A DNA stretch of 64,000 bases. Source: Candidatus Nomurabacteria bacterium (GTDB taxonomy: Bacteria; Patescibacteriota; Minisyncoccia; Phycocordibacterales; UBA918). Numbering within the stretch: the first letter of the stretch is position 1; the number at the start of each line of letters is the position of its first letter. Positions 1 through 64,000 of the stretch are shown here, one piece after another. The position numbers were made by a program, and so were the translations under genes. The stretch spans positions 936,470 through 1,000,469 of the forward strand of contig JACKGH010000001.1 of the NCBI GenBank assembly GCA_020632075.1, written 5' to 3'. Under the pieces are notes generated by a model that had not been told where the DNA came from, did not search any database, and saw nothing but the letters and a program-made list of their open reading frames with translations.

Positions 1-1210
1 GGGTGAGTTCGATGAGTTCGGACTCGGTGACTGCGAAGAGTCGTTCACCACTGCGGAGTACGGTGGTTGCCGTAAGTGGCACCGAAAGCATGCTTTCGGT
101 GCCTTGCCGAGAGACGAAGCGCCATAGCCAGTTGCCATTATGCTCTTCCACGATGACCCAGCCGTTGTCACGACTTACCACCGCGACGCGTCCGCTGCTG
201 GTTTGTCTGATGGTGCGCTTGGTAGCGACATCGACCAGTGTGCCAGCATTGGTACGGACTACGCCACACGGCCAGATCGATACGACCTGTTCGCCATGTA
301 CCTCGAGCAATCGCTCGAAGATGAGTCCACCACTTTGCGTGGTGACGACGCGCATGATCTGACCGAGGTTGGTATTGGCTTTGCCGGTCGCTTGCGGCGA
401 GGGTGGCAGCGTCCGTTCACCTTGCGTGAACGTCGCTTGGTACCAATCAAGGAGTGGACCTGGGATGATCCCAAAGTCGCGAACTGCCTTGTTGAGACGA
501 ACGCCTGGTACAAAGACCGACGCGTTGTCTTTCATGCGCTGCTCCAGTTCACCCGGTTTGTAGCCGTCAAGTTTGCCTTTGTACGGGTGGATCCCGGTGT
601 ACAAGAGGAACGTGACGATACCCCAGGAGAACCAATCTGAAGCCTCGCTGATACTTCCGTGCCAATCTCGAATGGATGGCATGATAACGGAAGCTTTGAA
701 GCGGTCGATCTGCCAGGAGTCTACGTCGATGACGTAGGGAGTTGGCTGGCGGACATCTTTGATGTCCGCCAGCCAATTGAGCTCGTTGGCATCGACCAAG
801 AGGGCTCCTTGCCCGTGCGCGTATCCCACGACCTCGTGCATCTTCGTAGCCAGGTGGGTCACACCGGGTGTGTCGATGCCGTTTTGGTTGCGGAAGTCGT
901 TGGTGAAAAGCCTTGGATACGCCTCGCCAGTCACGTAGGGCATGTAGTATCCGATGGCTCCTTTGCTGCCGATCACCAATCCTTTCGGCGTGACGATCGA
1001 CGGATGTGTCAGCGACGATCCCAGGAGACGAACCTTCTCGGGCATGTTGTCTTGCTGCATTTTCTGTGGGTCATGATAGAGCTTGATGATATGGTTTCCT
1101 TTGCGGTAGATCGCTCCTTCGCCACCTTCAGTGACATAGTCAGCTGTCCGCAAGGTGAGGTCACCATGACCTTCAAGCGTTACTTTCGTCGGTCGTTTGA
1201 TCGCTGGCAT
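1..1210 (-). CDS. Hanks-type Ser/Thr protein kinase-like; continues past the window's left edge (stop not in window); absent from supplied ORF track
   Basis: Manual translation of the minus strand in the frame of codons 1208-1210 downward gives an open frame of more than 400 codons with no stop: MPAIKRPTKVTLEGHGDLTLRTADYVTEGGEGAIYRKGNHIIKLYHDPQ...SDWFSWGIVTFLLYTGIHPYKGK... It has a Gly-rich loop (GGEGA), a beta3-like Lys (IIKLY) and a subdomain IX-like DxWSxG (SDWFSWGIV). A perfect AGGAGG lies 6 nt upstream of the ATG at 1208-1210; an earlier in-frame ATG is at 1223-1225. The gene overlaps the 3' end of the PP2C gene. Confidence 0.6.
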   Translation of the reverse strand, partial: MPAIKRPTKVTLEGHGDLTLRTADYVTEGGEGAIYRKGNHIIKLYHDPQKMQQDNMPEKVRLLGSSLTHPSIVTPKGLVIGSKGAIGYYMPYVTGEAYPRLFTNDFRNQNGIDTPGVTHLATKMHEVVGYAHGQGALLVDANELNWLADIKDVRQPTPYVIDVDSWQIDRFKASVIMPSIRDWHGSISEASDWFSWGIVTFLLYTGIHPYKGKLDGYKPGELEQRMKDNASVFVPGVRLNKAVRDFGIIPGPLLDWYQATFTQGERTLPPSPQATGKANTNLGQIMRVVTTQSGGLIFERLLEVHGEQVVSIWPCGVVRTNAGTLVDVATKRTIRQTSSGRVAVVSRDNGWVIVEEHNGNWLWRFVSRQGTESMLSVPLTATTVLRSGERLFAVTESELIELT

Positions 1211-2063
1211 GATCTGCCTCCTCATTGTCTAGGTGAATGACGGCGTACGCGATATCGTCTATCGGTCCGCGGCCGCGTTTCTTGGCGTCTTGCATGAACC
1301 GGTTCATTCGCCGGACCGCGAATTGCCCGCTGACACTCTTGAAGGACAGGAGTGCCTTGATTGCCGGTATGGTTTCGACTTGATCGATCTGCTCGACACC
1401 ATCAGAGAAGAGTGCGACGGTGCGAAGCTTTCCATACTCGGGATGCTCCAAGGCGCCATACACACGCATGCCTTCCATGCCTCGTTCCACGATGAAGCTG
1501 CCAGACTTTGATGTGACTGTGTTGTCAGCATGGATGATGTCATCGGTACGTGTGAAGGGCTCTTGCGAAAGAGCGTGTGCCATTTGGAATTGCTGATCCA
1601 ATTTGCCGAGTCGGTAGGCCGGATAGTACGGCTGATTGTTGTTCCAGTTGAGTGTGGTTACACAGAGTGCGTGTTCGTACTCTAGAGCAACGACACCATC
1701 ACCAGTGACATGCACTGCTGCGCTTCGTTCGTTCACCACTGCCCACATGCTGGTGGCAAGGAGGTCGGCAGTCTCGAGTTTCAGTGAAGTGCGGTATGAC
1801 TCGAGGTACGCGTCACGCGATGGTGCGTTGACCAGGTCGTGGTACATGTTGAACAGTGCACCTTCTTCAAGCGAACGCAGGGTAGCGAGTGCTACCAGCC
1901 GCGAACCAATGTCGGTCATGCCGCCTGAGGAACAGCCGTCACTGACGATCGCGTAGGCAGTTTCACGCCCGAGGTTGCCCGAAAGGGCATAGTCTTGGCA
2001 AGGTTTGCCTTGGCGTAAGTGTTGCTCCCCAATGTGGAAGCTGTGGTCGGTAGAGAGTTTCAT
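1173..2063 (-). CDS. PP2C-family Ser/Thr protein phosphatase
   Basis: A 296-aa ORF with PP2C-like motifs (GEQHLRQGKPCQDYA; SDGCSSGG; LFSDGV). An AAGGAGA RBS precedes the ATG at 2063. Confidence 0.6.
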   Translation of the reverse strand: MKLSTDHSFHIGEQHLRQGKPCQDYALSGNLGRETAYAIVSDGCSSGGMTDIGSRLVALATLRSLEEGALFNMYHDLVNAPSRDAYLESYRTSLKLETADLLATSMWAVVNERSAAVHVTGDGVVALEYEHALCVTTLNWNNNQPYYPAYRLGKLDQQFQMAHALSQEPFTRTDDIIHADNTVTSKSGSFIVERGMEGMRVYGALEHPEYGKLRTVALFSDGVEQIDQVETIPAIKALLSFKSVSGQFAVRRMNRFMQDAKKRGRGPIDDIAYAVIHLDNEEADHASDQTTDESNA

Positions 2064-2144
2064 AGGTTTCTCCTTCGTGTACTTTGTACAATAAAAGGAG
2101 GCGCGAAGCGCCTCCGGTAAAAGAACATGTAGCCGAAGGCTACC

Positions 2145-2900
2145 TCAGATGGTGGCCGAGATGTTTTGGCTCGGTCCGCCGGTTCCCAGTGCCTGGGAGG
2201 TAGACGAGATCGACTGCGAAACAAACTCTGCCAGTTTCGCGAGTTTGCTCTTGGTCGCTTCGCCGGCCCAGATGAACTGGCTCATACCTGCATCACGCTG
2301 GAAGTTGGCGAGGTTTTGTTTATCCCCGCTGTATCCAGTGTCGATCCCGATGAGGATCGACAGATGTGACTCCATCACTTCGCCGGTCACCGATTTCTTC
2401 AGTTCGTCCTTGACCATCTTCGCCGTTGCGACCGAGGCGTTTTCGCCGCCGTCGCTAATGACGAAGGTGATGCCGTTAACGGCAAAGTCGAGATCGACCA
2501 GGCTTTCAGCGTACTGGTTCATAGCGCCAACCGATGAGTAGACACCGTCATTGAGCGGTGTTGCACCACCGCCACGCAGATTGGGGTAGGCGTTCACGTC
2601 GATCTCCGAGAGCGGCTTGAAGCCGTGGATCTCGTCGACGCCGTTGCCATTCTGACGGCTGTACTGTGAGCCGAAACGGATCACACGAATGAGCAGGTTG
2701 TTCGAGTATGGTGAACTGAAGCATGCGCCAACGGCGGCCTTCAGCATGTCCTCGATCTGCGATTCGAATCCACTGATCGAGCCGCTCTCATCGAGGGCGA
2801 TGGTGACCAGGGTGTACTCGGAGGCTTCGAGGTTATCGATGGTGGCGCCAGAGAACTGGAAGCCACTGCCAAAGGAAAAGTCATTCATTGAATCGTTCAT
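2145..2900 (-). CDS. vWA-domain protein (TerY-like), with MIDAS motif DxSGS
   Basis: LVTIALDESGSISG is a MIDAS motif and the protein has a vWA fold-like composition. The ORF track starts it at a GTG at 2960; the ATG at 2898-2900 (MNDSMNDF) has an upstream GAGGA and is preferred. Confidence 0.6.
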   Translation of the reverse strand: MNDSMNDFSFGSGFQFSGATIDNLEASEYTLVTIALDESGSISGFESQIEDMLKAAVGACFSSPYSNNLLIRVIRFGSQYSRQNGNGVDEIHGFKPLSEIDVNAYPNLRGGGATPLNDGVYSSVGAMNQYAESLVDLDFAVNGITFVISDGGENASVATAKMVKDELKKSVTGEVMESHLSILIGIDTGYSGDKQNLANFQRDAGMSQFIWAGEATKSKLAKLAEFVSQSISSTSQALGTGGPSQNISATI

Positions 2901-2967
2901 GGTAGGTTCCTCTTGATCGGAAGTGGTTGTGTGGGCGGCGAGCGTTAGCTCGCCGCCCACTTCAGTT

Positions 2968-3798
2968 TCAGGCCAGAAAGTCGACCGTGCTCGACAGCTT
3001 CATGCCGCGGCTGGCCATGTCCTTGAGGAACTTGTCAGCGATGGCAGGGAAGTCGACAATGATCGAACCATCTGGTGCGGTCACGGCGCCGACCGGTGAC
3101 ATGGCGTCCGTCAGCAGGTGGAACTTTTTGATATGTTCCGCGCCGATGTTATCGGCAACCTGTTCGACGGTCGCTTTCACGCAGTGGCTTGATGCCTCGC
3201 CAGCGACGGCGATAACATCCGCTTCTTGCAGCATCTGCAGGAAGCGGCCGTTGAGTTGTGTCGAAGGATCGTTCGGAATTGGCACTTCAGCCATGAGTGC
3301 GCCGTAGTGCTCCGTGAGCACATTGGTACCCTTGGTGACGTAGTCGATGTTGCGAACACGAGCCTCGCTCCAGCGATCCAGTGCGGCGGAGAGGTCAGCC
3401 TGAATGTTGTGGCCCCAGCTGCCAATGAGGCAGTGGGGCGGCCACACCATCAACTGATATTTTCCGCCGCGTTCCAGATCTTCGGCATAGCCGATAGCGT
3501 AGTCGCGCAGTTCCGGGCGACGCGGTACCCAGGTGCCGTCCTTGATGGCGTCAGACGAGATGATGGTCAACGGATTCGGTGACACACCATTTCCGTCGCG
3601 CCAGAAGGCCGGGTGAGCGATGTCCACCAGGTGGTGGCTGTCGAGGGTCACGTGGATCTTCTGCAGCTTCGCGCCGACGCGGTCGACCATGGCGGCCAAC
3701 CGCTTCATGTCATTCATGGCCCCGGTAACCGGCAGTGCGGCGTTCGGTTGATCCATGAAATCGTTCTGGGGGTCAATGACCAGCAGGTGTACTTTCAT
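2968..3798 (-). CDS. isochorismatase-family cysteine hydrolase (nicotinamidase-like)
   Basis: LLVIDPQNDF N-terminal motif and a VAGEASSHCV catalytic-Cys region. The start is taken at the internal ATG with a GGAGA RBS (MKVHLLVID). Confidence 0.6.
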   Translation of the reverse strand: MKVHLLVIDPQNDFMDQPNAALPVTGAMNDMKRLAAMVDRVGAKLQKIHVTLDSHHLVDIAHPAFWRDGNGVSPNPLTIISSDAIKDGTWVPRRPELRDYAIGYAEDLERGGKYQLMVWPPHCLIGSWGHNIQADLSAALDRWSEARVRNIDYVTKGTNVLTEHYGALMAEVPIPNDPSTQLNGRFLQMLQEADVIAVAGEASSHCVKATVEQVADNIGAEHIKKFHLLTDAMSPVGAVTAPDGSIIVDFPAIADKFLKDMASRGMKLSSTVDFLA

Positions 3799-3944
3799 TA
3801 TCGTTCTCCATTTGAGAAGTAGTGAGGCTACAGCCTCGTTAGGGAAGTGTTGTATGCGGTATGTGATTTTCAAAGAACAGCCTCACCCTTCCGGTGAGGT
3901 GGAGCGCCTTGGGTGAAAAACCCCAAGCGCGCCAGCTCACAAGA

Positions 3945-4130
3945 AGTGTATTACTTACACTAAGTATTCTGATAAAGTATGGTCTCGCTTGAGACCGGCA
4001 TCAGATGACTTATTAACGTATAAAGTACACTAAGTTACGGGAAGATGTGAGGCTGCCTTTGTGGCAACCTTTAGTCTTTTGTAACTGTCTGTAGGTTAGC
4101 AAAGTACTAACTTAGTGTCAAGTATACACA
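3945..4130. promoter_or_regulatory. AT-rich divergent intergenic region carrying three copies (two direct, one inverted) of a TAC(T)NCACTAAGT motif
   Basis: tacttacactaagtat (3953-3968), aagtacactaagttac (4023-4038), and inverted tacttgacactaagttagt (4105-4123). A ggtctc...gagacc palindrome lies at 3980-3995. The region is about 330 bp with no ORF, between divergent genes. Confidence 0.35.
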
Positions 4131-4197
4131 AAGAAAAAAATAATGCAAGTGGGTTATAGGCTTTACACTCACGCAGGGTAGGTACATACTTACATAT

Positions 4198-4500
4198 ATG
4201 AAGCTGTGGAATGATTACCTGGTGTATATCAAGGATAATCCTGAGGGGTATTGGTTCAAACGCAAGCTTTATGGCTACGGTTGGACACCAGCGACACCAG
4301 CTGGTTGGGCGGTACTCTGTGGGTATTTATTGTTTATTCTTATTGCGGTGTTGTACACAGAGTACTCTGGTGGAGTTGAAACTGATCCAACCAAATTCAT
4401 TACACTCGTAGTGGCTGCGACGGTTTTGTTGCTGGTTATTACCTGGAAGACTGGTGAGCCACTGAAGTGGCAGTGGGGTCGAGATCGTGATGAAGAGTAA
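4198..4500 (+). CDS. small membrane protein (two TM helices)
   Basis: A 100-aa ORF with a hydrophobic core (WAVLCGYLLFILIAVLY; LVVAATVLLLVITW). Confidence 0.4.
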   Translation: MKLWNDYLVYIKDNPEGYWFKRKLYGYGWTPATPAGWAVLCGYLLFILIAVLYTEYSGGVETDPTKFITLVVAATVLLLVITWKTGEPLKWQWGRDRDEE

Positions 4501-4762
4501 AGAGCATTTTGTCTACATATTGCGCTGCGCGGACGGTAGTTTGTACACTGGCTATGCTACTGATCTCGAGAAACGAGTGGCTGAGCATAATGGAGAAGGG
4601 CAGACGAAGACCGCGCGGACGGCGGGCGCGCGTTACACGCGCGCCCGCCGTCCGGTCACGTTGGTCTACTCTGAATCCTTCCCGACTCGCTCTGAGGCTA
4701 TGCAGCGTGAAGCAGCGATAAAAAAACTTTCACGCAAGGAGAAGATCGAGCTTGTTGGGTAG
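4487..4762 (+). CDS. GIY-YIG nuclease family protein (YhbQ/UPF0213-like)
   Basis: FVYILRCADGSLYTGYATDLEKRVAEHN is a canonical GIY-YIG core. The protein is 91 aa. Confidence 0.7.
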   Translation: MMKSKEHFVYILRCADGSLYTGYATDLEKRVAEHNGEGQTKTARTAGARYTRARRPVTLVYSESFPTRSEAMQREAAIKKLSRKEKIELVG

Positions 4763-4830
4763 CGGGTGTTGGTGGTTACACAGGCGGACGGCTTGCGCCG
4801 CCCGCCATCGACAGGCATCATAGAGGTACT

Positions 4831-5682
4831 ATGAAAAACAAATTCGAACTCTTCTCCGGATTCATCATTCTTATCTTTATTGGCTATGTCTTTATGCGCG
4901 TAGTTACAACCCCGCCAGTTCCAGAGCCAGTGGTGCCGCAGCCAGTTCCTTCGCCTAGTGAGCCTGCAACAGCACCAAGTGCTGCCTTCAAATTTGAGGT
5001 TGAAGAGGCGGTTCGTATCGAGATCGGAGCGCCGATCGAAGGGTATGAGCCAGCGATGCTGATGCAAGTGTTTCCGGGATTGGTCGCAGCAGATTTCAAT
5101 GAGGTAGACGCGGTGATCGGAAATTACTTTTATGATGCATCGCATGATGAGGTGCGTTACGTTGCGCCAATGAATGAACCAATGCATAGTGCTGGGCCCA
5201 GTATTTCCGAAGCCGGTTTCGATCAATTATTCCAAAATGTAACCGGACGTTTTTTGTCATATTATCCAAACGGAGATGTTGAGACCATGATGGAGTGGCT
5301 CAAGGATGCAGAGTATGGCGTCTTGACGCAACCGCCACTGCTTGAACCAGAGCCAGCGTCACCGCCAGTAGTGGCGTGTACGATGGACGCCAAGATGTGT
5401 CCTGACGGCTCATTTGTTGGTCGTGTCGGACCGAATTGTGAATTTGCTGCGTGTCCTGAGTCTGTCAATGATGAAGTTACGTATTGTCCTGATCGTCCGA
5501 AGGGAGAAGAAATTGCGTGTATCGATCTGTATGCTCCCGTCTGTGGGCAGGTGCAGGTAGAGTGTATTACTACGCCGTGTGACCCAGTTTCGGAGACGTT
5601 CAGCAATAGCTGTTACGCCTGTGCAAATGATCGTGTGGTCTCATATACAGAAGGTGCGTGTGATGATGCATCAGATCAGTAA
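4831..5682 (+). CDS. membrane-anchored exported protein with Pro-rich linker and C-terminal Kazal-like Cys-rich domain
   Basis: N-terminal TM helix (FSGFIILIFIGYVF), a PVPEPVVPQPVPSP linker, and a C-terminal C...APVCG...TFSNSCYACAN pattern resembling Kazal-type inhibitor domains. Confidence 0.45.
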   Translation: MKNKFELFSGFIILIFIGYVFMRVVTTPPVPEPVVPQPVPSPSEPATAPSAAFKFEVEEAVRIEIGAPIEGYEPAMLMQVFPGLVAADFNEVDAVIGNYFYDASHDEVRYVAPMNEPMHSAGPSISEAGFDQLFQNVTGRFLSYYPNGDVETMMEWLKDAEYGVLTQPPLLEPEPASPPVVACTMDAKMCPDGSFVGRVGPNCEFAACPESVNDEVTYCPDRPKGEEIACIDLYAPVCGQVQVECITTPCDPVSETFSNSCYACANDRVVSYTEGACDDASDQ

Positions 5683-5986
5683 CGTGAAATCTGCAGTCTA
5701 CAAACTACAAGAAAAGGTATTCATCTATCCCGGTGATGCCGCGTGGCACTTCTTTCCGATTCCGAAAAAGGTCGGTATTGATATCAAAGAGAAGTACGGC
5801 AAGTATGCAAAAGGCTTTGGTTCGTTGCCGGTCGTAGCTACTGTTGGAAAGACGACCTGGCAAACTTCCATCTTTCCCGAGAAGACATCTGGTTCATACA
5901 TTCTTCCCGTCAAAGCTGCGGTGCGAAAGGCGGAGGCTATCCAGGCGGGAGAGCGAGTCTCGTGCACGATCGAGTTGCGAATTTAA
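5663..5986 (+). CDS. DUF1905-family (YdeI-like) small protein
   Basis: The YKLQEKVFIYPGDAAWHFFPIP motif is typical of DUF1905. The start is taken at the ATG at 5663, overlapping the upstream stop. Confidence 0.4.
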   Translation: MMHQISNVKSAVYKLQEKVFIYPGDAAWHFFPIPKKVGIDIKEKYGKYAKGFGSLPVVATVGKTTWQTSIFPEKTSGSYILPVKAAVRKAEAIQAGERVSCTIELRI

Positions 5987-6018
5987 AAGAGCGTTTGCTG
6001 TACAGCAAACGCTCTTAT

Positions 6019-6570
6019 TTATTCCGGCAACATTTCGCCCGGGTGATCCCAGTCGAAGAAGTGTACGTTTTCGCGATCGGTCACGTCACCATCGAGTTCG
6101 CCGACGTCAGCGCCGGGATACATCGTATGGACCAAGATGATCAGTTTGTTTTTCTGTTCACGAATACTGAACACCAAGGTTACTTCGTTGGTCAGTGGCG
6201 CGAGGACGTCGCTGTTGTACCTGAAGCGCCACGCGATCGCGTGCGCATTCAACATGAACGGTTCGGTCTGGGCGCGCAGTTCAGGGTCAACGGGAATCGT
6301 TGCGCTCCAGCCATAGACTTCATCAAGGTCAAAGAAGGTCTCGCTGAACGTACCTTCGCCATAGCGGAGGAACAGATCTTCGATCGTCTCCATAAGCTCT
6401 GGCAGAAAATGCTGGATGACCTTGTACGGGTGGGTAAAATCAGGGTGGCAAAAATTGCCGGCACAAGCGCAATCGCGCCCACGAAAGTGTTTTTTGGTGA
6501 GATCACCGATTCTTTCTTTGGGAACAATGATGCGTGCCGGTCGGCCTTTAATGTTGATGTCGATCGGCAT
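6019..6570 (-). CDS. hypothetical protein (Cys cluster CACAGNFCHPDF)
   Basis: A 183-aa ORF with no recognizable family. Confidence 0.35.
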   Translation of the reverse strand: MPIDINIKGRPARIIVPKERIGDLTKKHFRGRDCACAGNFCHPDFTHPYKVIQHFLPELMETIEDLFLRYGEGTFSETFFDLDEVYGWSATIPVDPELRAQTEPFMLNAHAIAWRFRYNSDVLAPLTNEVTLVFSIREQKNKLIILVHTMYPGADVGELDGDVTDRENVHFFDWDHPGEMLPE

Positions 6571-6701
6571 CGCGATCTCCTGTGTTGCAGATTAAAATAT
6601 GTAAGAACAGGGAACTAGATTGGTACTACAATACAAGTACTTGTACATTTGTCAATCTTTGGCGTCTTGTAACGTTTTGTAAAACCTGTCACATTGTATA
6701 G

Positions 6702-7235
6702 GTGAATGACACCATGGAGTCAGTCGAAATAAAAGCATTGATAGATCACGCAGTGGCTGATACCAGTCAGGGGTTTGCTGCGCTCTATGAACACACTGTC
6801 GATCGTGTCTTCTCTTTTGTAGCGTTTCGCACGAACAATCATGAAGACGCGAGCGAGGTTACCCAGGACGTGTTCGTAGAGCTCTACAAGTCCCTGTCAC
6901 GATTTACATATCAGTCCGACGCAGCGTTCTACGCGTTTCTCTTTACGATCGTACGCCGGCAACTAGCCTCGTACTACGCGAAGACCAAGAAACATGAAAC
7001 AACCGAGCTCACAGAAGAAGTGCATGGTAGAACTGATTCTCCGGTAGAACAAAATTGCTCGGTCGCGCAGGCACTCGAAACGCTCGATGAGGTTTCGCGC
7101 GAGATCGTTGTGTTGCACCACTGGTCGCGGTATACCTTTGCTGAAATAGGAACCATTATTAACATGACAGAATCGGCAGTACGAGTGCGTCATCATCGGG
7201 CACGCGCGGCACTTGCTTCTATTCTTAACGCATAA
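6702..7235 (+). CDS. ECF-subfamily RNA polymerase sigma-70 factor
   Basis: A region-2 motif (ASEVTQDVFVELYKSL) and a region-4 HTH (YTFAEIGTIINMTESAVRVRHHRA). Confidence 0.75.
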   Translation: MNDTMESVEIKALIDHAVADTSQGFAALYEHTVDRVFSFVAFRTNNHEDASEVTQDVFVELYKSLSRFTYQSDAAFYAFLFTIVRRQLASYYAKTKKHETTELTEEVHGRTDSPVEQNCSVAQALETLDEVSREIVVLHHWSRYTFAEIGTIINMTESAVRVRHHRARAALASILNA

Positions 7236-7237
7236 CT

Positions 7238-8578
7238 ATGTCGAACGATAATCTAGACAACCGAATAGAACAGGAACGACCGACACTCACTGCTGATGAG
7301 AAGGCTGCGATGCTGCGTGCGATTGAAGCAAAAGTAGTTGCGCCAACACTGTCACCGTATTCTGTCTTTCTTTATTTACAAACAAAAACTATGACGGGAG
7401 TACTTGTAGCATTAGTATTGATAGTCGGCACGACGGGGACGGTCGCTGCCTCAAATGACGCGAAACCAGGAGATCTCTTATTCCCGATCGAGCGTGCAAC
7501 CGAACGTGTGCAGCTTGCCTTTGCTGGGGAGGCGCGCGAAGCGGAGCTTCGCGCGCAGTTCTCTGCTGAGCGCTTGGCCGAACTGCGCGAAATTATTGAA
7601 GAAGAAACCGAATCAACCGAAGTCGAAACAACTGCCTCTTCAAGTGCGTCGACTTCAGCTTCAGTGACGGTACGCGAAAGTGGCGAAGAGCGGATCGCAA
7701 GGGCGATCACCGCAGTGCTAGATTCACTCGAGGGATACGAAGATGCTGATGCACGTGTAGAGGTGCTTACTAAACTGCAGACAGATATTGATCACGTGAA
7801 AATTGCCGGCCGCAGTGACAGTACAGTGAACGTAAAAACCGAAGACGGCGCGCGCGTGCAGATCAAGGATGACCGTATTGAGGTACGCGATGATGGCTTC
7901 CGTTTGCGAATTGACGGTGATGGGGAAGTGCGTCTACGAGTAGGTGACGATAGCGATGATGATTCACGTGGTCGAGGCAGCGATGACGACGATGACTCAG
8001 ATGACGATAGTGAAGATGAGTTTCGATCATCGAATTCATTACAGTTTGAAGCTGAAGCAGACGTTTTCTTTGACACGACGATTGTAGAGATTGAAATTAA
8101 TGATCGAAAGAGTACATTTGAAACGACTGCAGATACTCGCTCTGAAGTGATTGATGAAATCGTGAGTCGATATGATGTCGACCGAGCTGCGGTCGACGCA
8201 GTACTTGATTTTGAGATCGAAGACCGGAACAGTCGATCAGATGATTCGGATGATGATGAATGGGAGGGTGAAGACGAATGGGAAGACGAGGATGATCATC
8301 ATAGCGGTCGTGGGAGTGACGACGATGACGAATGGGAAGACAACGATGACTTTGATGACGATAGTGATGATCGGGACGAAGATGAAGGAGTGGCGGTAAA
8401 GAAATTCGAGGTTCGAGTTGAAGGCAGTACGGCAGAAGTGCGAGTCGAGTATGGTAACAAGAAGTTGGAGTATGACACGGTGTACACCACAAAGGCTGCA
8501 TTGATCGCTGAAGTAGCGCTGCGTACCGGACTGACTTCTGCTGAGCTTGGGTCGACTCTTGATCTGGAGATCGACTAG
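7238..8578 (+). CDS. putative anti-sigma factor / DUF5667-like membrane protein with long D/E-rich repeats
   Basis: Immediately downstream of the ECF sigma factor. It has a single TM helix (GVLVALVLIVGTTG), a KPGDLLFPIERATE motif resembling the DUF5667 signature, and an extensive DDSDDDSEDE / DEWEDEDD low-complexity region. Confidence 0.5.
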   Translation: MSNDNLDNRIEQERPTLTADEKAAMLRAIEAKVVAPTLSPYSVFLYLQTKTMTGVLVALVLIVGTTGTVAASNDAKPGDLLFPIERATERVQLAFAGEAREAELRAQFSAERLAELREIIEEETESTEVETTASSSASTSASVTVRESGEERIARAITAVLDSLEGYEDADARVEVLTKLQTDIDHVKIAGRSDSTVNVKTEDGARVQIKDDRIEVRDDGFRLRIDGDGEVRLRVGDDSDDDSRGRGSDDDDDSDDDSEDEFRSSNSLQFEAEADVFFDTTIVEIEINDRKSTFETTADTRSEVIDEIVSRYDVDRAAVDAVLDFEIEDRNSRSDDSDDDEWEGEDEWEDEDDHHSGRGSDDDDEWEDNDDFDDDSDDRDEDEGVAVKKFEVRVEGSTAEVRVEYGNKKLEYDTVYTTKAALIAEVALRTGLTSAELGSTLDLEID

Positions 8579-8590
8579 TGCAACGCCAAT

Positions 8591-8621
8591 AAAAAAAGCC
8601 CGGATCTGTTCCGGGCTTTTG
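8591..8621. terminator. bidirectional intrinsic terminator
   Basis: aaaaaaagcccggatctgttccgggcttttg: a hairpin flanked by an A-tract and a T-tract, between convergent genes. Confidence 0.6.
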
Positions 8622-8636
8622 CGTCACGTTGCTTGC

Positions 8637-8975
8637 TCACGAAGCTGATTTGATCGATTGGTAGTTCATGTAGAGAAACGCCAGCGCGATAGCGGAGATG
8701 ACTCCAAGCAGTCCATGTTGGACATACAGCCAGATCATACAACCGAAGTAGAGCAAGGCGAGTAGAACGGTGAACGCTGCACTGATGTATTTGTCGGAGG
8801 CACTTTCTGCCTCTTTCCCTTTTACAAACAGTGTAGCTACACCGACTGCCAGCGCTACGTATTCCCATAAGCTCATGTTCAGGTAAATGAGCAGGGCAAT
8901 GAAGACAATCCCAACTGCTCCCTGGATCATCATCTCAGGGCGCAGTGATTCTTCACTTTTCTTTGACGTGACCAT
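8637..8975 (-). CDS. small membrane protein (4 TM)
   Basis: Hydrophobic throughout. The start is taken at the internal ATG (MVTSKK) preceded by a GGGGGTG RBS. Confidence 0.4.
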   Translation of the reverse strand: MVTSKKSEESLRPEMMIQGAVGIVFIALLIYLNMSLWEYVALAVGVATLFVKGKEAESASDKYISAAFTVLLALLYFGCMIWLYVQHGLLGVISAIALAFLYMNYQSIKSAS

Positions 8976-9145
8976 GTGCACCCCCGTGCGTTTTTCAAAA
9001 GGTAAAGATCTTGTTATTTTTATAATAACACGAAGTATACTATAAGTCAATTCAGACCCATAGATCTAGCCATACTCCGAGATAGTGTACTGCCACGTAC
9101 AAGAAAAAGGTGTAGTTAAGTACTCACCATTCTCCCTGACACTGT

Positions 9146-9514
9146 CTAAAAATTAGTATCTCCATACCAGTGGCACAGTGTCTTGGTGGCGACGACGAGC
9201 ACGAGCACGTACACGATCTCTGGATAGACCATACCCATCGTGAGGATCTGGTGCGCGATGATCGCGACCAGGCCTGAGACGCTCACAATGTATGATGCAC
9301 GGTGCGCAAATGCTCGCACCTGCACGTCGCGTTCATCGCGCACCTGCTCCTTAAACAGAAGTGCACCATACGCAATGGTCGCGAGCGCAAGTAGTCCGAG
9401 GATGAATTCGGTTCGCATGCCCGGCATCAGCCAGTCAAAGGGGTCAAGAAACGCTAGTGCCAAGAGTGCGACGATGATAGGGAGTAGTAAATGTAGTTTT
9501 GACATACTGATCAA
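9146..9514 (-). CDS. small multi-TM membrane protein co-transcribed with the XRE regulator (DUF2178-like arrangement)
   Basis: Its start abuts the stop of the XRE gene (tgacat junction), and it has 3-4 predicted TM helices. Confidence 0.5.
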   Translation of the reverse strand: MISMSKLHLLLPIIVALLALAFLDPFDWLMPGMRTEFILGLLALATIAYGALLFKEQVRDERDVQVRAFAHRASYIVSVSGLVAIIAHQILTMGMVYPEIVYVLVLVVATKTLCHWYGDTNF

Positions 9515-9721
9515 TTAGCGTTCATAAAATAATTCTTCAACCGACACTCCAAGTGCGTACGCAAGCTTTAGGGCCAGCCTGACCGATGGCTCGTAGTTGC
9601 CTTTTTCGATCGAGATTATAGTTTGCCTGGTTACGCCAACAACATCGGCCAGATCGACCTGCGTGAGATCATTCTTGGTGCGGAAAGAGTGTACGTTATT
9701 TTGTAACGGTGATTGTTTCAT
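9515..9721 (-). CDS. XRE-family helix-turn-helix transcriptional regulator
   Basis: LTQVDLADVVGVTRQTIISIEKG is a classic XRE HTH. The protein is 68 aa. Confidence 0.75.
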   Translation of the reverse strand: MKQSPLQNNVHSFRTKNDLTQVDLADVVGVTRQTIISIEKGNYEPSVRLALKLAYALGVSVEELFYER

Positions 9722-9940
9722 GCGATTGCCAGTGTAACTTAACGGTCTACTTTTTCATAGTAGCATATTGTTAAGTCAACTTTACATACGATACTTCGTA
9801 AATTTTTCTTTCATAACCATTGCCGTTTTAGTATAGATGGAGTATAGTGTGCGCGTCTGGCCAATTGGCCTATTTTTCTATTGCGGGAGGTAACTGCACT
9901 AGGAGGCAAATTATTACATTAGTTATTATCTATATATTGT

Positions 9941-12121
9941 ATGGCACGAGAATTTCCACTCGAAAAACTACGAAACTTTGGTATCGTAGCCCACGTAGAC
10001 GCGGGGAAGACTACTACGTCTGAGCGCGTACTTTTCTACACCGGTATGTCTCACAAGATCGGTGAGGTGCACGATGGTGCAACCGTGACTGACTGGATGG
10101 AGCAGGAGCGCGAGCGTGGTATCACCATCACCGCAGCTGCGATCTCTTGTAACTGGACCAAAACCATGGAGGCAGATCGAACCTCTAAAGAACTGAAGCA
10201 TACCTTTAACATCATCGATACACCAGGTCACATTGACTTTACCGCTGAGGTAAAGCGCTCAATGCGTGTGCTCGACGGTGCGGTGGTAGTGTTCGACGGT
10301 GCTGCCGGTGTAGAACCACAGACCGAAACTAACTGGGGTTATGCTGACGAGGCGAACGTACCACGTATCTGTTTCATCAATAAGATGGATAAGCTTGGTG
10401 CTGACTTTGATGCATCAGTGAAGTCAATTCACGAGCGTCTTTCACCAAAGGCAGTTCGTATCCAGCTTCCGATCGGTGCTGAAGACAATATGTCAGGTGT
10501 GGTAGATCTCATCACCATGAAGGCGTACCGCTTCGGTGGCACCATGGGTATGGATGTGACTGAAGAAGAGATTCCGGCAGATATGGTGGAAGCAGCTCAG
10601 AAGTGGCGTGCAGAACTCATTGAAAAAGTGGTTGAGCACGATGATGCACTCATGGAAGCATACTTCGGTGGGGAAGAGCCGGCAGTGGAAGACCTCAAGC
10701 GAGTGCTCCGCAAGGCGGTGATCGCGAACGAAATCTTCCCAATTATGACTGGTACAGCGCTCAAGAACATCGGCGTACAGCTCGTACTCGACGCGGTGGT
10801 AGACTACCTCCCATCACCGCTTGATCTGCCACCAGTACATGGTGTTGATCCAAAAGATGAGGAAACAGAACTCGAGCGAAAGCCATCTGATGATGAGCCC
10901 TTTGCGGCGCTTGCCTTTAAGCTCCAGGACGACAAGTTTGTGGGGCAGCTCGCGTTCTTCCGTGTGTACTCAGGTACTGTGAAGGCTGGTTCATATATTG
11001 TGAACTCATCAACTGGCAATAAGGAGCGCGTTGGTCGTATTGTACGACTCATGGCTGACAAGCGCACTGAAGTCGAAGAAGTATTTTCTGGAGAAATTGC
11101 AGCGATGGTGGGTCTTAAGGAAGTGAAGACATCACACACACTTTGTGATGTAGACAAGCCGATCATCCTTGAGCAGATCACCTTCCCAGCTCCAGTGGTA
11201 GCAGTGCGGGTAGAACCAAAGACCAAAAATGACCAGGAGAAGATGGGTGTGGCGCTCAAGCGACTTGCGGACGAAGATCCAACCTTCACCGTATCAACCG
11301 ACGAAGAAACTCTCGAAACGATCATCGCCGGTATGGGTGAACTCCACCTTGAGATCATCGTTGATCGTATGAAGCGTGAGTTCGGGGTTGAAGCCAACAT
11401 CGGTGCTCCGCAGGTAGCGTATCGTGAAACCATACAGCGTGAAGCTGAGGCGGAACACAAGTACATCAAGCAGTCTGGTGGTCGTGGTCAGTACGGTCAT
11501 GTGAAGATTCGCATCAAGCCACTTGAGCCACTTGCGATCGATCCAGAAACTGGTGAACCAGCAAAGGTGGCCAAGAACATCACTCGTGAAGAGCATTTCG
11601 AATTCATCAACAATATCAAGGGAGGTGTAGTTCCTCAGGAATACATTCCAGCGGTGATGAAGGGTGCGAAGGAAGCAATGGGTCGTGGTTTCGTTGCGGG
11701 CTACCGCATGGAAGACGTCTCAGTCGAGCTCTTCGATGGTTCATATCACGATGTAGACTCTTCAGAAATTGCCTTCAAGCTTGCTGGTATCAATGCGTTC
11801 AAGGATGCAGCAGCGAAGGCTGGTGCGGTGATCCTTGAACCGATCATGAAGGTAGAAGTGCGTACGCCAGAAGAATACATGGGAGACATCAACGGAAACA
11901 TTTCTTCAAAGCGTGGTCAGGTAGAAGGTACGGAAGAGATGGGAGGCAAGACTATCGTTCACGCGAAGGTACCACTCTCAGAACTCTTCGGATACACCAA
12001 CACCCTCCGCTCAATGACCCAGGGTCGCGCGAGCATGACTATGGAATTTGATCACTATGAGGTGGTACCACCAAACGTAGCTGAGGAGATCAAGAAAGCG
12101 CGTGGTGTAAAAAGTGAGTGA
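9941..12121 (+). CDS. fusA: translation elongation factor G
   Basis: [19 protein letters not shown] and [14 protein letters not shown]-domain motifs in a 726-aa protein. Confidence 0.97.
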
Positions 12122-12144
12122 GTGACACACAAAGCTTAGGTAAG

Positions 12145-12179
12145 AAAACCGGCCGGCCCCTTCGGGGCCGGCCGGTTTT
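12145..12179 (+). terminator. intrinsic terminator after fusA
   Basis: aaaaccggccggcccc-ttcg-gggccggccggtttt: a perfect GC-rich stem with a UUCG loop and a T-tract. Confidence 0.7.
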
Positions 12180-12181
12180 CC

Positions 12182-12443
12182 TTGCAAAATATCCCGTCTT
12201 TGGTACTATTCTCGCACCGCTCGTTAGTCTATGTATGTAGATTTACGAAAGGAAGGTAATATTTGGCTCTTTCCACACGTGCTCGCGTACAAGCGAGACG
12301 CGCCGTTCTCGCGCCGTCTCATTTGCACACGGGATCAAAACGTTGCGAAAGAGCCTGTTGCTACAAAAGTAGTGCAGGCTTTTTCTAACGTGGTGTGTGC
12401 GGTACAAATTAATTATTTATTTAAGATTAACTAATCTACTAAC
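12182..12443 (+). other. structured leader / candidate regulatory RNA upstream of tuf
   Basis: About 260 nt without an ORF. ggctctttc (12264) and gaaagagcc (12348) form a long-range inverted repeat enclosing nested gagacg/cgtctc repeats. No tRNA-like T-loop is present. Confidence 0.3.
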
Positions 12444-13634
12444 ATGGCAGATTTTGATCGTTCAAAGCCGCACATCAACGTAGGTACCATTGGTCACGTA
12501 GACCACGGTAAGACTACTTTGACTGCTGCTATTCTTACTACCCTTAAGGCTAATGAAGCTAATGGGTACGGAGCAAACGTAAAGGCTGTTGAGGATATCG
12601 ACAAGGCCCCAGAAGAAAAGGCTCGAGGTATTACTATCTCACTTTCTCACTCTGAGTACGAGACCCCAAAGCGTCACTACGCGCACATCGACGCGCCAGG
12701 TCACGCTGACTACATCAAGAACATGATTACTGGTGCTGCACAGATGGACGGTGCGGTACTCGTAGTAGCTGCTACAGATGGTGCGATGCCACAGACACGT
12801 GAGCACGTACTGCTTGCAAAGCAGGTTGGTGTACCAAAGATGATCGTATTCCTCAACAAGTGCGACATGGTCGACGATGAGGAAATGATCATGCTTGTGG
12901 AAGAGGAGCTCCGCGAAATGCTTACTTCAGGTGGGTATGATGGTGAAAATGCACCGATCATCCAGGGTTCTGCGCTTAAGGCACTCGAAGGTGATGCTGA
13001 CTACCAGGCGAAGATCATCGAACTCGTTGACGCGATGGATGAATACTTCCCAACACCAGAACGTGAACTCGACAAGCCATTCCTTATGCCAATTGAGGAC
13101 ATCTTCTCAATTGAAGGACGCGGTACAGTAGTAACTGGTCGTGTAGAACGAGGTAAGGTAAAGGTAGGTGAAGAAGTAGAGATCGTTGGTATCAAGGACA
13201 CTGCAACTACAACTGTTACTGGTGTTGAAATGTTCAACAAGCAGCTCGACGCTGCACAGGCTGGTGACAACGCTGGTATTCTTCTTCGCGGTACTAAGAA
13301 GGAAGATGTACACCGAGGTCAGGTACTCGCTGCAAAGGGTTCTGTAACCCCACACACTGAGTTCGAAGCTGAAGTATACGTCCTTTCAAAGGATGAAGGT
13401 GGACGTCACACTCCATTCTTCTCAGGTTATAAGCCACAGTTCTACGTACGTACAACTGACGTAACTGGCGACGTAACTCTCGCAGAAGGAACTGAGATGG
13501 TTATGCCAGGCGACACTGCAACCTTCAAGGTAAAGCTCGTACAGCCAGTTGCGCTCGAAGAGCAGCAGAACTTTGCTATCCGTGAGGGTGGTAAGACTGT
13601 TGGTGCTGGTGTGGTAACCAAGATCATCGCGTAA
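12444..13634 (+). CDS. tuf: translation elongation factor Tu
   Basis: [14 protein letters not shown] and [26 protein letters not shown] in a 396-aa protein. Confidence 0.97.
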
Positions 13635-13694
13635 GCGATACTTGCTAGCACTTCATCAATTCGTTGGTGAAGTAGAAACATGTAACTTATTACC

Positions 13695-14036
13695 ATGGCA
13701 GACACTACAGCTGAAAAAGCCGGTGCTATCAATAAACTCCGCATTCGAGTTCGTGCCTACGAGCACAAGATCCTCGATGCATCAGTGAAGCAGATCATTG
13801 ACACTGCACAGCGTTTCGACGCTACTGTAGTTGGTCCGATCCCGCTTCCTACGGAGATCAAGAAGTACACGGTGAACCGTTCAACGTTCGTGCACAAGGA
13901 CGCGCGAGAACAATTCGAGATGCGAACCCACAAGCGTGTGATCGACATCCTCAATCCGGGTCCGAAGGTAGTGGAAGCTCTCACGAACCTCTCACTCCCG
14001 AGCGGCGTGAACATTGATGTGAAGATGATGGCGTAA
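13695..14036 (+). CDS. rpsJ: 30S ribosomal protein S10
   Basis: KLRIRVRAYEHKILDASVKQI...RSTFVHKDAREQFEMRTHKRVIDI. Confidence 0.95.
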   Translation: MADTTAEKAGAINKLRIRVRAYEHKILDASVKQIIDTAQRFDATVVGPIPLPTEIKKYTVNRSTFVHKDAREQFEMRTHKRVIDILNPGPKVVEALTNLSLPSGVNIDVKMMA

Positions 14037-14070
14037 TAATAGTCACAGACTATCATTTAGAGCCTCACTA

Positions 14071-14093
14071 AAAAGCCCCTGCGGGGCTTTTTG
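14071..14093 (+). terminator. intrinsic terminator directly after rpsJ
   Basis: aaaagcccctgcggggcttttt: a hairpin plus a T-tract. It uncouples rpsJ from whatever follows. Confidence 0.6.
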
Positions 14094-14162
14094 GTTGGTG
14101 TACAGGTGTGGCTCGAGGTTTGTGTTAGTGTGGTATATTGTGTACAAGTCGCGACTATCTTT

Positions 14163-15779
14163 ATGCATATTGAAAACGCCATACAAGAATGGACGCAGCT
14201 CTTGGGTTCTGAGGCGGTGCTCACCGACGCACCAGCGATGAGCATGTATCGCTGCTCAACAGTTTCAGAGGAACGTGAGGTGCCAGCGGTGCTGGTGCCC
14301 AACACGTGCGAGGTTATTTCAGAGCTGGTTGTCATTGCCCGTCGACATGGAGTCTCGCTGTATCCAGTGAGCACGGGCAATAATTGGGGGTATTCCGATT
14401 CGCTTCCCGACACCGACTATACGGTGATCGTTGATCTAAGTAAGCTACAGAATATTTCCTTCGATGCTGATCTTGGAGTAGTTACTGTAGAGCCAGGGGT
14501 GACACAACAGCAATTGTCGGAATATCTAGAAGCACAGCAGGCTCCTTACCTCGTACCGGTGTCTGGTGCTGGGCCACATTGCAGCCTGATCGGCAATGCG
14601 TTGGAGCGTGGGTATGGCATCACGCCGTACGCCGATCACTGGGGAGCTCTGACGTATCTCAAAGCTGTCTTGCCAGATGGTACTCTGTACCAAAATGCGC
14701 TGGCCGATATGGGAGCGCACCAGGTCGCCAAGCTGCATAAGTGGGGTCTGGGTCCGTACCTCGACGGTATCTTTTCCCAAGGGGCGTTCGGGATAGTGAC
14801 CGAAGCGACCTTCTTATTGAAACGAAAGCCTGAAAAGACCATTGAGTTTTTGTTTAACGTGACCGATGATACCTTTGAGTCAGCCGTGGCTGCGGTACAG
14901 AATATGCTGGCTGAACTAGAAGGGGTGGTGAGCGGGGTTAATTTCATGAATGGTCGTCGGGTGCTTTCGATGATCGATGAACGGCTTGGGTCGACCCTCG
15001 GTCCTGTAGTGGTGCCTGATGAAGAGGTCGCAGCTATGCTGCGCTCTAAGCAGCTGACCGAGTGGTCTGGGGTCGGGGCGCTCTACGGGAGTGCTGAGAT
15101 GGTGCGCGCGGCCAAGAAGATTGTCAAGAAGCATTTGAAGCCGCACGCCAAACGGCTCGTGTTTGTCACTCCTGGTATGCTGCGGCTTGCGGCGGCTGGG
15201 CTCGCGGTGCTCCCGAATGTGCAGCTTGTGCGTGAATTTCGTAATCTCGTCGCTTCGACCCGATTAAGTATGCAGATGTTTCAAGGGCAGCCGAGTCAGG
15301 TGGCGATGCCGCTGGCGTACCTGAAGAATACGTATAAACCTACCCGGTTCGACCTACCGCTTGATCCAGCCGAGGATGGTAGTGGACTGGCTTGGTTTAC
15401 CCCGCTCTTGCCAATTAAGCCAGCGGCGGCTCGGGCGTACGTAGAAATTGTGGATCGGGTGTGCAAGAAACACGGCATTGAGCCACTTATCACACTCACT
15501 ACCATTTCTACCGTGCTGTTTGATAGTAGTGTGCCACTCTTGTACAGCAAAGACGATCCTGATGGACTGCAGCGGGTGCGTGATTGTTACGCAGAGCTGG
15601 CATCCGAATGCCTTAAAAATGGTTCGTACGTGTATCGGCTTGGAGTACATTCGATGCGTGCCGTCGCAGATTCAGATGATCACTTTTGGGATATTGTTGC
15701 CGCCATTCAGCAGGCACTCGATCCACAACAAACAATCTCACCGGGACGATATGCCCCGTTGCAACAATCTGATGTCTAA
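14163..15779 (+). CDS. FAD-binding oxidoreductase (PCMH/VAO-type FAD-linked oxidase)
   Basis: VISELVVIARRHGVSLYPVSTGNNWGYSDS is an FAD_binding_4-like motif. The start is taken at the ATG at 14163, downstream of the rpsJ terminator. Confidence 0.65.
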   Translation: MHIENAIQEWTQLLGSEAVLTDAPAMSMYRCSTVSEEREVPAVLVPNTCEVISELVVIARRHGVSLYPVSTGNNWGYSDSLPDTDYTVIVDLSKLQNISFDADLGVVTVEPGVTQQQLSEYLEAQQAPYLVPVSGAGPHCSLIGNALERGYGITPYADHWGALTYLKAVLPDGTLYQNALADMGAHQVAKLHKWGLGPYLDGIFSQGAFGIVTEATFLLKRKPEKTIEFLFNVTDDTFESAVAAVQNMLAELEGVVSGVNFMNGRRVLSMIDERLGSTLGPVVVPDEEVAAMLRSKQLTEWSGVGALYGSAEMVRAAKKIVKKHLKPHAKRLVFVTPGMLRLAAAGLAVLPNVQLVREFRNLVASTRLSMQMFQGQPSQVAMPLAYLKNTYKPTRFDLPLDPAEDGSGLAWFTPLLPIKPAAARAYVEIVDRVCKKHGIEPLITLTTISTVLFDSSVPLLYSKDDPDGLQRVRDCYAELASECLKNGSYVYRLGVHSMRAVADSDDHFWDIVAAIQQALDPQQTISPGRYAPLQQSDV

Positions 15780-16449
15780 GTCTTTTTCCAAGAAAAACCC
15801 ATACGTCGCCGCACTTATCCAGCTACTCGGTACGCTACTGATACTGTGGTTTGCTCCGAATGATGCGGTTGCGCTTGGTGTGCTGCTGGTGTTTTGGTTT
15901 GTGACCTTTCGGCCGATTACGAGGTTTGAAGGAGCGCTTTTTGCGGCTGCTTCGGTGGTTATGGCCGGCGCACAGATTCTGACGCCGGTGCCAACAATAT
16001 TCTATTTTACGCAAGAAACGCTTGGCAACATACCGCTGTATGAGACGGTGATGTGGGGGTTCTATGTACTATTTGTATTTCGGTTAGTGGGTACTCGGTT
16101 TACGTGGGCTGCTTGGTGGAAGTATGTCTTGGCTGTAGGGTCGCTACTTGGGGCATTCGTACTCTGCGCCGGCTCACAGCAGAGCATTTTACCTGCGCTA
16201 CTGGTCGCGGTGGCGCTCATTGTGGCTTTGTTTCACACAAAGTCAGACTGGCAGTACATCACTGTTTTCGTAGTACTGTGTGTCGCCATTGAGGTAGTGG
16301 GTACGGCGCGTGGTCTCTGGGTATACCCCGGTGTCGCAACCAGTGTGCATGTAGGTGGATTGCTGCCAGTATGGATGTTTCTGTACTGGGCGGGGGCTGG
16401 TCTCTTGCTTCTGCGTATACTGCCACCACTCCTGCATCGAGTACGGTGA
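15772..16449 (+). CDS. polytopic membrane protein (6-7 TM)
   Basis: The ATG at 15772 overlaps the oxidase stop by 8 nt, suggesting translational coupling. Hydrophobic throughout. The ORF-track start at 15448 is rejected because it would overlap the oxidase by more than 300 nt. Confidence 0.5.
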   Translation: MSKSFSKKNPYVAALIQLLGTLLILWFAPNDAVALGVLLVFWFVTFRPITRFEGALFAAASVVMAGAQILTPVPTIFYFTQETLGNIPLYETVMWGFYVLFVFRLVGTRFTWAAWWKYVLAVGSLLGAFVLCAGSQQSILPALLVAVALIVALFHTKSDWQYITVFVVLCVAIEVVGTARGLWVYPGVATSVHVGGLLPVWMFLYWAGAGLLLLRILPPLLHRVR

Positions 16450-16473
16450 TAGTAACGTGATGTCGTAACGAGC

Positions 16474-16980
16474 GTGGGTATAATAGATCACATGAAACAC
16501 GTAGAAAAAATATGGGCAGTGCTTCGACTGTTGTTCGGGTGGACTTTTTTGTGGGCGTTTACCGACAAGGTGTTTGGTCTCGGCTTCGCGACTGAGCCAG
16601 GGAAGGGCTGGATCGACGGCGGGTCACCGACGTATGGCTTTCTGCAGTTTGCGACCAAGGGCCCATTCGCTGAATTTTACCAATCACTGTCTGGCAGCGT
16701 CGTGGTGGAATGGTTGTTTATGCTCGGCTTGTTGTTTGTTGGTGTTACGTTACTGCTCGGTATTATGGTAAAGCTGGGTGCATTGGCTGGTATGGCCCTG
16801 TACCTATCATTCTATACGGCGGGATTTATACCCCCTGAACACAACCCGTTCATCGACGAACACATCATCAATGCCGTCATCATGCTTGGTCTCTTTGTCA
16901 CCGTGCCGAGTGAATTCTTGGGGCTTGGTAAATCGTGGAAGCGACAAGCTCTAGTACGACGTTACCGCTGTTTGGTGTAG
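16474..16980 (+). CDS. DoxX-family membrane protein
   Basis: LLFGWTFLWAFTDKVFGLGFA ... LGLLFVGVTLLLGIMVKLGALAGMALYLSFY resembles the DoxX/TQO small-subunit family. Confidence 0.55.
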   Translation: MGIIDHMKHVEKIWAVLRLLFGWTFLWAFTDKVFGLGFATEPGKGWIDGGSPTYGFLQFATKGPFAEFYQSLSGSVVVEWLFMLGLLFVGVTLLLGIMVKLGALAGMALYLSFYTAGFIPPEHNPFIDEHIINAVIMLGLFVTVPSEFLGLGKSWKRQALVRRYRCLV

Positions 16981-17054
16981 GCTGAAGTGGCGGATCGACT
17001 GTTATCCACAGGTGCCCCTTGCATGATTTGATGAAGGGTTCATAATGTAATTAA

Positions 17055-17117
17055 CAGGAGGCGAATCGCGCAAGCGATTCGCCTTTCTCGTCGTTATCGT
17101 CGACGCGATTCGCCTCC
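17055..17117 (+). promoter_or_regulatory. palindromic element/terminator: AGGAGGCGAATCGC-gcaa-GCGATTCGCCT followed by a second direct copy GCGATTCGCCTCCT
   Basis: Arm A (17055-17068) can pair with the near copy B (17073-17083; 11 bp, GCAA loop, followed by tttctcg) or the far copy C (17104-17117; 14 bp). The A:B hairpin probably terminates the DoxX gene. Confidence 0.4.
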
Positions 17118-17457
17118 TGTGCTTGCTCCACTCCCCCTCGGGAATACAGCAGGTATTAGTAAATTGTTCTTTTAGAAAGAAGTTGCCTAAGTTCTCACCG
17201 TAGAATCTAAACTCGGTGAGATAAAACAAAGTAAACACCAGAGAAACGTACAACGTAGACTCATGGTGAGAGTTTAGGTAACTTCTACAGTTCTTTTAAC
17301 TTTAAGCTAAGTATGAATGATTTAGCACCAAATAAGATGACCTTCCAGAGCGAAAATGCCTGGATGGTACAGTGTTTGAGTCTTGCCGCAGTCGGCGTAC
17401 TCGCATATCTACATATGGCACCGATCTTCGCTGCCTAGTCATCTTATCAACTAATCA

Positions 17458-17487
17458 AAGCCGGACCGAACAGGTTCGGCTTTTTTG
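17458..17487 (+). terminator. orphan plus-strand terminator-like hairpin plus T6 with no upstream plus-strand CDS
   Basis: agccggaccgaacaggttcggcttttttg. The nearest plus-strand gene ends at 16980, which suggests an unannotated small transcript in 17120-17460. Confidence 0.35.
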
Positions 17488-17510
17488 TACGACACGACAA
17501 TTGTCAGATC

Positions 17511-17540
17511 AAAAAAGCCCGAGTTGTACTCGGACTTTCG
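17511..17540 (-). terminator. intrinsic terminator for minus-strand gene 17551..18588
   Basis: The minus strand reads cgaaagtccgagtacaactcgggctttttt. Confidence 0.5.
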
Positions 17541-17550
17541 TGCATAATGT

Positions 17551-18588
17551 TTATCCTTGAGTAGGCGGCGGAAGAGTAGGGATGGTTGTGATGAGTTTCT
17601 GCACTAGGTCAGGTCGAGCTTCCAAGTACTTGTATCGGCCGAGTGAGAGACCTTCGTACTCGGTGATGTATGCGCGGATCATAGGACGAAGGTCACTGGC
17701 AAGGAATTCGTCAATTGCCTCTTCAGCTTGTTCAGTTTCACCGATCTTGAGCAGGTAGTCGATTCGAGCAATCTTGATAAAATCTCGCGTGGTACAGCGT
17801 GGTGAAATATACACTGATGCGTCACACATACTCTCGCCTTGATCGTAGAGACTAAGTACATTCTCAGGTACTACGACACTCACTGGGATGCTGACATTAT
17901 CGATGAGGGAGATCAAATTACCAGCATGCATGTAGAGGTCTGGGGTCAGGTTTGCGAGATGTGGATGCTTCATGTACTCCTCAACATCAGCATCAAGTTT
18001 CTCATAGGTGTCCATGTAGATAGCGTGACGGTTGAACTCATCGCCACGGAGAATCTCATGTAGTCGAAGGTCCATGTAGACAATACCCATTGGGTACAGG
18101 TCATAGATCTTTTGATTCATGAGATAGTTTTTTGCACCAGGTTCCAGTGTACTTGCTTCCGGTGGTAAGAATTCATCAAGTAGATCAAAACGATTGTACC
18201 CGTTTGCCTGCTGGGAGATCTTGAAGAGTGCGAGAGCTCTCTCTTGGTCGTTGAGATCTGAGTTGTTGTAGATATTCCGATATGCTGATACAAGTCCTTC
18301 GAGATCGTATGGGTCAACACGCTTTGCGAGGTCTACGATGCGCAGTAAATGATTAGCTTTATGCTCTGGGTCTGTTGTTTGAGCTGCGAGTTTCGCGACT
18401 TCTTCTGTCGGCAATGTCCAGTAGTTTGCGTTGCTTGGTAAGCCGTCACTGCCGATGATGTAGCCAACTTCAGCAACCTCCTGTTCTAGTGCGGTCTCAC
18501 GCTGTGTGTATTCGTAGACAAATAGAAAGAGTATGGCCAAAATAACTACCACGAGAAGCGCTAGGGTATATTTTATGATTTGATTCAT
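17551..18588 (-). CDS. N-terminally membrane-anchored exported protein, unknown function
   Basis: A 345-aa protein with an N-terminal TM helix (ALLVVVILAILFLFVY) and the remainder hydrophilic. Confidence 0.5.
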   Translation of the reverse strand: MNQIIKYTLALLVVVILAILFLFVYEYTQRETALEQEVAEVGYIIGSDGLPSNANYWTLPTEEVAKLAAQTTDPEHKANHLLRIVDLAKRVDPYDLEGLVSAYRNIYNNSDLNDQERALALFKISQQANGYNRFDLLDEFLPPEASTLEPGAKNYLMNQKIYDLYPMGIVYMDLRLHEILRGDEFNRHAIYMDTYEKLDADVEEYMKHPHLANLTPDLYMHAGNLISLIDNVSIPVSVVVPENVLSLYDQGESMCDASVYISPRCTTRDFIKIARIDYLLKIGETEQAEEAIDEFLASDLRPMIRAYITEYEGLSLGRYKYLEARPDLVQKLITTIPTLPPPTQG

Positions 18589-18614
18589 AGATCGATGTTT
18601 ATGTACTTGTAAAG

Positions 18615-18830
18615 TTAGATGCCTCCACCATCATCGTCACCATCACTGGTACCCCATAAGTCAACGAATGCGTCAGCAGACACGTCTCGTACTTCGGGTG
18701 AGAAATCAGTTGATAGTTCTGTTGAGAATTCCTTTTTTTTAAGGAATGGAATTAAAGCGATCAGTGCTCCAACAACTACAATAAAGCCATAGACTGCTAC
18801 TCGGATAACTTTTTTAAGGTTTACGTCCAT
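18615..18830 (-). CDS. small membrane protein with acidic C-terminus
   Basis: 71 aa; one TM helix (VAVYGFIVVVGALIALIPF); the C-terminus is DGDDDGGGI. Confidence 0.4.
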   Translation of the reverse strand: MDVNLKKVIRVAVYGFIVVVGALIALIPFLKKKEFSTELSTDFSPEVRDVSADAFVDLWGTSDGDDDGGGI

Positions 18831-19035
18831 AATGCTGATTAGTTTTTTTAAGGTCTCGCAATGTAGGGATAATTATATAGTAGGTCGCGAGAATCACAAT
18901 GACCGTAAGCCACACTGTCCACCAGAGAACAATAAGAATATCTACGTATGGTGCAAGCCAGGTCTGAGTAGGAAGGAGTGAAACCGGGTCGTTACCAGCG
19001 AGCATATCCGGGATATAGTATATTTTTTCGTCCAT
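18814..19035 (-). CDS. small membrane protein
   Basis: 73 aa; TM helix VDILIVLWWTVWLTVIVILATYYIII. It overlaps the downstream gene and lies in the same operon. Confidence 0.4.
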   Translation of the reverse strand: MDEKIYYIPDMLAGNDPVSLLPTQTWLAPYVDILIVLWWTVWLTVIVILATYYIIIPTLRDLKKTNQHYGRKP

Positions 19036-19046
19036 AATTAAGGTGT

Positions 19047-20378
19047 TTAGAAGTAAAGGTTTTTAACAGGATAAGCGATTATCTCAGGTGTGTCTTTTGG
19101 TAATTTGATCCACTCATTATGGGAGAAAGGTTGATACTGAATCTCGCACGCATTGTTAATGTCTACAATTCGGTAAAATGGTCCCCCGTTAATTGAGTGG
19201 TCAAATTGCCAGGCAACTGATTCAATCTGGTCATTTCGCTTGCAGAGTTGGTTGATACGAAACCAGCTTTTGTATAGGTCGCATCGACTTCGTGATGATA
19301 CGGTTTCTCTTCGGAGATCGGCAATACTGCCGTTTTTATAGTGCACTTGAGCTTGAGAGAGACATTGGTGGTTTGCCTCAAACATAAAGAGGCCAATACG
19401 GTTGCCTTCCTGCGTCATGCGATGGTCACCTTCAATAGTGTATGGAAAGAGTTGCCAACAGAGAAGTAGTAGGAAAAAGAACCATGCCACTATCGATCGC
19501 CTGTCACGAGGGACTGGTGATGGCCTGAAGGCTGGTCCGAACAAGATCATCAAGAGTGGAATGGTTGATAATAAATAGCGGTAGTGCACAATTAGTCCTG
19601 AATACAAGTGAAATGTTAAAAAGTAGACCACCGCGCCACGTTGTAGTAGCTTGTTTGAACTGAGAAGAAACCAGGTGCCAATGATCTGCATGAAGATCAC
19701 AAAATTAGTAATAAATGGTGTGGCGATGTCAGGGAAAATCGGTAATCCGGTTTGAAGCGACGAGAAGTATGTTCCCAACACCCAACCCTCATCCAATTTT
19801 ATGGTTGCAGCTAAAAAGTACAGGAAGACAAAGCCTAGTCTTAAGAAGAAGATCTTATACGGCAGTGCCAGCAGAATGATAGAAAAGATAAGGTCAAAAT
19901 AATCGTAGTTTCCGCCAAAGCTAGCGGTGAGAAAGAAGGTGAGTACAAATTTCCAGATAAAAAGCACACTTAAAAGCATGTGTGCAAGGACCCAATCTTT
20001 CCGCCACATAAGATACGTGATGACGCCCATTATCCCCAAAAAGAAGACATAGAGTAAGGGCTGGGTGTGACCATAAGGTAAGTTAGAAAGAAAAAAATAT
20101 TCACCACAATTTTGAAAATATGGCCAGCATAAATATGCGTTGTTCAGATAAGCCTCCACGGTGGTATAGTGGGATTCTGCGTAGAAAGCAAAACTGATTA
20201 CATAGGTAAGCAAAAGAGCGCCAAAAGACCATTGAAGTGTGCCGCTTCTTTCAATTTCAAAAATTGAGAAAAAAGATCGATACCAACACAAGAAACGTTG
20301 CTCAATTTTGTGGGTAAAAATTTGATCTCGTAAAGGGGTGATGTTGGAGTCACTACTGCTTGTTTGTTCTCTGTCCAT
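19047..20378 (-). CDS. large polytopic membrane protein (8 or more TM) with a C-terminal Cys-containing soluble domain; possibly HTTM-like (speculative)
   Basis: A 443-aa protein with multiple hydrophobic helices and a soluble C-terminal region of about 130 aa. It is the first gene of a four-gene minus-strand operon. Confidence 0.5.
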   Translation of the reverse strand: MDREQTSSSDSNITPLRDQIFTHKIEQRFLCWYRSFFSIFEIERSGTLQWSFGALLLTYVISFAFYAESHYTTVEAYLNNAYLCWPYFQNCGEYFFLSNLPYGHTQPLLYVFFLGIMGVITYLMWRKDWVLAHMLLSVLFIWKFVLTFFLTASFGGNYDYFDLIFSIILLALPYKIFFLRLGFVFLYFLAATIKLDEGWVLGTYFSSLQTGLPIFPDIATPFITNFVIFMQIIGTWFLLSSNKLLQRGAVVYFLTFHLYSGLIVHYRYLLSTIPLLMILFGPAFRPSPVPRDRRSIVAWFFFLLLLCWQLFPYTIEGDHRMTQEGNRIGLFMFEANHQCLSQAQVHYKNGSIADLRRETVSSRSRCDLYKSWFRINQLCKRNDQIESVAWQFDHSINGGPFYRIVDINNACEIQYQPFSHNEWIKLPKDTPEIIAYPVKNLYF

Positions 20379-20398
20379 ATACGGGTATTATAGGACAG

Positions 20399-22045
20399 AT
20401 GTTAGACAAAAAGACAGCCCGTTTGAAACAATTGATTGAAGCTGAGGTCTTCGTGACTAAAGAACGGCAGCGAATCGTGTCAGCTCAGGGTACCGAATCA
20501 AACTGGCTGTTTGATTTTCGTCGTATTCTCATGCGCGGGGAAGTTTTGGAATTGTTGGGAGATGTGTTTTGGGAACGGTACAATAGCAAGTTTCCACTTC
20601 AGCTCGGTTGTCTTGAAGTGGCTGGGATTCCAATGGTGACTGGGATTGCTTGCCGTCTGCATGCGTTAGAGCATCCGGTGAATGCATTTTTCATTCGTAA
20701 ATCACGAAAGAAGCATGGATTACTTAACATGATCGAAGGAGAGATTGATGACACCAAAATCATATTGGTCGATGACATTATCAACTCTGGCAAGAGCTTC
20801 ATGCGTCAAGTAGAAGTGCTTGAGTCACTCGGAAAAAAAGTTGATACAATTTTTACGATATTGCAGTTTCGTGATGAAAGCTTCTATAGTTATTTTCTTG
20901 AAAAGGGAATTGCCGTCGAGTCTTTGTTCACGTTGGATGATTTTTCCGATTCTCTCGGTTTACACAACCTAGGTATCAGAGAAGAAAAGCGAGTGTCGAC
21001 GCCGTTTACGGTGGAGTGGTACTTCAAGAGCGAGAACCCAAATTATTTTTACGTGGTACCTAAATCTGCCCCTGCAGTCGATGATACAAAATTATACTTC
21101 GGCAGCGACTCAGGTAATTTCTGGGCATTGAACCAGCGTGATGGTTCAGTTACCTGGAAATTCAAAGTTGGCCTACATGCAAAAGGGAAAAATATCTTCT
21201 CGTCACCGGTCGTACATAAAGGGGTAGTGTATTTTGGTGCGTACGATGGTAATTTCTACGCCCTCGATACTGCAACAGGAAAGCCAAAATGGATATTTAT
21301 GGAGGCCGACTGGATTGGTTCTTCGCCGGCAATTGCGCCTAAGCTAGGGTTGGTGTTTGTGGGGCTTGAGTTTGGGTTTTGGAAAAAGAAGGGCGGAATC
21401 GTGGCGCTTCGTGTCGATACGGGAGAAAAAGTGTGGGAGTACACAACACCGGACTATGTACATTCTTCTCCCGCGTATGACACAAAGAGTGCTCTGGTAG
21501 TTTGCGGTTCGAATAATAATGCTACATATGCTTTGCATGCTAAGACGGGCAAAGTGGTTTGGAAATTTCAGACTGAAGGTGAAGTGAAGGCCTCCTTTGC
21601 ATTCTATGATAAGAAAAAGTACGTAGTATTTGCCTCCCATGATTCATACATATACATACTGAAAGTGAAGACGGGTGAGTTGGTTAAGAAGATCAAGACT
21701 GAATTTGCGATCTATTCGACCCCGTTAGTGTACGGCGATCGTGTGTATGTTGGGGCTCTCGACAAAAAGTTGTATTGTATTGATCTGAATACTCTAGAGA
21801 TCTCATGGGAGTTTCTGACCAGTGGTCGAATCTTCGCTTCCCCTTTTGAGTGGCGTGGGCACATCTACATTGGCTCGAATGATGCTCGATTGTATGAGCT
21901 AGATCCTGTGTCAGGCAACAACACCGCGGTATTCCAAGCGACCGAGCGGATCACCAACGCGGCAACCGTAAGTTCGGACGGCAAAAGATTGTTGTTGCCG
22001 ACGTTTGCAAACGAGATCTTTTGCTTGAAGCGAGACGAATTGTAG
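20399..22045 (+). CDS. fusion protein: type-I phosphoribosyltransferase (OPRTase-like) N-domain plus PQQ-repeat beta-propeller (BamB/YfgL-like) C-domain
   Basis: PRTase PRPP-binding motif KIILVDDIINSGKS. At least five PQQ-like blades follow (FYALDTATGKPKWIF, YALHAKTGKVVWKFQ, LYCIDLNTLEISWEF, LYELDPVSG...). There is no signal peptide. The start is taken at the ATG at 20399. Confidence 0.6.
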   Translation: MLDKKTARLKQLIEAEVFVTKERQRIVSAQGTESNWLFDFRRILMRGEVLELLGDVFWERYNSKFPLQLGCLEVAGIPMVTGIACRLHALEHPVNAFFIRKSRKKHGLLNMIEGEIDDTKIILVDDIINSGKSFMRQVEVLESLGKKVDTIFTILQFRDESFYSYFLEKGIAVESLFTLDDFSDSLGLHNLGIREEKRVSTPFTVEWYFKSENPNYFYVVPKSAPAVDDTKLYFGSDSGNFWALNQRDGSVTWKFKVGLHAKGKNIFSSPVVHKGVVYFGAYDGNFYALDTATGKPKWIFMEADWIGSSPAIAPKLGLVFVGLEFGFWKKKGGIVALRVDTGEKVWEYTTPDYVHSSPAYDTKSALVVCGSNNNATYALHAKTGKVVWKFQTEGEVKASFAFYDKKKYVVFASHDSYIYILKVKTGELVKKIKTEFAIYSTPLVYGDRVYVGALDKKLYCIDLNTLEISWEFLTSGRIFASPFEWRGHIYIGSNDARLYELDPVSGNNTAVFQATERITNAATVSSDGKRLLLPTFANEIFCLKRDEL

Positions 22046-22049
22046 TATC

Positions 22050-22787
22050 ATGTACAGCATGCTTCTTACTGGCGGTCGCATTCTTATTGTTAAGCAAATT
22101 ATCGCTATAAGCTTTCTTGTGGCTGTTGCGTACGTGCTCACCGCACCTGCTACGTACTATAAGCTCGGAAAGGTGGTGTTTGGTGATGTGCCGGAGTTTT
22201 ACAATGTCGAGTTGGCACACTATCTATTTTCCTATGCTGCGTATCCACCAATTGGTACAGCACCTGAATTTGCACACTATCAGCTTTCGCGCACCTACTT
22301 TATTAGGGGGCAGCTCATTGCGGCAGTGAAGGAGGCGAAGAAGGAGCTTGAGCTGTATCCTGACAATAAACGAACCTACTACATCCTGGGCCTTACCTAC
22401 GGATATCTAGAGTTGCGACAGGAAGCGGTGCTTTCTTTCATGCAGTTTATTGAAGCGTATCCGAATTCTTGGGCGGCACGCAATGATATCGCGTGGATCC
22501 TTTTCCAGTCAGGAGATATTGCGGGGGCACGATACTACATAGAGCCAGTTGCAACCGTACACAACCCTTGGGTACAAAATACGTACGGTACCATTCTTCT
22601 GAATCAGGGTGAGTACGACAAAGCAAAGGAAGCGTTCCTGATCGCCGAACGTGAAGCAGCAGCCATGACAGAGGAAGAGTGGGGTAGTGCATATCCAGGC
22701 AATGACCCACGTATTTACGGAACGGGTCTTTCGGCGATGCGTAGATCGATCGCGGCCAACCTAGCACTGCTCGAAGGATTGAAATAG
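22050..22787 (+). CDS. TPR-repeat protein with N-terminal TM anchor
   Basis: An N-terminal TM helix (IIAISFLVAVAYVLTA) is followed by TPR-like repeats (YYILGLTYGYLELRQEAVLSFMQFIEAYPNSWAARNDIAWILFQSGD...). Confidence 0.55.
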   Translation: MYSMLLTGGRILIVKQIIAISFLVAVAYVLTAPATYYKLGKVVFGDVPEFYNVELAHYLFSYAAYPPIGTAPEFAHYQLSRTYFIRGQLIAAVKEAKKELELYPDNKRTYYILGLTYGYLELRQEAVLSFMQFIEAYPNSWAARNDIAWILFQSGDIAGARYYIEPVATVHNPWVQNTYGTILLNQGEYDKAKEAFLIAEREAAAMTEEEWGSAYPGNDPRIYGTGLSAMRRSIAANLALLEGLK

Positions 22788-22898
22788 GTATTACACAGTT
22801 ATTGCTGAACCTGACAAAATCACATGGTATGCTTTTTGTAAGGAAGTATATCCGGCAAATTTTACTACTGGCTATTAAGCCGAGTCATCTATTACAAC

Positions 22899-24452
22899 AT
22901 GATCAATCCATTTCGTTCACTATCTACAAAGCCACTGCTCTCACTGGTGGTACTGACGCCTATCGCGGTACTGCTTTTGTTTGCAGCTCTCACCGCAGCA
23001 TATTTTGCAACTCATGCTACCGATCCATACGCAGCTGAGCTTGCCTTCATTGAGTACTCAAGCGATGATAATGTTGAAGGCTCGCTTGTGCCAGCGAGTT
23101 GTGAAAGTTCCGATGCAGTCAATCACTTCCCAGGTGATTGTGCTTGCAGTATTGGGTATTCTGATCCGTGTATTGGAGCGGCTTGCAACCGTACTATCAC
23201 ATGGAATGTGGGAGTAGCCGGCTCGTTTAATCTATGGATGACCGGTGCTGGTAATTTAGGTCCTAAAATACCTAATGGTAACCAGTTAATTGCAATTCCG
23301 CCTGGAGGTGCGACTTTTAGAGCTCGTCGTGCAGATATGACAGTACTATGTAGCCAGTTTGTCCCAGGATACCCGGCGCCAACACTTGTCTTCACTGGTA
23401 CAGACGGTGTGGTGAGTGGACCAAACATCACTGCTGATCCGTTCGATGACATTCAGTTGAATTGGACAGTCACAAACGCAGCTACCTGTAACGCTAGCAA
23501 CGGCTGGGCTGGTGCACAAGCAGCTGCAGACGGTGCGCACTCAAGTCCATGGTTTATCCCGCCGGGAGACAGTACCTATACCCTGACCTGTACTGGTCCA
23601 GGAGGTTCCGTTTCACGATCAGTGGTAGTAGATGTGCGTTCACCAGTGGTGACATTGAATGCGGTGCCGGATCATATTGGGCCTGGTATGGTTTCAAATC
23701 TCAACTGGACGGTTTGGGGAGCTACTAGCTGTTCAAAAGCAGAAACTACTCCTACAGGTTTTATGGGTCTTACACCACCGGTTGACGATAACCAAAATGT
23801 TTCACCACTCCTAACAACTAATTATACTTTGACCTGTACTGGGCCAGGAGGTGTTACTCCTGCAACAGAGCAAGTATTAATGCCGTCTGGCATACTCACT
23901 GCAACTGACTGTGTAGTAGCAGATTTTGACACTTCGTGTGATAGTACGGTGTTTTGGATTGCAAATAATTTTCTTGGTGCACCCTCATTGTTGCAAGGAG
24001 CTATCGAGTTTTCAAATGCGGTGACTGATACAATGCCTATACCAGTAAATCCATCGAGTCACACGGTGAGATTGGAAGATACTGGAAGTGCATTCTTCCT
24101 GGAACGAAATCCATTGGCTGAATGTTTGCCAGACTCTGTGTGGGCGGGCGGTCGTTGTTGGCCGCGTCCTGATATCAGTCTGCCTATCGATAGTGTGATC
24201 CGAAGTGGCTCGCAGTTTGAGATTGAGGCAGAGATCACAGCCAATTACCCAACAACCTGTACGATGGATGATGGTGTTCCGCAAGGATTTGTGCACGCAG
24301 CGTCGGCAGGCCCAGTCGTACATACTTTAACAACTCGAGTGCTCCGAAATGCACAAGTGGTCACTTTCGAATGTCATCACACTTTGTACCCGACAGTGAA
24401 TCGACAGGCGAGTATGCGAATCGAAGTGGTGCCAAATGTCCAAGAGATCTAG
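22899..24452 (+). CDS. large membrane-anchored exported protein with repeated Ig-like domains (YTLTCTGPGG repeats)
   Basis: An N-terminal TM helix (LLSLVVLTPIAVLLLFAALTAAYF) and repeated modules carrying STYTLTCTGPGGSVSRSVVVDV and TNYTLTCTGPGGVTPATE. Confidence 0.5.
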   Translation: MINPFRSLSTKPLLSLVVLTPIAVLLLFAALTAAYFATHATDPYAAELAFIEYSSDDNVEGSLVPASCESSDAVNHFPGDCACSIGYSDPCIGAACNRTITWNVGVAGSFNLWMTGAGNLGPKIPNGNQLIAIPPGGATFRARRADMTVLCSQFVPGYPAPTLVFTGTDGVVSGPNITADPFDDIQLNWTVTNAATCNASNGWAGAQAAADGAHSSPWFIPPGDSTYTLTCTGPGGSVSRSVVVDVRSPVVTLNAVPDHIGPGMVSNLNWTVWGATSCSKAETTPTGFMGLTPPVDDNQNVSPLLTTNYTLTCTGPGGVTPATEQVLMPSGILTATDCVVADFDTSCDSTVFWIANNFLGAPSLLQGAIEFSNAVTDTMPIPVNPSSHTVRLEDTGSAFFLERNPLAECLPDSVWAGGRCWPRPDISLPIDSVIRSGSQFEIEAEITANYPTTCTMDDGVPQGFVHAASAGPVVHTLTTRVLRNAQVVTFECHHTLYPTVNRQASMRIEVVPNVQEI

Positions 24453-24469
24453 AGGAGATTGAGACGATG

Positions 24470-24500
24470 AAAACGGCCGCCCCGAAGGGGCGGCCGTTTT
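24470..24500 (+). terminator. intrinsic terminator
   Basis: aaaacggccgcccc-gaag-gggcggccgtttt. Confidence 0.7.
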
Positions 24501-24581
24501 GCTTGCCAAAAGGTGAAAAATCAGTATACTGTGCGCAGCTTTTTAAGACCTATGTACGGAGCATGCTCCGGACCAATGGGC

Positions 24582-24644
24582 ACAAACCGCGCGAAATTTT
24601 TTAGTGCGAGCTGTGCTCGCGCCAAAAAATTTCGCGCGGTTTGT
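24582..24644 (+). promoter_or_regulatory. long perfect hairpin in the rplC 5' leader (21-bp inverted repeat plus nested 6-bp palindrome)
   Basis: acaaaccgcgcgaaatttttt (24582-24602) and aaaaaatttcgcgcggtttgt (24624-24644) are perfect reverse complements. The central agtgcgagctgtgctcgcgcc contains a gcgagc/gctcgc palindrome. The hairpin lies about 45 nt upstream of the rplC ATG. Confidence 0.5.
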
Positions 24645-24687
24645 CGTATGGGTCTAAAGCTACTTTATTCACTCATACATATAAATA

Positions 24688-25308
24688 ATGAAATTTATTG
24701 TAGGAACTAAGACCGGTATGACACAAGTCTTCGATGCAGAAGGTGTGTGTCGTGCAGCAACCGTTCTCAAGGTTACACCAGCGACTGTGTCACAGGTGAA
24801 GACTGAAGAAAAGGATGGCTACGCTGCAGTCCAGCTTGCCTTTGGTGAGCAGAAGGACCACCGTGTCAACAAAGCAACAAAAGGTCACTTCGGCGCGTCA
24901 GTTGCTGGTGCTGTCGAGTTTCGTCCACGTGAAGTGTACGGCGAGACGATCGACGGTGTCGAAAAGGGCGCAACGCTCGATGTGACTGTGTTCGAACCAG
25001 GTGATGACATCTCAGTCTCTGCTACCTCAAAGGGTAAGGGATTCCAGGGTGTCGTGAAGCGTCATGGCTTTGCTGGTGGTCGCCGATCACACGGTCAGAA
25101 GCATTCTGAGCGTGAACCAGGTTCAATCGGAGCAACCGGTAACAATCGCGTTCTCAAGGGAACACGCATGGCCGGACGCATGGGTAGCGATACTGTTACC
25201 GTGAAGGGACTTAAGGTCCTTCAAGTTAATGCAGCCGAAAATACCCTCGTGGTGTCAGGTGCTGTACCAGGTCGAAAGGGAACATTAGTAGAGGTCTACG
25301 GGGCCTAA
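24688..25308 (+). CDS. rplC: 50S ribosomal protein L3
   Basis: FQGVVKRHGFAGGRRSHGQKHSEREPGSIGATGNNRVLKGTRMAGRMG. Confidence 0.95.
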   Translation: MKFIVGTKTGMTQVFDAEGVCRAATVLKVTPATVSQVKTEEKDGYAAVQLAFGEQKDHRVNKATKGHFGASVAGAVEFRPREVYGETIDGVEKGATLDVTVFEPGDDISVSATSKGKGFQGVVKRHGFAGGRRSHGQKHSEREPGSIGATGNNRVLKGTRMAGRMGSDTVTVKGLKVLQVNAAENTLVVSGAVPGRKGTLVEVYGA

Positions 25309-25322
25309 GTAACAAATAGAAT

Positions 25323-26003
25323 ATGGACGCAAAAGTATTTTCTAAAGATGGAAAAGAAACTGGTAAGGTGACCCTTCCAGAAGCAGTGTTCGGGGTTGCT
25401 TGGAATCCAGATCTCGTACACGAAGTAGTTGTTGGTATGCAGGCAAATGCCCGCGAAGGCAACGCACACACAAAGGATCGTTCTGAAGTACGCGGTGGTG
25501 GTAAGAAGCCATGGCGTCAGAAGGGTACCGGTCGTGCTCGTCACGGTTCACGTCGATCTCCGATCTGGACTGGTGGTGGTGTGACTTTTGGACCACGTAA
25601 CGAAAAGGATCATTCAGTGAAGATCAACAAGAAGGTAAAGGCCAAGGCGCTTGCGTCTGTCCTCACCAAGAAGTTGGCTGATGCTGAAGTGATCTTCGTT
25701 GATTCACTCAAGATGGATGAGCCAAAGACCAAGGATGCAAAGGCAGTATTCACTGCAATTGCAACTGGTTCAGGTAACGAAGCAATGGCGCGAAAGCGCA
25801 AGAACGCTGCAGTGGTAGTGCTCGCGGAGCGCAATCTTGCAACTGAAAAAAGTTTCCGAAACTTCGGCAACATCGAAGTCATCCAGGCAAAGGATGTTAA
25901 CCCAGTTGACCTCCTCACTTACAAGTACGTAGTGGTCGCAGATGCACCAGCTGCAGTCGAAGTACTCGCTGGACGTATCGCACCAACTACTAAGTCAAAG
26001 TAG
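25323..26003 (+). CDS. rplD: 50S ribosomal protein L4
   Basis: GGGKKPWRQKGTGRARHGSRRSPIWTGGGVTFGP. Confidence 0.95.
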   Translation: MDAKVFSKDGKETGKVTLPEAVFGVAWNPDLVHEVVVGMQANAREGNAHTKDRSEVRGGGKKPWRQKGTGRARHGSRRSPIWTGGGVTFGPRNEKDHSVKINKKVKAKALASVLTKKLADAEVIFVDSLKMDEPKTKDAKAVFTAIATGSGNEAMARKRKNAAVVVLAERNLATEKSFRNFGNIEVIQAKDVNPVDLLTYKYVVVADAPAAVEVLAGRIAPTTKSK

Positions 26004-26004
26004 T

Positions 26005-26376
26005 ATGGCTCTCTTTGGAAAGAAAAAAGAAACCAAGGAAGAGGCGTCTGTTGAGGCTCCAAAGGCAACTGCTCCAAAAGCACTTGCAACTGACCGAGAC
26101 CTCGCGACTGTGATCGTTGGTCCTCGCATCACTGAGAAGTCAGTGATGATGGGTGACAACAATGTGTACACTTTTACGGTTCGCCGTGATGCAACTAAGT
26201 TTGATGTACGCGATGCAGTGAAGGCCCTCTACAACGTGACGCCGATGAAGGTAAACATCGTGAACAAAAAGCCAGCCAAGCGCATGGTGGGAAGCCGCAA
26301 TCGCGCAAAGCATGTAAAGGGAGTAAAGAAGGCGTACGTGTACCTCAAGAAGGGTGACACGATCAACCTTGTCTAA
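26005..26376 (+). CDS. rplW: 50S ribosomal protein L23 (with Lys/Ala-rich N-terminal extension)
   Basis: VIVGPRITEKSVMMGDNNVYTFTVRRDATKFDVRDAVKALYNVTP. The start is taken at the ATG at 26005 (MALFGKKK). Confidence 0.9.
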   Translation: MALFGKKKETKEEASVEAPKATAPKALATDRDLATVIVGPRITEKSVMMGDNNVYTFTVRRDATKFDVRDAVKALYNVTPMKVNIVNKKPAKRMVGSRNRAKHVKGVKKAYVYLKKGDTINLV

Positions 26377-26463
26377 TCTCTAATTACCAGTTAGGAAGAT
26401 AAGGAGGTAGGGGCGGCGGCTTCGCCACCGCCCAGGCCACCACTATTTTCTAACCATTCAGTT

Positions 26464-27324
26464 ATGAAAAAATATAAACCAACATCAGCGGGTCGTCGTG
26501 ACGGCTCGGTGATCGAGTACAAGAAGAAGCTTTCTTCTACCAAGAGCAATCCGCTCAAGTCGCTCACCAAGGGTAAGCGAAGTACTGGTGGTCGTAACAG
26601 CGCTGGTCGCATTACTACTCACTACCGTGGGGCAGGTAACAAGCGAACCTTCCGCGAGATCGACTTCAAGTACAACAAGAAGGATGTTCCTGCTAAGGTA
26701 GAGACTATCGAGTACGATCCAAACCGTTCAGGTTTCATTGCGCTCGTATGTTACGCCGACGGTGAACGCAGGTACATTCTTGCACCTCGCAACCTCGAGG
26801 TAGGTGATGAGATCATTGTCTCAGAAAAGGCAAAGGTCAAGACAGGTAACCGTTTGCCACTTGCAGCTATCCCAGTTGGTACCTTCGTATACAACGTGGA
26901 GATCAACCCAGGAGCAGGTGCAAAGCTTGGCCGTTCTGCTGGTAACGCGATTGAAGTCGTTGCACAGGACAGCAAGCACACCACCCTCAAGATGCCATCA
27001 ACTGAAATCCGTAAGGTGCTAAACACTGCATGGGCTTCAATCGGTGAGGTGTCAAACGAGGAATACCGTCTCGTGAGTATTGGTAAGGCAGGACGCGCAC
27101 GTCACATGGGTCTTCGTCCGAAGAACCGTGGTGCGGCTCGTAACGCCGTAGACCACCCACACGGAGGTGGTGAAGGACGCTCACCGCGTGGTCATCGCCG
27201 ACAGCGAACCAAGCAGGGTCGTCCAACCGGAAAGGGTCAGAAGACTCGTTCACCAAAGAAGTACTCAAACAAGCTTATTGTTTCTCGCCGCAAGCCAGGT
27301 CGCTTGATGCGGGGAAATAAGTAA
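26464..27324 (+). CDS. rplB: 50S ribosomal protein L2
   Basis: HYRGAGNKRTFREIDFKY... and RNAVDHPHGGGEGRSPRG. Confidence 0.95.
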   Translation: MKKYKPTSAGRRDGSVIEYKKKLSSTKSNPLKSLTKGKRSTGGRNSAGRITTHYRGAGNKRTFREIDFKYNKKDVPAKVETIEYDPNRSGFIALVCYADGERRYILAPRNLEVGDEIIVSEKAKVKTGNRLPLAAIPVGTFVYNVEINPGAGAKLGRSAGNAIEVVAQDSKHTTLKMPSTEIRKVLNTAWASIGEVSNEEYRLVSIGKAGRARHMGLRPKNRGAARNAVDHPHGGGEGRSPRGHRRQRTKQGRPTGKGQKTRSPKKYSNKLIVSRRKPGRLMRGNK

Positions 27325-27329
27325 AACTA

Positions 27330-27355
27330 AAAAACACCCATCTAGGGTGTTTTTT
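27330..27355 (+). terminator. intrinsic terminator after rplB
   Basis: aaaaacaccc-atcta-gggtgttttt. It separates rplB from rpsS, which lies 5.5 kb downstream. Confidence 0.65.
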
Positions 27356-27465
27356 AGTTTTAGCACCTGAACTGTTTCAGGTGCGTACTTATTTCCCGGC
27401 CGGAGCTATGTCGGACGAAGCGAAGCGAGTACGACGAGCGGTGAAAAGTGACATTGAGTCACTTT

Positions 27466-27810
27466 TCACGGATCGCGAGTCCAGAAAATAACGACGAAGG
27501 AGTATATTTTCTGAGAACTTGTGATGTAACAAGTAGTCGTTAGAGATTCTATACAAAACAGCCGCGGGCCCATAGGGCCCGCGGCTGTTTTGTGCTCGTT
27601 CGCTGCCAAGTGTTCTATCTGATCAACTAAGCAAGGCTCAGGTGGTGTTTGCGGTAAATGATATGGCTGTAAGTGGGAGAATTGCACTGAATCTACTGCA
27701 GTACAGCTGTGTGTGGCGACAAATTCAGTCAGGGCGCCATTTAGTCCCTTTGCGAGTCCGAACACGGTAAACAGTAATAACAGAAAAAGAATGCGAATAA
27801 GTGATTTCAT
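27466..27810 (-). CDS. possible small secreted protein (low confidence; ORF reads through a palindromic terminator)
   Basis: A convincing signal peptide (MKSLIRILFLLLLFTVFGLAKG), but the 3' half of the ORF overlaps the GC-rich hairpin at 27558-27588. Confidence 0.25.
   Translation of the reverse strand: MKSLIRILFLLLLFTVFGLAKGLNGALTEFVATHSCTAVDSVQFSHLQPYHLPQTPPEPCLVDQIEHLAANEHKTAAGPMGPRLFCIESLTTTCYITSSQKIYSFVVIFWTRDP
27553..27593. terminator. bidirectional GC-rich hairpin terminator
   Basis: aaaacagccgcgggccc-atag-ggcccgcggctgtttt, with an A-tract upstream and a T-tract downstream. Confidence 0.5.
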
Positions 27811-28027
27811 GCGACAAGGTGATCATGGTGTGGGACCGATCTGGTAAGTGGGAGGTATATAGAGTAACAAGAGGTTGTTTAAATCGTAATCAAATCACCG
27901 TTGATAACCACTATAAACATTGAGTGCGATACACAAAACGCTGCCGTCAATATCATCTGAAGCGGGGAGTGAGTGGTATCTGAATAATCTGATACAATAG
28001 TACTAACTACAAAGTAATTAGTTTTTT

Positions 28028-29539
28028 ATGAACGCGTCAGTATCTTTTCGATCACTTCTTGTTTTTATCAGTGTGGCAGTCATTGCTACTTTCTTAGTAC
28101 CGTTTGTGTCGCATGCTCAAACGACCTGTACTTTCACTCGTACACTATCGCTTGGTGATGAGGGTGAGGATGTGCTCTGTCTTCAGAAGTATTTGAATAC
28201 GACTGATCACAAGATCGCGGCGGCTGGTGTTGGCTCGCCAGGAAACGAGACGACTTCGTATGGAAGTCTCACCGAAGCGGCTGTGCTAGCCTGGCAACAG
28301 GCAAATGGTGTAGCAGGAGCAAATGGAAACTTTGGACCTGGCTCACAAGCAAAGTACAAAGAGGTTAGTGCTGCCGCTCCGGTAGCTCAAAACGAAAGTG
28401 AAGTCGATCACCTGCTGAGCATTGTTAGTGGCCTCCAGGCGCAGCTTGACGCGGCTACACCACAGCCAACTGTTCCAGCAACGGTGACTACGCCAACTCC
28501 ACAAGTGGCAGGAGCTTCAACCTACGCGAAAAGCGAAGCGCAGAAGGGAGCTGAGAAGCGCATCATGGATGCGGTCGAGATGATCCTTGACGCGTTTGGT
28601 GAAGTTGATGATCTCCGAGAAGATGATCCAGACGAAGCGTCTGACATTGACGAAGACGTACGCGACGCGATCGAAACGCTCTTTGACTCGCTTGAAAGTT
28701 ACTTTGATGAAGACTACTCTTCGGCCGAAGAAGACGCTGATAGTGCACTTGACGACGCAACAAGTGCCTTTGAAGATGCTGGTGGCGAATCTGATGCGAC
28801 TGAAGCCGAGGATCTGCTTGACGACGTAGAAGATCTCTATGACGACGTGGTAGATCTCTTTGAAGAAGCCGAAGATAAAGATGAAGATACTGGCGATGCA
28901 GAAGATTTGATCGACGAAGCTGCTGATCTCCTTGATGATGCGCAGGAAGCGTTTAAGGACAAGGTGTATCGACAAGCGATCAGTGATGCACTTGATGCGC
29001 AGGAGCTTCTTGAGGATGCAGAAGATGAGATCGATCTCGTTTCCGACAAAGATGCAGAAAAGTATGTTGAAGACATCTGGGATATGTACGATGATGCTGA
29101 AGAAGAGATCGATGATGCAGATGCTGATGGAGAAGATGTTGATGATTCACTCGACTTACTCGATGATGCGAAACGAGCGTTAAAGCGAGCAGATATAGCT
29201 GTCGATGAGGAAGAGTTTGAAGATGCGATCGACGAAGCTGAAGAGGCAGAGGATCTCATTGATGAAGCGCTTGATGCGATCGGTGGTTCAAAGGGAGACG
29301 AGAGTGATGCAGAAGAGGCGCTTGACGATGCATGGAAAGAATACAAGGATGCGCGAGATGAACTGTACAACGCGGAAGACGATGATGAAGATGTTGGTGA
29401 CGCGTGGGATTACCTCGGTGACGCCAAGGATGCACTCAATGACGCAGAAGATGCAATGGAAGATGAGGACTATGATGAAGTAATGGATCTCGTCGACGAT
29501 GCGCTCAAGGCGATCGAGGATGCACTTGATGAGCTCTAA
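28028..29539 (+). CDS. secreted peptidoglycan-binding-domain protein with about 330 aa of D/E-rich helical repeats
   Basis: A signal peptide/TM (LLVFISVAVIATFLVPFVSHA), a PG_binding_1-like motif (LSLGDEGEDVLCLQKYLN...GSLTEAAVLAWQQANG), and then degenerate DD(A/V)EDLxDDxxDxF repeats through the C-terminus. Confidence 0.6.
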   Translation: MNASVSFRSLLVFISVAVIATFLVPFVSHAQTTCTFTRTLSLGDEGEDVLCLQKYLNTTDHKIAAAGVGSPGNETTSYGSLTEAAVLAWQQANGVAGANGNFGPGSQAKYKEVSAAAPVAQNESEVDHLLSIVSGLQAQLDAATPQPTVPATVTTPTPQVAGASTYAKSEAQKGAEKRIMDAVEMILDAFGEVDDLREDDPDEASDIDEDVRDAIETLFDSLESYFDEDYSSAEEDADSALDDATSAFEDAGGESDATEAEDLLDDVEDLYDDVVDLFEEAEDKDEDTGDAEDLIDEAADLLDDAQEAFKDKVYRQAISDALDAQELLEDAEDEIDLVSDKDAEKYVEDIWDMYDDAEEEIDDADADGEDVDDSLDLLDDAKRALKRADIAVDEEEFEDAIDEAEEAEDLIDEALDAIGGSKGDESDAEEALDDAWKEYKDARDELYNAEDDDEDVGDAWDYLGDAKDALNDAEDAMEDEDYDEVMDLVDDALKAIEDALDEL

Positions 29540-29544
29540 GTGGT

Positions 29545-29578
29545 AAAAAACCGGCGGCCCTTCGGGCCGCCGGTTTTT
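29545..29578 (+). terminator. intrinsic terminator
   Basis: aaaaaaccggcggccc-ttcg-ggccgccggttttt. Confidence 0.7.
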
Positions 29579-29605
29579 AATGCGTGATAGTATATCTGTA
29601 TAGTT

Positions 29606-30892
29606 ATGGAAGAAATGAATAATAGCCAGACACCAAGGATCGAAGGTGGACCAGACACTTCTGCAAAATTTGATCAGAATGATCTCCAGGAAGTACAGGC
29701 GGGGGAGGGTAAACATGTAGATGCGGAGCTAGAAAGAGATGAACCAGATGAAGTGAGTAGAGAAGTATCGTATGATCAAGATAATACTAATCTAGAGAAG
29801 GCTGCGGAAATTGAGCGTCAGGAAAGTCTAGACGTGACCCGTATGTGGTATGAACGTGCATGTGATCAGGCGCAATCATATATTGACGCTCACGGGTATC
29901 TGTACGATGTTTCTTATTATGATGCAGAAGTCAAACTAGATAATGGTGAGGTGACAGAAAGTTTGGTACTTCGTTTTTCGCATCGTACTGGAGGCACCGC
30001 TAAAGACTGGACGATGTCGATTAAGATGACTGATGAGTATTTGGACGATCAATTTGAAACAGTGATCGAACACGTTATTCTAAGTAAAAATTTTGAAACA
30101 GAAATAGATGAGCGATCTGAGGGGGGAGATGATGGATTTGGAGAGCAGGAGTTTGAGGAACTAAAGGGTAAAGACCGAGACAAGACAGGAGAAGAGTTGG
30201 CGCTGCTCAAGCAGACGAATGAAGATATAAATCGACTGAGGACTGAATATGGCCTGTCAGAATTTATTGTTCCGGAACGTGCAGTGCATGTGATTAAACA
30301 AGAACATTGGGTCTTAAATGAAAAGGCGATTTATAATCCTCGTCTCAAAGGTATTGGGATAAGAGAGACGCCAGCAAACATTGTTTTTTATGCTCTAGCA
30401 ACACACGAATCGTTACACGCCAATGTCAACAATTATTTACTGCCAATCATGTTAACTGAGGCGTTAGTTGAGGCAACTACTATCGAGATGGTTAGGAATC
30501 AGCGTAATGCTACGATTGACCGCGATAGGAAGAATGCTAATGCAGTAATGTGGCAGCATGAAGATGCTCTAAACGAATATGGTGATCCTCTCTATTCGGA
30601 AGAAACATACTATGCATATGTTGATGATGTTGGTCAGTTGCGATCAATTGAGTTCGGGTATCAATTAGAGCGAGATGCCTTGCAAATGTTGCTGAAAAAA
30701 GTGGTAGAGCGAGATGGTGGAGTAAGGTTCAAAGATGAAAAGGAAGTGCAGAAAGAACTATTACATGCACTCATGGCAGACGATCCTAGTATGCTCAATT
30801 TCATTAATGATCTGTTTGGTTCAGACGCAATGGATAAATTGCAGTTTGCTCAAAGCGCACGTGATCTACTAAGGATCGTAGCTGAATTGTAG
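29606..30892 (+). CDS. hypothetical protein with HExxH motif (candidate zincin-like metallopeptidase); acidic N-terminus, no signal peptide
   Basis: ALATHESLHANVNNYLLPIMLTEALVE contains HESLH, and a Glu about 18 residues downstream is a possible third ligand. The protein is 428 aa. Confidence 0.4.
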   Translation: MEEMNNSQTPRIEGGPDTSAKFDQNDLQEVQAGEGKHVDAELERDEPDEVSREVSYDQDNTNLEKAAEIERQESLDVTRMWYERACDQAQSYIDAHGYLYDVSYYDAEVKLDNGEVTESLVLRFSHRTGGTAKDWTMSIKMTDEYLDDQFETVIEHVILSKNFETEIDERSEGGDDGFGEQEFEELKGKDRDKTGEELALLKQTNEDINRLRTEYGLSEFIVPERAVHVIKQEHWVLNEKAIYNPRLKGIGIRETPANIVFYALATHESLHANVNNYLLPIMLTEALVEATTIEMVRNQRNATIDRDRKNANAVMWQHEDALNEYGDPLYSEETYYAYVDDVGQLRSIEFGYQLERDALQMLLKKVVERDGGVRFKDEKEVQKELLHALMADDPSMLNFINDLFGSDAMDKLQFAQSARDLLRIVAEL

Positions 30893-30906
30893 AGTTTCAG
30901 TATGGT

Positions 30907-31209
30907 TTGAAGGGTCACCGGTTATTTTTATGCATGCTACCATACAGCCACATGAAAAAGTTACTGCAGAAACTGTTTGGTACACATCGTGAGTTTGTGG
31001 GTAATTTTATTGAGACGGGTGAAGCGTTGATTGCATTGGCTGCGTCAAATCAGATCGTCGCAGCAGAGCTTGAAGATTTCTCACAGAAGGCACGCACACT
31101 AAAAAGTGACAACTTATTGGAAGCTGCGGAATTGTCAGCCAATGCGCTTAGTGGTTATGGTATCTCGGTGCGATCAAAGGCATTTTTGGAAACCTTGACG
31201 GAGGAGTAG
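30907..31209 (+). CDS. small hypothetical protein (true start possibly the internal ATG, MKKLLQ)
   Basis: Lies 15 nt downstream of the HExxH gene and is followed by a strong terminator. Confidence 0.35.
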   Translation: MKGHRLFLCMLPYSHMKKLLQKLFGTHREFVGNFIETGEALIALAASNQIVAAELEDFSQKARTLKSDNLLEAAELSANALSGYGISVRSKAFLETLTEE

Positions 31210-31210
31210 T

Positions 31211-31247
31211 CAAAACAGGCCGGTCCCGAAGGGACCGGCCTGTTTTG
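31211..31247 (+). terminator. intrinsic terminator
   Basis: caaaacaggccggtccc-gaag-ggaccggcctgttttg. Confidence 0.7.
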
Positions 31248-31276
31248 ACAGTATTTGCGTGCTACACTAAAAATAC

Positions 31277-31699
31277 ATGCAACGGCTACTTCCATTTCTT
31301 TTTCTGTTTGGTGTCATACTGGTAACGTCTGTTATTTCGCTGCTTGCTTCGTGGCTGCTTACACATGTGGCTGGTGTAAGTACCGCTGCACCACTTCGAT
31401 ACGCAACTATGTTTGCTGAGTTGTTGGCTTGGTTGTTCTCACTCACCGTTGCGTTTTATCTGGCAGCAGAAACAAAACTCTTATACACCCACGCTTTGCC
31501 GAAGGGTTTTGGGCTGTACATTGCATTTGGTTTTCTGTGTGTGCAGCTTGCTTTTTTAATGGTGTTACCGATCACGCTTGGTTCCATGAATGTGTTCGCC
31601 TTTTTTACAGTATCAAGTTTGGTTTACATTGCTGGTTCGTTTGTGATAACAGCTCTGTACACCAGCTTCCTGTTACGAAAATTTCAAGTGAACACTTAA
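31277..31699 (+). CDS. membrane protein (4 TM)
   Basis: A 140-aa protein that is hydrophobic throughout. Confidence 0.45.
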   Translation: MQRLLPFLFLFGVILVTSVISLLASWLLTHVAGVSTAAPLRYATMFAELLAWLFSLTVAFYLAAETKLLYTHALPKGFGLYIAFGFLCVQLAFLMVLPITLGSMNVFAFFTVSSLVYIAGSFVITALYTSFLLRKFQVNT

Positions 31700-32013
31700 G
31701 TCCCCGGTTTTCGTTCGCGCTCTTTAAAGGTAAACTCACGTAATTTCTTGCTGGCTTTGAGTGTCGCGAAGATGGCTTCTGATCGCTTTGTCGTATGTAC
31801 GGCAACTTTCTGCGCACTCTGTCCACTAATAATGAGTTCAAAGCCAGCGTTTGTGTATACACAGGTCACAAACCGTCCGCTGGCGCCACGCGCATTGGTA
31901 CGGATCTCGCCGGGGGCGATCATTTTGATTCCAGGAATTTTCTCAAGCTCACGCACGACAAATGTCGCAGTTTCGGTAAGGGTGCTGTGTTCTCGTCCGC
32001 GGGATCGGGGCAT
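31696..32013 (-). CDS. hypothetical small protein
   Basis: A 105-aa ORF convergent with the previous gene. It is preferred over the overlapping plus-strand ORF 31748..32098 only weakly. Confidence 0.3.
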   Translation of the reverse strand: MPRSRGREHSTLTETATFVVRELEKIPGIKMIAPGEIRTNARGASGRFVTCVYTNAGFELIISGQSAQKVAVHTTKRSEAIFATLKASKKLREFTFKERERKPGT

Positions 32014-32122
32014 ATGGGGTAGGGTAGCACTAATTTATAAAAAAGGTCCAGGAATTTTGCCTAGGAAAGGGCTAAATTCTGACATAAATTCACAATAGTC
32101 GCTGCGCTTGTTTGTTCATTTA

Positions 32123-32155
32123 AAAAAGCCGGAAGCGCGCGAACGCGTTTCCGGA
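32123..32155 (-). terminator. intrinsic terminator for 32162..32452
   Basis: The minus strand reads ccggaaacgcgttcgcgcgcttccggctttttt. Confidence 0.55.
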
Positions 32156-32161
32156 TTTTGG

Positions 32162-32452
32162 TTAGTTTCCTGAGGACTCAAGCTCTCGACTGAGTCTCAC
32201 AAACTCATTGCGATGTTCTTCGATTTGTCCCTTAGACTTTTTGACCAGGAGTTGTAGACTGAGGCCGATGCTAATCATCACGACGCACGCGATGAGATTG
32301 CTTGGCTCTAGAGCATTTTTAGTGAATAGAGCGAGTAGCGCGACCGCACCGCCGCCCAGTAACCCCAGCGAGAAAAGTTCACTCAGGGCGTTCACCCAAA
32401 GCCAGATATTCTTCCCGGTGAGGTGGTGTTTAATCAATTCGTCATTGGTCAT
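32162..32452 (-). CDS. small membrane protein (2 TM)
   Basis: 96 aa. A TTGACA-17-TATAAA promoter lies about 40-70 nt upstream on the minus strand (32490-32520). Confidence 0.45.
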   Translation of the reverse strand: MTNDELIKHHLTGKNIWLWVNALSELFSLGLLGGGAVALLALFTKNALEPSNLIACVVMISIGLSLQLLVKKSKGQIEEHRNEFVRLSRELESSGN

Positions 32453-32539
32453 GACGTACCCCTTTAGTTACGTGCCTTTAAAATTTATATCGTATAATAT
32501 ACTACATGTCAATGTTATTCGGTGTAGATGGTTTGACTT

Positions 32540-32879
32540 TCCAGCGTATTTCCGGTATTCTCATGCCGTTCCAACCTCAAGTCGTTTCCCTGGCAGGAAA
32601 CGCATGAAATACGAACGAAGTAGGTGACCACAAGAGAAATCTGGCCGTTACCAGGATTCTCGGGAATCTCACAAGCCGCCACTGACGGTGCGAATGCACT
32701 AGCTACAAGCGGTATTTACTAACAACAAAGCTACACAAGCATTTTTTGCTGTAGTGCAGCTTTACATTAATTTGGATCGTGGTGGTTTTTGGATTTATGG
32801 TTCCAGGAATCGGCGGCGGGCTAAAGCCGCCGATTCGGAACTAAGTTCTGAATAGTCGCTACGCTCCTTTCATCACTTA
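32540..32879 (+). other. long structured 5' leader of the rpsS-...-rplE operon
   Basis: About 340 nt without a credible ORF. Hairpins cgtttcc-ctggca-ggaaacg and gaatcggcggc-gggctaaa-gccgccgattc (32818-32848). Confidence 0.3.
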
Positions 32880-33206
32880 ATGTCACGATCATTATATAAG
32901 GGACCGTACGTAGACGAACGTCTCCTCAAGAAGATCGCCGGGAAGAAGCCCGGAGAAGGCGGTGTCATCAAGACTTGGGCTCGAGGCTCAGTGATCTCTC
33001 CAGAAATGGTAGGATTCACCTTTGGTGTACACAACGGCCGCGATCACATTGAAGTACTGGTTGCAGAAGAAATGGTGGGCCACAAGTTCGGTGAATTTTC
33101 ACCAACGAAGAAGTTCTGGCGCCACGGAGGTAAGATGCAGAAGGAACTTGATCAGAAGAAGAAGGAAGCTGAAATTGCAGCTGCTAAGGCTGCTAAGGCT
33201 GCGTAA
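32880..33206 (+). CDS. rpsS: 30S ribosomal protein S19 (with Lys/Ala-rich C-terminal extension)
   Basis: [16 protein letters not shown]...[25 protein letters not shown]. Confidence 0.95.
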
Positions 33207-33218
33207 TAAGACTGATAT

Positions 33219-33545
33219 ATGAAAGCAATTCTCAAAAACTATCGTCAGTCTCCACGCAAGGTTCGTCTTCTCGCAGATCTTGTACGCGGTAAAAAAGCAA
33301 CTGACGCACTTACCACACTCCGTTTTGTAGACAAGCGAGCATCTGGTCCATTTGCAAAGGTGATCTCATCAGCGATTGCAAATGCCAAGCAGCATGGCGC
33401 AAAGGAAGAAGAGCTCTTTATCAAGGCTGTACAGGTCAATAAGGCTCCTACTTTCAAGCGCTTCATGCCACGAGCTCGTGGTTCTGCATCACGAATTAAC
33501 AAGCGTAACAGCCACATCTCAGTTGAGCTGGGCGTAAAGAAATAA
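33219..33545 (+). CDS. rplV: 50S ribosomal protein L22
   Basis: AILKNYRQSPRKVRLLADLVRGKKATDALTTLRF. Confidence 0.95.
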   Translation: MKAILKNYRQSPRKVRLLADLVRGKKATDALTTLRFVDKRASGPFAKVISSAIANAKQHGAKEEELFIKAVQVNKAPTFKRFMPRARGSASRINKRNSHISVELGVKK

Positions 33546-33549
33546 GGAT

Positions 33550-34257
33550 ATGACACACGTAGCACATCCATATATTCAACGCATTGGTGTAAACCGTGAC
33601 TGGAAGAGTCGTTGGTTCACAACAAGTCCGGAGAAGTTCCGCGAATACCTCCGCGTTGATGCTGCGCTCCGCAAGATGCTCAAGACACGCCTCAAGGGTA
33701 TGTCAGTTGATGCGGTTGAAATCGAACGCAGCGAAAAAGATATTCGTATTATTATCAAGACTTCACGTCCTGGTCTTATCATCGGACGAAGCGGTGAAGG
33801 TATCTCAAACCTGAAGAAGGAGATCGATCTGTTCTTGCGCAAGCAGAAGATGACCGACAAGCCTGAACTCAAGATCGATATCGAAGAGATCCGTTCACCA
33901 GAATCATCAGCTCGCATCGTGGGCCAGATGATCGCTGAAGGTCTTGAAAAGCGCATGACATTCCGTCGTGTGATGAAGCAGACCGTTGAAAAGGTAATGG
34001 CTAACCGTGACGTTGAGGGTGTACGTATCATCCTTTCTGGTCGACTCGGTGGTGCTGACATGGCGCGCAAGGAGGAGCTTAAGAAAGGACGTATTCCACT
34101 GCAGACACTCCGCGCTGACATTGACTTCGCTCGAGTTGAAGCAAATCTCCCATATGGTGTGATCGGTATCAAGGTATGGATCTACCGTGGAGAAGTATTC
34201 GCAGATCGTAAGGCAGGTCAGGAAGCACAGGAAGCACGCCAGAATCGTAATCGATAA
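33550..34257 (+). CDS. rpsC: 30S ribosomal protein S3
   Basis: A KH domain plus a C-terminal S3 domain (IRIIIKTSRPGLIIGRSGEGI...ILSGRLGGADMAR). Confidence 0.95.
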   Translation: MTHVAHPYIQRIGVNRDWKSRWFTTSPEKFREYLRVDAALRKMLKTRLKGMSVDAVEIERSEKDIRIIIKTSRPGLIIGRSGEGISNLKKEIDLFLRKQKMTDKPELKIDIEEIRSPESSARIVGQMIAEGLEKRMTFRRVMKQTVEKVMANRDVEGVRIILSGRLGGADMARKEELKKGRIPLQTLRADIDFARVEANLPYGVIGIKVWIYRGEVFADRKAGQEAQEARQNRNR

Positions 34258-34266
34258 TCACTGCGT

Positions 34267-34701
34267 ATGTTATTCCCAAAGAAAGTTAAGCACCGCAAGT
34301 GGCAGATCGGTCGAAAGAACGAAGAAAAGCTCAATCGACCAGATACCCGTGGTATCACCGTGTCATACGGTTCATACGGGCTCAAGGCTACTACTGCGTC
34401 ACGTGTGAAATCAAACCAGATCGAAGCTGCTCGTCGTGTGATTTCTCGTACGATGGGTAAGACTGGTAAGTCATGGATCCGTATCTTCCCAGATCGTCCA
34501 GTAACCAAAAAGGCTGCTGAAGTACCGATGGGTAAGGGTAAGGGTGATCCAGATCACTTCGTATTCGAAGTACGCCCAGGCCGAATTCTCTTCGAGATCG
34601 AGGGTGTACCTGAAGACATTGCTCGCGAAGCCTTCCGTAAGGCAACTGCGAAGCTCCCATTACAAGCTAAGTTCGTGCGTCGCGAAGATACAAGAGTGTA
34701 A
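34267..34701 (+). CDS. rplP: 50S ribosomal protein L16
   Basis: MLFPKKVKHRKWQ...KGKGDPDHFVFEVRPGRILFEI. Confidence 0.95.
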   Translation: MLFPKKVKHRKWQIGRKNEEKLNRPDTRGITVSYGSYGLKATTASRVKSNQIEAARRVISRTMGKTGKSWIRIFPDRPVTKKAAEVPMGKGKGDPDHFVFEVRPGRILFEIEGVPEDIAREAFRKATAKLPLQAKFVRREDTRV

Positions 34702-34731
34702 AGACACTCTTGTATCGGGTCTAATTCAAAA

Positions 34732-34938
34732 ATGATTATGACAAAGATGGAAGACATCAAGAAAAAGTCTGATGCAGAATTGACCGAATTGGTTCAGTCT
34801 GCTCGAGAGACCGTGCGTCAGGAACGTTTTAAGGATAAGTTCAGTCGCAAGGCTAGTGTGATCCAGGGCAACAAGCTCGAGATCGCTCGCGCCCTCACTG
34901 AGCTATCTGCTCGCCGACGTAACCCACAAACTAAATAG
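34732..34938 (+). CDS. rpmC: 50S ribosomal protein L29
   Basis: KSDAELTELVQSARETVRQERFKDKFS. Confidence 0.9.
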   Translation: MIMTKMEDIKKKSDAELTELVQSARETVRQERFKDKFSRKASVIQGNKLEIARALTELSARRRNPQTK

Positions 34939-34941
34939 CGT

Positions 34942-35193
34942 ATGAGTACCGAAACAAAAAGTAACGGTCGTGTGCTCCGCGGTACAGTAGTTGCATCTAA
35001 GATGACTGACACCTGTACTGTCGCAGTAGAGCGATACGTGAAGCACCCAAAGTACAAAAAGTTCATGCGTCGCACGAAGAAGTACTTAGTGCATGACGCT
35101 GGGAACACCGCCAAGGTAGGCGACAAGGTCGAAATTGTAGAAGTTAAGCCGATCTCAAAGCGTAAAAGCTTTAAGCTCGTAACCAGCAAGTAG
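34942..35193 (+). CDS. rpsQ: 30S ribosomal protein S17
   Basis: LRGTVVASKMTDTCTVAVERYVKHPKYKKF. Confidence 0.95.
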   Translation: MSTETKSNGRVLRGTVVASKMTDTCTVAVERYVKHPKYKKFMRRTKKYLVHDAGNTAKVGDKVEIVEVKPISKRKSFKLVTSK

Positions 35194-35194
35194 T

Positions 35195-35566
35195 ATGATT
35201 CAGCCACAGACACTCGTGAAGATCACCGACAACTCAGGTGGTAAGATGGGCCGAGTCTTTAAGGTACTTGGCGGTTCAAAGAAGCGCTATGCTGAACTCG
35301 GCGAGATGGTGGTACTTGCGGTCCAGACTGCAGAACCACGCAAGCAGGTAAAGAAGAAGGATGTCGTGTACGGAGTAATTGTGCGTCAGCGCAAGCCATT
35401 CCGTCGTAAGGATGGTTCATATGTAAGCTTCGATGACAACGCCGTAGTGCTTGTCGACAAGGAGAAGAAAGAACCAAAGGCAAACCGCGTGTTTGGTCCA
35501 ATCCCACGTGAGCTCGCCGAAGCAGGTTATCAGAAGATCGTCTCACTTGCCCCAGAGGTGGTGTAA
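35195..35566 (+). CDS. rplN: 50S ribosomal protein L14
   Basis: MIQPQTLVKITDNSGGK. Confidence 0.95.
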   Translation: MIQPQTLVKITDNSGGKMGRVFKVLGGSKKRYAELGEMVVLAVQTAEPRKQVKKKDVVYGVIVRQRKPFRRKDGSYVSFDDNAVVLVDKEKKEPKANRVFGPIPRELAEAGYQKIVSLAPEVV

Positions 35567-35587
35567 CGAATAATCTAAGATAATCCT

Positions 35588-35899
35588 ATGAAGATTCGAA
35601 AAGGAGATACTGTCAAAGTAATCGCTGGTAAGGACAAAGGAAAGACCGGAACCGTGCTGATGACCATCAAGGAGACCGAACAGGTAGTCATTGAAGGTGT
35701 GCACGAAGTGAAGCGTCACCAGAAGAACCGCCGTATGCGTTCACAGGGACAGATCGTTGAAAAGAGCATGCCGATCCACGTTTCAAACGTTGCGCTCATG
35801 GAAGGTGACAAGACCGTACGTGTTGGGTACACCTTTGAAGGAGAAGGCGAGAAGCGAAAGAAGGTTCGTGTTGCACGACCAAGTGGAAAGAAAATTTAA
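35588..35899 (+). CDS. rplX: 50S ribosomal protein L24
   Basis: A KOW motif (KIRKGDTVKVIAGKDKGKTGTV). Confidence 0.95.
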   Translation: MKIRKGDTVKVIAGKDKGKTGTVLMTIKETEQVVIEGVHEVKRHQKNRRMRSQGQIVEKSMPIHVSNVALMEGDKTVRVGYTFEGEGEKRKKVRVARPSGKKI

Positions 35900-35945
35900 A
35901 TTAACATTTAATTTTGGAGCCTGAATGCTGAGTGAATTTCGCGAA

Positions 35946-36006
35946 GCGGTGGCTGCGGACGAGAGAAACGTACAGTTCGTACGATGACCGAGGACGCAGC
36001 CACCGC
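35946..36006 (+). promoter_or_regulatory. stem-loop in an unusual 180-nt spacer between rplX and rplE (12-bp perfect stem, about 37-nt loop)
   Basis: gcggtggctgcg (35946-35957) pairs with cgcagccaccgc (35995-36006). Confidence 0.45.
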
Positions 36007-36078
36007 GAGAAAGTACCCCAGGGTATTTTCTCTTGCTACGCAATTCACCTTAAAATTCGCTGGCAGACAGCTCCCAAA

Positions 36079-36633
36079 ATGGGTATGGAAACAGTACAGA
36101 CTCAATTGAAGACAGTATTCGATTCTCTCAAGGGAGAATTCGGATACGCAAACGTTCATCAGGCACCAACGATCGAAAAGGTAGTGGTGTCTGTAGGAAC
36201 TGGTCGTGTAGACGACAAGCAGAAGATCGCGCTTATCCAGGACCGTCTTGCACAGATCACTGGACAGAAGGCCGCTCCTCGAGCAGCTCGTCAGTCAATC
36301 GCATCATTCAAGCTTCGCGAGGGTGATACGATCGGCTACCAGGTAACCCTTCGTGGTGCACGCATGAATGACTTCCTCAACAAGCTCATCCACATCGCAT
36401 TGCCACAGACTCGTGACTTCCGCGGTCTCAAGACCTCATCGATCGATGAAATGGGTAACTACACACTGGGTATCAAGGAACACACGATCTTCCCTGAAAC
36501 TCACGATGAAGAACTTAAGGATGTCTTTGGTATGTCGATCACGATCGTGACCACTGCCAAGACCAAGCCAGAAGCAGAAGCGCTTCTACGTCATGTAGGA
36601 ATGCCACTCCAGAAGGCAGACGAAGCAAAATAA
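36079..36633 (+). CDS. rplE: 50S ribosomal protein L5
   Basis: ANVHQAPTIEKVVVSVGTGR...TLRGARMNDFLNKLI. The start is taken at the ATG at 36079/36085, not the ORF-track start at 35932. Confidence 0.95.
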   Translation: MGMETVQTQLKTVFDSLKGEFGYANVHQAPTIEKVVVSVGTGRVDDKQKIALIQDRLAQITGQKAAPRAARQSIASFKLREGDTIGYQVTLRGARMNDFLNKLIHIALPQTRDFRGLKTSSIDEMGNYTLGIKEHTIFPETHDEELKDVFGMSITIVTTAKTKPEAEALLRHVGMPLQKADEAK

Positions 36634-36646
36634 TTGCTTTGGAAAA

Positions 36647-36684
36647 GAAACGGCCGGCCCCGAAGGGGCCGGCCGTTTCTTTTC
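36647..36684 (+). terminator. intrinsic terminator after rplE (rpsN does not follow)
   Basis: gaaacggccggcccc-gaag-gggccggccgtttctttt. Confidence 0.7.
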
Positions 36685-36736
36685 TATACATACAAAAACT
36701 CCCCCAAACTGGGGGAGTGAGAACCTGACAGGTTCT

Positions 36737-37342
36737 CTAGGAAAGGTGCTGTCCGACAAACCGGTCGAGGGCATGCATGAGTGACTCACGGCCACGTTCA
36801 GCGCAGCCATCAAGGAATGCGCGGTAGTCGTCGCAAGTGACGGTGTTGATGTCTTCAGGTTGCTGGCGGTCAGTCACGGTGCCAGCATGGTCGTTCTCGT
36901 ACGAGCGCAGCGTCGTGTGCAAGTAGGCGAGCAGTGCCTCGGCTGTCGGATAATCCCACTGTTCTTCTCCGGGGTTCAGGCGAGGTTGGTTGCCCCACGT
37001 GAGCCAGTACTGAATGGCCGGAAGTGGTATCAGGCCAGCTTCACGGCAGCAATCCTGGATCTCTGGCGTGATGCCTGCGGTCGATGTCTCGGTGATCTGA
37101 TCTGGCGGCAACGCGTTTTTAACGGGGACGAATTCCCGATTGTTTGCCTCTGAAATTTGGGTTATCCGCTCGACAGCGGGCGTACCGTCTGCCGACAGGT
37201 AACGGCTCGTTGTCACTCTCATGCCGAGCTGGTCAAACAGGTTGGGGATCTCTTTGGTCGTGTCTTCAGACATCGATTCTATTCTCCATAGTTGTGTTGA
37301 TCGTCCGTAGGTATTTAAAACATTTTTTGATCCATTCCGCAA
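36737..37342 (-). CDS. hypothetical protein
   Basis: A 201-aa ORF with no family recognized. Confidence 0.35.
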   Translation of the reverse strand: MRNGSKNVLNTYGRSTQLWRIESMSEDTTKEIPNLFDQLGMRVTTSRYLSADGTPAVERITQISEANNREFVPVKNALPPDQITETSTAGITPEIQDCCREAGLIPLPAIQYWLTWGNQPRLNPGEEQWDYPTAEALLAYLHTTLRSYENDHAGTVTDRQQPEDINTVTCDDYRAFLDGCAERGRESLMHALDRFVGQHLS

Positions 37343-37383
37343 TGATACAAAAACCCCGGCAAGTATTGCCGGGGTTGTGAAGG

Positions 37384-38448
37384 TTAAGATTCTGCTTGTT
37401 CGGTCAGCCTGATTCGCGTTTGTGCGAGGGTGCCGATCTCTGCTACAGCTGCGAAGGCTTGCTGTAGTTCATCATCAACCTTGGTGAGGTCTTTCCAGTA
37501 TCCAGACAGATCTGACGGATCATTGTCTTCAAGCTGAGTACGAGCCTCGGTGATCACGTCTTCGATATGATCACCATTAGTCGGATGCCGAAGCGTTTCG
37601 ATCATTGTTTCGAGGGACTGTAGATCCTGCTGCACCTTTTCAACGCGTGCCACAACTGTGGCCGGGTCGCCTGTTTGGTGCAGTGTCTCTATCACATTCT
37701 CCTCGAGCACACTCAGCTCATCGAGCTTTGCTTGCAGATCATTCAGCTTATCGCGTAGATCGCGGTATAGGGTAGACAGACTGATGAGTTCTTCTGCATC
37801 TTTTACCGCAGCACTCACATCTACTTCGAGCTGCCATACACGTGCCAGTTCTTCCGTGTAAGCGAGATACCTTTCAGCGATCAGTCCACGGACTTTGGCG
37901 ACATTTTCTTCAGCGTTTCCGAGTGTCCGGAACGAAGTGCGAGATCCTTCGAGCACATCGGTCAGATCGCTCAGTACAGCGTAGACCCCGTCTTTCTCCA
38001 TACGCAACTTCGGCCGCTGCTCGTTCAACAGCTTCAGATGATCGTTTAGGGTACGAGCTGCGTCGAAGGAAAAGTACCGGTCGATCACTTGCTCGCCAAG
38101 CTCGTATCGATCGACTTGCCGCCGAAAAAGTGCGGTTGCGAGAGCTCCGACGACTGTGATCAGAAAGCTAAGGAGACTCACGCCGACCCAGACGAGCATA
38201 TCGCTCGGCTGGTCGGTCAGATCGACTCCCATGCTTTGCGGCAGCCAGCCGCCGAGCATATCGTAGTAGTTGCCCGTCAGAAACGGGGGGTCGACCGCGT
38301 ATGTGTCGAGAGCGATCAGAACGACCATAGCGATGCTGTAGAGTCCGATCGCCAGAAAAGCCCAGGCCAAGGTCTTGGTGAGTGTGTACACACGATTCTC
38401 CTTTTGGTGGTTGCGTAAGGTGCTCAAAAGAGCAAACTGGCAAAACAA
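37384..38448 (-). CDS. membrane-anchored coiled-coil protein
   Basis: N-terminal TM helices (AWAFLAIGLYSIAMVVLIAL; VWVGVSLLSFLITVVGALATALF) followed by a long heptad-like region (LRDKLNDLQAKLDELSVLEEN...). Confidence 0.45.
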   Translation of the reverse strand: MFCQFALLSTLRNHQKENRVYTLTKTLAWAFLAIGLYSIAMVVLIALDTYAVDPPFLTGNYYDMLGGWLPQSMGVDLTDQPSDMLVWVGVSLLSFLITVVGALATALFRRQVDRYELGEQVIDRYFSFDAARTLNDHLKLLNEQRPKLRMEKDGVYAVLSDLTDVLEGSRTSFRTLGNAEENVAKVRGLIAERYLAYTEELARVWQLEVDVSAAVKDAEELISLSTLYRDLRDKLNDLQAKLDELSVLEENVIETLHQTGDPATVVARVEKVQQDLQSLETMIETLRHPTNGDHIEDVITEARTQLEDNDPSDLSGYWKDLTKVDDELQQAFAAVAEIGTLAQTRIRLTEQAES

Positions 38449-38509
38449 TACTATGTTTTCTTAATTAATCAATGCTTTGGCATAAGTTTATGGAGATACA
38501 GAAATACTA

Positions 38510-38537
38510 TTGACTTATGCAAAAAATTTAGTATAAA
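38510..38537 (+). promoter_or_regulatory. sigma70-like promoter TTGACT-16-TATAAA for the small gene at 38601
   Basis: ttgacttatgcaaaaaatttagtataaa, with an AAAGGAGA RBS before the ATG at 38601. Confidence 0.45.
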
Positions 38538-38600
38538 TTAGTTTTAGAAGTAAGCTGGATATGCCAGCAATACACAGCAACGCTCAACCAACAAAAGGAG

Positions 38601-38882
38601 ATGAGCATGGGGAATCCCGAAAAAAACGTGATCGACGCCGGCGACCAATTCCCGGGCGATTCGCATGATGACGAAGTTCAAAAGGGAGGCGGCGGTCGGT
38701 TTTTCTATCTGAAGGAGGCGACGACGTTCCTGATACCGGAAATGGGTGTCAGCAGTGCGTTGGTGCCGCTTCAGGTGCGGCTCAAGAAGTCGATCAGTCA
38801 GACCGGTCGACGCAATGCAGAAGACGGCGAAGCTCGCGTCTTCATCTGTGCGCAACGCACAACGCCGCTAGGTACTCCCTAG
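38601..38882 (+). CDS. small hypothetical protein
   Basis: 93 aa, with its own promoter/RBS and a downstream hairpin plus T7. Confidence 0.45.
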   Translation: MSMGNPEKNVIDAGDQFPGDSHDDEVQKGGGGRFFYLKEATTFLIPEMGVSSALVPLQVRLKKSISQTGRRNAEDGEARVFICAQRTTPLGTP

Positions 38883-38896
38883 CGGTGTTTTTTTGT
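38866..38896 (+). terminator. intrinsic terminator
   Basis: cgctagg-tactc-cctagcg followed by ttttttt. Confidence 0.5.
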
Positions 38897-38900
38897 ATAA

Positions 38901-38930
38901 AAAAGCCGGCGCGCAAGCGCCGGCTATGTT
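38901..38930 (-). terminator. intrinsic terminator for 38939..39370
   Basis: The minus strand reads agccggcgcttgcgcgccggctttttt. Confidence 0.5.
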
Positions 38931-38938
38931 CAACTCTC

Positions 38939-39370
38939 TCACTTTGCGTGAGGTTTGATAGTCATCATCATCCCTTGCCCGAGCTCGTAGAGCGTTTCGG
39001 AAAAGATGATCTGCTCGACAGGATCATCGATTAGTTCCTGGTAGGTGATGGTCACCTCAACCCCGGCTTCATCTTTGCGAGACTGCATGCCGTGGAACTC
39101 CTGCGCTTTTGTATCGTTGCGGGTGATGGTGATCCAGCGCGATGTGCCGTCGATCTTTTCGAGTCCGAGCACGATACCAGGTTGTACCTGCTCAAGCACT
39201 TGTACGAGCCGAGCCCGACGAGCTGCGTCGAGCTCTGCGTTTGTCGGTAGGTTCGCCAGAGAATCCCTATCGACACCTGCCACTATGAGCAGGACGCCGA
39301 GAATGAATACCACCGTTAAGGCAACACCCAAAGTGGTGAAAATCTTATTCATGTGCTCTTGTCGAGTCAT
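38939..39370 (-). CDS. small N-terminally anchored/secreted protein
   Basis: The start is taken at the internal ATG (MTRQEHMNKIFTTLGVALTVVFILGVLLIVAGV). Confidence 0.45.
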   Translation of the reverse strand: MTRQEHMNKIFTTLGVALTVVFILGVLLIVAGVDRDSLANLPTNAELDAARRARLVQVLEQVQPGIVLGLEKIDGTSRWITITRNDTKAQEFHGMQSRKDEAGVEVTITYQELIDDPVEQIIFSETLYELGQGMMMTIKPHAK

Positions 39371-39425
39371 GTTCGTCTCCTTGGCAAAGCCAAAAGTTGC
39401 GATAGTACAGAATTTTGCTTGTAAT

Positions 39426-39453
39426 ATAATACAACTTTTTAACAAAAAGTCAA
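39426..39453 (-). promoter_or_regulatory. promoter TTGACT-16-TATTAT (minus strand) for 38939..39370
   Basis: The minus strand reads ttgactttttgttaaaaagttgtattat. Confidence 0.45.
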
Positions 39454-39457
39454 TAAA

Positions 39458-39483
39458 ATGCCCGAGCTTTTTAGCTCGGGCAT
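39458..39483 (-). terminator. terminator of cassette gene P1 (conserved CCCGAGC/GCTCGGG hairpin)
   Basis: atgcccgagctttttagctcgggcat. Confidence 0.55.
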
Positions 39484-39516
39484 TAGTCTGCGTTGTGTTG
39501 CAGAAAGGGAACTTCT

Positions 39517-40326
39517 TCAGCGAGGTATGGTCGTGTGCCGCTTGCGCCACCACTCCTTAAAGGCAACGATCGGTCTCCGCCACTTTTCTCGGTGTACGAG
39601 TGCTCGGCGGTGTACACCTCGTTTGAACAGATGCCATTCTGTCTGTGGGAGTCGCAGTGCTCGAAAGCGTTTGACACGCATCGGTACTCGCTCCCACAGC
39701 GTGGGTAGAGCTCGATTGTTAAACCAATCTGCGATCTTTCCGAAAACCAGCTTGAGTTCGATATCATCAAGCATCGACAAGAGTCGCCACACAGCTCGGA
39801 AGACTGGCACCGCCACAAAGACCAGCACTGCAACGATCGCATCGTACACATCAAACGCATCAAAGATGAGTATGCTGGCGATGATCAGGATCGTCGCGAG
39901 TACACCGACCACGAACATGATCTGCTGGTGTTCGGTTTTGCCTCGCCACCATGCAGCCGGGCGTTCAAAAGTGTACTTTCGAAATGCTGCCGTCGCTGCT
40001 GCAGTTGCCTCTTCCTTGCCGTGCTTGATCGCTTCTTTTTCGTCTGGGTCGAGCAGCCAACGCGTAGGAATGAATAGCAGCCAGCGTAGCCACCGGATCG
40101 CAAAGGCTCTGGCCATGAGCGAAGGTGCGACTCGGGCGAGTGCAGCACCCCATTCAGGTAGGGTATCGAGCACGAATGCACGAAAGAAGGCTGGCGCCGT
40201 AAAGACGTCCCAGTAGTGATGCACTGCAAATGAGACTGCGCCAACGACACTCAATACAAGTAGTGTTCGCGGCAAAAACAACCAGGTGACTCCTCGCAGG
40301 AGGAGCTCGCGTAGTATCTGTATCAT
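39517..40326 (-). CDS. paralogous membrane protein P1 (novel family; F..TLPxW and ERPxxWW motifs)
   Basis: 269 aa: an N-terminal amphipathic segment, TM helices, FVLDTLPEWG, FERPAAWWRGK, and a basic C-terminal tail. Confidence 0.55.
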   Translation of the reverse strand: MIQILRELLLRGVTWLFLPRTLLVLSVVGAVSFAVHHYWDVFTAPAFFRAFVLDTLPEWGAALARVAPSLMARAFAIRWLRWLLFIPTRWLLDPDEKEAIKHGKEEATAAATAAFRKYTFERPAAWWRGKTEHQQIMFVVGVLATILIIASILIFDAFDVYDAIVAVLVFVAVPVFRAVWRLLSMLDDIELKLVFGKIADWFNNRALPTLWERVPMRVKRFRALRLPQTEWHLFKRGVHRRALVHREKWRRPIVAFKEWWRKRHTTIPR

Positions 40327-40365
40327 GCGTCTCTCTCCTCGAGAGTGTTTGTGAAGAACTATTAT

Positions 40366-40394
40366 GATTATGTCACATTTTGCTAGAAAATCAA
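40366..40394 (-). promoter_or_regulatory. promoter TTGATT-17-ATAATC (minus strand) for P1
   Basis: The minus strand reads ttgattttctagcaaaatgtgacataatc. Confidence 0.45.
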
Positions 40395-40401
40395 TAAAAA
40401 A

Positions 40402-40427
40402 GCGCCCGAGCAGTCCATGCTCGGGCG
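40402..40427 (-). terminator. terminator of cassette gene P2
   Basis: gcgcccgagcagtccatgctcgggcg abuts the stop codon. Confidence 0.55.
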
Positions 40428-41240
40428 TTAGTCTTTGAGGGTGATCATGATCTCGATCTCTAGCACTTCATCTATTTTTTGATGAAGGATCTCCATGAGT
40501 CGGACACGATCATCCAGATTTTTTGCGGTGTTCAGTTTTAGTTCTGCTGCTTTGGCGTGAATCTTTCTCTGGCGCAGCAGCATCGCGCGCAGATTTTTCC
40601 ATTTACGTTTGACTCGCTCTTCAGGAGCGGTGAAGCGATTGCGGACATTGGCAAAGCCTCGCTCGATGCGGTCGACTAGCGCTCCGGCACCGATCCTCGG
40701 CACCACGAACCTGAACGCGCCGACCAGCATTTGCTTCAGAATTGCCAGGGGGATGAGCAGCAAGCCCAAGAAGTGCAGGCTCGGTATCGATATGATGATC
40801 GCACCAATGCCTGCTGCCACCAATATCTTTCCGGTTAGGGTGAGACTTTTCCACCAAAGAACAGGACGTTCAATCAGGTGGTACTTTGCTCGTGCAAAGA
40901 CGTGTCGTTTCCGATGACGGAACCGCAGCTTGTACTCCTTCGCGAGGAAGTGTAAGCCGAGGTAGACTGCGAGCAGCCTAACCGACTTTTTCTTGGCAGC
41001 GTTTGAGATGGCTACTGCAGCTTTCGGGGCGAATTTGACCGCCAGCTTTACACCAGCCTGCCACCACTTAGGTAGTGTTTTGAGCACGAATTTCTTCAGT
41101 GCCACTCCGATGGTGGGGACGTCATAGAGCATCCATGCCACTCCACCGATGATCAAAAAGACGATGATCAACAGAATGATGCGAGGCCGCAAGAGCCAGA
41201 CGATAATTCCCTCAAGGAGGGAAGCGAGTAGTCGCAACAT
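40428..41240 (-). CDS. paralogous membrane protein P2
   Basis: 270 aa: LLASLLEGIIVWLL, FVLKTLPKWW, IERPVLWWKSL, and a basic C-terminal tail. Confidence 0.55.
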   Translation of the reverse strand: MLRLLASLLEGIIVWLLRPRIILLIIVFLIIGGVAWMLYDVPTIGVALKKFVLKTLPKWWQAGVKLAVKFAPKAAVAISNAAKKKSVRLLAVYLGLHFLAKEYKLRFRHRKRHVFARAKYHLIERPVLWWKSLTLTGKILVAAGIGAIIISIPSLHFLGLLLIPLAILKQMLVGAFRFVVPRIGAGALVDRIERGFANVRNRFTAPEERVKRKWKNLRAMLLRQRKIHAKAAELKLNTAKNLDDRVRLMEILHQKIDEVLEIEIMITLKD

Positions 41241-41277
41241 GATTCCTCCTAAAGAGACTGTGAAGAACTATGTTTAT

Positions 41278-41305
41278 ATTATAGCATAAAAATAGAAAAA
41301 ATCAA
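41278..41305 (-). promoter_or_regulatory. promoter TTGATT-16-TATAAT (minus strand) for P2
   Basis: The minus strand reads ttgattttttctatttttatgctataat, then an AGGAGG RBS. Confidence 0.5.
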
Positions 41306-41312
41306 TAAAAGA

Positions 41313-41336
41313 CACCCGAGCATCATTGCTCGGGTG
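41313..41336 (-). terminator. terminator of cassette gene P3
   Basis: cacccgagcatcattgctcgggtg abuts the stop codon. Confidence 0.55.
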
Positions 41337-42155
41337 TTAGTCTGTCTCTTCAACAGTTTCCTGTTTGAGGGCTTTAGCTGCTTTTGCGGCGGTCTGCTTA
41401 TCGCGCCAGGCGCGAATGTGTGTACGAACGACAAGACTCTTCTTGTCGAGCCAACCTTTGATCTTTTCGGTTGTGACGAAATGATGGGTGGCTAAGAAGT
41501 GAATACACCTTGAGTGTTTGACCCAGTTTGGAACAAGGTTGCTCAAAAAGGGCGCGACTCTATCGTGGACAAAGCCAGTGATTGCTGCTGACGTAAACGC
41601 CGGAGCAAATTGCTGAATGATCCAGAGGATAACGCCTGCGATGGAGCGCCAGAAGAAAAATATCGCATAGAGGACAGCTTCAGTCTTTGAAAAGTATGGA
41701 CTGATAGCCAAGACGGTAAGTGTCGCCAGGGTCAGTGTCGACACGATAATCGTGCGGGTGCGCGGTGACTTCCGGCGCCACCAAAGCTGCGGCCGTCTGA
41801 TCGTGTACTTGTGTGCTGCTCTGATCGCTCTGTCCTTGCTGGCCAAGATCTGTCGCTTTTCTTCGCGACTGAGATAGCTCAGTATGACAAAGGCCAGAAA
41901 TGCTCGCAAATACTTCGAGGCGAGTGCTCGTGGTATGAGCGGTAAGCTCGACTTGATCGTGAGCTTGATCCACTGTGGGAAGGTCTTGGTAGCAAAGGCT
42001 TTCACCGAGGTGAAAAATACCGGGGTGAAAAGAATGTGCCAAAATGCCATGGCGACACCGACTGCGGTCAGGAAGACCGTGACCCAGATAATGCCATGGA
42101 GTGAGATTGCCCATGCTGCGATGCCCTCAAGGAGGGCAGCGATAGCTTTGCGCAT
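41337..42155 (-). CDS. paralogous membrane protein P3
   Basis: 272 aa: AIAALLEGIAAWAI, FATKTFPQWI, IRRPQLWWRRK. Confidence 0.55.
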   Translation of the reverse strand: MRKAIAALLEGIAAWAISLHGIIWVTVFLTAVGVAMAFWHILFTPVFFTSVKAFATKTFPQWIKLTIKSSLPLIPRALASKYLRAFLAFVILSYLSREEKRQILASKDRAIRAAHKYTIRRPQLWWRRKSPRTRTIIVSTLTLATLTVLAISPYFSKTEAVLYAIFFFWRSIAGVILWIIQQFAPAFTSAAITGFVHDRVAPFLSNLVPNWVKHSRCIHFLATHHFVTTEKIKGWLDKKSLVVRTHIRAWRDKQTAAKAAKALKQETVEETD

Positions 42156-42194
42156 GCAGCCTCCTTATAGGAACGATGTGAAAGAACCGGAAAT

Positions 42195-42222
42195 ATTATA
42201 GCACAAAAGTGAGTAAAATCAA
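42195..42222 (-). promoter_or_regulatory. promoter TTGATT-16-TATAAT (minus strand) for P3
   Basis: The minus strand reads ttgattttactcacttttgtgctataat, then an AAGGAGG RBS. Confidence 0.5.
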
Positions 42223-42327
42223 TGATATGAAGATAGCAGAATAGATGACTGAAACATTGACTTTTTTACAAAATATGTAATAATACTTCAGGTTCTTTAA
42301 CGTTGCTCAAAAACCGTAGGAGGTAGC

Positions 42328-43278
42328 ATGGCAACAGCTCAGCAAGCAGCGGCAGCACAGCCGCAGGCACGTCGCCAGGGTCCGGGAGCGATTTCTCGCT
42401 TTGTGAGAACTCCCTGGATCAACAACAAGTACTTCTGGCTTTTCGTCAGTACGCTGGTTGCGTTCGGTATCTGGAACCGGTGGAGCTTCTCGCTCACACA
42501 TGCGTTCAAGGAGATTCTCATCAGCATTTACCAGATGAATGAGTCGGCCGACTGGTCGACGATCTTCTCGGCTCATGCTGGAGAGATCATGACCATGATG
42601 GGGATTCTGGGCGTCGTGCTCGGACTCTCCATCTGGTTCGTAGTCTATCAGGTGCGCAGAGAGCAGCATATGAAAGCGATTCGTGGCGCACTGTTTGCCA
42701 TGTCGGTGGCTATCATGCTGATCATCTACGCCTGGAGTAAGGGGATCATTCAGGGTGAGTGGTATGACGTCTTCTTGTTGACGGTCGTCGGTATCCTCAT
42801 CATCGGTCTCACTGGTTTTGGTGCCTGGATGGTCGGTATCGCGATCAATGGCCTCGATTGGGGTCATTTTGCCACCGTAATGATCGGTGGCTTGGTCGGC
42901 ATGCTGATTTTCGTAGCCGCCCCATCCATGCCCATCCTTGCAGACTGGTGGTTCGAGCCGAGTCGTGAAAATATCTCGGTGTATGTACAGATCGTGCTCG
43001 TGCTCTGGCTGACTGCTGGCTTTCGTGCCAAGAAGTTCGAACTGGCAGCGACTGGTCAACGGACCATCAGTTCGTCGAGTGGCGGTGTCACTATCCAGGA
43101 CTTCGGTCGTGATGCTGAGCAGGACTTGCATGCAGGTCACGATCATCATACCCACGATGAGCCGTTCGATCTGGGTAGCATCGGTCATGATCACGACGAC
43201 CAGCAGCTGCTCGAAGATGGCGACATCGTTGACCAGCAGCTGCTGGATCGCGATGACGATGACGACGATCGCCGGTAA
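42328..43278 (+). CDS. polytopic membrane protein with His/Asp-rich C-terminal tail
   Basis: 6-7 TM helices. The tail reads DLHAGHDHHTHDEPFDLGSIGHDHDDQQLLEDGDIVDQQLLDRDDDDDDRR. Confidence 0.5.
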   Translation: MATAQQAAAAQPQARRQGPGAISRFVRTPWINNKYFWLFVSTLVAFGIWNRWSFSLTHAFKEILISIYQMNESADWSTIFSAHAGEIMTMMGILGVVLGLSIWFVVYQVRREQHMKAIRGALFAMSVAIMLIIYAWSKGIIQGEWYDVFLLTVVGILIIGLTGFGAWMVGIAINGLDWGHFATVMIGGLVGMLIFVAAPSMPILADWWFEPSRENISVYVQIVLVLWLTAGFRAKKFELAATGQRTISSSSGGVTIQDFGRDAEQDLHAGHDHHTHDEPFDLGSIGHDHDDQQLLEDGDIVDQQLLDRDDDDDDRR

Positions 43279-43408
43279 CCGGTAAGGAGTAACAACCTGG
43301 CACAAGGAAGTGCCAAGCCCGTCTAAATGACGGGTTTTTTCTTGTCTCAACTTTCAGTTTAAAACAAAAAATCGCTGGCAGACGTGTGTCTACCAGCGGG
43401 TGGATATG

Positions 43409-44095
43409 CTAGATTCTTTCTCTTATTCCTCCACGACGACTCCTGAACGTTACAGGGATCTTCGTTTTTGGAGTAACGACTGCACCAGTGTCGCCGGGTT
43501 TGTCGGCTTCTTCGTCCATCTCTGCGAGCGTGCTTGCGAATTCCTGCAGGCCTTCAGGCAGTTTGCCGCTGGTGTCCAGCAATGCTTCCAAGACCGCGTC
43601 GCGAACCTGCAAAATAAGCGAGTCGTCAGGATCGTCGGTCGAGAGCAGGTCCCGATACAGCGCCTGGTTGAGTCTCTCGGCCTGGTCAGTGTATTGCTTC
43701 AGTACATCTCGCGCCACTGCGATAGCGTCTGCTTGACGTTGCTTCTGCCCATCGCTTGCTGCTTGCAGGTCTGCCTTAAGGCTCATGTTCTCGTTCTCCA
43801 GATTGATCATCCGGAGTTTGTCGAGCTCATCGTCGACCAGGTCACGCAGCCAGTAGCGCACGATGACGAGCACTGCGAGTGCTGCCGGTACTGCCAGGAT
43901 GGTGATGGTTGCCCATGGGTGGGCGGCCAGCCAACCGAACGGATCAGCGTAGTAGGTCGACATGGCGCCGGTCACGGCATTGAACTTCTCACGGATACCA
44001 GCGATCGACACCAAGCCGAAGTGCAAGCCGATAGCGGTAGCGATAGCACCGAGAATAACGAGCAAGCCGAAATTTCTCAGAAATTTTGCCAACAT
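43409..44095 (-). CDS. membrane protein with cytoplasmic coiled-coil region
   Basis: 228 aa with two N-terminal TM helices. Confidence 0.45.
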   Translation of the reverse strand: MLAKFLRNFGLLVILGAIATAIGLHFGLVSIAGIREKFNAVTGAMSTYYADPFGWLAAHPWATITILAVPAALAVLVIVRYWLRDLVDDELDKLRMINLENENMSLKADLQAASDGQKQRQADAIAVARDVLKQYTDQAERLNQALYRDLLSTDDPDDSLILQVRDAVLEALLDTSGKLPEGLQEFASTLAEMDEEADKPGDTGAVVTPKTKIPVTFRSRRGGIRERI

Positions 44096-44281
44096 GGCGT
44101 TCTCCTTCTGGGTGGGTGGAACAGTGTGTACAGCAAATGCTGTAGTTACAACTGGGCAAAATAATACCTAAAAAACTACGTTTGTAAATATTTTGAAAAT
44201 AAAAAAACGACCCAAGCTCATATAGAGCAAGGGCCGTCGTGAGAAGTGTGAGGCTCACGCCCCACGTTGGACTCAGGATGT

Positions 44282-45271
44282 TTACCTGGCGACGATGCTT
44301 TCGGCAGTTTTCATTGCCGACCGGTATGCACGGGCAGCCAGTGCAGCCGGGGTGTCGGCGGGCAGCAGGTCAGGGTCCTGCACGATTTTGGTGAGCTTCG
44401 ACATCACCTCATCGGTCATAACCTTGCTTTCCAGGTTGACGTACACGGATACCGGCGTATGCGGCACACGCACCAGGTCACCTTTACCGATCCACACCAT
44501 CAGTCGATTGCCGCCGATGGTCGCATCCGCGCTGGTGTAGGCCTGATTCCCCTTTTTGTCCTTGATGCCTTCGACAGCAGACGAATCGATGGTCAGCCAG
44601 CTCAGTTGCTTGTCCTGGTTAACCAGGGCGATGAAGCCTTCGGTAGCCAGGGGATCGGGGGTCAGCACCATGCAGACCAGGTCACGCTTGCCGCTTCGCA
44701 GGCGACTCAGTTCACGAGCGACGCCGTACTCACGACCTTTTTCCTCCGGCATGTAGATCTCGGTGGAGGCAGTGATCGCGGGAATGTTGTTTCGGATCGT
44801 GTTGACAGAGAAACGTGTCCCTGAACTGGCCGTGTCAGCACTGATCTTGTAGGCCTTGTCGGGAGCTTCGGTGTCTTCGACCTCGCCCCATTCCTTCAGG
44901 CGACCAGTTGTGTTGTAGGCACAGAGCAGCGCCTCGGATCCAACGACGCCGAGCGAGGCGACAACCTCGCCGAATTCGTCATCAGCCATGGACTTGGCCA
45001 CGTGTACGTCGCCCTGAGCCAGGCCGACATCGATCTCGCCGTTATAGAGTCCGTCCAGGTTCTTGCCGCTGTTGCCGTAGACCAGCTCGATATTGATGCC
45101 GACCTCGGCAGCGCGCTTCTTGATGGCTGCACCGTAGGTATTGGTGTAGGCACTGGTTTTGTTGTTACCTCCCACACCAAGCTTGACGGTCACGGCAGCA
45201 GCGGCCGAGCTGGTCGCCATATAGAGTGCGATGCCGGCAGCAATCGCGAGTTGCTTCAGGTGATTCCGCAT
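44282..45271 (-). CDS. periplasmic substrate-binding protein (TAXI-TRAP / PhnD-like) with no adjacent permease
   Basis: A signal peptide (LAIAAGIALYMATSSAAAA) and LGVGGNNKTSAYTNTYGAAI...VGINIELVYGNSGKNL, resembling the TAXI/PhnD family. Confidence 0.45.
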   Translation of the reverse strand: MRNHLKQLAIAAGIALYMATSSAAAAVTVKLGVGGNNKTSAYTNTYGAAIKKRAAEVGINIELVYGNSGKNLDGLYNGEIDVGLAQGDVHVAKSMADDEFGEVVASLGVVGSEALLCAYNTTGRLKEWGEVEDTEAPDKAYKISADTASSGTRFSVNTIRNNIPAITASTEIYMPEEKGREYGVARELSRLRSGKRDLVCMVLTPDPLATEGFIALVNQDKQLSWLTIDSSAVEGIKDKKGNQAYTSADATIGGNRLMVWIGKGDLVRVPHTPVSVYVNLESKVMTDEVMSKLTKIVQDPDLLPADTPAALAARAYRSAMKTAESIVAR

Positions 45272-45585
45272 GGATATTCCTCCGTTTTGCGGTTTACAGA
45301 AAGTCTTTGCTATTTCACGAAATAGCTTGAGTCCAATAGATTGAAATGTACTAGAGAACCCAAAGCTGCGGAGAACACTATCATACTTTAAAAAAATGTC
45401 AACCCCTTAGGAGGGGTTTGTGGTTGGGGGGGTAACTGGGCGGCGGGCGAAGCCCGCCGCCCTCTCACGAAAAGAAAACGTCACAAAACATTGACAAATA
45501 CTAAATAAATGTTACTCTGTAAGGTAGGATTCTTTGTAAATTCACTATCTTTTTTACCATCGTCAAATTGACATAGGGGGTTGTT

Positions 45586-46899
45586 TTGGAAACTCAAAAC
45601 ACAAATGTAGTCGAGTCGGAGACAGAAAAGTCCTCCGAAGAGGCAGGCCTGCTGACTGAAGCCGTCGAAGAGACGAAGAGTGTCGGCTGGGTTGCGAAGG
45701 CGTACGTGGCATTGGTGGCAACTCTCACTGGTGTGGCAACGTACTATTTTGGTCCGGTCGGACTGATCACGCTGCTCCTCATGGGGCTGATGTCTCGCAT
45801 CGACGCTGGTGATCCGATGTCGATGGCTATCGATAAATGGGTGTACAAGCTCATCGTGAGCACGGTCACCCTACTGCTCGTCTCTGTCTATGGCTTCTGG
45901 TTCCTGCCGCTCTTGCTTCTGCTTGGCGGTCGGAAGCTGCTCGGGTGGGTTGCTACCCTCCAGGGGCAGTTCTGGAAACTCGTGTTGATCGCGATTGCGT
46001 ACAAACCGTTCCCGATAGGGCTAGCCAACAAGCTGGCCTCTAGGAAATCAGTTGAGGAGGTGTTGTTCGGTTCGCCGGCAGACGCCAAGTCATTCCTTCG
46101 CAGTGATGCATGGAATACAACGAAGGAAATGTACGACACGCTGATGCCAGAGCAACAGGGCGATCAGTCTACGTGGGCCAACGTGCTTTCGTATGTGATC
46201 GTTCTCGGTGTCATTGTGCCTGGTACTATCTGGGCAGCTGACTACCACTGGGATCATGTCCTGAAGTTCTACGATCTCCTGTCGGAGTTCGTTTCAGGCA
46301 CGCTCTCGGGTATCGGCGGTGCGGTCTTGGCGATCGGCAGTGGTCATATTCTCGACCTATTTGGCGAGACCTGGAACCTGCTCAAGGTGGTAGCGACAAC
46401 AATCAGTGCTTTTATCGGCCTGATTATCTTCGACTTCACGATCAACATCTTCTTGCACCTGATGATCCTCATTGGTGCGGAACGGCTTTACAGCAAAAGT
46501 GAGTCTTTCCGTAACTGGGTGCATCGGACGTTCAATCAAGTCAAGGAGCTCTTTAAGAAGAGTAAGGGTGGCATCGTGACGTTCCTCCGTCGCCAGCCTC
46601 GGCTGGTGCAAGGGGCTTTGATCGCTATGTCTGGTCCGGCAGTGCTGGTTGTTGCTATGGTCATCTGGCTGTGGCAGGTCGCAAGGCTCTTCGTCTTGAA
46701 GAAGCTGGCGATCGTGCTCATGAAACAGCCGGTCTTGAAGGCTCGCAAGAGCGAACGGCTTCGCAACTTCCTGTCAAAGCAGCGAGAAAATCTGCTGGCA
46801 CGGATCAAGGGCGAATCGTCCACCAAAGAAGATGTTGTAGAACTGTCACCTGACATGCCTGCACATAGAGAAGCGGAGAACAGCTCGGTCTCGAAGTAA
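45586..46899 (+). CDS. polytopic membrane protein
   Basis: A 437-aa protein with many TM helices and an unknown family. Confidence 0.45.
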   Translation: METQNTNVVESETEKSSEEAGLLTEAVEETKSVGWVAKAYVALVATLTGVATYYFGPVGLITLLLMGLMSRIDAGDPMSMAIDKWVYKLIVSTVTLLLVSVYGFWFLPLLLLLGGRKLLGWVATLQGQFWKLVLIAIAYKPFPIGLANKLASRKSVEEVLFGSPADAKSFLRSDAWNTTKEMYDTLMPEQQGDQSTWANVLSYVIVLGVIVPGTIWAADYHWDHVLKFYDLLSEFVSGTLSGIGGAVLAIGSGHILDLFGETWNLLKVVATTISAFIGLIIFDFTINIFLHLMILIGAERLYSKSESFRNWVHRTFNQVKELFKKSKGGIVTFLRRQPRLVQGALIAMSGPAVLVVAMVIWLWQVARLFVLKKLAIVLMKQPVLKARKSERLRNFLSKQRENLLARIKGESSTKEDVVELSPDMPAHREAENSSVSK

Positions 46900-47046
46900 C
46901 ACTCAACGTAAACGAGAGAGAAAGTATTGTGAAGAAGCAGCCCGCGGTGGGGAACACCGCGGGCTTTTTGTTTTTGTATGAAAAATAGAAAGTGGCCAAG
47001 AGCGTTGCTCTTGGCCACTGAAGGTGCTGGTGAGGCGAAGCTGTGT

Positions 47047-47553
47047 TCAGCAGATCTTGTCGATCAGCTTCGATGCAGTCTCTTTGATGCTTTGGAAGGT
47101 GTGCTTGATCTTGTCGATCAAGATCTGACGCGCTTCTTCGCGGGACAGGAACTTGTCCTTGTCTGTCACGATGTCATGGAACGGCTGCTGTGCCGCGATG
47201 AGTGCAGCACGTTGTTCATCGGTGACTTTGCCGAGTGCGACCATCGCGTCTGCGAAGTTGTCTTTGCTACGGTTCTCCCAGATGTTGATTGTCTTCACAG
47301 GCGCGAGTACTGCCAGAATGGCAAGGCCGAAAATTTTGACAGAGCCGTAGAACATTGGCCAGAACGATTTGCTCAAGAGCAGCAGAAAGAAGGCCAGTAA
47401 GCCTTTCAGGCCAAACGCGAAAATCAGAAGTGCCACGAATGCCGCAGTTCCAGCCAGAATGACCTGACACTTGGTGAGGCCGTAGTACAGCTTCTTCTCG
47501 ACGACAGTTGCTTCGACGGCAGAAGTAGTGTCCTGAGTGGTCTCGTCGACCAT
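47047..47553 (-). CDS. small membrane protein
   Basis: 168 aa with two TM helices. Confidence 0.4.
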   Translation of the reverse strand: MVDETTQDTTSAVEATVVEKKLYYGLTKCQVILAGTAAFVALLIFAFGLKGLLAFFLLLLSKSFWPMFYGSVKIFGLAILAVLAPVKTINIWENRSKDNFADAMVALGKVTDEQRAALIAAQQPFHDIVTDKDKFLSREEARQILIDKIKHTFQSIKETASKLIDKIC

Positions 47554-47662
47554 GCTTCACCTCCTCGGTGATGGTTGTTTGAAAGAATCCTGTGTAAATA
47601 ATAACATAAATAACACTTTTGTCAAAGATTTATGTAAGAGTTACACCGCAATTATTTCAATT

Positions 47663-47694
47663 AAAAAGCTCCCAGCCGTGTGGCTGAGAGCTTT
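47663..47694 (-). terminator. intrinsic terminator for 47715..48390
   Basis: The minus strand reads aaagctctcagccacacggctgggagcttttt. Confidence 0.5.
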
Positions 47695-47714
47695 GGTTGC
47701 TTGAACCGCGAGGG

Positions 47715-48390
47715 TCAGAAAATCGGTGTGCTGATGCTCATTCCGACGACCCAGTGCGAATCCTCACGCTCGCGCATCGTGTACGTAGTCTCAAGGAATG
47801 TCAGCGTGGTGTCGCCGAGCGCGATGCTCGGTGCCAGGGAGAGTTCTCCGAACCAGACCTCCTCTTCGTACGTGGTGTCGTACCCGGCACGAATGCTGGG
47901 TGTCAGAGTCACGGTATCGAGCGAAAAGTCCTTGCTGACCCCACCGTGGAAGATGAAGCCGTTGCTGGCGCTGTCGTCGATGATCTTCCAGTACTCGACA
48001 CCGACGAAGCCGGACATGTCCATGAAGTCATGATCGATCCGCGCTGCAGCGACGATCGCATCGCCGGTCGTGTTGTTCATGTCCGGGATGTTGAACCAGC
48101 TGACCGACAGGTCGAGCGAGGTTCCTTCGTCGATCTCGATGATCTTCCCGACGGTACCGTCGATCTCCTCGAAGTCGATGACGTCGTTGAGAGCGAACCA
48201 GCCGTTGAGATAGAAGCCGCTGTCGTGTTCGACGTATGCGTTGGCTTCTCCGAGCGGGTTGTCACGCACCTCGTAGCCGTTGTAGACGTACTTGCTCTTC
48301 CCACCAAGGGAAAGCTCTCCCGACAAATCGGCCAGGGAGGTGAGCGGTGCGAGGATGAGAATTGCAGCTGCAATGATGATCTTGTTCAAG
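47715..48390 (-). CDS. signal-peptide protein with alternating beta-strand pattern and C-terminal Phe (MipA/OmpV-like outer-membrane beta-barrel candidate); TTG start
   Basis: A TTG start at 48388-48390 gives MNKIIIAAAILILAPLTSLA. The protein has alternating hydrophobic residues and ends ...SISTPIF. Confidence 0.4.
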
Positions 48391-48527
48391 AGCGTAGCAC
48401 TCCAGTAGATTTGGGCGAAGTGCCGTTGATTACTATATAACATATTTACAAAAATCAAGTATTTGGCATACTGATACTTTACAAAACATACTTTATGTAG
48501 TTTGATCTTACCTAGATTTTACGGTAT

Positions 48528-49655
48528 TTGCTGAAGGAGGCAATCTTGAAAGAATCACTACCTACTGTGGACAATCAAGTATTGGAAGCGGTGCAAGTTG
48601 TGAAGGAGACGTTCGCGTTTGATTTTTGGGGCACTGATGGCTCCAAGATACTGATCTGCTTTCTGCTCACACTCTTCCTGTTTATCTTGTCTGAGCCGGT
48701 GCGCGCATACCTGCGCAAACGAAACGGTGACGAGGGCAAGACGATCCGCTTGATGCAGGGGAAGGCTGGCTGGGTGTCGCTCGGGATCATCTTGGTAACA
48801 TCGTACGCTGCTGCGTACTACCTCAAGAATGCGATCGATGTGATCGAGATCCCCACCTATCTACTCGGCATCATTGTCTTGGTGCGGTGGATCAACGGTA
48901 TGATCCGTGGTCCGCTGCTCAAGGCAGCTAAGTTGATCTGGGATACGCAAACGAATGATCACTTGCGAAAGGTCGGCATGCTCGCCACGTATGCGGTGAT
49001 ATCGTTTGGGGTGTATTTGGCACTCAGTGTGCTTAGCTACAACATCCAGGATCTGGTCGATCTTGGTCTGCCTGACTGGGTAACAGCGACGGCATCGGCA
49101 CTGGTATTCTTGCCGTTCTTGCAAGCGTTGGTGCAAAGTCTCGCGCTCTCCAATGACCGCAAGATGGAAGTGGGTGAGTGGGTGAAGATCGGCGACGTCG
49201 TCGCAAAGCTTAAGTGGAGCACGTTGCGTGGTTTAGTCCTTGAGGACGCGGAAGGAGTTGAGGTGGTCATACCAAACTCCATAGTGGAGAAAAGTGAATT
49301 CCGCAATCTGAGCAAGCGTAAGCGCTGGCGTGATACGTTCACGTTCTATGTCAGTGCTCAGGTGCCACCGGCCGCTCTCAGTGAACTTCGTAGCAGTGTG
49401 CTCACGCATATTGCTCAAGACTCGGAGTGCAAGCCGCAGCGGTGCTGGTTTCAGCAAGAATATCCTGGCGTGATCACGTTGCGGGTAATCGTCGATATCG
49501 AACCGCCAAGGAATGCGCCAGATCGTGGCGCTCTCCGAGACGAGAAGTACGACAAGGTATTTCAGCTGGTGGGTACGCTGATCGACTCGAGTGGTCAGGT
49601 GAACATGTTTCAACTTCAGCCACCGATCACTGGCGCACTGCCGCAATTGCCGTAA
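48528..49655 (+). CDS. MscS-family mechanosensitive channel
   Basis: VGEWVKIGDVVAKLKWSTLRGLVLEDAEGVEVVIPNSIV matches the MscS beta-domain signature (GDxVxIG...G.VE.I.....IR..DG.....PNS), with TM helices upstream. Confidence 0.7.
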   Translation: MLKEAILKESLPTVDNQVLEAVQVVKETFAFDFWGTDGSKILICFLLTLFLFILSEPVRAYLRKRNGDEGKTIRLMQGKAGWVSLGIILVTSYAAAYYLKNAIDVIEIPTYLLGIIVLVRWINGMIRGPLLKAAKLIWDTQTNDHLRKVGMLATYAVISFGVYLALSVLSYNIQDLVDLGLPDWVTATASALVFLPFLQALVQSLALSNDRKMEVGEWVKIGDVVAKLKWSTLRGLVLEDAEGVEVVIPNSIVEKSEFRNLSKRKRWRDTFTFYVSAQVPPAALSELRSSVLTHIAQDSECKPQRCWFQQEYPGVITLRVIVDIEPPRNAPDRGALRDEKYDKVFQLVGTLIDSSGQVNMFQLQPPITGALPQLP

Positions 49656-49812
49656 GTTCGTTTGTCGACTGTTCGACGAAGCCCCGACCACATGGTCGGG
49701 GCTTTTATATTGACAAAATTGATTTTTATAGTAATTTTTCTGCAGCGTTTGTCGCTATTTAAGACAAAAAGTACACCTGTTCATAGACATCACTGTGTAA
49801 GGAGTGTGAAAT

Positions 49813-51027
49813 ATGCGAACAGATTCAAACCCAGCCAACACGGCAATTTCGCTGACGGTGGTAGCGGTAATCTTTCTATCGATCAGTCTGAAGATCTTCG
49901 CGCCGTATCTGACCCCGGTGGTCGTTGCGGCTACGATGGGTATTCTGACCTGGGGAGCGTTCACGCGGTTGCGTGACCTGCTTGCCAGATCGCGCTGGCT
50001 GAAACCGTATTCGCCTGCTGCCGCAGCCTTCATTATCTGGCTGCTGACGACGAGTGTGGTAATCCTGCCAGGGTTCTTCCTTGGTAATTACGCACTCGTA
50101 AGCGGTATCGGTACGATTCGCGAGTTTATTGGTGACTTCCTGCTCGAGCATGAGTCGATCAATGCCTTCCTGCAAACACAGATCAGCAATCTGGTTTCAA
50201 TGCTGCCTGAAGAGGTGGTGCCAACGGTGCAAGAACGTCTCGGCGAGTTTGCTACCGTCGGTGCGCTGTTCAGTGGCAAGATGGGTGGAGCCGCCTTTGG
50301 TTTCATCTCTTCGGCTTCGGTCAGTGTGCTCGGTGCGGTGGGGACACTCGCGTTCTCGCTCTTGTTGTTTTTCTTCGTACACACCGATGGACCTGCATTC
50401 CTGAAGTGGATGAACGAGAAGCTGTATCTGCGCGAGCGTGGCGATGATATGTTCACCGAGGTGGCTGGTCTGATCAAGGGCATTGTCCTTGGATCAGTAC
50501 TGGTGCAGTTTATTCAAGCTTCGGCGTATAGTCTGACGCTGTTTGGCATCTCGCTGTTCGTGGACATTCCGAACCTCGGTGTGTGGATCGCAGTCATCAT
50601 GATCGCAGGCACCATTATTCCGGTGGTCGCCACTGCCGGAATGGCAATCGCGGTGGGAATGCTGTTCTACTCGGGCGCATTCATCCCCGGCATTGTCGGT
50701 GTGGTGGTCATTGCGATCTTCTCTACCGTCGACGGGATCATCCGTGGCTGGTTCGTGGGTTCACAGGTAAAGATCCCGGTTTCACTGATCGTCTTCTCGA
50801 CGATCTTTGGCCTCGGCTTGTTCGGATTCGTGGGTTTGATCCTTGGTCCGGCAGTTGTCGCCTTGGGTAAATCAGCAGCCGGTCATGCAACTGAAGCGTT
50901 TGCCGAGTGGCGGCAGTTCAACGCTGAACGTGAAGCAGAAAAAATGCAGATCAAAGTCGAACAGCTCGATGAGACACGCAAGCTGCGCGAAACTATGGAG
51001 CGGCTTCTGGAAGCACAAAAACAGTAA
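49813..51027 (+). CDS. AI-2E family transporter (UPF0118/PerM-like)
   Basis: 8 TM helices with a characteristic topology; C-terminal LGLFGFVGLILGPAVVALGKS. Confidence 0.65.
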   Translation: MRTDSNPANTAISLTVVAVIFLSISLKIFAPYLTPVVVAATMGILTWGAFTRLRDLLARSRWLKPYSPAAAAFIIWLLTTSVVILPGFFLGNYALVSGIGTIREFIGDFLLEHESINAFLQTQISNLVSMLPEEVVPTVQERLGEFATVGALFSGKMGGAAFGFISSASVSVLGAVGTLAFSLLLFFFVHTDGPAFLKWMNEKLYLRERGDDMFTEVAGLIKGIVLGSVLVQFIQASAYSLTLFGISLFVDIPNLGVWIAVIMIAGTIIPVVATAGMAIAVGMLFYSGAFIPGIVGVVVIAIFSTVDGIIRGWFVGSQVKIPVSLIVFSTIFGLGLFGFVGLILGPAVVALGKSAAGHATEAFAEWRQFNAEREAEKMQIKVEQLDETRKLRETMERLLEAQKQ

Positions 51028-51138
51028 CGATGTATTCGATCGCCTTGGGGTAACCCGAGGCGATTTTTTATTTATAAACATGTAAAAAGGGCGCATGCGG
51101 ATGCATGCGCCCTTGGTGGTTGGAGAAATGTGAACTGA

Positions 51139-52314
51139 TCAGGCTTGCCGTGCTACCGAAGACTTGGCCGGTTCGGCGGGCTGCAGCTGTACTTCCATGA
51201 TTGGCGGCTTGTGCTTGGTGATCAGAGACAGGCTGCCACGAAGGGCCGCCAGGATACGATCGCGATCGGCAGTGATTCGTCCGAGCTTTTCGGCATCGAT
51301 CCTTGCCTGATAGACGTACCAGTGTTCGTCGACTTGGATCGAGAGCAGATCTCCCTCGAGCGAGAACACGGTTACCGTTGGACGCTTGCGAAACGCACGA
51401 TCACCAAGTCGCACTTCACCATCGTTCTCTTTGTCGCCTGGGTGCGCGATCTGCAGAAGCAGATTCTTGGCGTCTGCCGGCAGCATGCGCGATGGAACAG
51501 TGGTGCGGTAGGTTGTCTTGTAGGCCTGTTCGCCAACACCCCCTTCCGTCGTGACCTGCTCCTGGTCTACGAGGCCGTGGGCCGCGTTGACCATACGGGG
51601 CAGCATGGCACCGAGCTGTGCTTCGAGCACGGTGGACAATTGCGCGATGGCAGCTTCGCCAAACGGAAGTTCGGTCGGGGCTGCTGCCGGTTGCGGAATG
51701 CGGGATACGATCGACTCGATGATCTGATCGACCGGGATCGGCTTGAAGCTGGCGTCTCCCTTGGGGAGCTTGAGCGCTGCGAGGGCTGCTTCGAGACGTT
51801 CGGTCATAAGCGCCTTCGTCTCTTCGTTCCAGTTCCTCATCTCGTCTTCCAGCTGTTTGTTCCGGTCGATTGCCTTCGACAGTTGGAAGTGAAGCGATTC
51901 GTTGGAGGCGTTCAACTTTTGACGCTCTTCAATGAGATTTGCGATTCGCTCATCTGAGTCTCGTTCATTCTTGTCCATCTCCTCAGCTTGCTGATAGAGT
52001 CGCTCGTTGAGCGCCTTTTCGATTCGGCTGCTCGACACTGCGACAGCGATCAGGCTAACCACTGAGATACACACGACCAGGCTACCGAGGATGATCGTTG
52101 TGCCAGGGTGAGCAGTGACCACTTCGGTCGCGCGCTCCCACTGGTTGCGGGCAGGTTGAGTCAGTTCGGCGGTTTTCGTCTGCGCCAAGTTGATGGTATC
52201 TTGAACCGAAAGGCCCTTTTGTTTGGCGTACAGACCACCGATCAGTGCCGTTGTGATCCCTACGACCAACAGAAGCATCAATGCAAAAAAGCTTGCGAGT
52301 AGGATTCTTTTCAC
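51139..52314 (-). CDS. membrane-anchored coiled-coil protein (GTG start)
   Basis: 391 aa; N-terminal TM helices, a coiled-coil region, and an AAGGAGA RBS. Confidence 0.45.
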   Translation of the reverse strand: MKRILLASFFALMLLLVVGITTALIGGLYAKQKGLSVQDTINLAQTKTAELTQPARNQWERATEVVTAHPGTTIILGSLVVCISVVSLIAVAVSSSRIEKALNERLYQQAEEMDKNERDSDERIANLIEERQKLNASNESLHFQLSKAIDRNKQLEDEMRNWNEETKALMTERLEAALAALKLPKGDASFKPIPVDQIIESIVSRIPQPAAAPTELPFGEAAIAQLSTVLEAQLGAMLPRMVNAAHGLVDQEQVTTEGGVGEQAYKTTYRTTVPSRMLPADAKNLLLQIAHPGDKENDGEVRLGDRAFRKRPTVTVFSLEGDLLSIQVDEHWYVYQARIDAEKLGRITADRDRILAALRGSLSLITKHKPPIMEVQLQPAEPAKSSVARQA

Positions 52315-52420
52315 GTATTTCTCCTTGTATAGGAACGGGGGAGCTAAATGTCACCAAAAAGGTGGTGACGACCTGCGCAATTTTTACTGTATGTAAGGCA
52401 CCTTGTCAATGTTAGGTGTG

Positions 52421-52451
52421 GCGCGCGAGGCTTTAGCCGAGCGCGCTTTTT
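52421..52451 (+). promoter_or_regulatory. terminator-like hairpin plus T5 in the leader upstream of rpsN (possible attenuator or small-RNA terminator)
   Basis: ggcgcgcgaggctttagccgagcgcgcttttt; there is no plus-strand CDS upstream. Confidence 0.3.
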
Positions 52452-52624
52452 CTATTGCTTTTTATACATATTCTGGTATTCTTGCCCGCAAGACGAACGG
52501 TCATTGTTCTCATATATATGAGTGACCCGACGTTGAAGGTGAACACGCATGCGTGTAAGCCGGATTTATTCACGAGTAAGTCGTCGATTCTAGGCGATAC
52601 TGCTCACAATTTAATACTTGGTAC

Positions 52625-52810
52625 ATGGCTAAAAAGTCAATGATCATCAAGGCGCAACGAGCGCCTAAGTTCAAGTCACGTGTCGTACGACGCTGTACAC
52701 TTTGTGGACGTCCACACGGCTACCTTCGTGACTTCGGCATGTGTCGTATTTGCTTCCGTGAACAGGCACACGAAGGACATATACCAGGCGTAAGGAAATC
52801 ATCATGGTAG
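52625..52810 (+). CDS. rpsN: 30S ribosomal protein S14, zinc-binding type Z
   Basis: 61 aa; [23 protein letters not shown] has four Cys. Confidence 0.9.
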
Positions 52811-53199
52811 GCGATACTATTGGCGATCTCATCATTCGCCTGAAGAACGCCGGTGCAGTGAATAAGGATACTGTTTCAGCTCCGTATTCAAAGCTCCGTT
52901 TAGCAGTTCTCACAAAGCTTGCAGATGCTGGCTACATTGAGTCAGTAACTGAAAAGGGCAAGCAGGTACAAGAAAAAACCCTCGAAGTGACACTTCGCTA
53001 CGAGAATGGTTCACCACGCATCAGCGGCGTGAAGCGTATCTCAAAGCCAGGTCGACGTCTCTACACGAAGGTGACGGATCTTCATCCGGTTAAGTTTGGA
53101 AAGGGGCACATGATCCTCTCAACTCCAGCAGGTATCCTCACCAATGAGGAAGCCAAGGAGAAGAAGGTGGGTGGTGAGCAGCTTTTCATTATTTGGTAA
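52804..53199 (+). CDS. rpsH: 30S ribosomal protein S8
   Basis: [16 protein letters not shown]...[30 protein letters not shown]. Confidence 0.95.
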
Positions 53200-53203
53200 G
53201 CGT

Positions 53204-53737
53204 ATGTCACGACTAGGAAAACAACCAGTGGCCATCCCAAGCGGGGTTGAGATCAAGCTTGAGAATGGTGTACTGACAGTGAAAGGTCCAAAGGCGACAC
53301 TTTCACGACCAGTGCGTGAGCAGGATGTGACTTTCACGATTGAAGGAAACACCATCACGCTTGAACCAACCAAGACCGAAGCAGCTCCAGCAATGTGGGG
53401 GACCTATGCTGCGCACGTGCGCAACATGATCACTGGTGTTACTGAAGGATACGAAAAGATCCTTCAGATCGAAGGTGTGGGGTACCGCGCTGAGGTAAAG
53501 GGTAACGAGATCGTCCTCAACGTAGGATTCTCACACCCAGTACCACTCACTATTCCAGAAGGAATTTCTGCAGAGGTAGTGAAGAACGAGATCAAGCTCA
53601 CTGGATCAGACAAAGATGCACTCGGACAGTTCGCTGCCAACGTGCGTAAGGTGAAGAAGCCTGAGCCATACAAGGGTAAGGGTATTCGCTACCAGGGAGA
53701 ATTCATTATTCGCAAGCAAGGTAAGAAGGCTGTATAG
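53204..53737 (+). CDS. rplF: 50S ribosomal protein L6
   Basis: [31 protein letters not shown]. The start is taken at the ATG at 53204. Confidence 0.95.
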
Positions 53738-53748
53738 GCTACTCATAT

Positions 53749-54099
53749 ATGGAAAAGTCACAATACAAAACACAGATGCGTGCCAAGCGACACAATCGTT
53801 TGCGTCACAAGGTATCTGGTACAGCTGCACGCCCTCGCTTGGCTGTATTTCGTAGCAATAAGTTTGTGTACGCACAGCTTATTGATGACACAGCAGGAAA
53901 GACCATTGCGTCTGCAGATTCTCGCAAGGGTGCAAAAGGCACCGCAGTAGAGAAAGCAAAGGCAGTTGGTACTGAGATCGCAAAGAAGGCAAAAGACGCA
54001 AAGATCGAAACAGTAGTCTTCGACCGCGGTGGCTTCCAGTACGCTGGAATTGTCGCTGCACTCGCAGACGCTGCTCGTGAAGGAGGACTCCGCTTCTAG
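53749..54099 (+). CDS. rplR: 50S ribosomal protein L18
   Basis: [20 protein letters not shown]...[12 protein letters not shown]. Confidence 0.95.
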
Positions 54100-54136
54100 A
54101 TAGTGCGGAATATTACTAAAATCTAAACATTGCAAA

Positions 54137-54784
54137 ATGTCAGAAAAAGAACAGCAGGAAGCTACAACTGACGTGAAGTCAGATGCTGCTACTACAGCAG
54201 CTGCTCCAACTGAAAAGGGAGCTACCGATGCACCGGCTGCCGAAGGTGATCAGCGTGGTCCACGTCGCCGTGGTCCAGGTGGTCGCCGCGGTGGAAATGA
54301 TCGCCGAGGTGGACGTCGTCCACGTCGCGGTGGTCGTCCCGAGCGAGTGCGTCCAGAATTTGATCAGAAGATCGTCAGTATCCGTCGAGTTACTCGTGTG
54401 ATGGCTGGTGGCCGCCGCTTCTCATTCTCAGTATCAATGGTGATCGGAGACAAGAAGGGTAAGGTTGGTGTTGGTATCGGTAAGGCCGGTGACACACAGC
54501 TTGCGATCGAAAAGGCAGTACGCGACGCAAAGAAGAATATGATCGTGGTACCAATGGACAAGGATGCACGCATCCCACACGATGTACACGTGAAGTATGC
54601 ATCATCAGAAGTGATGATCATGCCAGCACCAGGTCGTGGACTCGTCGCTGGTTCGTCAGTACGTACTGTACTTGAACTCGCTGGAGTAAAGGATGTAACT
54701 GCAAAGATCTTCTCTCGTTCAAAGAACAAGCTTAACAATGCTCGCGCTGCTGTCGAAGCGCTCAAGCAACTTAAGAAAGGCTAG
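54137..54784 (+). CDS. rpsE: 30S ribosomal protein S5 with an Arg/Gly-rich N-terminal extension of about 75 aa
   Basis: The S5 core is IRRVTRVMAGGRRFSFSVSMVIGDKKGKVGVGIGKAG. The N-terminal extension reads RGPRRRGPGGRRGGNDRRGGRRPRRGGRP. Confidence 0.95.
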   Translation: MSEKEQQEATTDVKSDAATTAAAPTEKGATDAPAAEGDQRGPRRRGPGGRRGGNDRRGGRRPRRGGRPERVRPEFDQKIVSIRRVTRVMAGGRRFSFSVSMVIGDKKGKVGVGIGKAGDTQLAIEKAVRDAKKNMIVVPMDKDARIPHDVHVKYASSEVMIMPAPGRGLVAGSSVRTVLELAGVKDVTAKIFSRSKNKLNNARAAVEALKQLKKG

Positions 54785-54787
54785 TCT

Positions 54788-55237
54788 ATGCAACTTCATG
54801 AACTTCAGCCAAGCACCCCGCGAAAGAGCGCAAAGCGCATCGGTCGTGGTGGAAAGCGAGGCAAGACCTCAGGAAAGGGTCACAAGGGACAGAAGGCACG
54901 AGCTGGTAACAGCATGCGCCCAGAAATGCGTGACATCATCAAGAAGCTGCCAAAGCTCCGTGGTCATGGTAAGAACCGTGCTCGTACTGTGAATGCAGAA
55001 AAGGTGCGACCAATGGTAGTAAATCTTGCTGCGCTCGAAACAGCCTTTGAAGCTGGTGCAACTGTTACGCCAAAGACACTCGTGTCTGCTGGTGTGATCA
55101 CTACCAAGGCACGATGTGCTCCAGCAGTGAAGATCCTTGGTAACGGTGAACTTAAGAAGAAACTAGTTGTAGAAGATTGTCAGGTTTCAGGTTCTGCCAA
55201 AGAGAAGATTGAAGCGGCTGGCGGGAGTGTGAAATAA
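54788..55237 (+). CDS. rplO: 50S ribosomal protein L15
   Basis: RIGRGGKRGKTSGKGHKGQKAR. Confidence 0.95.
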   Translation: MQLHELQPSTPRKSAKRIGRGGKRGKTSGKGHKGQKARAGNSMRPEMRDIIKKLPKLRGHGKNRARTVNAEKVRPMVVNLAALETAFEAGATVTPKTLVSAGVITTKARCAPAVKILGNGELKKKLVVEDCQVSGSAKEKIEAAGGSVK

Positions 55238-55254
55238 GCGATAAGATACAGCTT

Positions 55255-56532
55255 ATGCAAACATTCCTTCACAAACTCAAAGTAATCTTCACTGAACCAG
55301 CTATCCGTAACCGTGTACTCTTTGTGCTTGGTGCGTTGGTAGTCTTCCGTGCACTTGCTTCGATCCCGATCCCGGGCATCAATCAGGCAGTGCTCCAAGA
55401 GTTTTTTAACAACAACCAATTCTTTGGTCTGTTGAACATCTTTTCAGGTGGTGGACTCACTAACCTGTCGATCGTGATGCTTGGTGTTGGTCCGTTTATT
55501 ACGGCATCGATCATCATGCAGCTTTTGACGGTAATGTCGCCAAAGCTCAAGAGCCTCTACACTGAAGAAGGAGAGGCGGGGCGTGCACGCTTTACACAGT
55601 ACAGCCGTATGCTCACTTTGCCACTTGCGATCTTGCAAGGCTTCGGTTTCCTTACTCTTTTGCAGAGTCAGGGAGTGATCACAGACCTGACTCAGTTCCA
55701 GATGGCAACAAACATCATACTGATCGTAGCTGGTTCAATGCTCCTCATGTGGATCGGTGAGTTGGTAACTGAGTACGGTGTTGGTAATGGTGTGTCCATC
55801 ATTATCTTCGCTGGTATCGTGGCAACTCTGCCATCGACAGCGAGTCAACTCTTATTCGGATATCAGGCTACAGAGCTGCCGTTCTATGTTGGCTTTGGTG
55901 TTGTCGCTCTTGCGATCATCTACGCTGTCGTGGTCATGACTGAAGCAGAGCGACCAGTGCCGATCACCTATGCGAAGCAGAGTCGTGGGGGAGCGACCTA
56001 TGGAAAGAGTCAGTCATACCTGCCAATGCGTCTCAATCAGGCTGGTGTGATTCCGATCATTTTCGCCCTCTCGATCATTCTCTTCCCGCAGATGGTGCTC
56101 AATATCTTGTCAGCGATAATGACTGGTGAGCCATGGGTAGAGACTGCAACGCTGATGGTGAACAACTTTATGGCTAATCAGTGGGCATACGGAGGCGTCT
56201 ACTTTGTGCTCGTGTTCCTCTTCACCTTCTTCTACACTGCAGTCACCTTTGACCCAGATTCTGTGGCAAAGAACTTGCAGCGAAGCGGTGGATTCATTCC
56301 TGGTATTCGTCCAGGCGGACACACAGCAGAATACCTTGGTAATCTCGTTACCCGACTTACCTTGGTGGGTGCGCTCTTTCTTGGTGCGATCGCGGTACTC
56401 CCAGTGGGTATGCAGATCGCTACCGGTAAGCCACAGCTCGCGATCGGTGGTACTGCGGTACTCATTGTGGTATCGGTGGTGCTTGACCTGATCCGTCGAC
56501 TCGACGCACAGGTATCGATGCGGGAGTACTAA
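55255..56532 (+). CDS. secY: preprotein translocase subunit SecY
   Basis: 425 aa and 10 TM helices; LGVGPFITASIIMQLL. Confidence 0.95.
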   Translation: MQTFLHKLKVIFTEPAIRNRVLFVLGALVVFRALASIPIPGINQAVLQEFFNNNQFFGLLNIFSGGGLTNLSIVMLGVGPFITASIIMQLLTVMSPKLKSLYTEEGEAGRARFTQYSRMLTLPLAILQGFGFLTLLQSQGVITDLTQFQMATNIILIVAGSMLLMWIGELVTEYGVGNGVSIIIFAGIVATLPSTASQLLFGYQATELPFYVGFGVVALAIIYAVVVMTEAERPVPITYAKQSRGGATYGKSQSYLPMRLNQAGVIPIIFALSIILFPQMVLNILSAIMTGEPWVETATLMVNNFMANQWAYGGVYFVLVFLFTFFYTAVTFDPDSVAKNLQRSGGFIPGIRPGGHTAEYLGNLVTRLTLVGALFLGAIAVLPVGMQIATGKPQLAIGGTAVLIVVSVVLDLIRRLDAQVSMREY

Positions 56533-56552
56533 ACTTAAATGTAAAGTTTCAA

Positions 56553-56618
56553 AAAGACCCTTTCGAGGGTCTTTTTGTTTTACCGGCCGGGTCCCCTTCG
56601 GGGACCCGGCCGGTTTTT
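56553..56618 (+). terminator. tandem pair of intrinsic terminators after secY
   Basis: aaagaccctttcgagggtctttttg, followed by accggccgggtcccc-ttcg-gggacccggccggttttt. Confidence 0.7.
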
Positions 56619-56670
56619 AGCCCGGATCACATGCTACACTTTAGGGAGTTATTTCTAACGCAATACATCC

Positions 56671-58431
56671 ATGTTTTCATTTATTCTTTTGATCGCGCTG
56701 GTGGTCGTTTGGATCAAATTCGACCGACGCATCGAGCGCCTCGAAATGCTCTTGCGCCAGCGTGGTAATGCTCCCACTGAGCAGGTGCCAGTACCGCGTC
56801 CGATGCCGACGGCAGAAACTGCATTTACTCGCCGCCTTTCAGAAGAGGAGATCAGTGAATATGGCCCAACGATGTATGAGCCAAGTGGTCCTTCTGCGAT
56901 CAGCCGTTTTATTGACTGGGTCAAGAAAGACTTCATGGTGAAGTTGGGGGCATTTCTCCTACTCCTTGCGTTCGGCTGGTTTGTGAGTTACGCGATCATG
57001 GAAGAGTGGATCGGTCCAGCAGGGCAGATCGCACTTGGTTTGCTGGCCGGAGTATTCTTTCTTGGTCTGGGTGTGTGGCGCATCGAGTCATACCGACACC
57101 AGGGAGGGATCTTCACGGTGCTTGGCGCTTCGATCGTACTCTTTACTTTGTTTGCAGCTCGTGAGATCTATGACATGTTCACGCCAGCGTCGGCACTCTT
57201 TGTGATGTTCATGGCAGTCGTGTTTGTTGCGTTTGTGAGTGTGCGGTATCAGAGTGAGAAGTTGGCACACGCTGGCCTGCTACTGGGTAGTGCAGCACCA
57301 CTCTTTACTGGTGTGCTTGCTGACGCGCCGACACATTTCATGTACTTACTCATCGTGGCCCTTGGTAGCTTGTGGGTGGTCTGGAATACGGGTTGGACAC
57401 GACTTATTCTTGTATCGCTCGTGGTCACGTACTTCTACAGTGTTGCATTTATGATCGATGGATTCCGAGCCGATCGCGACGTTGTCCTGCTATTCTCATT
57501 TATCTTTGTCAGTATGTACTTTGCTGCCAACATGGTCAGCTTGGTTCGTCGACATGTCGAAGGAGTGAAACATATGCTCACTCACACCCTTGTCGCGCTC
57601 GGTACGGCCATCTTCCTCTTTACCTGGATCGAGGTGGCAGTGGATGCTGAGTGGAAGAGTATTCTGTATGTTGCTTGGGCAATGATCTTTGCGGTCGGTA
57701 CGTACATTGTGTATTCGTTCACTGCCAACAAACCAGCTTTTTACCTCTATGGTGCGACAGCAGCAGCTCTCATTGGGGTAGCGACCGCGGCTGAGCTCGA
57801 TGGGCCAGTCCTGACGCTCGCGTACCTCTTCGAGATCTGCGTGCTTCTTCTGGCTGCTGGACGACTCGGTCTTCGGGCTCGGACCCTGTCTCGTATGAGT
57901 CTCTTGCTGACGGTGCCAGTGCTCTTATCGCTTGAGAGCTTTGGTTCATCAGCGTGGCGACAGGGTGTTTTTCATGAAGATTTTGTAGTGCTTGGCCTCA
58001 CGATGTTTGTGCTTGGTACTATCGGATTATTGCTCCATGCCAAGAGTGCTGAAGCCGAAGACGAAGTTGCTTTGATCACTGCACAAGGTCACTTGGCCGT
58101 GTCTGGGCTCTACGCCACAGCACTCGTTTGGTTGATATTGCATGCTGCTGTTGCCTCTGATGATCTGGCAACTATGCTGTCGCTCATTATCTACACCGTG
58201 GTGGGTATTGGACTGTTCGTGGCAGGTACCGCACGATCGATTGATTGGCAGCGATTGGTGGGGAGTATCCTGATCGGCTTTGTGGTGTTGCGGTTGTTGT
58301 TTGTTGAGGTGTGGGATATGAATCTTGAAGGACGTATCATCACCTTCTTGATCATCGGTGTGCTGCTGATCTCGACTGCATTCTTACATAAGAATCGGAA
58401 GCAGACAGATGACGTAATTGTGAGCGAGTAA
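56671..58431 (+). CDS. large polytopic membrane protein (DUF2339-like)
   Basis: 586 aa: an N-terminal TM helix, a short soluble segment, and then about 16 TM helices. Confidence 0.45.
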   Translation: MFSFILLIALVVVWIKFDRRIERLEMLLRQRGNAPTEQVPVPRPMPTAETAFTRRLSEEEISEYGPTMYEPSGPSAISRFIDWVKKDFMVKLGAFLLLLAFGWFVSYAIMEEWIGPAGQIALGLLAGVFFLGLGVWRIESYRHQGGIFTVLGASIVLFTLFAAREIYDMFTPASALFVMFMAVVFVAFVSVRYQSEKLAHAGLLLGSAAPLFTGVLADAPTHFMYLLIVALGSLWVVWNTGWTRLILVSLVVTYFYSVAFMIDGFRADRDVVLLFSFIFVSMYFAANMVSLVRRHVEGVKHMLTHTLVALGTAIFLFTWIEVAVDAEWKSILYVAWAMIFAVGTYIVYSFTANKPAFYLYGATAAALIGVATAAELDGPVLTLAYLFEICVLLLAAGRLGLRARTLSRMSLLLTVPVLLSLESFGSSAWRQGVFHEDFVVLGLTMFVLGTIGLLLHAKSAEAEDEVALITAQGHLAVSGLYATALVWLILHAAVASDDLATMLSLIIYTVVGIGLFVAGTARSIDWQRLVGSILIGFVVLRLLFVEVWDMNLEGRIITFLIIGVLLISTAFLHKNRKQTDDVIVSE

Positions 58432-58433
58432 GT

Positions 58434-59645
58434 ATGATCACTATGTTTCAGAAAAATATTGTCATCACAGGATCACTCCTGTTTGTCGTACTTGGTCTTG
58501 GACTTTGTACCGCAGAAGCGCGGACACCACAGATTGCAGAGATGGAGGAAGCACCCGAAACCGCCTTTATGAAAATGATCCCGGTGCCAGCTGTTGATGT
58601 GGTAGTGCCGACTGTCGTCGAAGTGCCGATCGGCGAGCGGGTCTGGGATGATGAGACTTTCTTAGTCAAAGAGCGAGCAACCGGGCGATATATTGGTTCA
58701 TACTTGTCGTCGAAAACAGCAGTTGGTCTCACGCCAGTGTCAGTCAGTAGTGTGCCAAATGTAACTTCAGTGAACCGGCTAAATGATGGCAAGTTGGATA
58801 CCTTTACTGACTTTGATCTGCCAGCCGAAGGGGTGGGACAGGTGTCACTTACACTTAGTGCAAACAGCCCGATCACGTCATCACAGTTACGATTACGACT
58901 GGCACAGTATGTAGCTCTACCACTTACGGTGCAGGTGCAATACCAACGTCCTGGTGAGGATACCCTGCAGACGGCAGTTGCAACCACACGTATGACTGGT
59001 ACGACCGTGACCTTTCCCGAAGTAACTGCAACTCGATTTGTCGTTACCTTTACCTACGGTCAGCCACTGCGCATTACTGAACTATCGTTCGATCAGAAGA
59101 ATGCAGCTGTTACAGAAGAACAACGACTACGCTTCCTGCTGCAGCCGGGGGAGGACTATGATATTTACTACGATGCCGATCGCTCAGTACGAGTATCAAC
59201 GAGTGAGGTTGGTAACTTGTACAACGATAAGGAGGTGCTCTTGGTGTATGGCGGCTCACCTCGGGCTAATCAGCTGTATGTACCAGCTGACAGTGATGGT
59301 GATGGGGTGCGTGATACATTTGATAACTGTGTACAGATGTCGAATGAAGATCAGGTTGATATCGATGGTAATGGCCGCGGAGATGTGTGTGATGATTGGG
59401 ACCGAGATGGTCGTCTGAACAGTGCAGATAACTGCGTGAATGAGCCAAACCGAGATCAGCGAGATGAAGATCATGATGGTATCGGAGATGTGTGTGATGA
59501 GGAAGAGAGTCGCTTTACCGAAGCAAATCCGTGGGTGCCGTGGGTCGGTATCGGATTTGCAGGGTTAGTGCTGTTGCTACTCTTCACGTTGGTTGCTAAG
59601 CGGCCGGCTATACAAGCTGGTGAGGAAAAGAGAGAGGGAGAATAA
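58434..59645 (+). CDS. exported protein with thrombospondin type-3 (DxDxDG Ca-binding) repeats and a C-terminal TM anchor
   Basis: A signal peptide, then DSDGDGVRDTFDNCVQMSNEDQVDIDGNGRGDVCDDWDRDGRLNSADNCVNEPNRDQRDEDHDGIGDVCDEEE, and a C-terminal helix (GIGFAGLVLLLLFTLVA). Confidence 0.6.
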   Translation: MITMFQKNIVITGSLLFVVLGLGLCTAEARTPQIAEMEEAPETAFMKMIPVPAVDVVVPTVVEVPIGERVWDDETFLVKERATGRYIGSYLSSKTAVGLTPVSVSSVPNVTSVNRLNDGKLDTFTDFDLPAEGVGQVSLTLSANSPITSSQLRLRLAQYVALPLTVQVQYQRPGEDTLQTAVATTRMTGTTVTFPEVTATRFVVTFTYGQPLRITELSFDQKNAAVTEEQRLRFLLQPGEDYDIYYDADRSVRVSTSEVGNLYNDKEVLLVYGGSPRANQLYVPADSDGDGVRDTFDNCVQMSNEDQVDIDGNGRGDVCDDWDRDGRLNSADNCVNEPNRDQRDEDHDGIGDVCDEEESRFTEANPWVPWVGIGFAGLVLLLLFTLVAKRPAIQAGEEKREGE

Positions 59646-59653
59646 GTGGAACT

Positions 59654-59690
59654 AAAACTGGCCGGGCCCCGAAGGGGCCCGGCCAGTTTT
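59654..59690 (+). terminator. intrinsic terminator
   Basis: aaaactggccgggcccc-gaa-ggggcccggccagtttt. Confidence 0.7.
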
Positions 59691-59694
59691 AGTC

Positions 59695-60252
59695 ATGGAC
59701 AAACCACCTTATTTGTGGTTTTCTATCTACGGAAATAGTAGTTTCAGTGTGGAGAGTACCGCTGTGTACAAAATTATAATCACTGCAAAACCAGCCGGTC
59801 ACGCCCTCTTGTATGAGCGTCTTGGCCGGTCTGGTCGTCGGAAGCGAGTGCGCGCGTATGAGGCGATCGTAAGTATGCCGGATGGCACACAACACTCGTT
59901 CATGTTCACGCGTGATGTGTCCGATATAGTCTTTGGTGGTTTGCGGCAGCATTTCGGAGTAGGAGGTGAATGTCCGCCGAATCGAATTGACCTTCCATAC
60001 ACTGGCGTGCTGCATCGATCAGCGAACATTCCGTTCGCGATCAAGTTGTTTGATCAGCCAGATCAGACATTGCTTGGTGCTGGTGTGGTGGTGCGTAGGA
60101 ATCTGTTGATCCATCATGGTCCTGCTCGGAGCGAGGGATGTTTCACGATCGCTGGTGGCAAGAGGCACTTCAAACGGTTCAGGAGGCTACTTGAGCCCAT
60201 ACTGCACCGAGGTGTTCATATCGAAGTCGTTGTAGAACCAAGAGACAAGTAA
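59695..60252 (+). CDS. candidate L,D-transpeptidase-fold protein (YkuD/Tlde1-like His...Ser-x-Gly-Cys), no signal peptide
   Basis: NLLIHHGPARSEGCFTIAGG resembles the catalytic His / S-x-G-C core of L,D-transpeptidase-like domains. The spacing is shorter than in canonical YkuD, so the call is tentative. Confidence 0.35.
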   Translation: MDKPPYLWFSIYGNSSFSVESTAVYKIIITAKPAGHALLYERLGRSGRRKRVRAYEAIVSMPDGTQHSFMFTRDVSDIVFGGLRQHFGVGGECPPNRIDLPYTGVLHRSANIPFAIKLFDQPDQTLLGAGVVVRRNLLIHHGPARSEGCFTIAGGKRHFKRFRRLLEPILHRGVHIEVVVEPRDK

Positions 60253-60281
60253 AAAGCCGGCCCATATGGAGCCGGCCCATT

Positions 60282-60914
60282 TTAATATTGATTCTTTAAA
60301 GAATATCCGAGTGGTACCTCGTGTCGTCGCGGTTCCCACACTTCTGCATCAAGCCATTCCTTATAGGCATCAAAGATAGCGATCGCTACCGACTGGACAT
60401 TTTGACGTGAAGTATCGAGCACGAAGTCAAAGTGATTGGTGTCGTACGGATCGACACCATAGAGTCGTTTAAAACGATTTTGTTCGGTGAGCATTCGTTC
60501 TCGTACTTGTCGTGATACGGTGCCGAGAGAGGTGCTGCTTGTACCGACCGCCGAGCGGCTGGCGTTGGTCACGGCGTCTTTGAAGATGCGCGCGGTGGCG
60601 AGTTCGATATCGAGGTCGAGGTACACTTTGAATGATTCAGGGATCCAGTAGAAGCCAAGACGTGAGTCCACGATGATATCGTCCTTTTCGCGAAGTTTGC
60701 GAAGGGACTCGTCGACCTGATGGTCCATTTCATGGTTCTCAACTGCGCGCTTATTGTACTCCTCAAGAGTCATTTTTTTCTTGGTGAGGATCTGTCGAAC
60801 GAAGTCACCGGAAGAGTGTCGTGTGTAGCCAAGTAGTTCTGCCACACGGTCGGCAGTAGAGGACTTACCGCTACCAGGCTTGCCAGAGATCGTGATGATG
60901 TGTTTCTTTTCCAT
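60282..60914 (-). CDS. cytidylate kinase-like NMP kinase (archaeal-type cmk / AAA-kinase)
   Basis: The start is taken at the internal ATG (MEKKHIITISGKPGSGKSSTADRVAELLGY...SGDFVR). It has a P-loop and an NMP-binding region. Confidence 0.55.
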   Translation of the reverse strand: MEKKHIITISGKPGSGKSSTADRVAELLGYTRHSSGDFVRQILTKKKMTLEEYNKRAVENHEMDHQVDESLRKLREKDDIIVDSRLGFYWIPESFKVYLDLDIELATARIFKDAVTNASRSAVGTSSTSLGTVSRQVRERMLTEQNRFKRLYGVDPYDTNHFDFVLDTSRQNVQSVAIAIFDAYKEWLDAEVWEPRRHEVPLGYSLKNQY

Positions 60915-61049
60915 GCAGAGTATAAGCATACCATGAACGAAACCTGATCATACAACTATTGACAGATTATAGAAATGCGTGTTTACTATTTTCAGTGGCC
61001 AGTCGGCCCATCTGTACACTCACTACTTTGATGATCTTGGAGGTATATC

Positions 61050-61346
61050 ATGGCTCTGGCCAAGAAACTGATCGTTGCTCTGTTCGCAGCTTCGCTGCTC
61101 GGCCTCGGTGGCTGCGCCACTGCGGAAAAAGGCTGGGACAAGACTAAGGCTGGTTTTAACAGCGTCAAGTCTGGTATCAGCAAAACCTTCTCTGGTTCTG
61201 GTTCCACGTCAGGAATCAAGACGCCGTGGAGTGAAGCGAAGAAAGGTATCGTCTGGCCCTGGGACGCACTCCGCGACACCAAGTCGCAGGATGCCTACCG
61301 TCGAGGACTGACACCTGCCGAAGCGGCAGCAGAAATGGGACGATGA
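61050..61346 (+). CDS. small lipoprotein
   Basis: A lipobox (LLGLGGC) follows a signal peptide; the protein is 98 aa. Confidence 0.5.
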   Translation: MALAKKLIVALFAASLLGLGGCATAEKGWDKTKAGFNSVKSGISKTFSGSGSTSGIKTPWSEAKKGIVWPWDALRDTKSQDAYRRGLTPAEAAAEMGR

Positions 61347-61460
61347 GTCCAATGATGCACGCGCTGTGGTTTTACACCACAGCGCGTTCCATGTTTAGAG
61401 TAAAATAACCAATAAAATAAATTGCATTCACTCGCAAAAGTTGGTACTCTCCCTACATCT

Positions 61461-62033
61461 ATGGAACATAATACGAAGTATCTGAGTGTGGTCTTGATGG
61501 GAAAGATCGCGTCGGGTAAGGGGACACAGGCCTCTGAAATTGCGCACGAATTTGGTGGTGTCGTGTACTCAAACGGGAACAAGTTGCGCGAGGTCATCCA
61601 ACACCCAACACCGTTTGGCCGCAAGATGAAAGATATGTACGAGGAAGGCTATCTTATGCCAGAGTGGGTAGCTTCGTATTGGATGACACATGCGCTCGTA
61701 TCTCAGTATGAGAACGAACGGGTGATCTTTGAAGCAGTGGCGCGCAAGCCAAACGAAGCAGAGCTCTTCCATGAGATCCATGAGTGGGTAGAGCGACCAT
61801 ATATTGTATTCAACCTAGATGTGCCTGATGATGTTGTGCGAGAACGAAGCTTGAGTCGTGCGCGTGACGTGGTGGATTCCGCCGAAAAGATCGAGAAGCG
61901 ACTTGATGAATACCGCACGTACACCACGAAGTCGATCGAGTTCTTCCGTGAACAAGGCACCTTGATCGACATTGATGGAACACTATCTCCGGAAGAAGTG
62001 AAGCAACACATTTTTAATCATTTGCAGCAGTAG
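61461..62033 (+). CDS. divergent adenylate-kinase-like NMP kinase paralog (lacks the DGFPR motif)
   Basis: A P-loop (LMGKIASGKGTQ), but the NMP-bind/LID segment reads VIFEAVARKP instead of the conserved LIDGFPRT. The start is taken at the ATG at 61461. Confidence 0.5.
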   Translation: MEHNTKYLSVVLMGKIASGKGTQASEIAHEFGGVVYSNGNKLREVIQHPTPFGRKMKDMYEEGYLMPEWVASYWMTHALVSQYENERVIFEAVARKPNEAELFHEIHEWVERPYIVFNLDVPDDVVRERSLSRARDVVDSAEKIEKRLDEYRTYTTKSIEFFREQGTLIDIDGTLSPEEVKQHIFNHLQQ

Positions 62034-62042
62034 CGATAATAT

Positions 62043-62639
62043 ATGCAACCAACAACCGTTATTTTTATTGGTCCACAGGGAAGTGGAAAGGGGACTCAGA
62101 TCGAGCTTTTGTATAAAGTGATGACCGAGAAAGACCCGGCTCGTCGAGTGGTAGATATCCAAACCGGTCGCCGGTTTCGTGCACTAGCTGCAAAGCATGA
62201 GACCTTTGCTGAACGAAAGATCAATGCGACGCTCGACTCTGGAGTGCTTCAGCCAGACTTTTTAACGCACGTACTTTGGGGACAGGCGATGCTCGATCAG
62301 TTGGACGCAAAGAGTCACTTGCTTATTGATGGTTTTCCACGCACGGTGCCACAAGCAGAAGTGCTTGATGACGCGCTTGCGTTTTTTGAGCGTGATATGC
62401 TTCATGTGATCAATCTCGACACGCCGGAAGAAGTCGTACGGAAGCGCATGTACGAACGGGCGCGAGCAGATGACACTGATGAATCGATCGAAGAGCGCCT
62501 GCGGTGGTATCGTGAAGAGACGTTGCCGGTGCTTGACTACTACCGGGTGCGGCCAGACACTGAAGTGCATGATCTCGAAGGGACTGACACAATTGAAGGT
62601 GTGCACGCACAGATCTTGACTGCGCTCAAGTTAACCTAA
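62043..62639 (+). CDS. adk: adenylate kinase
   Basis: IFIGPQGSGKGTQ P-loop and a canonical LLIDGFPRTVPQAEVLD. Confidence 0.85.
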   Translation: MQPTTVIFIGPQGSGKGTQIELLYKVMTEKDPARRVVDIQTGRRFRALAAKHETFAERKINATLDSGVLQPDFLTHVLWGQAMLDQLDAKSHLLIDGFPRTVPQAEVLDDALAFFERDMLHVINLDTPEEVVRKRMYERARADDTDESIEERLRWYREETLPVLDYYRVRPDTEVHDLEGTDTIEGVHAQILTALKLT

Positions 62640-62644
62640 AACAT

Positions 62645-63418
62645 ATGATTACCAAGAAAACTCCAGAAGAGATCGAGACCCTTAAGGAAGCGGGATCTAT
62701 TCTTGCTAAGATCCTCAAGGGTGTGGCTGCCGAGATCAAACCAGGTGTAACTACCTTGTCGCTAGATGATCGTGCGATGGATTTGGCTGAAGAGTACGGG
62801 GTTGAGCCGGTACTCCTCGGCTATCATCCCGGATTTGCGGATCGTCCGTATCCAGCAGCGATTTGTGTGTCGGTGAACAACTGTGTCCAGCATGGTATTC
62901 CGTCTGAAGATTTCGTGCTCGAAGAGGGCGATGTGGTGAACATCGACATGTCGATCGCACATAAGGACATGATCGTTGACTCAGGACTCACTGTCGGAGT
63001 GGGGGAGATCAGTGATGAGGCGCGCAAACTACTAGCTGTCACTGAGGAGGCGCGAGCGATCGGTATCAAGGAAGCAAAGCCGGGTAATCACATTGGTGAT
63101 ATCAGTGCCGCGATCCAGAAGCATGTGGAGTCGCGTGGTTTCTCGGTCGTGCAGGTGCTCTGTGGTCATGGGGTTGGGTATGCCGTGCATGAAGATCCGA
63201 CGATCCCAAACTACGGCAAGGCTGGAACTGGTCCGCTTATCGAAGTGGGGCATGTGTATGCGATCGAACCAATTGTAAATATCGGCAAGCCCGATGTGGT
63301 ATTTGATGATGAAGGTGATGGCTACAGTGTATATACGACTGACGGTAGCTGGAGCGCACACTTTGAACATACGGTAGCGATCACTGAGGATGGTCCGCTC
63401 ATTTTGACTAAGGAATAG
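62645..63418 (+). CDS. map: type I methionine aminopeptidase
   Basis: VNNCVQHGIPS...VNIDMSIAHKDMIVDSG...LCGHGVGYAVHEDP. Confidence 0.9.
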   Translation: MITKKTPEEIETLKEAGSILAKILKGVAAEIKPGVTTLSLDDRAMDLAEEYGVEPVLLGYHPGFADRPYPAAICVSVNNCVQHGIPSEDFVLEEGDVVNIDMSIAHKDMIVDSGLTVGVGEISDEARKLLAVTEEARAIGIKEAKPGNHIGDISAAIQKHVESRGFSVVQVLCGHGVGYAVHEDPTIPNYGKAGTGPLIEVGHVYAIEPIVNIGKPDVVFDDEGDGYSVYTTDGSWSAHFEHTVAITEDGPLILTKE

Positions 63419-63454
63419 AAAAAGCGGCGGGCCCCAAAGGGGCCCGCCGCTTTT
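63417..63454 (+). terminator. intrinsic terminator after map
   Basis: aaaaagcggcgggcccc-aaa-ggggcccgccgcttttt. Confidence 0.7.
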
Positions 63455-63475
63455 TCACTCAACACCAAACTCACC

Positions 63476-64000
63476 ATGAAAAACTACCAAAGCTACTCTG
63501 GTCGCGGCATGGATATTGCCGAAAATCGCGCCGACGATCTCGATCGTCGATCCTTGGCGTATTTGGCAGAAAAGGACGATCCGTATGTGTTTGAGCTTGG
63601 TAGTGGATCCGGTGGACAGGCAGTGCGCATGGTAGCAGCAGGCGCGTGCGTCGTGGCGCTTGATGTGCACGACTTCACGAGTGACTATCAGGCAAAGCGA
63701 TCTATAAAAAACATCGACGCAGCAAGACTCCGGTTTATCTCGGCTGACATGCGTCATGCGCCACAGCTGTTCAAGGGCATATCATTTGACGCTATCATTA
63801 TGCAGCGCGTCATTCACTATCTTTCTTATCAAGAGGCACTGCAGTTACTCAGCGAACTCCGCGCGCTGACGTCTGGGTCATTATTCATCTCTGTCACCGG
63901 TCTTGATTCGATGGTTGGAGATTCATACCCGCTTCGAGATGAGCCGCTAGAGAGTCGATTCGGGAAAGTGACAGACCTCGGACAAGATATGTTTGGTATT
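63476..64000 (+). CDS. class I SAM-dependent methyltransferase (3'-partial, runs off window; absent from ORF track)
   Basis: The ATG at 63476 opens an ORF that continues to the window end. Motif I is VFELGSGSGGQAVRMV, and an acidic motif-II-like VVALDVHD follows. Confidence 0.55.
   Translation, partial: MKNYQSYSGRGMDIAENRADDLDRRSLAYLAEKDDPYVFELGSGSGGQAVRMVAAGACVVALDVHDFTSDYQAKRSIKNIDAARLRFISADMRHAPQLFKGISFDAIIMQRVIHYLSYQEALQLLSELRALTSGSLFISVTGLDSMVGDSYPLRDEPLESRFGKVTDLGQDMFGI

What the first reader, a model, noticed from the sequence alone, without database searches (positions are those of the whole stretch)
29606..31699. HExxH-motif protein followed by two small genes: candidate metallopeptidase/toxin-like module
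The 428-aa protein has an acidic N-terminus, no signal peptide and an HESLH motif (THESLHAN) with a Glu about 18 residues downstream (TEALVE), which is a gluzincin-like spacing. It is followed by a 100-aa protein and a 4-TM protein, each with its own terminator. The layout is reminiscent of effector plus immunity/accessory arrangements, but nothing here is a recognized family.
Basis: inference. Interest (0 to 1): 0.5.

Follow-up and report, generated by a model that had tools for sequence, protein, structure and literature searches.

The report
Stand-alone zinc peptidase, newly inserted gene
The 428-residue protein belongs to an uncatalogued family of thermolysin-type zinc peptidases seen so far only in the tiny 'candidate phyla radiation' bacteria, but it is a lone gene sitting between two unrelated neighbours, not part of a toxin-plus-immunity set.

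Summary

The 'effector plus two small genes' reading is not supported. None of about 45 distinct homolog loci has a relative of either small gene nearby. The '100-aa' gene is really 85 aa. In the three related genomes sampled it starts 1-3 nt after the stop of the upstream acidic peptidoglycan-binding protein, and no peptidase is present. In this genome a 1.4-kb, low-GC segment (terminator plus peptidase gene) lies between that conserved gene pair. The substrate is unknown. The whole block interrupts the ribosomal-protein operon between rplB and rpsS.

The parts
29606..30892 (+). Gene for the 428-aa predicted zinc metallopeptidase (p428).
   Evidence: ORF. Identical to NCBI KC877_04380. 148 homolog clusters. 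AF2 model pLDDT 85.
29606..29770 (+). Residues 1-55: acidic N-terminal tail, predicted disordered and poorly conserved.
   Evidence: pLDDT below 50 for residues 1-55. Residues 1-75 have 22 D/E against 7 K/R. This stretch is variable in alignment A2.
29774..30091 (+). Residues 57-162: accessory domain with a long helix, three strands and a helix (motifs WYE-A, WTMSI, DEY-L). It is present only in the query clade.
   Evidence: Secondary structure. Invariant Y82, A85, A89, L122, W135, M137 and Y145 in A2. The domain also occurs as stand-alone single or tandem proteins P0120, P0135, P0136, P0044, P0077, P0096 and P0130.
30128..30889 (+). Residues 175-428: catalytic core shared with the roughly 310-aa short-form family. 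It comprises the conserved EREKT-type segment, a backing helix, a small beta-sheet, the HExxH helix, the Glu helix and a C-terminal helical bundle.
30404..30418 (+). Codons for H267-E268-S-L-H271 (HExxH): two predicted zinc ligands and the catalytic base.
   Evidence: Read directly from the sequence. Invariant in 65 and 102 sequences. Lies in predicted helix 258-273.
30458..30472 (+). Codons for E285-A-L-V-E289. E285 is the predicted third zinc ligand. E289 occupies the position of thermolysin Asp170.
   Evidence: E285 is invariant and E289 at least 90% conserved. Lies in helix 281-298. The family consensus LNEAVTEE resembles the thermolysin NEAISD motif (resemblance from established knowledge).
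29540..30951 (+). 1412-nt segment present here but absent between the orthologous gene pair in related genomes. It holds a terminator hairpin, the peptidase gene and a 59-nt tail.
   Evidence: In L054/55/56, L057 and L058 the p503-homolog stop is 1-3 nt from the p85-homolog start. The peptidase gene has GC 0.419 and GC3 0.357, against 0.501 for the window.
29546..29578 (.). Perfect 15-bp hairpin with flanking A and T runs. It is a terminator-like element after the 503-aa gene and lies just upstream of the peptidase gene.
   Evidence: Inverted repeat I9. Sequence.
28028..29539 (+). Upstream neighbour p503, not part of the peptidase. It has a signal peptide, a PG_binding_1 domain and a roughly 340-aa helical region with 43% D/E.
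   Evidence: Pfam PF01471 at E 1.2e-6. Hydrophobic residues 1-31 and composition. Homologs of 55-58% identity in L054 and L057.
30952..31209 (+). p85, a conserved 85-aa soluble protein. Elsewhere it is the operon partner of p503, not of the peptidase.
   Evidence: Ten homolog clusters at 51-64% identity. Each sampled homolog lies directly after a p503 homolog.
31209..31249 (.). Perfect 19-bp hairpin, a terminator-like element after p85.
   Evidence: Inverted repeat I3.
31277..31699 (+). p140, a protein with about four membrane segments and a promoter-like site of its own. It has no detectable relatives in any fetched locus.
   Evidence: Hydropathy. TTGACA-18-AAAAAT at 31245-31274. No BLAST hits in 57 loci.
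31696..32013 (-). DUF2103 protein (105 aa), convergent with p140. Conserved next to p85 in relatives.
   Evidence: Pfam PF09876 at E 4.8e-7. 71-76% identity in L054/55 and L058.

Best explanation
p428 is a soluble, most probably cytoplasmic, zinc-dependent metallopeptidase of the gluzincin type. It belongs to a family that no curated library covers and that has been seen so far only in CPR/Patescibacteria.

Predicted mechanism (inferred from the thermolysin/M1 paradigm):
- H267, H271 and E285 hold one zinc ion.
- E268 activates the zinc-bound water.
- E289 supports the site in the way Asp170 does in thermolysin.
- The conserved strand just before the HExxH helix (IGIRE, residues 250-254) would line the substrate cleft.
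- Conserved Y352/R356 or H228 could stabilise the transition state.

The query clade carries an extra N-terminal alpha/beta domain. That domain also exists as a separate protein, so I take it to be a substrate-recognition or regulatory module.

The gene works on its own. It is not a module with the downstream genes. It lies on a 1.4-kb low-GC segment between two genes (p503 and p85) that form a tightly coupled pair in related genomes, so it was most likely gained by horizontal transfer.

Its physiological substrate is unknown. My best guess is a substrate-specific processing or regulatory endopeptidase rather than a bulk peptide-scavenging enzyme, because the family is patchy, changes neighbourhood freely, and in one subclade is translationally coupled to a small XRE-type regulator.

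Shown here: family membership, motif invariance, fold, absence of export signals, absence of conserved partners, and the gene's absence from this position in related genomes.

Inferred: metal, chemistry, cellular location, direction of the insertion event and substrate class.
For: Family and motif:
- Exhaustive phmmer found 148 representatives at E<=1e-3, 54 of them at E<=1e-10.
- HExxH is present in essentially every member whose sequence covers the catalytic region.
- The invariant columns are exactly H267, E268, H271 and E285 (A1, 65 sequences; A3, 102 sequences).

Fold:
- AF2 models have mean pLDDT 85.3 (core above 93) and 95.4 with pTM 0.92. Both show the HExxH helix followed by a Glu helix.

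Location:
- None of 146 family sequences that start with Met has a signal-peptide-like or membrane-like hydrophobic stretch.

Stand-alone gene:
- Only the peptidase itself is shared among 51 loci.
- p85, p140, p503, DUF2103 and p96 have no relatives next to any homolog.

Insertion:
- p503 and p85 homologs are adjacent (1-3 nt apart) in L054/55/56, L057 and L058, and an hmmsearch with the family profile finds no peptidase there.
- p428 has the lowest GC and GC3 among the 15 genes measured around it.
- The same gene order appears in an independent NCBI assembly contig, so it is not a chimera of one assembly.

Taxonomy:
- Named sources are Kaiserbacteria, Paceibacterota, Moranbacteria, Parcubacteria, Saccharibacteria and Spechtbacterales.
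Against: - There is no biochemical evidence of any kind.
- I could not inspect model coordinates, so the geometry of the proposed zinc site and the roles of E190, K193, H228, Y352 and R356 are untested.
- The direction of the event is not proven. The four lineages are about equidistant (L2 87-88% identical), so a single loss in an ancestor of the other three is not excluded by parsimony alone.
- 'Only in CPR' rests on the few sources that carry names.
- The substrate-class guess rests on weak context evidence.
Confidence: 0.7

Rival explanations
1. One reading: the peptidase is a toxin or effector, and the downstream 85/100-aa and 4-TM proteins are its immunity or accessory partners, together forming one module.
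For: - The genes lie on the same strand at short spacing.
- The peptidase and p85 share the terminator at 31209-31249.
- The gene is low in GC and looks acquired.
- One distant homolog (P0102, 1375 aa) carries the domain at the C-terminus of a giant protein, two genes upstream of a DUF87/TrwB-like ATPase gene. This layout is reminiscent of C-terminal toxin domains.
Against: - No relative of p85 or p140 lies near any of about 45 distinct homolog loci, including six members of the query's own clade: L002, L014, L015, L016, L017 and the P0004 contig.
- p85 is conserved without the peptidase, fused in operon with p503 in the three other lineages sampled.
- p140 has a promoter-like site of its own and no relatives in the fetched loci.
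- The peptidase has no signal peptide or recognisable trafficking domain.
- PADLOC gives no hit.
Confidence: 0.05
2. It works like ImmA/IrrE: a signal-activated protease that cleaves an XRE-family repressor, or the toxin half of an Xre-metallopeptidase TA-like pair. Here the regulator would be encoded elsewhere.
For: - In a subclade of short-form homologs (L003, L018/19/20, L021, L025, L032) a 68-71-aa HTH_3/XRE gene ends 3-8 nt upstream on the same strand. L021 also has a second copy downstream of the peptidase gene.
- A query-clade member (L017) has a 316-aa protein with an XRE-like N-terminus 210 nt upstream.
- The window encodes a related XRE protein at 9515-9721.
- ImmA/IrrE (M78, COG2856) are HExxH metallopeptidases that cleave XRE repressors (abstracts of PMC6868357 and PMC12828697).
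Against: - No XRE gene is adjacent to p428. The nearest lies 20 kb away.
- XRE adjacency is confined to one tight clade (70-92% identity) and is missing in some of its members: L007, L022, L030, L033 and L038.
- The adjacent XREs are bare 68-aa HTH domains. They lack the C-terminal domain that IrrE cleaves in DdrO (PMC12828697 abstract).
- Pfam Peptidase_M78 does not match any of 65 members at E<=0.01.
Confidence: 0.12
3. It is a housekeeping peptide-scavenging enzyme (an aminopeptidase or oligopeptidase) that supplies amino acids to an auxotrophic CPR cell, as M1 or M3 enzymes do elsewhere.
For: - The best structural neighbours are M1 aminopeptidase catalytic domains, with 175-195 aligned residues.
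- The family is cytoplasmic and soluble.
- A mostly conserved Glu sits on the strand before the HExxH helix (IGIRE here, GVAMRE in P0014). This recalls the GxMEN strand of M1 (resemblance only).
Against: - There is no GxMEN motif and no M1 N- or C-terminal domains, and Pfam gives no hit.
- The family looks patchy and mobile: variable neighbourhoods, a low-GC gene here, and 70-92% identical copies in unrelated contexts. This is unlike a core metabolic enzyme.
- Two members have lost the catalytic residues.
- M1 proteins dominate the solved gluzincins (my own knowledge, not measured here), so their top rank may partly reflect sampling.
Confidence: 0.15
4. It is an HExxH metal-dependent enzyme that is not a peptidase (for example a YbeY-like nuclease or an HExxH oxygenase/hydroxylase), or an inactive pseudo-peptidase that serves only as a binding protein.
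For: - Pseudo-peptidase members exist in the family: P0091 and P0146 have FRGMVQ/FRAMVQ and NDA.
Against: - p428 keeps all four catalytic residues.
- The third ligand is Glu on the next helix, the gluzincin signature. YbeY uses a third His.
- Higher-ranking and longer structural matches are all peptidases.
Confidence: 0.05

Closest known systems
M1 aminopeptidases / leukotriene A4 hydrolase (MEROPS clan MA(E), gluzincins)
   Same: - HExxH helix followed by a helix that carries the Glu ligand.
- A beta-sheet subdomain precedes the active-site helix.
- A conserved Tyr lies about 85 residues after the first His in p428 (Y352). LTA4H has Tyr383 at +88 from His295 (from established knowledge; the equivalence is untested).
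   Different: - No sequence similarity detectable by HMMER.
- No GxMEN motif.
- The His-to-Glu spacing is 13 residues here and about 41 in short forms, not 18.
- It lacks the M1 N-terminal beta-sandwich and C-terminal ARM-like domains.
- It is much smaller: a core of about 250 aa.
Thermolysin (M4), with the related collagenases (M9) and lugdulysin/hyicolysin (M30)
   Same: - The family consensus LNEAVTEE has the same N-E-A-x-x-acid pattern as thermolysin NEAISD. There Glu166 binds zinc and Asp170 supports His142 (established knowledge).
   Different: - Those enzymes are secreted with pro-domains. This family has no signal peptide.
- No Pfam match.
- p428 itself has T, not N, before the Glu (LTEALVE).
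- The C-terminal subdomain is a different helical bundle.
ImmA/IrrE metallopeptidases (M78, COG2856) with XRE repressors
   Same: - Small cytoplasmic HExxH metallopeptidases.
- A subclade of this family is preceded by a small XRE gene in the same operon-like layout.
   Different: - Pfam M78 does not match.
- It is not a close structural neighbour.
- No XRE gene lies next to p428.
- The adjacent XREs elsewhere lack a cleavable C-terminal domain.
Minigluzincins (selecase, proabylysin, projannalysin)
   Different: - They are only about 100 residues long.
- This family adds a conserved N-terminal segment (EREKT), a beta-hairpin insert in most members and a roughly 130-aa C-terminal helical domain.
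Polymorphic-toxin / effector metallopeptidase domains with downstream immunity genes
   Same: - An HExxH domain with variable genomic context.
- One homolog (P0102) has the domain at the C-terminus of a 1375-aa protein.
   Different: - No trafficking or secretion domain in p428.
- No co-conserved downstream gene.
- The supposed immunity gene belongs to another operon.

Membership tests
Gluzincin metallopeptidases (clan MA(E)) | HExxH motif located in an alpha-helix and conserved in homologs. | tested here: met
   HESLH is residues 267-271 in predicted helix 258-273. H, E and H are invariant in 65 and 102 sequences.
Gluzincin metallopeptidases (clan MA(E)) | Third zinc ligand is a Glu on the helix that follows the HExxH helix. 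| tested here: met
   E285 is invariant and lies in helix 281-298. The equivalent E165 of P0014 lies in helix 161-181. Actual ligation was not checked on coordinates.
Gluzincin metallopeptidases (clan MA(E)) | Zincin fold: a beta-sheet and backing helix before the active-site helix. | tested here: met
   [not shown]
Gluzincin metallopeptidases (clan MA(E)) | Zinc binding and zinc-dependent peptide hydrolysis. | not testable with these tools
   Needs purified protein, metal analysis and activity assays.
M1 aminopeptidases | GxMEN exopeptidase motif, HExxH-x18-E spacing and a match to the Peptidase_M1 profile. | tested here: not met
   No Pfam hit for p428 or for 65 homologs. The spacing is x13 here and about x41 in short forms. 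No GxMEN motif; the nearest is IGIRE/GVAMRE.
ImmA/IrrE (M78, COG2856) | Match to the M78 profile, and an adjacent or fused XRE-family HTH partner. | tested here: not met
   No PF06114 hit at E<=0.01 in any of 65 members scanned (p428 itself none at E<=1). No XRE gene lies next to p428; the nearest is at 9515-9721. XRE adjacency is seen only in one subclade of short forms.
Effector/toxin-immunity module | A downstream small gene (or genes) co-conserved with the toxin gene across genomes. | tested here: not met
   No p85 or p140 relatives in about 45 distinct peptidase loci. p85 is conserved with p503 in loci that lack the peptidase.
Effector/toxin-immunity module | A secretion signal or trafficking domain on the toxin. 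| tested here: not met
   No hydrophobic N-terminus in p428 or in any of 146 family members. No Pfam domain. Non-classical export cannot be excluded.
Pfam DUF6782 (putative metallopeptidase) | Profile match above the gathering score (27 bits). | tested here: not met
   Only 2 of 65 members give sub-threshold hits, best E 0.0021. In P0098 the sub-threshold hit (16.3 bits) falls on a second, C-terminal HExxH region rather than on this family's domain.
Phage or plasmid cargo gene | Relatives present on phage, viral or plasmid records. | tested here: not met
   No relatives in IMG/VR, INPHARED phages or PLSDB plasmids. No PHROG hit.

The most novel reading that the evidence does not exclude
The family is a horizontally mobile, CPR-specific effector peptidase. 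It would have no classical signal and would be exported by the pilus or type-IV-like machinery that these episymbionts carry. It would act on proteins of the host cell or of competitors. Its stand-alone N-terminal alpha/beta domain would serve as a targeting or inhibitor module. This would explain four observations: the patchy distribution, near-identical copies in unrelated neighbourhoods, the low-GC gene here, and the C-terminal fusion to a giant protein two genes upstream of a DUF87/TrwB-like ATPase gene (P0102).
Probability: 0.08. Interest if true: 0.6.

Novelty: new variant of a known kind. Interest (0 to 1): 0.3.

Why it matters
CPR/Patescibacteria genomes consist largely of proteins with no assigned function. 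This work adds a confidently modelled catalytic family to that dark matter. It has at least 148 clusters at 50% identity, an invariant HExxH+E active site, and no entry in Pfam, NCBIfam or the PDB. In MEROPS terms it would be a new family in clan MA, with a high-confidence model and clear mutational targets.

It is not a new principle of catalysis and its substrate is unknown, so the direct impact is modest.

The case also carries a practical lesson. Same-strand small genes after an enzyme gene looked like a module. Comparison with relatives showed that the enzyme gene lies inside someone else's operon.

The side observation may interest people who use ribosomal-protein synteny for binning and phylogeny of CPR genomes. 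The ribosomal-protein super-operon here is broken by three large blocks, and at least one of them is conserved among relatives and appears to have its own restart promoter and structured leader.

Tried and rejected
- The word-indexed protein search with p428 returned only itself. With the 65-sequence profile it returned only two proteins. It was useless for this family; the exhaustive HMMER search was needed.
- PDB sequence searches with p428, A1 and A3 gave only chance matches: DUF427, designed miniproteins and CD81.
- Foldseek against the PDB gave nothing significant. The weak dsRBD-like and HPF-like hits to the N-terminal domain (probability 0.2-0.77, E>0.3) were not pursued.
- The afdb50 library was unavailable.
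- The full 65-sequence alignment had no conserved stretch usable for locus scans, so the 11-sequence clade alignment was used instead.
- Mobile-element idea for the 5.5-kb rplB|rpsS block: no flanking repeats beyond a weak 48-nt, 75% direct repeat. The NCBI contig ends (window about 27559 and 32937) do not coincide with the block ends. I read them as assembly breaks, not excision junctions.
- Phage or plasmid origin: rejected.
- Defence-system membership: no PADLOC hit.
- A conserved-neighbour search across 51 loci found only antisense shadow ORFs of the peptidase gene, a PilM/FtsA-like gene in 3-4 loci at variable distance, and the XRE gene in one subclade.
- A literature search found no description of this family or of the operon interruption.
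- I first thought P0102 had membrane segments. The hydropathy scan did not support this.
Full report
**1. What is at the coordinates.**
- The window carries an ATG-to-stop ORF of 428 aa at 29606-30892 (+).
- It is identical to a protein annotated only as 'hypothetical protein KC877_04380' in a Candidatus Kaiserbacteria MAG.
- The same gene order is present on an independently assembled 5.4-kb NCBI contig.
- HESLH is residues 267-271, and the Glu of TEALVE is E285.
- The N-terminal 75 residues are acidic, and the protein has no hydrophobic segment.
- Downstream lie a small ORF and a 140-aa protein with about four hydrophobic segments.
- The small ORF is 85 aa, not 100. Gene callers and all homolog clusters fit the ATG at 30952.
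- Only this 85-aa gene is followed by a terminator hairpin (31209-31249). The hairpin at 29546-29578 precedes the peptidase gene. The 140-aa gene overlaps the convergent DUF2103 gene by 4 nt.

**2. The protein is a member of a real, uncurated family.**
- Pfam, NCBIfam, PADLOC, PHROGs and PDB sequence searches give nothing for p428.
- The word-indexed search found only the protein itself.
- Exhaustive HMMER against 1.84 billion cluster representatives found 148 proteins at E<=1e-3. Ten of these (P0002-P0011) are near-full-length relatives at E 1e-35 to 1e-104. About a hundred are proteins of roughly 310 aa that match residues 155-420.
- HExxH occurs in nearly every member whose sequence covers the catalytic region, typically near residue 120 of the short forms.
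- In alignments of 65 and of 102 sequences the only invariant columns are H267, E268, H271 and E285. F178, E190, K193, P223, H228, W235, A286, E289, Y352, R356, L359 and G405 are at least 90% conserved in the 65-sequence alignment; E289 and R356 are among those also at least 90% conserved in the 102-sequence alignment.
- The family consensus reads ...EREKT...NIHII...HEMLHFKSYN...YRxGL...LNEAVTEELTK...FxYxxER...
- The query's clade lacks a roughly 28-residue hairpin between the HExxH and the NEA motif.
- None of 65 members hits any Pfam family above threshold.
- Two members (P0091, P0146) have lost the motif (FRGMVQ, NDA) and look like pseudo-peptidases.

**3. Fold.**
- An AlphaFold2 model of p428 built on the 65-sequence alignment has mean pLDDT 85 (core above 93). 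It is disordered only at residues 1-55 and 163-173.
- It shows helix 258-273 (HExxH) followed by helix 281-298 (E285, E289). A backing helix (195-214) and a small sheet come before them.
- A second model, of the short form P0014 on 102 sequences, reaches pLDDT 95.4 and pTM 0.92 with the same core.
- The zincin/gluzincin fold is therefore supported, but the family has no close solved relative.
- The consensus N-E-A-x-x-E mirrors the thermolysin NEAISD motif (Glu166 as ligand, Asp170 in support). This is established knowledge used as an analogy, not a tested equivalence.

**4. Architecture of p428.**
- Residues 1-55 form an acidic disordered tail.
- Residues 57-162 form a helix, three strands and a helix, with invariant Y82, A85, A89, L122, W135, M137 and Y145 within the clade.
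- This domain also occurs as stand-alone single proteins (P0120, P0135, P0136) and as tandem proteins (P0044, P0077, P0096, P0130). It is therefore an independent module.
- I infer a recognition or regulatory role for it, without direct evidence.
- Residues 175-428 are the catalytic core.

**5. Distribution and location.**
- Sources that carry names are Kaiserbacteria, Paceibacterota, Moranbacteria, Parcubacteria, Saccharibacteria, Spechtbacterales and 'bacterium' MAGs. All the named ones belong to the Patescibacteria/CPR groups.
- None of 146 family sequences has a signal-peptide-like or membrane-like stretch.
- No relatives were found in IMG/VR, phage or plasmid collections.

**6. Testing the 'module'.**
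- I collected 51 loci that encode homologs: contigs for P0003, P0014, P0029, P0102, P0006, P0007 and P0009, plus 7 genome loci and 37 metagenome loci.
- BLAST of p85/p100, p140, p503, DUF2103, p96 and p114 against all ORFs of these loci gave no hit next to any peptidase.
- All-against-all clustering of neighbours found nothing shared except the peptidase gene and its antisense shadow ORFs.
- The neighbourhoods of six query-clade members all differ.
- From the other side, p85 has ten homolog clusters at 51-64% identity.
- In all three independent related genomes I could retrieve, the p85 homolog starts 1-3 nt after the stop of a homolog of p503. These are L054/55/56, L057 and L058. p503 is the upstream signal-peptide, PG_binding_1, hyper-acidic protein (55-58% identity).
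- Two of those loci show the pair directly downstream of rplB (87% identical to the window's L2). In L054/55 it lies upstream of rpsS, with the DUF2103 gene alongside.
- The family profile finds no peptidase in those loci.
- So p85 belongs with p503. In the window a 1412-nt segment (29540-30951) separates the two. It holds a terminator hairpin, the peptidase gene and 59 nt.
- The peptidase gene has the lowest GC (0.419) and GC3 (0.357) among the 15 genes measured around it. The window mean GC is 0.501.
- The four lineages are roughly equidistant. Gain here is favoured by composition and by the absence of this context for any other family member, but an ancestral loss is not formally excluded.

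**7. What it most likely does.**
- The chemistry follows the gluzincin paradigm. Zinc is held by H267, H271 and E285, and E268 acts as general base. This is inferred.
- For biology, the evidence is thin.
- Against a housekeeping scavenging role:
  - the patchy, context-free distribution;
  - copies 70-92% identical in unrelated neighbourhoods;
  - the low-GC gene here.
- One tight subclade of short forms has a 68-71-aa XRE/HTH_3 gene ending 3-8 nt upstream. This recalls ImmR-ImmA, DdrO-IrrE and Xre-COG2856 pairs.
- That pairing is inconsistent within the clade. The XREs are bare HTH domains, M78 profiles do not match, and p428 has no adjacent XRE.
- One distant member is the C-terminal domain of a 1375-aa protein encoded two genes upstream of a DUF87/TrwB-like ATPase gene. 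Another is fused to a second HExxH domain.
- I therefore commit to 'stand-alone cytoplasmic gluzincin, probably a substrate-specific processing or regulatory endopeptidase'. My confidence in the enzyme class is high. My confidence in the substrate class is low.

**8. Comparison with known systems and novelty.**
- It works like a gluzincin. It is not a member of M1, M4, M9, M30 or M78 by any sequence test run here.
- In MEROPS terms it would be a new family of clan MA, with its own conserved N-terminal segment, a hairpin insert and a C-terminal helical domain. I rate it a new variant of a known kind.
- The effector/immunity reading is not supported.
- Interest is modest. It is a solid annotation gain for CPR dark matter, but there is no new principle and no known substrate.

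**9. Context noticed on the way.**
- The gene sits in a 5.5-kb block that interrupts the S10 operon between rplB and rpsS.
- Two further blocks, of 10.6 and 16.2 kb, separate rpsJ from rplC and rplE from rpsH.
- The rplB|rpsS interruption is conserved in relatives.
- It is followed by a conserved promoter-like site and a structured leader of about 320 nt before rpsS. The leader folds with z -6.8, shows 7 compensatory pairs in three sequences, and has no Rfam match.

Noticed in passing
window 9941-56532: The ribosomal-protein super-operon is split by three blocks of non-ribosomal genes. The order is fusA-tuf-rpsJ (to 14036), then 10.6 kb, then rplC-rplD-rplW-rplB (24688-27324), then 5.5 kb, then rpsS...rplE (32880-36633), then 16.2 kb, then rpsH...secY (52804-56532). 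In the relative L054 the rpsJ-rplC gap is only about 0.7 kb.
   Followed up: partly
window 28028-29539, 30952-31209 and 31696-32013; L054 4241-6404, L057 1520-3267, L058 1-1090: A conserved non-ribosomal cluster sits between rplB and rpsS in several related genomes. It encodes a secreted PG_binding_1 protein with a roughly 340-aa tail of 43% Asp/Glu. An 85-aa protein is translationally coupled to it (1-3 nt apart in relatives). A convergent DUF2103 gene follows in three of the four lineages sampled (the window, L054/55 and L058). Function unknown; it could be a wall-anchored polyanionic protein.
   Followed up: partly
window 32533-32879; L054 7478-7793; L058 3735-3865: A conserved non-coding element lies upstream of rpsS. 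It has a promoter-like TTGACT-17-TATTCT followed by a leader of about 320 nt. The leader folds far better than shuffles (z -6.8) and shows 7 compensatory pairs among three sequences. No Rfam match even at E<=1.
   Followed up: partly
window 32076-32123 and 32833-32880: A 48-nt direct repeat of 75% identity. The second copy abuts the rpsS start codon and the first lies beside the terminator of the 96-aa gene. It could be chance or a duplicated upstream region.
   Followed up: no
L003 3658-3780, L018 4691-4906, L021 145-351 and 1540-1746, L025 256-462, L032 4703-4909; window 9515-9721 (-): In one subclade of short-form peptidases a 68-71-aa XRE/HTH_3 gene ends 3-8 nt upstream of the peptidase gene; L021 also has a second copy downstream. 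The window has a related XRE gene 20 kb away. The XREs are only 37-60% identical to one another, while the peptidases are 75-92% identical.
   Followed up: partly
proteins P0044, P0077, P0096, P0120, P0130, P0135, P0136; window 29774-30091: The N-terminal alpha/beta domain of p428 (motifs WYEKA, WTMxI, DEYL) exists as stand-alone single-domain and tandem-domain proteins. It appears to be an uncharacterised independent domain. Foldseek gave only weak dsRBD-like and HPF-like hits.
   Followed up: partly
proteins P0091 and P0146: Two family members have FRGMVQ/FRAMVQ in place of HExxH and NDA in place of NEA. They are probable pseudo-peptidases within an otherwise strictly conserved family.
   Followed up: no
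L006 6817-13696 (P0102); P0098: A 1375-aa protein carries the peptidase domain at its C-terminus. Its gene lies two genes upstream of a DUF8128/DUF87/TrwB-like ATPase gene. Another member (655 aa) is fused to a second HExxH region with a sub-threshold DUF6782 match.
   Followed up: no
L003, L007, L018, L033 and others: Short-form peptidases from different metagenomes are 70-92% identical yet sit in unrelated gene neighbourhoods. This suggests either strong constraint or recent horizontal spread.
   Followed up: no
window 27466-27810 (-) and 27553-27593: A 114-aa ORF with a signal-peptide-like N-terminus contains a perfect 19-bp terminator-like hairpin inside its 3' part. The NCBI contig JAGQMK010000071.1 starts within this hairpin. 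The ORF may be shorter than listed or not a gene. It has no relatives in the related loci.
   Followed up: no

Follow-up and report, generated by a model that had tools for sequence, protein, structure and literature searches.

A 16-kb envelope-rich gene island in the hypervariable rplE-rpsN spacer of a Candidatus Nomurabacteria bacterium

The spacer between the ribosomal protein genes rplE and rpsN is a clade-wide hypervariable hotspot made by a split of the spc operon, a feature absent from the original prediction. The 16-kb island that fills this spacer in the stretch of 64,000 nucleotides analysed here (the window) is the largest and most envelope-rich case seen at the site. The island is likely to represent the species-specific cargo of this clade-wide accessory-gene hotspot.

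The interval first proposed for the island is exact, as the rplE ORF ends at 36633 and rpsN begins at 52625. The left conserved flank, rplE (36079..36633, + strand), matches the Pfam families Ribosomal_L5 and L5_C, and homology to the relatives begins at about position 36079. The database version of rplE is a longer ORF of 233 aa, starting from a GTG at 35932. The right conserved flank, rpsN (52625..52810, +), encodes a zinc-type S14 protein of 61 aa (Pfam Ribosomal_S14) and is followed by rpsH, rplF, rplR, rpsE, rplO and secY. The left edge of the variable region is a bidirectional intrinsic terminator (36642..36684, no strand assigned), an inverted repeat of 100% complementarity that forms a perfect hairpin with a 20-bp stem between an A-run and a T-run and closes the rplE transcription unit. 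The 90 nt placed 3' of rplE have an MFE of -59.7, and an equivalent hairpin is found in nearly all relatives examined. The right edge is the promoter of the rpsN unit (52455..52482, +), conserved in a 26-locus alignment, with a -35 element TTGCTT and an extended -10 element TGGTATTCT; the homology with the relatives L007, L009 and L010 picks up again at this point. Given the terminator after rplE and the conserved promoter and leader owned by rpsN, the spc operon is divided in two, with a hypervariable accessory-gene site as the spacer.

The rpsN leader contains a conserved element (52556..52613, +), with a hairpin at 52574-52605, that is a candidate S8 operator. Both hairpin strands (UAAGUC... 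/ ...GAUACUG) match a helix of the E. coli 16S rRNA, presumably the S8 binding site, which the hairpin thus appears to resemble. The covariance model built for the element matches once and only once in each locus, the window and 37 relatives, and always immediately 5' of rpsN. In the alignment, 96.7% of the cells are paired and compensatory changes occur in 8 of the 12 pairs; a search against Rfam gave no match. In the spc operon of E. coli, S8 autoregulates through an mRNA mimic of helix 21 of the 16S rRNA. The candidate element shares with that system the same two strands in the leader hairpin, the invariant G-C and U-A core with a bulged UA, and the location upstream of the S8 gene. On the other hand, it is placed in a dedicated 5' leader before rpsN and not at the start of rplE, belongs to a separate transcription unit, is not in Rfam and is a predicted S8 site. 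The S8-mediated autoregulation of the E. coli operon is covered in a published survey (PMC3616713).

Thirteen consecutive junctions of the ribosomal cluster were scored in 58-79 relatives from the Paceibacteria (L5 60-93% identical), within a collection containing one genome per species. The rplE-rpsN junction is the only expanded one, with a median of 1200 bp and a maximum of 9750 bp in the relatives, and exceeds 400 bp in 52 of 67 of them, whereas the medians of the other junctions range from -4 to 30 bp with a single case above 400 bp. In about 15 species the site is empty, at 105-380 bp. The gaps of the relatives contain 195 ORFs that form 172 BLASTP clusters, including 158 singletons, as obtained by a crude gene calling in which some gaps without a detected rpsN took in downstream ribosomal genes. 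Their Pfam content is heterogeneous and includes GGDEF, aromatic lyase, glutathionylspermidine synthase, NDK, ROK and IS200 transposase families. Gap content is retained at 93% rplE nucleotide identity but has changed completely at 91% or below. TM-like segments are present in only 58 of 189 gap proteins of the relatives; the envelope bias is therefore not general to the hotspot, and the envelope theme of the window may be lineage-specific or coincidental.

Sixteen genes lie between rplE and rpsN, and the calls made here agree with the independent ones on public contigs. The genes are mostly monocistronic, point in both directions and, in 15 of the 16 cases, are preceded by a GGAG-type ribosome-binding site (RBS). 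Hydrophobic segments, called with a simple 19-residue Kyte-Doolittle window and not with a dedicated predictor, occur in 14 of the 16 island proteins versus 22 of 68 in the rest of the window (Fisher p = 1e-4). The island is thus envelope-dominated as originally predicted, although the count is slightly lower than the "more than 15" membrane or secreted proteins proposed. Most of the encoded proteins are indeed orphans by profile libraries; homologue searches covered the barrel candidate and the substrate-binding protein (SBP) described below, and the orphan status of the other proteins refers to the profile libraries. To assign a promoter and a terminator to nearly every gene was a little generous: a promoter match precedes about 12-13 of the 16 genes and a downstream hairpin follows 11. 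Promoter-like sites nevertheless number 18 in the island versus 10.9 +/- 3.7 in shuffles, and terminator-like sites 43 versus 15.6 +/- 3.5. For the anticipated coiled-coil proteins, a crude test gave heptad-like segments in seven proteins, and five of these genes (starting at 40428, 43409, 45586, 47047 and 49813) score higher than at least 90 of 100 shuffles.

The leftmost gene (36737..37273, -) encodes, according to the gene calls, a 178-aa orphan with no hydrophobic segment, listed as cytoplasmic; Pfam, NCBIfam, PHROG and PADLOC searches gave no match. It is followed by a 335-aa protein (37384..38391, -) with two TM segments and a heptad-like segment at residues 191-242, which has only weak coiled-coil-type Pfam matches and a weak similarity (6e-9) to a gap protein of the relative L015. 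The next ORF (38607..38882, +; 91 aa) has an RBS, a promoter-like site and a terminator but no TM segment, and its coding status is uncertain. A single-pass membrane protein of 143 aa was called at 38939..39370 (-). The predicted cassette array corresponds to three tandem paralogues of 269, 270 and 272 aa (39517..42155, -) with 25-30% mutual identity; each has a TM segment at the N-terminus and others in the centre, and all conserve an RPxxWW motif. This family is seen only at the rplE-rpsN site. The middle paralogue shares 47% identity with its L007 counterpart in this gap and 30% with that of L010, while the L5 identities are 93% and 85%, respectively.

The following gene (42328..43278, +) encodes a 316-aa multi-pass membrane protein without match in family and profile searches; its His/Asp-rich C-terminal tail is as quoted originally, whereas the hydrophobic segments number 5-7 instead of a firm seven. 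A 228-aa protein (43409..44095, -) with two TM segments and heptad-like segments at residues 82-155 precedes the SBP gene. To the right of the latter are a 437-aa multi-pass membrane orphan with a TTG start (45586..46899, +; gene calls), for which family/profile, PHROG and PADLOC searches found no match, and a 168-aa membrane protein (47047..47553, -) with 2-3 TM segments and a C-terminal heptad-like helix, whose gene has the best promoter match of the island (11 of 12). After the barrel candidate, two proteins are bona fide members of the families first assigned to them: a MscS-family mechanosensitive channel of 369 aa (48546..49655, +; PF00924 with 32.3 bits versus a cut-off of 20.2, NF007662 weak) and an AI-2E/PerM-family transporter of 404 aa (49813..51027, +; PF01594 with 62.6 bits versus a cut-off of 34.3, and partial YtvI and YdiK models). 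The last island gene (51139..52314, -) encodes a 391-aa protein with two TM segments and a heptad-like segment.

The SBP (44282..45271, -; 329 aa) is a secreted protein with a signal peptide and no lipobox Cys, and appears to be a distant relative of the TAXI-type binding proteins. The TAXI-like character and the orphan position proposed for it stand, but the match is weak and all scores are far below the family thresholds: TIGR02122 is matched over the N-terminal 90 residues with E = 5e-4 and 18.9 bits versus a cut-off of 84.35. TAXI is still the best match in NCBIfam and in the PDB profile search (1us4, 8u79 and 9oz4), and in Pfam through the 57% homologue P0002, which matches TIGR02122 at 7e-7 and, faintly, PF16868. 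The N-terminal lobe and the size, about 320 aa, agree with TAXI-type TRAP solute-binding proteins (TIGR02122 / PF16868). Unlike in TAXI-type TRAP systems, no fused DctQM permease is adjacent to the gene or found in the 64-kb window, and the only homologue likewise lacks one. As predicted, neither a TRAP nor an ABC permease adjoins the SBP gene, and none was detected among the multi-TM proteins scanned elsewhere in the window.

At least two blocks make up the island: an older one on the left and, on the right, one of 7 kb that amounts to a clean indel. The older left block holds the paralogue family and a promoter fragment common to the nearest relatives. Positions 41063-41306 and 45264-45402 of the window match L007, the closest relative, in the same order, and L007 then enters its rpsN promoter directly. 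The second segment (45264..45402, -), defined by alignment, comprises the SBP promoter, the 5'UTR and the first codons, forms the left edge of the indel and is 72% identical to the L007 segment immediately adjoining the rpsN promoter of that genome. Block B (45403..52454, no strand assigned), delimited by a three-way alignment and blastn breakpoints, spans 7 kb with six genes (barrel, MscS, AI-2E and three others) absent from L007, and is bounded by terminator-like hairpins at 45401-45462 and 52418-52446. In tetranucleotide composition, the island correlates with the remainder of the window at 0.80, a value inside the range given by the other chunks. GC3 is 0.57-0.79 in the island genes versus 0.40-0.55 in the neighbouring ribosomal genes, which could reflect a foreign origin or only an expression-linked codon bias.

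The barrel candidate (47715..48389, -; 224 aa) has the TTG start, signal peptide and C-terminal Phe noted originally. It is a genuine 12-stranded transmembrane beta-barrel of outer-membrane type, with a model like NanC and KdgM, in line with the predicted fold. The MipA/OmpV assignment was not supported, with no match even at E = 10; the profile link goes to the Gcw_chp family (PF09694), of whose superfamily the protein is a distant member (HHalign 99%, E = 5e-18). With 14.8 versus 24 bits, the protein alone does not reach the Pfam threshold, while homologues match PF09694 at 4e-33 and 1e-50 and one is annotated as TIGR02001 family. The size of about 225 aa, signal peptide, C-terminal Phe and profile-profile homology agree with Gcw_chp proteins; unlike these, the barrel is part of a rare and divergent subfamily for which short metagenome contigs are the only known source, has a presumed monoderm host and carries an atypical C-terminal signal motif.

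The cargo exchange may be explained as follows. In the Paceibacteria/'Parcubacteria' branch, the S10-spc super-operon is cut between rplE and rpsN, with rplE ending in a strong intrinsic terminator and rpsN-rpsH-rplF... restarting from their own conserved promoter and S8-site mimic leader. Lying between terminator and promoter, the spacer would thus be transcriptionally insulated, and insulation would therefore allow DNA to be gained or lost without disturbing ribosomal gene expression. Incoming or duplicated DNA may enter or replace the cargo by recombination, with the conserved flanks and short stretches of homology as guides, for example the shared promoter/start-codon segment ahead of the SBP gene, probably with no site-specific element involved. 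The spacer flanks are among the most conserved sequences of the genome. In an organism whose probable lifestyle is attachment to other cells, the cargo may serve the cell surface, with MscS for osmotic release, AI-2E for transport and the TAXI-like protein for solute capture, alongside anchored surface proteins that evolve fast. The barrel and the lipobox-less SBP, as diderm-style genes, would most simply be horizontally acquired cargo.

An ancestral envelope cluster, inherited vertically with little or no horizontal gain and with homology erased by fast evolution, is an unlikely alternative source of the island. In such a scheme, deletions and tandem duplication would produce the differences in size. 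It would account for the shared location of the paralogue family in the window, L007 and L010, despite identities of 30-47% when L5 is at 85-93%, for the in-place expansion of the tandem array, for the native-like composition and for the L007 gene order and topology, which resembles the left block: single-pass (-), paralogue (-), multi-pass (+), secreted (-). However, unrelated well-known families (GGDEF, ROK, NDK and others) occupy the gaps of other relatives, and divergence cannot explain these. The empty sites, the sharp-edged presence or absence of block B, the different neighbours of the SBP homologue on metagenome contigs and the Gcw_chp affiliation of the barrel also oppose vertical inheritance. 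A site-specific mobile element targeting the spacer, whether an integrative element, a prophage remnant or a composite transposon, is very improbable as the identity or the origin of the island. The repeated use of the site across species, the IS200-type Y1 transposases in the gap of two relatives and the habit of such elements to insert beside hairpins, as those bounding this site, are in its favour. Against it, Pfam and PHROG searches detected no integrase, transposase, relaxase or phage protein in the window, a PADLOC defence search was negative, there is no tRNA, neither the island nor block B is flanked by direct or inverted repeats, and the genes run in both directions with their own signals and a composition like the rest of the window.

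The barrel and the soluble periplasmic-type binding protein could also be taken as signs of a second, outer membrane in the lineage, as the original prediction had suggested. The Sec signal peptide, the 12 strands and the terminal Phe, together with an SBP whose signal looks cleavable and lacks a lipobox as in diderms, are consistent with this reading, which is nonetheless highly improbable. Patescibacteria are regarded as monoderm (PMC12102498; bioRxiv 10.1101/2021.05.31.446380), and this ultra-small organism is one of them: the 80 closest L5 loci are all from Patescibacteria MAGs, and L30 is absent. One species-specific gene, placed inside the 7-kb indel and with no relative in the same spacer of any of the 80 related genomes examined, does not support a diderm envelope. 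Moreover, of 1.8 billion representative proteins just 18 are remote homologues of the barrel, the C-terminus of the barrel (...STPIF) departs from the aromatic-x-Phe/Trp of most aligned full-length homologues, and its gene has a weaker RBS besides the TTG start and the highest GC3 of the window (0.79). No BamA, Lpt or Lol genes were found among the window proteins scanned. One protein encoded after secY resembles LolA_3 below the threshold (E 3.5e-4).

The island is real sequence and no product of the assembly. Independent short-read assemblies are 100% identical to the window from 36665 to 53189; contig L001 runs at 100% identity from 36665, inside the rplE terminator, across the whole island into rpsH, and L091 connects the last island gene with secY. 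A chimera joined to ribosomal contigs is scarcely credible, even though every short-read contig breaks in the hairpin just after rplE, no such contig bridges the rplE side, so that the left junction rests on the window itself, and the public scaffold L005 has 79 unrelated bases joined at another hairpin. L096 (ending at 36672) and L001, from the same run, overlap within the hairpin, the relatives have the same architecture and the island composition is native-like.

Flexible islands at fixed core-gene sites include the SAR11 hypervariable region between rRNA genes and the enterobacterial pangenome integration hotspots. The rplE-rpsN hotspot shares with them a fixed chromosomal site, highly conserved flanks, content unrelated between close relatives, no need for a dedicated integrase and, in the copies of this lineage, frequent surface-related genes. 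It differs in its position inside the otherwise near-invariant S10-spc cluster and in its maintenance across a class-level clade, compared between species, rather than in one species. Published insertions into ribosomal clusters likewise indicate that genes can enter them, and are reported to relax the selection for synteny. The insertions treated there in detail are small and mostly between operons, with one inside the rpoBC operon between rplL and rsmC, whereas the present break falls within the classical spc operon, comes with a promoter and leader of its own and carries up to 16 kb of fast-changing cargo.

The island of 16 genes lies between rplE and rpsN, and since the last base of rplE is 36633 and the first of rpsN is 52625, the limits given in the original prediction are exact. 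The resulting gap of 15,991 bp is the largest at this junction among the genomes compared. For this comparison the rplE locus was taken from 80 species-level relatives and the ribosomal genes were located in each. These 80 closest L5 loci all belong to Patescibacteria MAGs (labelled Paceibacteria, Parcubacteria, Nomurabacteria, Kaiserbacteria and, in some cases, Saccharibacteria), the best L5 being 93% identical, and the distance from rplE to rpsN in the relatives ranges from 105 to about 9,760 bp. As a control, 13 consecutive junctions of the ribosomal cluster were measured. Expansion is confined to rplE-rpsN, where the median is 1,200 bp and 52 of 67 cases exceed 400 bp; the remaining junctions have medians of -4 to 30 bp and a single case above 400 bp.

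The content of the gap is as variable as its length. The 195 ORFs found there fall into 172 clusters, 158 of which are singletons, and their Pfam content is mixed, comprising GGDEF, aromatic lyase, glutathionylspermidine synthase, LemA, NDK, ROK, peptidase M23 and two IS200-type transposases, in a list that also includes a few downstream ribosomal genes where rpsN went undetected. The same flanking genes with unrelated content, at this one junction only, mark the site as a hypervariable hotspot between conserved core genes. Turnover is fast: at 93% nucleotide identity of rplE the gap is conserved fully in one pair of relatives (L070/L074) and partly in another (L041/L046), and gaps at 91% identity or less have nothing in common. 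Within the window's species all contigs carry the same island (the genome collection holds one genome per species); no strain with an alternative junction was found, the exact rpsN and rplE proteins occurring only on contigs consistent with the window. An envelope bias is not general to the hotspot, with TM-like segments in 58 of the 189 gap proteins of relatives, and holds in the closest relative, L007, and in the near relatives L009, L010 and L015. The IS200-type transposases are of the Y1 class and belong to two relatives, and in the L063 locus the gap carries a 776-aa surface protein of the Laminin_G_3 / Fib_succ_major type.

The site resembles flexible genomic islands in being a fixed position between conserved core genes. 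It differs from them in lying inside a ribosomal super-operon and in being kept as a hotspot throughout a clade. Insertions into this cluster have been analysed in Gammaproteobacteria and Bacilli, where they are small and for the most part placed between operons (PMC8046335). The literature yielded no relevant account of a rplE-rpsN split or hotspot in Patescibacteria, of the leader RNA that precedes rpsN, or on the Gcw_chp family.

The expansion coincides with a division of the operon. The rplE gene is followed by a strong intrinsic terminator, which in the window is a perfect 20-bp stem at 36642-36684, and equivalent hairpins follow rplE in nearly all relatives examined. On the other side, rpsN is preceded by a conserved promoter (TTGACT/TTGCTT ... 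TGGTAtTGT) and a leader of ~140 nt, together at 52455-52624 in the window. The terminator and the conserved promoter-leader make the distal spc genes a unit of their own, and the spacer is insulated on both sides. Sites that are 'empty' (about 230-320 bp, in L012, L014 and L016) appear to keep both the terminator-like hairpin and the promoter-leader.

The 3' part of the leader forms a hairpin of 12 pairs (52574-52605 in the window), in which 96.7% of the cells are paired, compared with 31-43% in slid controls. Compensatory changes are seen at eight of the pairs, and the G-C and U-A core that these surround, which has a bulged UA, is invariant. The two strands of this hairpin (UAAGUC... / ...GAUACUG) are also present in E. 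coli 16S rRNA, as GUUAAGUCAGAUG...CAUCUGAUACUGGC, which was verified in the genome collection; this segment is the site in helix 21 to which S8 binds. A covariance model built on the element hits each locus exactly once, in the window and in 37 relatives, at a position immediately 5' of rpsN in every case, and has no other hit in 1.3 Mb; the element has no Rfam match. A conserved, covarying helix with the helix-21 core sequence is what a mimic of the rRNA site would look like, and the leader is a candidate new S8 autoregulatory leader, through which the distal unit would probably be under feedback by S8. The candidate RNA is directly testable.

Two further features of the flanks were noted. 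About ten relatives (L009, L013, L017, L019, L027, L033, L039, L040, L046 and L050) have another conserved element, TTTTTAGAAAGCAAACTGCTTTGCTTTCGG...GAGGCGGAGACATGTTTT, in the first ~60 nt directly after rplE. The window lacks this element, which might act as a small RNA or as a regulatory 3' end. The leader motif GGATTTAT is placed 129-225 nt 5' of rpsN in eight relatives (L012, L013, L024, L028, L032, L035, L037 and L062), compared with the usual ~55-110 nt. The larger distance implies extra sequence between leader and rpsN in these eight, and the additional segment looks alike in L028 and L032.

Comparison with the nearest relatives indicates how the island was assembled. With L007, homology is lost where rplE ends and regained at rpsN; with L009 and L010, it is regained at the rpsN promoter (52454). 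Inside the island, two patches are shared with L007 and are collinear with it. The one at 41063-41306 corresponds to the 5' part and promoter of the middle gene of three tandem paralogues encoding membrane proteins (39517-42155, minus strand), and the one at 45264-45402 covers the promoter, the 5'UTR and the first three codons of the gene for a TAXI-like binding protein (44282-45271, minus strand). In L007 this second patch is followed by one hairpin and then directly by the rpsN promoter, so that 45403-52454 is a single indel of ~7 kb, with terminator-like hairpins at both ends. Its six genes encode membrane proteins of 437 and 168 aa, a 224-aa candidate beta-barrel, the MscS and AI-2E proteins and a 391-aa protein. 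The gene that follows the shared promoter encodes the TAXI-like protein in the window, whereas in L007 its product is a 335-aa secreted protein of unrelated sequence; this suggests recombination in or next to the start region. The three paralogues share 25-30% mutual identity. The middle one is 47% identical to its copy in L007 and 30% to that in L010, for L5 identities of 93% and 85%, which argues that the family is old at this site and fast-evolving. It was seen nowhere except at rplE-rpsN, and a metagenome scan returned one locus only, with a 2636-bp rplE-rpsN gap as in L010 and taken to be the same genome.

These comparisons are consistent with gain, loss and replacement of genes that would proceed by general or illegitimate recombination, aided by the very conserved flanks. 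Mobile elements provide no better explanation. The island encodes no integrase, recombinase, transposase, phage, conjugation or defence proteins and has neither flanking direct repeats nor a tRNA or att target, and a prophage or integrative element was rejected on these grounds. PHROGs and PADLOC gave no match for 10 of the 11 island genes that lack a family assignment, and a defence island was rejected on the PADLOC result for the 10 proteins of unknown function scanned. A foreign composition is likewise dismissed, the tetranucleotide composition of the island being similar to that of the remaining window (r = 0.80).

An assembly artefact was also considered. Independent assemblies from three sequencing runs, one NCBI MAG and two ENA scaffolds are 100% identical to the window where they align. 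One contig covers 36665-53189; a second, at 99.76% identity, connects the last island gene with secY. All short-read contigs that carry rplE stop within the terminator hairpin (36642-36684), so that the left junction rests on the window itself, an 8-nt overlap between two contigs from one run, and relatives that have the same architecture. Other contigs break at the hairpin at 45438-45462; both break hairpins are perfect and GC-rich. On one public scaffold (L005), positions 1-79 are unmatched high-GC bases joined at the hairpin, which were judged a scaffolding chimera and not a variant.

The 16 genes are called identically by our own gene caller and on the public contigs. A 17th call on the latter, a 38-aa ORF at 52409-52525, overlaps the conserved rpsN promoter and is probably spurious. 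A GGAG-type RBS precedes 15 of the 16 genes, compared with about one third of the other called genes in the window. By a simple hydropathy window, used in place of a dedicated predictor, at least one hydrophobic segment is present in 14 of the 16 products and in 22 of the 68 in the remaining window (Fisher p = 1e-4). The envelope character described originally therefore holds, and the count of more than 15 membrane or secreted proteins is a slight overcount. The MscS channel is supported by its beta-domain profile (PF00924, 32.3 bits for a threshold of 20.2) together with four TM-like segments, which places the protein in that family, and the AI-2E transporter by a full-length match to PF01594 (62.6 bits for a threshold of 34.3; AI-2E/PerM profile positions 5-323 of 327). 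The 316-aa multi-pass protein has the His/Asp tail that had been quoted for it and five to seven hydrophobic segments. As for the coiled-coil proteins, a crude heptad test detects coiled-coil-like stretches in seven, of which five beat at least 90 of 100 shuffles. Pfam and NCBIfam searches with all or most of the unassigned genes returned weak coiled-coil-type matches and nothing else.

Signals of individual transcription are enriched, with 43 terminator-like hairpins in the island against 15.6 +/- 3.5 in shuffles and 18 promoter-like sites against 10.9 +/- 3.7. The claim that nearly every gene has its own promoter and terminator is slightly overstated: by position, a promoter match falls to about 12-13 of the 16 genes and a downstream hairpin to 11. 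The GC3 of the island genes is 0.57-0.79, and that of the neighbouring translation genes is mostly 0.40-0.55; genes at 1173-3873 of the window resemble the island genes. This pattern of GC3 and RBS could reflect an expression-linked bias or a distinct accessory gene class.

The candidate barrel (224 aa; 47715-48389, minus strand) required sensitive searches. A word-indexed homologue search found the protein itself only and a profile search returned four proteins; a full HMMER (phmmer) search of 1.8 billion representatives recovered 18 relatives, with E-values down to 4e-17. Most of these are ~225 aa long, the aligned ones have a signal peptide and most full-length ones end in aromatic-x-Phe/Trp. 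The family PF09694 (Gcw_chp) is matched by three of the relatives and by the related database protein P0022 (1.5e-4, 4.6e-5, 4e-33 and 1e-50), two of these four at 22.3 and 23.9 bits, slightly below the 24-bit threshold. The barrel itself reaches 14.8 bits (E = 0.029), below the 24-bit gathering threshold of Pfam, and has no NCBIfam match at E <= 1. HHalign of the barrel subfamily against the PF09694-matching relatives gives 99.0% probability (E = 5.3e-18), which establishes homology to Gcw_chp family members. The traits of that family are also present, namely a signal peptide, a length of ~220-240 aa, a transmembrane beta-barrel fold and a C-terminal aromatic residue. With AF2, the single sequence gave a pLDDT of 30 and a working model was obtained only from a 4-sequence alignment; the soluble beta-sandwich that would have spoken against a barrel was not the outcome. 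The MipA/OmpV label proposed earlier is not supported, Gcw_chp being the only Pfam match at E <= 10. The closest homologues sit on contigs of 1-5 kb. On a metagenome contig of 5.3 kb (L092, 3570-4247), the gene for one relative, P0021, is flanked by scpA and scpB and is another isolated barrel insertion amid housekeeping genes.

The diderm envelope that had been deduced from the barrel is a different matter. The phylum Patescibacteria is treated as monoderm (PMC12102498; bioRxiv 10.1101/2021.05.31.446380). The barrel gene does not occur at the rplE-rpsN site in the 80 related genomes examined, and it lies inside the 7-kb block missing from the nearest relative, L007. Its GC3 (0.79) exceeds that of every other gene in the window, its start codon is TTG and its RBS is weaker, and the protein lacks the -3 aromatic residue of the usual C-terminal signal. 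For these five reasons two membranes should not be deduced from it; as the gene for an outer-membrane-type barrel in an organism presumed to be monoderm, it is a small, concrete oddity. The original observation is thus confirmed and its interpretation supported in part: the barrel and the envelope theme hold, and the family label and the diderm inference are not supported. A far-reaching functional reading, to which we give very little credence, would make the barrel a functional cargo of a surface-attached, single-membrane Patescibacterium, secreted and then inserted either in a diderm host's outer membrane or in some still unseen outer layer around the symbiont, where its pore would feed the uptake proteins of the symbiont, including the TAXI-like protein without lipobox; the rplE-rpsN hotspot would then serve for the exchange of such host-interaction genes among lineages.

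The TAXI-like protein itself (329 aa) has a signal peptide and no lipobox cysteine. It matches TIGR02122 (TRAP_TAXI) over residues 5-92 with 18.9 bits (E = 5.4e-4), far from the cut-off of 84.35, and has no Pfam match. The sole homologue detectable by word-indexed search, P0002 (57% identity), reaches 28.4 bits (7e-7) with the same model and also matches PF16868 faintly. The best PDB matches of a two-sequence profile are the TAXI structures 1us4, 8u79 and 9oz4, at weak E-values of 0.04-0.4. Because the same family comes first in all three comparisons, TAXI is a consistent best guess for this protein, one that falls short of established membership. The absence of an adjacent permease was correctly described, as the neighbouring genes are orphans, and no cognate fused DctQM component was found nearby. 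The multi-TM proteins scanned elsewhere in the window include no TRAP or ABC permease (they belong to DUF2339 or to no Pfam family, SecY having been identified separately), and the contig of P0002 has no permease either.

For placing and binning uncultured bacteria, the syntenic ribosomal protein block is a standard marker, and its compactness is taken for granted. In a large clade of Patescibacteria, a rapidly changing spacer, up to 16 kb long, divides this block. The hairpin ends of the spacer break short-read assemblies, and the contigs of several relatives also stop right after rplE. Such breaks are a practical cause of fragmented ribosomal marker blocks and bear on marker-gene recovery and contig-based phylogenomics. 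The rplE-rpsN junction also offers a defined place to seek species-specific surface genes in organisms whose host interactions are obscure.

Other irregularities occur in the neighbouring cluster. Public calls extend L5 by 49 N-terminal residues from a GTG at 35932 (a 233-aa version is on record), and homology to relatives begins at 36079. If L5 starts there, the rplX-rplE spacer is 179 nt, compared with a median of 8 nt in relatives; probably the L5 start is mis-called or the spacer at 35932-36078 holds an unrecognised element. The L30 gene is missing between rpsE and rplO, which are separated by a 3-nt spacer (54784-54788); this fits the ribosomal protein set of the candidate phyla radiation, which generally lacks L30. 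Directly after secY, at 56671-59645, a 16-TM DUF2339 protein is encoded together with a protein that has thrombospondin type-3 repeats and a weak LolA_3-like match, in what looks like another non-ribosomal envelope insertion in the cluster.

Follow-up and report, generated by a model that had tools for sequence, protein, structure and literature searches.

Integrons carry an IntI tyrosine recombinase with attI and Pc beside an array of cassettes, most of which are promoterless. The attC sites are imperfect palindromes of 55-140 bp with R''/L''-L'/R' boxes and a GTTRRRY core. The array described here is similar to integron cassettes in that co-oriented short ORFs are each followed by a palindromic element, but it has no integrase or attI beside it, its palindromes are simple terminators, its units have promoters of their own, and its ORFs are homologous to each other.

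A second related arrangement is the promoter-early-stem-loop (PeSL) element of T4-type phages, for which recombination has been proposed (Arbiol et al. 2010, PMC2839356; Comeau et al. 2014, PMC4122927). A PeSL is defined (PMC4122927) by a stem-loop that immediately precedes an AT-rich stretch; a sigma-70-like promoter, Shine-Dalgarno sequence and start codon follow. The order of parts in our array is the same, the ORFs are likewise short, uncharacterised and apparently monocistronic, and the variable region is bounded by core genes. The genome is a cellular CPR genome (a Kaiserbacteria MAG) and not that of a T4-type phage. Whereas PeSLs lie between many unrelated ORFs, the stem found here flanks three homologous genes only, the flanks travel with the gene as regulatory signals, and no breakpoint or mini-circle was tied to the modules.

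Ordinary tandem paralog arrays are the third point of comparison. Like them, the array shows what appears to be duplication of whole units, a promoter and a terminator for each copy, and divergent copies side by side. In contrast to them, it belongs to a new and very narrow protein family, the terminator lies 0-5 nt past the stop codon throughout the family with a T-tract that enters the next -35, and the array is located inside a split spc ribosomal-protein cluster. We nevertheless think it probable that the array is an ordinary one, made of diverged copies that each have a promoter and a terminator of their own, and that it is not a mobile array of cassettes.

Three anciently diverged paralogs

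The array is located in a 64-kb stretch of DNA (the window) that also carries genes for EF-G, SecY and ribosomal proteins. It consists of three genes:

41337..42155, minus strand: P1, 272 aa, subtype A1; closest relative P0004; NCBI KC877_04625, hypothetical protein
40428..41240, minus strand: P2, 270 aa, subtype B; closest relatives P0009 and P0005 (44-47% identity); NCBI KC877_04620
39517..40326, minus strand: P3, 269 aa, subtype A2; closest relative P0003 (40% identity); NCBI KC877_04615

The original prediction was of three minus-strand genes for proteins of about 270 aa with shared motifs and low identity, and alignment bore this out: the ORFs encode 269-272 aa and pairwise protein identity is 25-30%. 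Invariant residues include L8, L9, W15, F54, T58, P60, W62, R121, P122, W125 and W126, which correspond to LLEG-like, F..T.P.W and RP..WW motifs. The 3-4 transmembrane (TM) helices and basic tail that had been proposed also held up. A Kyte-Doolittle scan gave about three TM segments (about 20-43, 135-155 and 160-180), and K+R was well above D+E in all three proteins (39/13, 49/17 and 41/23 for P1, P2 and P3).

The proteins are all-helical and very basic. An amphipathic helix at the N-terminus is followed by TM1, a basic helical stretch of ~95 residues that bears F..KT(L/I)P.W and ERP..WW, a TM2-TM3 hairpin and a basic C-terminal helix of ~90 residues. The positive-inside rule would place almost the entire non-membrane part in the cytoplasm. 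The structure model had a pTM of 0.32 and gave no fold match. In E. coli, YqjD, ElaB and YgaM are membrane-anchored ribosome-binding proteins. They resemble P1-P3 in having basic helical cytoplasmic domains that are tethered to the inner membrane by TM segments, but they are about 100 aa long with a C-terminal tail anchor, whereas P1-P3 are 270 aa long with 3 TM segments. The analogy is functional only, and we take it as a lead and not as evidence. Our best guess, which we hold with low confidence, is that P1-P3 might be membrane-anchored polycationic scaffolds at the cytoplasmic face that bind anionic lipid or nucleic acid.

At E<=1e-3, an exhaustive profile search recovered 20 proteins, 18 of which were full-length relatives of 240-310 aa. 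The family amounts to about 18 cluster representatives among 1.8 billion. P0003-P0018 and P1-P3 are homologous over their full length of about 250-310 aa (E values from 1e-48 to 8.5e-5, with nearly the whole length aligned), as local HMM hits also indicate, and F..KT(L/I)P.W, (E)RP..WW and three TM segments are features of the whole family. The members named in a source are Candidatus Kaiserbacteria, with the exception of one MAG that is Nomurabacteria in one source and Kaiserbacteria in another. Searches of P1-P3 against Pfam-A, PHROGs, PADLOC, and PDB sequences and folds gave no significant match; in PHROGs, P1 and P3 had none and P2 had a marginal one only (phrog_16698, E=0.0074). Consistent with the earlier view of the genes as paralogs of an uncharacterised family, no known family was matched, and the profile searches assigned the proteins to no well-known one.

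Each of the three proteins is more similar to a protein from another genome than to its neighbours. P2 gave bit scores of 217 with P0009 and 163 with P0005, versus at most 50 with P1 and P3; the scores for P3-P0003 and P1-P0004 were 193 and 140. Similarly, the identities to the closest relatives of P2 and P3 (44-47% and 40%) compare with 25-30% within the array. Synonymous sites in the paralog pairs are saturated (pS 0.70-0.77), and dN is 0.8-0.9. Because of these cross-genome relationships and the saturation, we conclude that the duplication is old. By these sequence comparisons, P1, P2 and P3 diverged from one another long ago; they are tandem paralogs and stand for three subtypes of a small unnamed family.

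Predicted transcription signals at the gene boundaries

Each gene had been described as a self-contained promoter-gene-terminator unit. This is how the array looks, and the signals were found at all three genes. In the direction of transcription they are:

42195..42222, minus strand: P1 promoter-like site, TTGATT-16-TATAAT with a TG extended -10
42182..42187, minus strand: GTTCTT motif in the transcription-start region, 7 nt past the P1 -10
41312..41337, minus strand: P1 terminator-like hairpin, ACACCCGAGCA-loop-TGCTCGGGTGT, -20.4 kcal/mol, then TCTTTTATT
41278..41305, minus strand: P2 promoter-like site, TTGATT-16-TATAAT with TG; -35 begins 6 nt past the P1 hairpin
41259..41268, minus strand: GTTCTTCACA motif, 9 nt past the P2 -10
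40403..40427, minus strand: P2 terminator-like hairpin, CGCCCGAGCA-loop-TGCTCGGGCG, -20.5 kcal/mol, then CTTTTTTATT
40367..40394, minus strand: P3 promoter-like site, TTGATT-16-CATAAT with TG; -35 begins 8 nt past the P2 hairpin
40350..40359, minus strand: GTTCTTCACA motif, 7 nt past the P3 -10
39483..39488, minus strand: GACTAA, adjoining the P3 hairpin and out of frame with P3; like the ends of P1 and P2 (GACTAA) and of P0005 (GAGTAA)
39457..39484, minus strand: P3 terminator-like hairpin, AATGCCCGAGCT-loop-AGCTCGGGCATT, -22.6 kcal/mol, then TTATTGAC; 33 nt past the stop

The sequence CCCGAGC-N(3-9)-GCTCGGG was found three times in the window, always just 3' of P1-P3, with an expected number of 0.00. 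The array hairpins are perfect GC stems of 9-12 bp with loops of 4-7 nt and a T-run after them, and the z-scores of their energies range from -5 to -7.3. This is the anatomy of intrinsic terminators, a GC-rich hairpin and a T-run at the 3' ends of genes, with energies of -20 to -23 kcal/mol. Downstream of each hairpin come the T-run, a promoter of the extended -10 type and a strong Shine-Dalgarno sequence. A hairpin abutting every stop codon had been predicted. That is the case for P1 and P2, where it begins 2 nt past the stop, but not for P3, where the stop is a TGA 33 nt upstream of the hairpin. The GACTAA next to the P3 hairpin may be the remnant of an earlier stop codon.

We compared the hairpin in five sequences. 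Seven pairs were invariant, two outer pairs were compensatory (CG/UA and AU/GC), and 100% of the 45 cells were paired, a pattern of covariation that places the hairpin under structural selection. As a baseline, the rplE terminator stem is likewise conserved between the two genomes compared, and conservation of terminator sequence between orthologs is therefore normal at that distance.

The predicted TTGATT/TATAAT promoters and strong ribosome binding sites were present, but the spacing is 16 nt and not 16/17, and the -10 of P3 is CATAAT. Promoters of the same style had also been predicted for the two neighbouring genes. Both have similar TTGACT-16 sites:

39426-39453, minus strand: promoter of the 143-aa gene, TTGACT-16-TATTAT
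42257..42284, plus strand: promoter-like site of a divergent gene for a 316-aa membrane protein (42328-43278), TTGACT-16-AATAAT, then GGTTCTTTAAC

The style is not specific to the array, however, and is common across the surrounding region, most genes of which have their own terminator and promoter. The P1 promoter is equally similar to that of the unrelated 316-aa gene (z=8), and the similarity among promoters appears to be at the level of a promoter class. The 143-aa gene, which had been called upstream, is downstream of P3 in the direction of transcription.

The same flanks are present on relatives elsewhere. At 11 other loci the family gene is locally single-copy and has the same promoter style, with a terminator right after the stop. 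In the 13 members inspected, the hairpin lies 0-5 nt past the stop in all but P3, with its displaced stop, and P0003, for which the contig ends too soon. P0009 is a single-copy gene between two tRNA-synthetase genes and ends with TAA+CACCCGAGC...GCTCGGGTG; P0005, also single-copy, lies between rplE and rpsN and ends with TAA+TACCCGAGC. In eight members the -10 is followed by (A/G)GTTCT, mostly GTTCTT. Since single-copy genes in other genomes and contexts keep the same flanks, the conserved ends are most simply read as transcription signals; we found no evidence for them as recombination sites. As had been claimed, conservation is higher at the ends of the units than in their coding cores. Variation in cassettes at the population level, which had been suggested as a check, was not seen: six independent assemblies carry the array at 99.8-100% identity, with no structural variant.

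Taking these observations together, the best explanation as a whole, which we regard as likely, is that the genes are old tandem duplicates of a whole unit with transcription signals under selection. Each unit begins with a sigma-70-type extended -10 promoter and the GTTCTT motif of the start region. An unstructured leader and a strong Shine-Dalgarno sequence lead to the coding sequence, and an intrinsic terminator begins 0-5 nt past the stop. In the array, the terminator of one gene is joined to the promoter of the next: its T-tract continues into an AT-rich stretch and then the -35, the start of which lies 3-8 nt past the hairpin. The array would have arisen by duplication of the whole unit, selection on transcription signals would have kept the ends conserved, and the common CCCGAGC stem could have been either inherited or homogenised within the array. 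The paralogy and its age, the anatomy of the signals, the flanks kept across the family and the invariance in populations are observations; from there we infer that P1-P3 would be transcribed monocistronically. Some read-through is possible, as a terminating ribosome could mask a hairpin that begins 2 nt past the stop.

The island between rplE and rpsN and other possible origins

The array is part of an island within a ribosomal-protein cluster:

36634..52624, no strand: island holding the array, 16 kb, between rplE (35932-36633) and rpsN (52625-52810)
38939..39370, minus strand: gene for a 143-aa single-TM protein, following the array

The genes of the island mostly encode membrane proteins with no family assignment, each with its own terminator and promoter. 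The rplE-rpsN interval contains about 16 genes in the window versus 4 in L014/L018, and only P2/P0005 is common to both. Homologs of the 143-aa gene lie directly after a family gene in L012 and L060, where they encode 142 and 147 aa, and the downstream module is homologous across L014, L060, L012 and the window. L014 and L060 have subtype B in the slot before this ~145-aa gene, L012 has A1 and the window A2. Related genomes differ in copy number and subtype at the array locus, which favours the original prediction.

This variation could reflect recombination of the type proposed for PeSLs, with the terminator-promoter modules acting as short direct repeats through which whole genes of the island are deleted, inserted or swapped. 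It seems unlikely to us that the array arose in this way. The module does contain a stem-loop, an AT-rich stretch, -35 and -10 elements, a Shine-Dalgarno sequence and an ATG within about 100 nt, and both the gene content between conserved ribosomal genes (about 16 versus 4) and the changing subtype before the ~145-aa gene would fit. So would the out-of-frame GACTAA after P3. The inner 7-bp stem is identical in P1-P3, and A-type relatives (P0004 and apparently P0003) use other stems, a distribution that fits homogenisation by recombination between modules better than simple inheritance. In addition, intergenic DNA is better conserved than coding DNA: L007 and L013 are 72-82% identical between genes and 30-50% in the coding DNA on either side, which is more extreme than usual. 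These last two points, together with the differing subtypes at the slot, count against old duplication with selected signals. On the other hand, no breakpoint mapped to a module, the six population assemblies had no structural variant, and exact repeats between modules reach 11-13 nt at most. The shared stem is present at family genes only, never beside unrelated ORFs, and other modules of the island use different stems. The promoter similarity is that expected of one promoter class, and differential loss from an ancestral array accounts equally well for the subtype pattern. The relatives compared, in which dS is saturated, are too distant for breakpoint mapping, and their subtype differences are compatible with recombination without being diagnostic of it. 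It is doubtful that the modules are a cellular counterpart of phage PeSLs, short regulatory repeats through which fast-evolving membrane-protein genes are deleted, inserted and swapped in a hyperplastic island. The island itself interrupts the rplE-rpsN junction of the spc operon in Kaiserbacteria, a junction that is nearly universal elsewhere.

We consider it very unlikely that a recent tandem duplication was followed by strong diversifying (positive) selection on the cores, with flanks that have not yet diverged. The conserved ends and diverged cores would be expected, and dN for P2-P0005 is 0.51, whereas core genes compared between the same two genomes have 0.05-0.26. The saturated synonymous sites of the paralogs (pS 0.70-0.77) and the closer relative that each has in another genome largely refute this explanation. 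Furthermore, in the pairs that allowed an estimate of both, dN never exceeded dS (dN/dS of 0.21 for P2-P0005 and 0.46 for P2-P3, with dS saturated in both), and a protein that is mostly cytoplasmic by the positive-inside rule would be an unlikely target in a cell-surface arms race. An active process behind the diversifying or recombining array of the original prediction was not demonstrated, given the closer relatives in other genomes, the saturated dS, the six identical assemblies and the flanks that are kept when the gene is single-copy.

It is highly improbable that the region belongs to a prophage, to a block of early genes derived from a phage or to an island of anti-phage defence. It has many small, apparently monocistronic uncharacterised genes with strong promoters, and a neighbouring 329-aa gene matches phrog_6856 (function unknown). 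A comparison with 50,697 phage and 72,556 plasmid records gave no match, however, PHROGs gave nothing significant for P1 and P3 and a marginal match for P2, and PADLOC gave none for P1-P3. The island has the GC content of its flanks and includes MscS-like and AI-2E transporter genes, and synteny of the family gene is conserved in related cellular genomes.

Least probable of all, and scarcely credible, is that these are orphan integron-like cassettes, or site-specific ones of another type, that use the hairpins as attC-like recombination sites. The array is co-oriented and each ORF has a palindromic element at its 3' end, but the scanned island ORFs have no tyrosine-recombinase or other recombinase domain (mostly Pfam, several also PHROGs and PADLOC; g201 PHROGs and PADLOC only), the hairpins have terminator anatomy and not that of a 55-140 bp imperfect attC with a GTTRRRY core, a near-consensus promoter-like site with an extended -10 belongs to every unit, and single-copy genes in unrelated contexts have the same flanks. 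GTTRRRY is absent from the array boundaries, and the recurrent GTTCTT is pyrimidine-rich and lies past the -10. The integron-like cassettes raised originally were thus not supported, in keeping with the accompanying remark that no integrase or attC-like structure is present.

Implications for the family and its island

If the genes are old tandem duplicates with selected transcription signals, they add one more small CPR-specific membrane-protein family with no assigned function. They would also illustrate neatly how compact Patescibacteria genomes fit a terminator and a promoter into about 100 nt, which is unsurprising but helps in annotating promoters and terminators in uncultivated lineages. 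There is more potential in the context, a variable island that interrupts the ribosomal-protein cluster between rplE and rpsN and in which regulatory DNA is better conserved than the genes under its control. If the modules were substrates for recombination, a phage mechanism of modular gene shuffling would extend to a cellular genome, and a hotspot of adaptation would have been identified in episymbiotic bacteria.

The P1-P3 proteins and their family

The original prediction described three consecutive minus-strand genes for membrane proteins of about 270 amino acids. We found three such open reading frames, annotated as hypothetical proteins KC877_04615, 04620 and 04625 on a 1.0 Mb contig of a Candidatus Kaiserbacteria metagenome-assembled genome (MAG):

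41337-42155, minus strand: P1, ORF of 272 aa
40428-41240, minus strand: P2, ORF of 270 aa
39517-40326, minus strand: P3, ORF of 269 aa

The low identity, shared motifs and basic excess attributed to these proteins were confirmed. Full-length alignment gave pairwise identities of 25-30%, with an N-terminal LL..W segment, F54/T58/P60/W62 and R121/P122/W125/W126 invariant, and K+R well above D+E (39/13, 49/17 and 41/23 for P1, P2 and P3). A hydropathy scan gave about three transmembrane segments per protein, where 3-4 had been claimed. There were no matches to P1-P3 in Pfam, PADLOC, PDB sequences or Rfam, and the only PHROGs match was marginal (P2 to phrog_16698, E=0.0074), in agreement with the description of a family of unknown function.

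Three uses of a word-indexed protein search returned only self-matches and P0009, a relative from another genome; only a profile search run exhaustively over 1.84 billion cluster representatives revealed the family. This search recovered 20 proteins at E≤1e-3, 18 of them full-length relatives (240-310 aa) with the family motifs. All source-named members are hypothetical proteins labelled Kaiserbacteria, and one family-bearing MAG carries a Nomurabacteria label in another source. The full family alignment contains no conserved stretch, and the alignment of the subtype that includes P2 (subtype B), used to seek related loci, led to only one species-representative genome. We conclude that P1-P3 belong to a new, very narrow CPR membrane-protein family. 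An AlphaFold2 model (19-sequence alignment) was all-helical, with pLDDT 78.5 and pTM 0.32. Under the positive-inside rule, both basic helical domains would lie on the cytoplasmic side. Our low-confidence guess is that the protein acts as a polycationic scaffold, anchored in the membrane and binding anionic lipid or nucleic acid.

The nearest match of each paralog was a protein of another genome and not a neighbor in the array. P2 matched P0009 (217 bits, 44% identity) and P0005 (163 bits, 47% identity), P3 matched P0003 (193 bits, 40% identity) and P1 matched P0004 (140 bits), compared to about 50 bits among P1, P2 and P3 themselves. Between the paralogs, pS was 0.70-0.77 (saturated) and dN 0.8-0.9. 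Given the closer relatives in other genomes and the saturated pS, the duplication is old, and P1, P2 and P3 represent distinct subtypes (A1, B and A2, respectively). The family evolves fast; dN between P2 and P0005 was 0.51, compared to 0.05-0.26 in core genes of the window and L018, a contig of a related genome. There was no sign of dN > dS in the family, with dN/dS at most 0.5 where estimable and dS saturated. The proposed diversifying or recombining array is thus not supported, and recent duplication with positive selection was rejected on the same grounds.

Terminators and promoters of the family genes

Across the 64 kb window, CCCGAGC-N(3-9)-GCTCGGG is found at exactly three sites (0.00 expected), each just 3' of P1, P2 or P3, as had been predicted. 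Folding energies of the hairpins range from -20.4 to -22.6 kcal/mol (z -5 to -7.3 relative to shuffles). The hairpins had also been described as abutting the stop codons, which does not hold for P3, whose TGA stop precedes the hairpin by 33 nt. Next to the P3 hairpin (window 39483-39516), in another frame, is a GACTAA identical to the ends of P1 and P2, which closes an overlapping reading frame:

39483-39863, minus strand: alternative-frame ORF over the P3 3' end, ending ...AEEVPFLQHNAD at the TAA of GACTAA

The displaced stop and the out-of-frame GACTAA are present in all population contigs. The sequence suggests a frameshift or recombination junction near the P3 3' end.

A near-consensus promoter and a strong ribosome binding site follow each hairpin, as predicted, with a spacing of 16 nt and not 16 or 17. 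The promoter begins 3-8 nt after the hairpin and reads TTGAYT-16 nt-TATAAT, CATAAT or TATTAT, in most cases with a TG extended -10, and is followed by a strong Shine-Dalgarno sequence. In the array, each terminator is joined to the next promoter, its T-tract running into the AT-rich stretch and the -35, and each unit would be transcribed monocistronically. The hairpins of P1 and P2 begin 2 nt past the stop codon; judging from ribosome footprints, a terminating ribosome could mask the 5' arm and allow some read-through.

Eleven other loci contain the family gene as a local single copy. The gene for P0009 is flanked by two tRNA-synthetase genes and ends TAA+CACCCGAGC...GCTCGGGTG+TCTTTTT, with the same extended stem as P1; in a related genome, that for P0005 sits between rplE and rpsN and ends TAA+TACCCGAGC...GCTCGGGTA. 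Stems differ in the other members, yet the hairpin always begins 0-5 nt past the stop codon. Among the five CCCGAGC hairpins, the seven inner pairs are invariant, all cells are paired, and the two outer pairs change on both sides (CG/UA, AU/GC; n=5), a pattern that fits a functional RNA hairpin. Regions upstream of family genes have significant similarity across genomes, and (A/G)GTTCT, mostly GTTCTT, is found 4-9 nt past the -10 in eight members. We conclude that the flanks, promoter and terminator, belong to the family gene. The promoter similarity reflects a promoter class: the P1 promoter matches that of an unrelated 316-aa gene just as closely as family promoters match one another.

Conservation between the window and L018 extends to the rplE terminator stem and to a block upstream of rpsN. 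Because the rplE stem, too, is kept in this pair of genomes, finding a terminator stem conserved between orthologs is ordinary here, and we do not regard the cross-genome identity of the CCCGAGC stem as special for orthologs. A leader hairpin with the Shine-Dalgarno sequence sequestered by GUUCUUC was rejected, as the leaders showed no more structure than shuffled sequences (z -1.3 to +1.6). A scan of JGI metagenomes for the hairpin plus -35 gave 41 matches; none adjoined a family gene, and they were taken as chance terminators.

We also observed (A/G)GTTCTT, or GGATTCTTT at two further genes, 3-9 nt past the -10 of at least 5-7 island promoters:

42182-42187: start-region motif
41259-41268: start-region motif
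40350-40359: start-region motif
42289-42300, plus strand: start-region motif
~45370-45385, minus strand: start-region motif
upstream of 45586, plus strand: further start-region motif
upstream of 47553, minus strand: further start-region motif

At EF-G and the gene at 24688, the promoter -10 is followed by a GC-rich GTGCGC instead. No RNA structure was found at the motif, which may be a start-site or operator element of the promoter class.

An island between rplE and rpsN

Along with EF-G and SecY, the window contains the ribosomal-protein cluster. In bacteria, rplE and rpsN are normally contiguous. Here, the end of rplE is at 36633 and the start of rpsN at 52625, placing the array inside an island that splits the spc cluster:

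35932-36633: rplE, bordering the island
36634-52624: island with the array, 16 kb
52625-52810: rpsN, bordering the island

Most island genes encode membrane proteins without family assignment; an MscS-like gene and an AI-2E-type transporter gene were identified as well. Nearly all island genes have their own terminator-like hairpin and promoter-like site, so the cassette style is a local norm and not specific to the array. The original observation was accurate overall; its reading as a cassette array is mostly unsupported.

About 16 island genes are present in the window, compared to four in the related genome L014/L018 (L014 5763-9502), and P2/P0005 is all that the window and L018 islands have in common. 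In L012 (1-3550), island genes rather than rpsN follow rplE. The window and L018 (KC906) are fairly close, with identities of 86% for SecY, 75% for an Adk-like protein and 85-99% for ribosomal proteins, yet their synonymous sites are saturated. Literature searches on insertions in CPR ribosomal clusters and on DUF6524 (see below) found nothing relevant.

Several further features were observed in and around the island. Contigs L001, L002 and L003, from three independent metagenome assemblies of this population, end at window 36665-36680, in the rplE terminator region and thus at the edge of the island; such breaks would be expected with co-occurring relatives whose ribosomal genes are shared but whose islands differ. 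The block upstream of rpsN (window 52460-52530; L018 ~7860-7930, reverse strand) reads TTGC(T/C)T...TGGTATT(C/G)T and then CGCAAGACGAACG, and looks like a promoter and conserved leader of its own for the distal half of the split cluster. The longest rplE ORF (35932-36633) encodes 233 aa, with the L5 domain from residue 74 and relatives of 177-182 aa; translation probably begins near 36091. Two GC-rich hairpins, AACCCCTCCTAAGGGGTT and GGGCGGCGGGCGAAGCCCGCCGCCC, lie at 45401-45465 between the divergent promoters of a 329-aa and a 437-aa gene, a place without a co-directional upstream gene in need of a terminator. Of the two, AACCCCTCCTAAGGGGTT overlaps the -35 (GGGGTTGACA) of the 329-aa gene.

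A 143-aa gene that had been placed upstream of the array is actually downstream of P3. Genes for such single-TM proteins of ~145 aa are found directly downstream of a family gene in 3-4 genomes:

window 38939-39370: ~145-aa gene, after subtype A2 (P3)
L012 1924-2352: ~145-aa gene, after subtype A1
L060 2500-2943: ~145-aa gene, after subtype B
L014 8901-9359: ~145-aa gene, after subtype B; its protein is weakly similar to the others

A DUF6524 gene is directly upstream of the family gene in L007, L013 and L061, and nearby in L063/L064; no such gene was found in the 64 kb window. Upstream of P0007, L060 carries a homolog of a ~330-aa coiled-coil membrane protein encoded at window 37384-38448.

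Origin of the array

We conclude that the locus is an ordinary tandem array of ancient paralogs with well-conserved transcription signals. An old duplication of the whole promoter-to-terminator unit would have produced three independent transcription units.

A different possibility is that genes are shuffled via terminator-promoter modules, as in the promoter-early stem-loop (PeSL) elements of T4-type phages (PMC4122927), which are resembled by the shared stem, the conserved intergenic DNA, the variable island and the subtype differences. The CCCGAGC core is common to all three paralogs; the stem of P0004, an A-type relative, differs, and the core was not seen in the little sequence available past P0003 either, which fits homogenization within the array. 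Upstream of the family gene (P0004), L007 (1896-2075) and L013 have intergenic DNA that holds the DUF6524 gene terminator and the family gene promoter; it is 72-82% identical between the two, compared to 30-50% for the flanking coding DNA (proteins, 23% and 37%). Non-coding DNA is therefore better conserved than coding DNA. Island gene content differs greatly between the related genomes of the window and L018, and the slot before the ~145-aa gene holds different subtypes in different genomes, followed by a homologous downstream module. However, breakpoints are not mappable at the divergence between the window and its relatives, exact repeats between modules are only 11-13 nt, and differential loss from an ancestral array accounts equally well for the subtype pattern. 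Population variation in cassettes was not found: over the array, six independent assemblies share 99.8-100% identity. It seems quite unlikely that such shuffling shaped this locus.

Integron-like cassettes were rejected, in keeping with the original view that integrase and attC-like structures are absent: the island ORFs scanned contain no recombinase domain, the hairpins are built like terminators and unlike attC sites, and every unit carries a promoter of its own. A phage or defence origin was rejected because a 10 kb megablast query had no match in phage and plasmid records, P1-P3 had no PADLOC match, and the PHROGs match was marginal and limited to P2.

With the array read as ancient paralogs, the more interesting aspect is the variable island that splits the spc cluster, in which regulatory DNA outlasts coding DNA.
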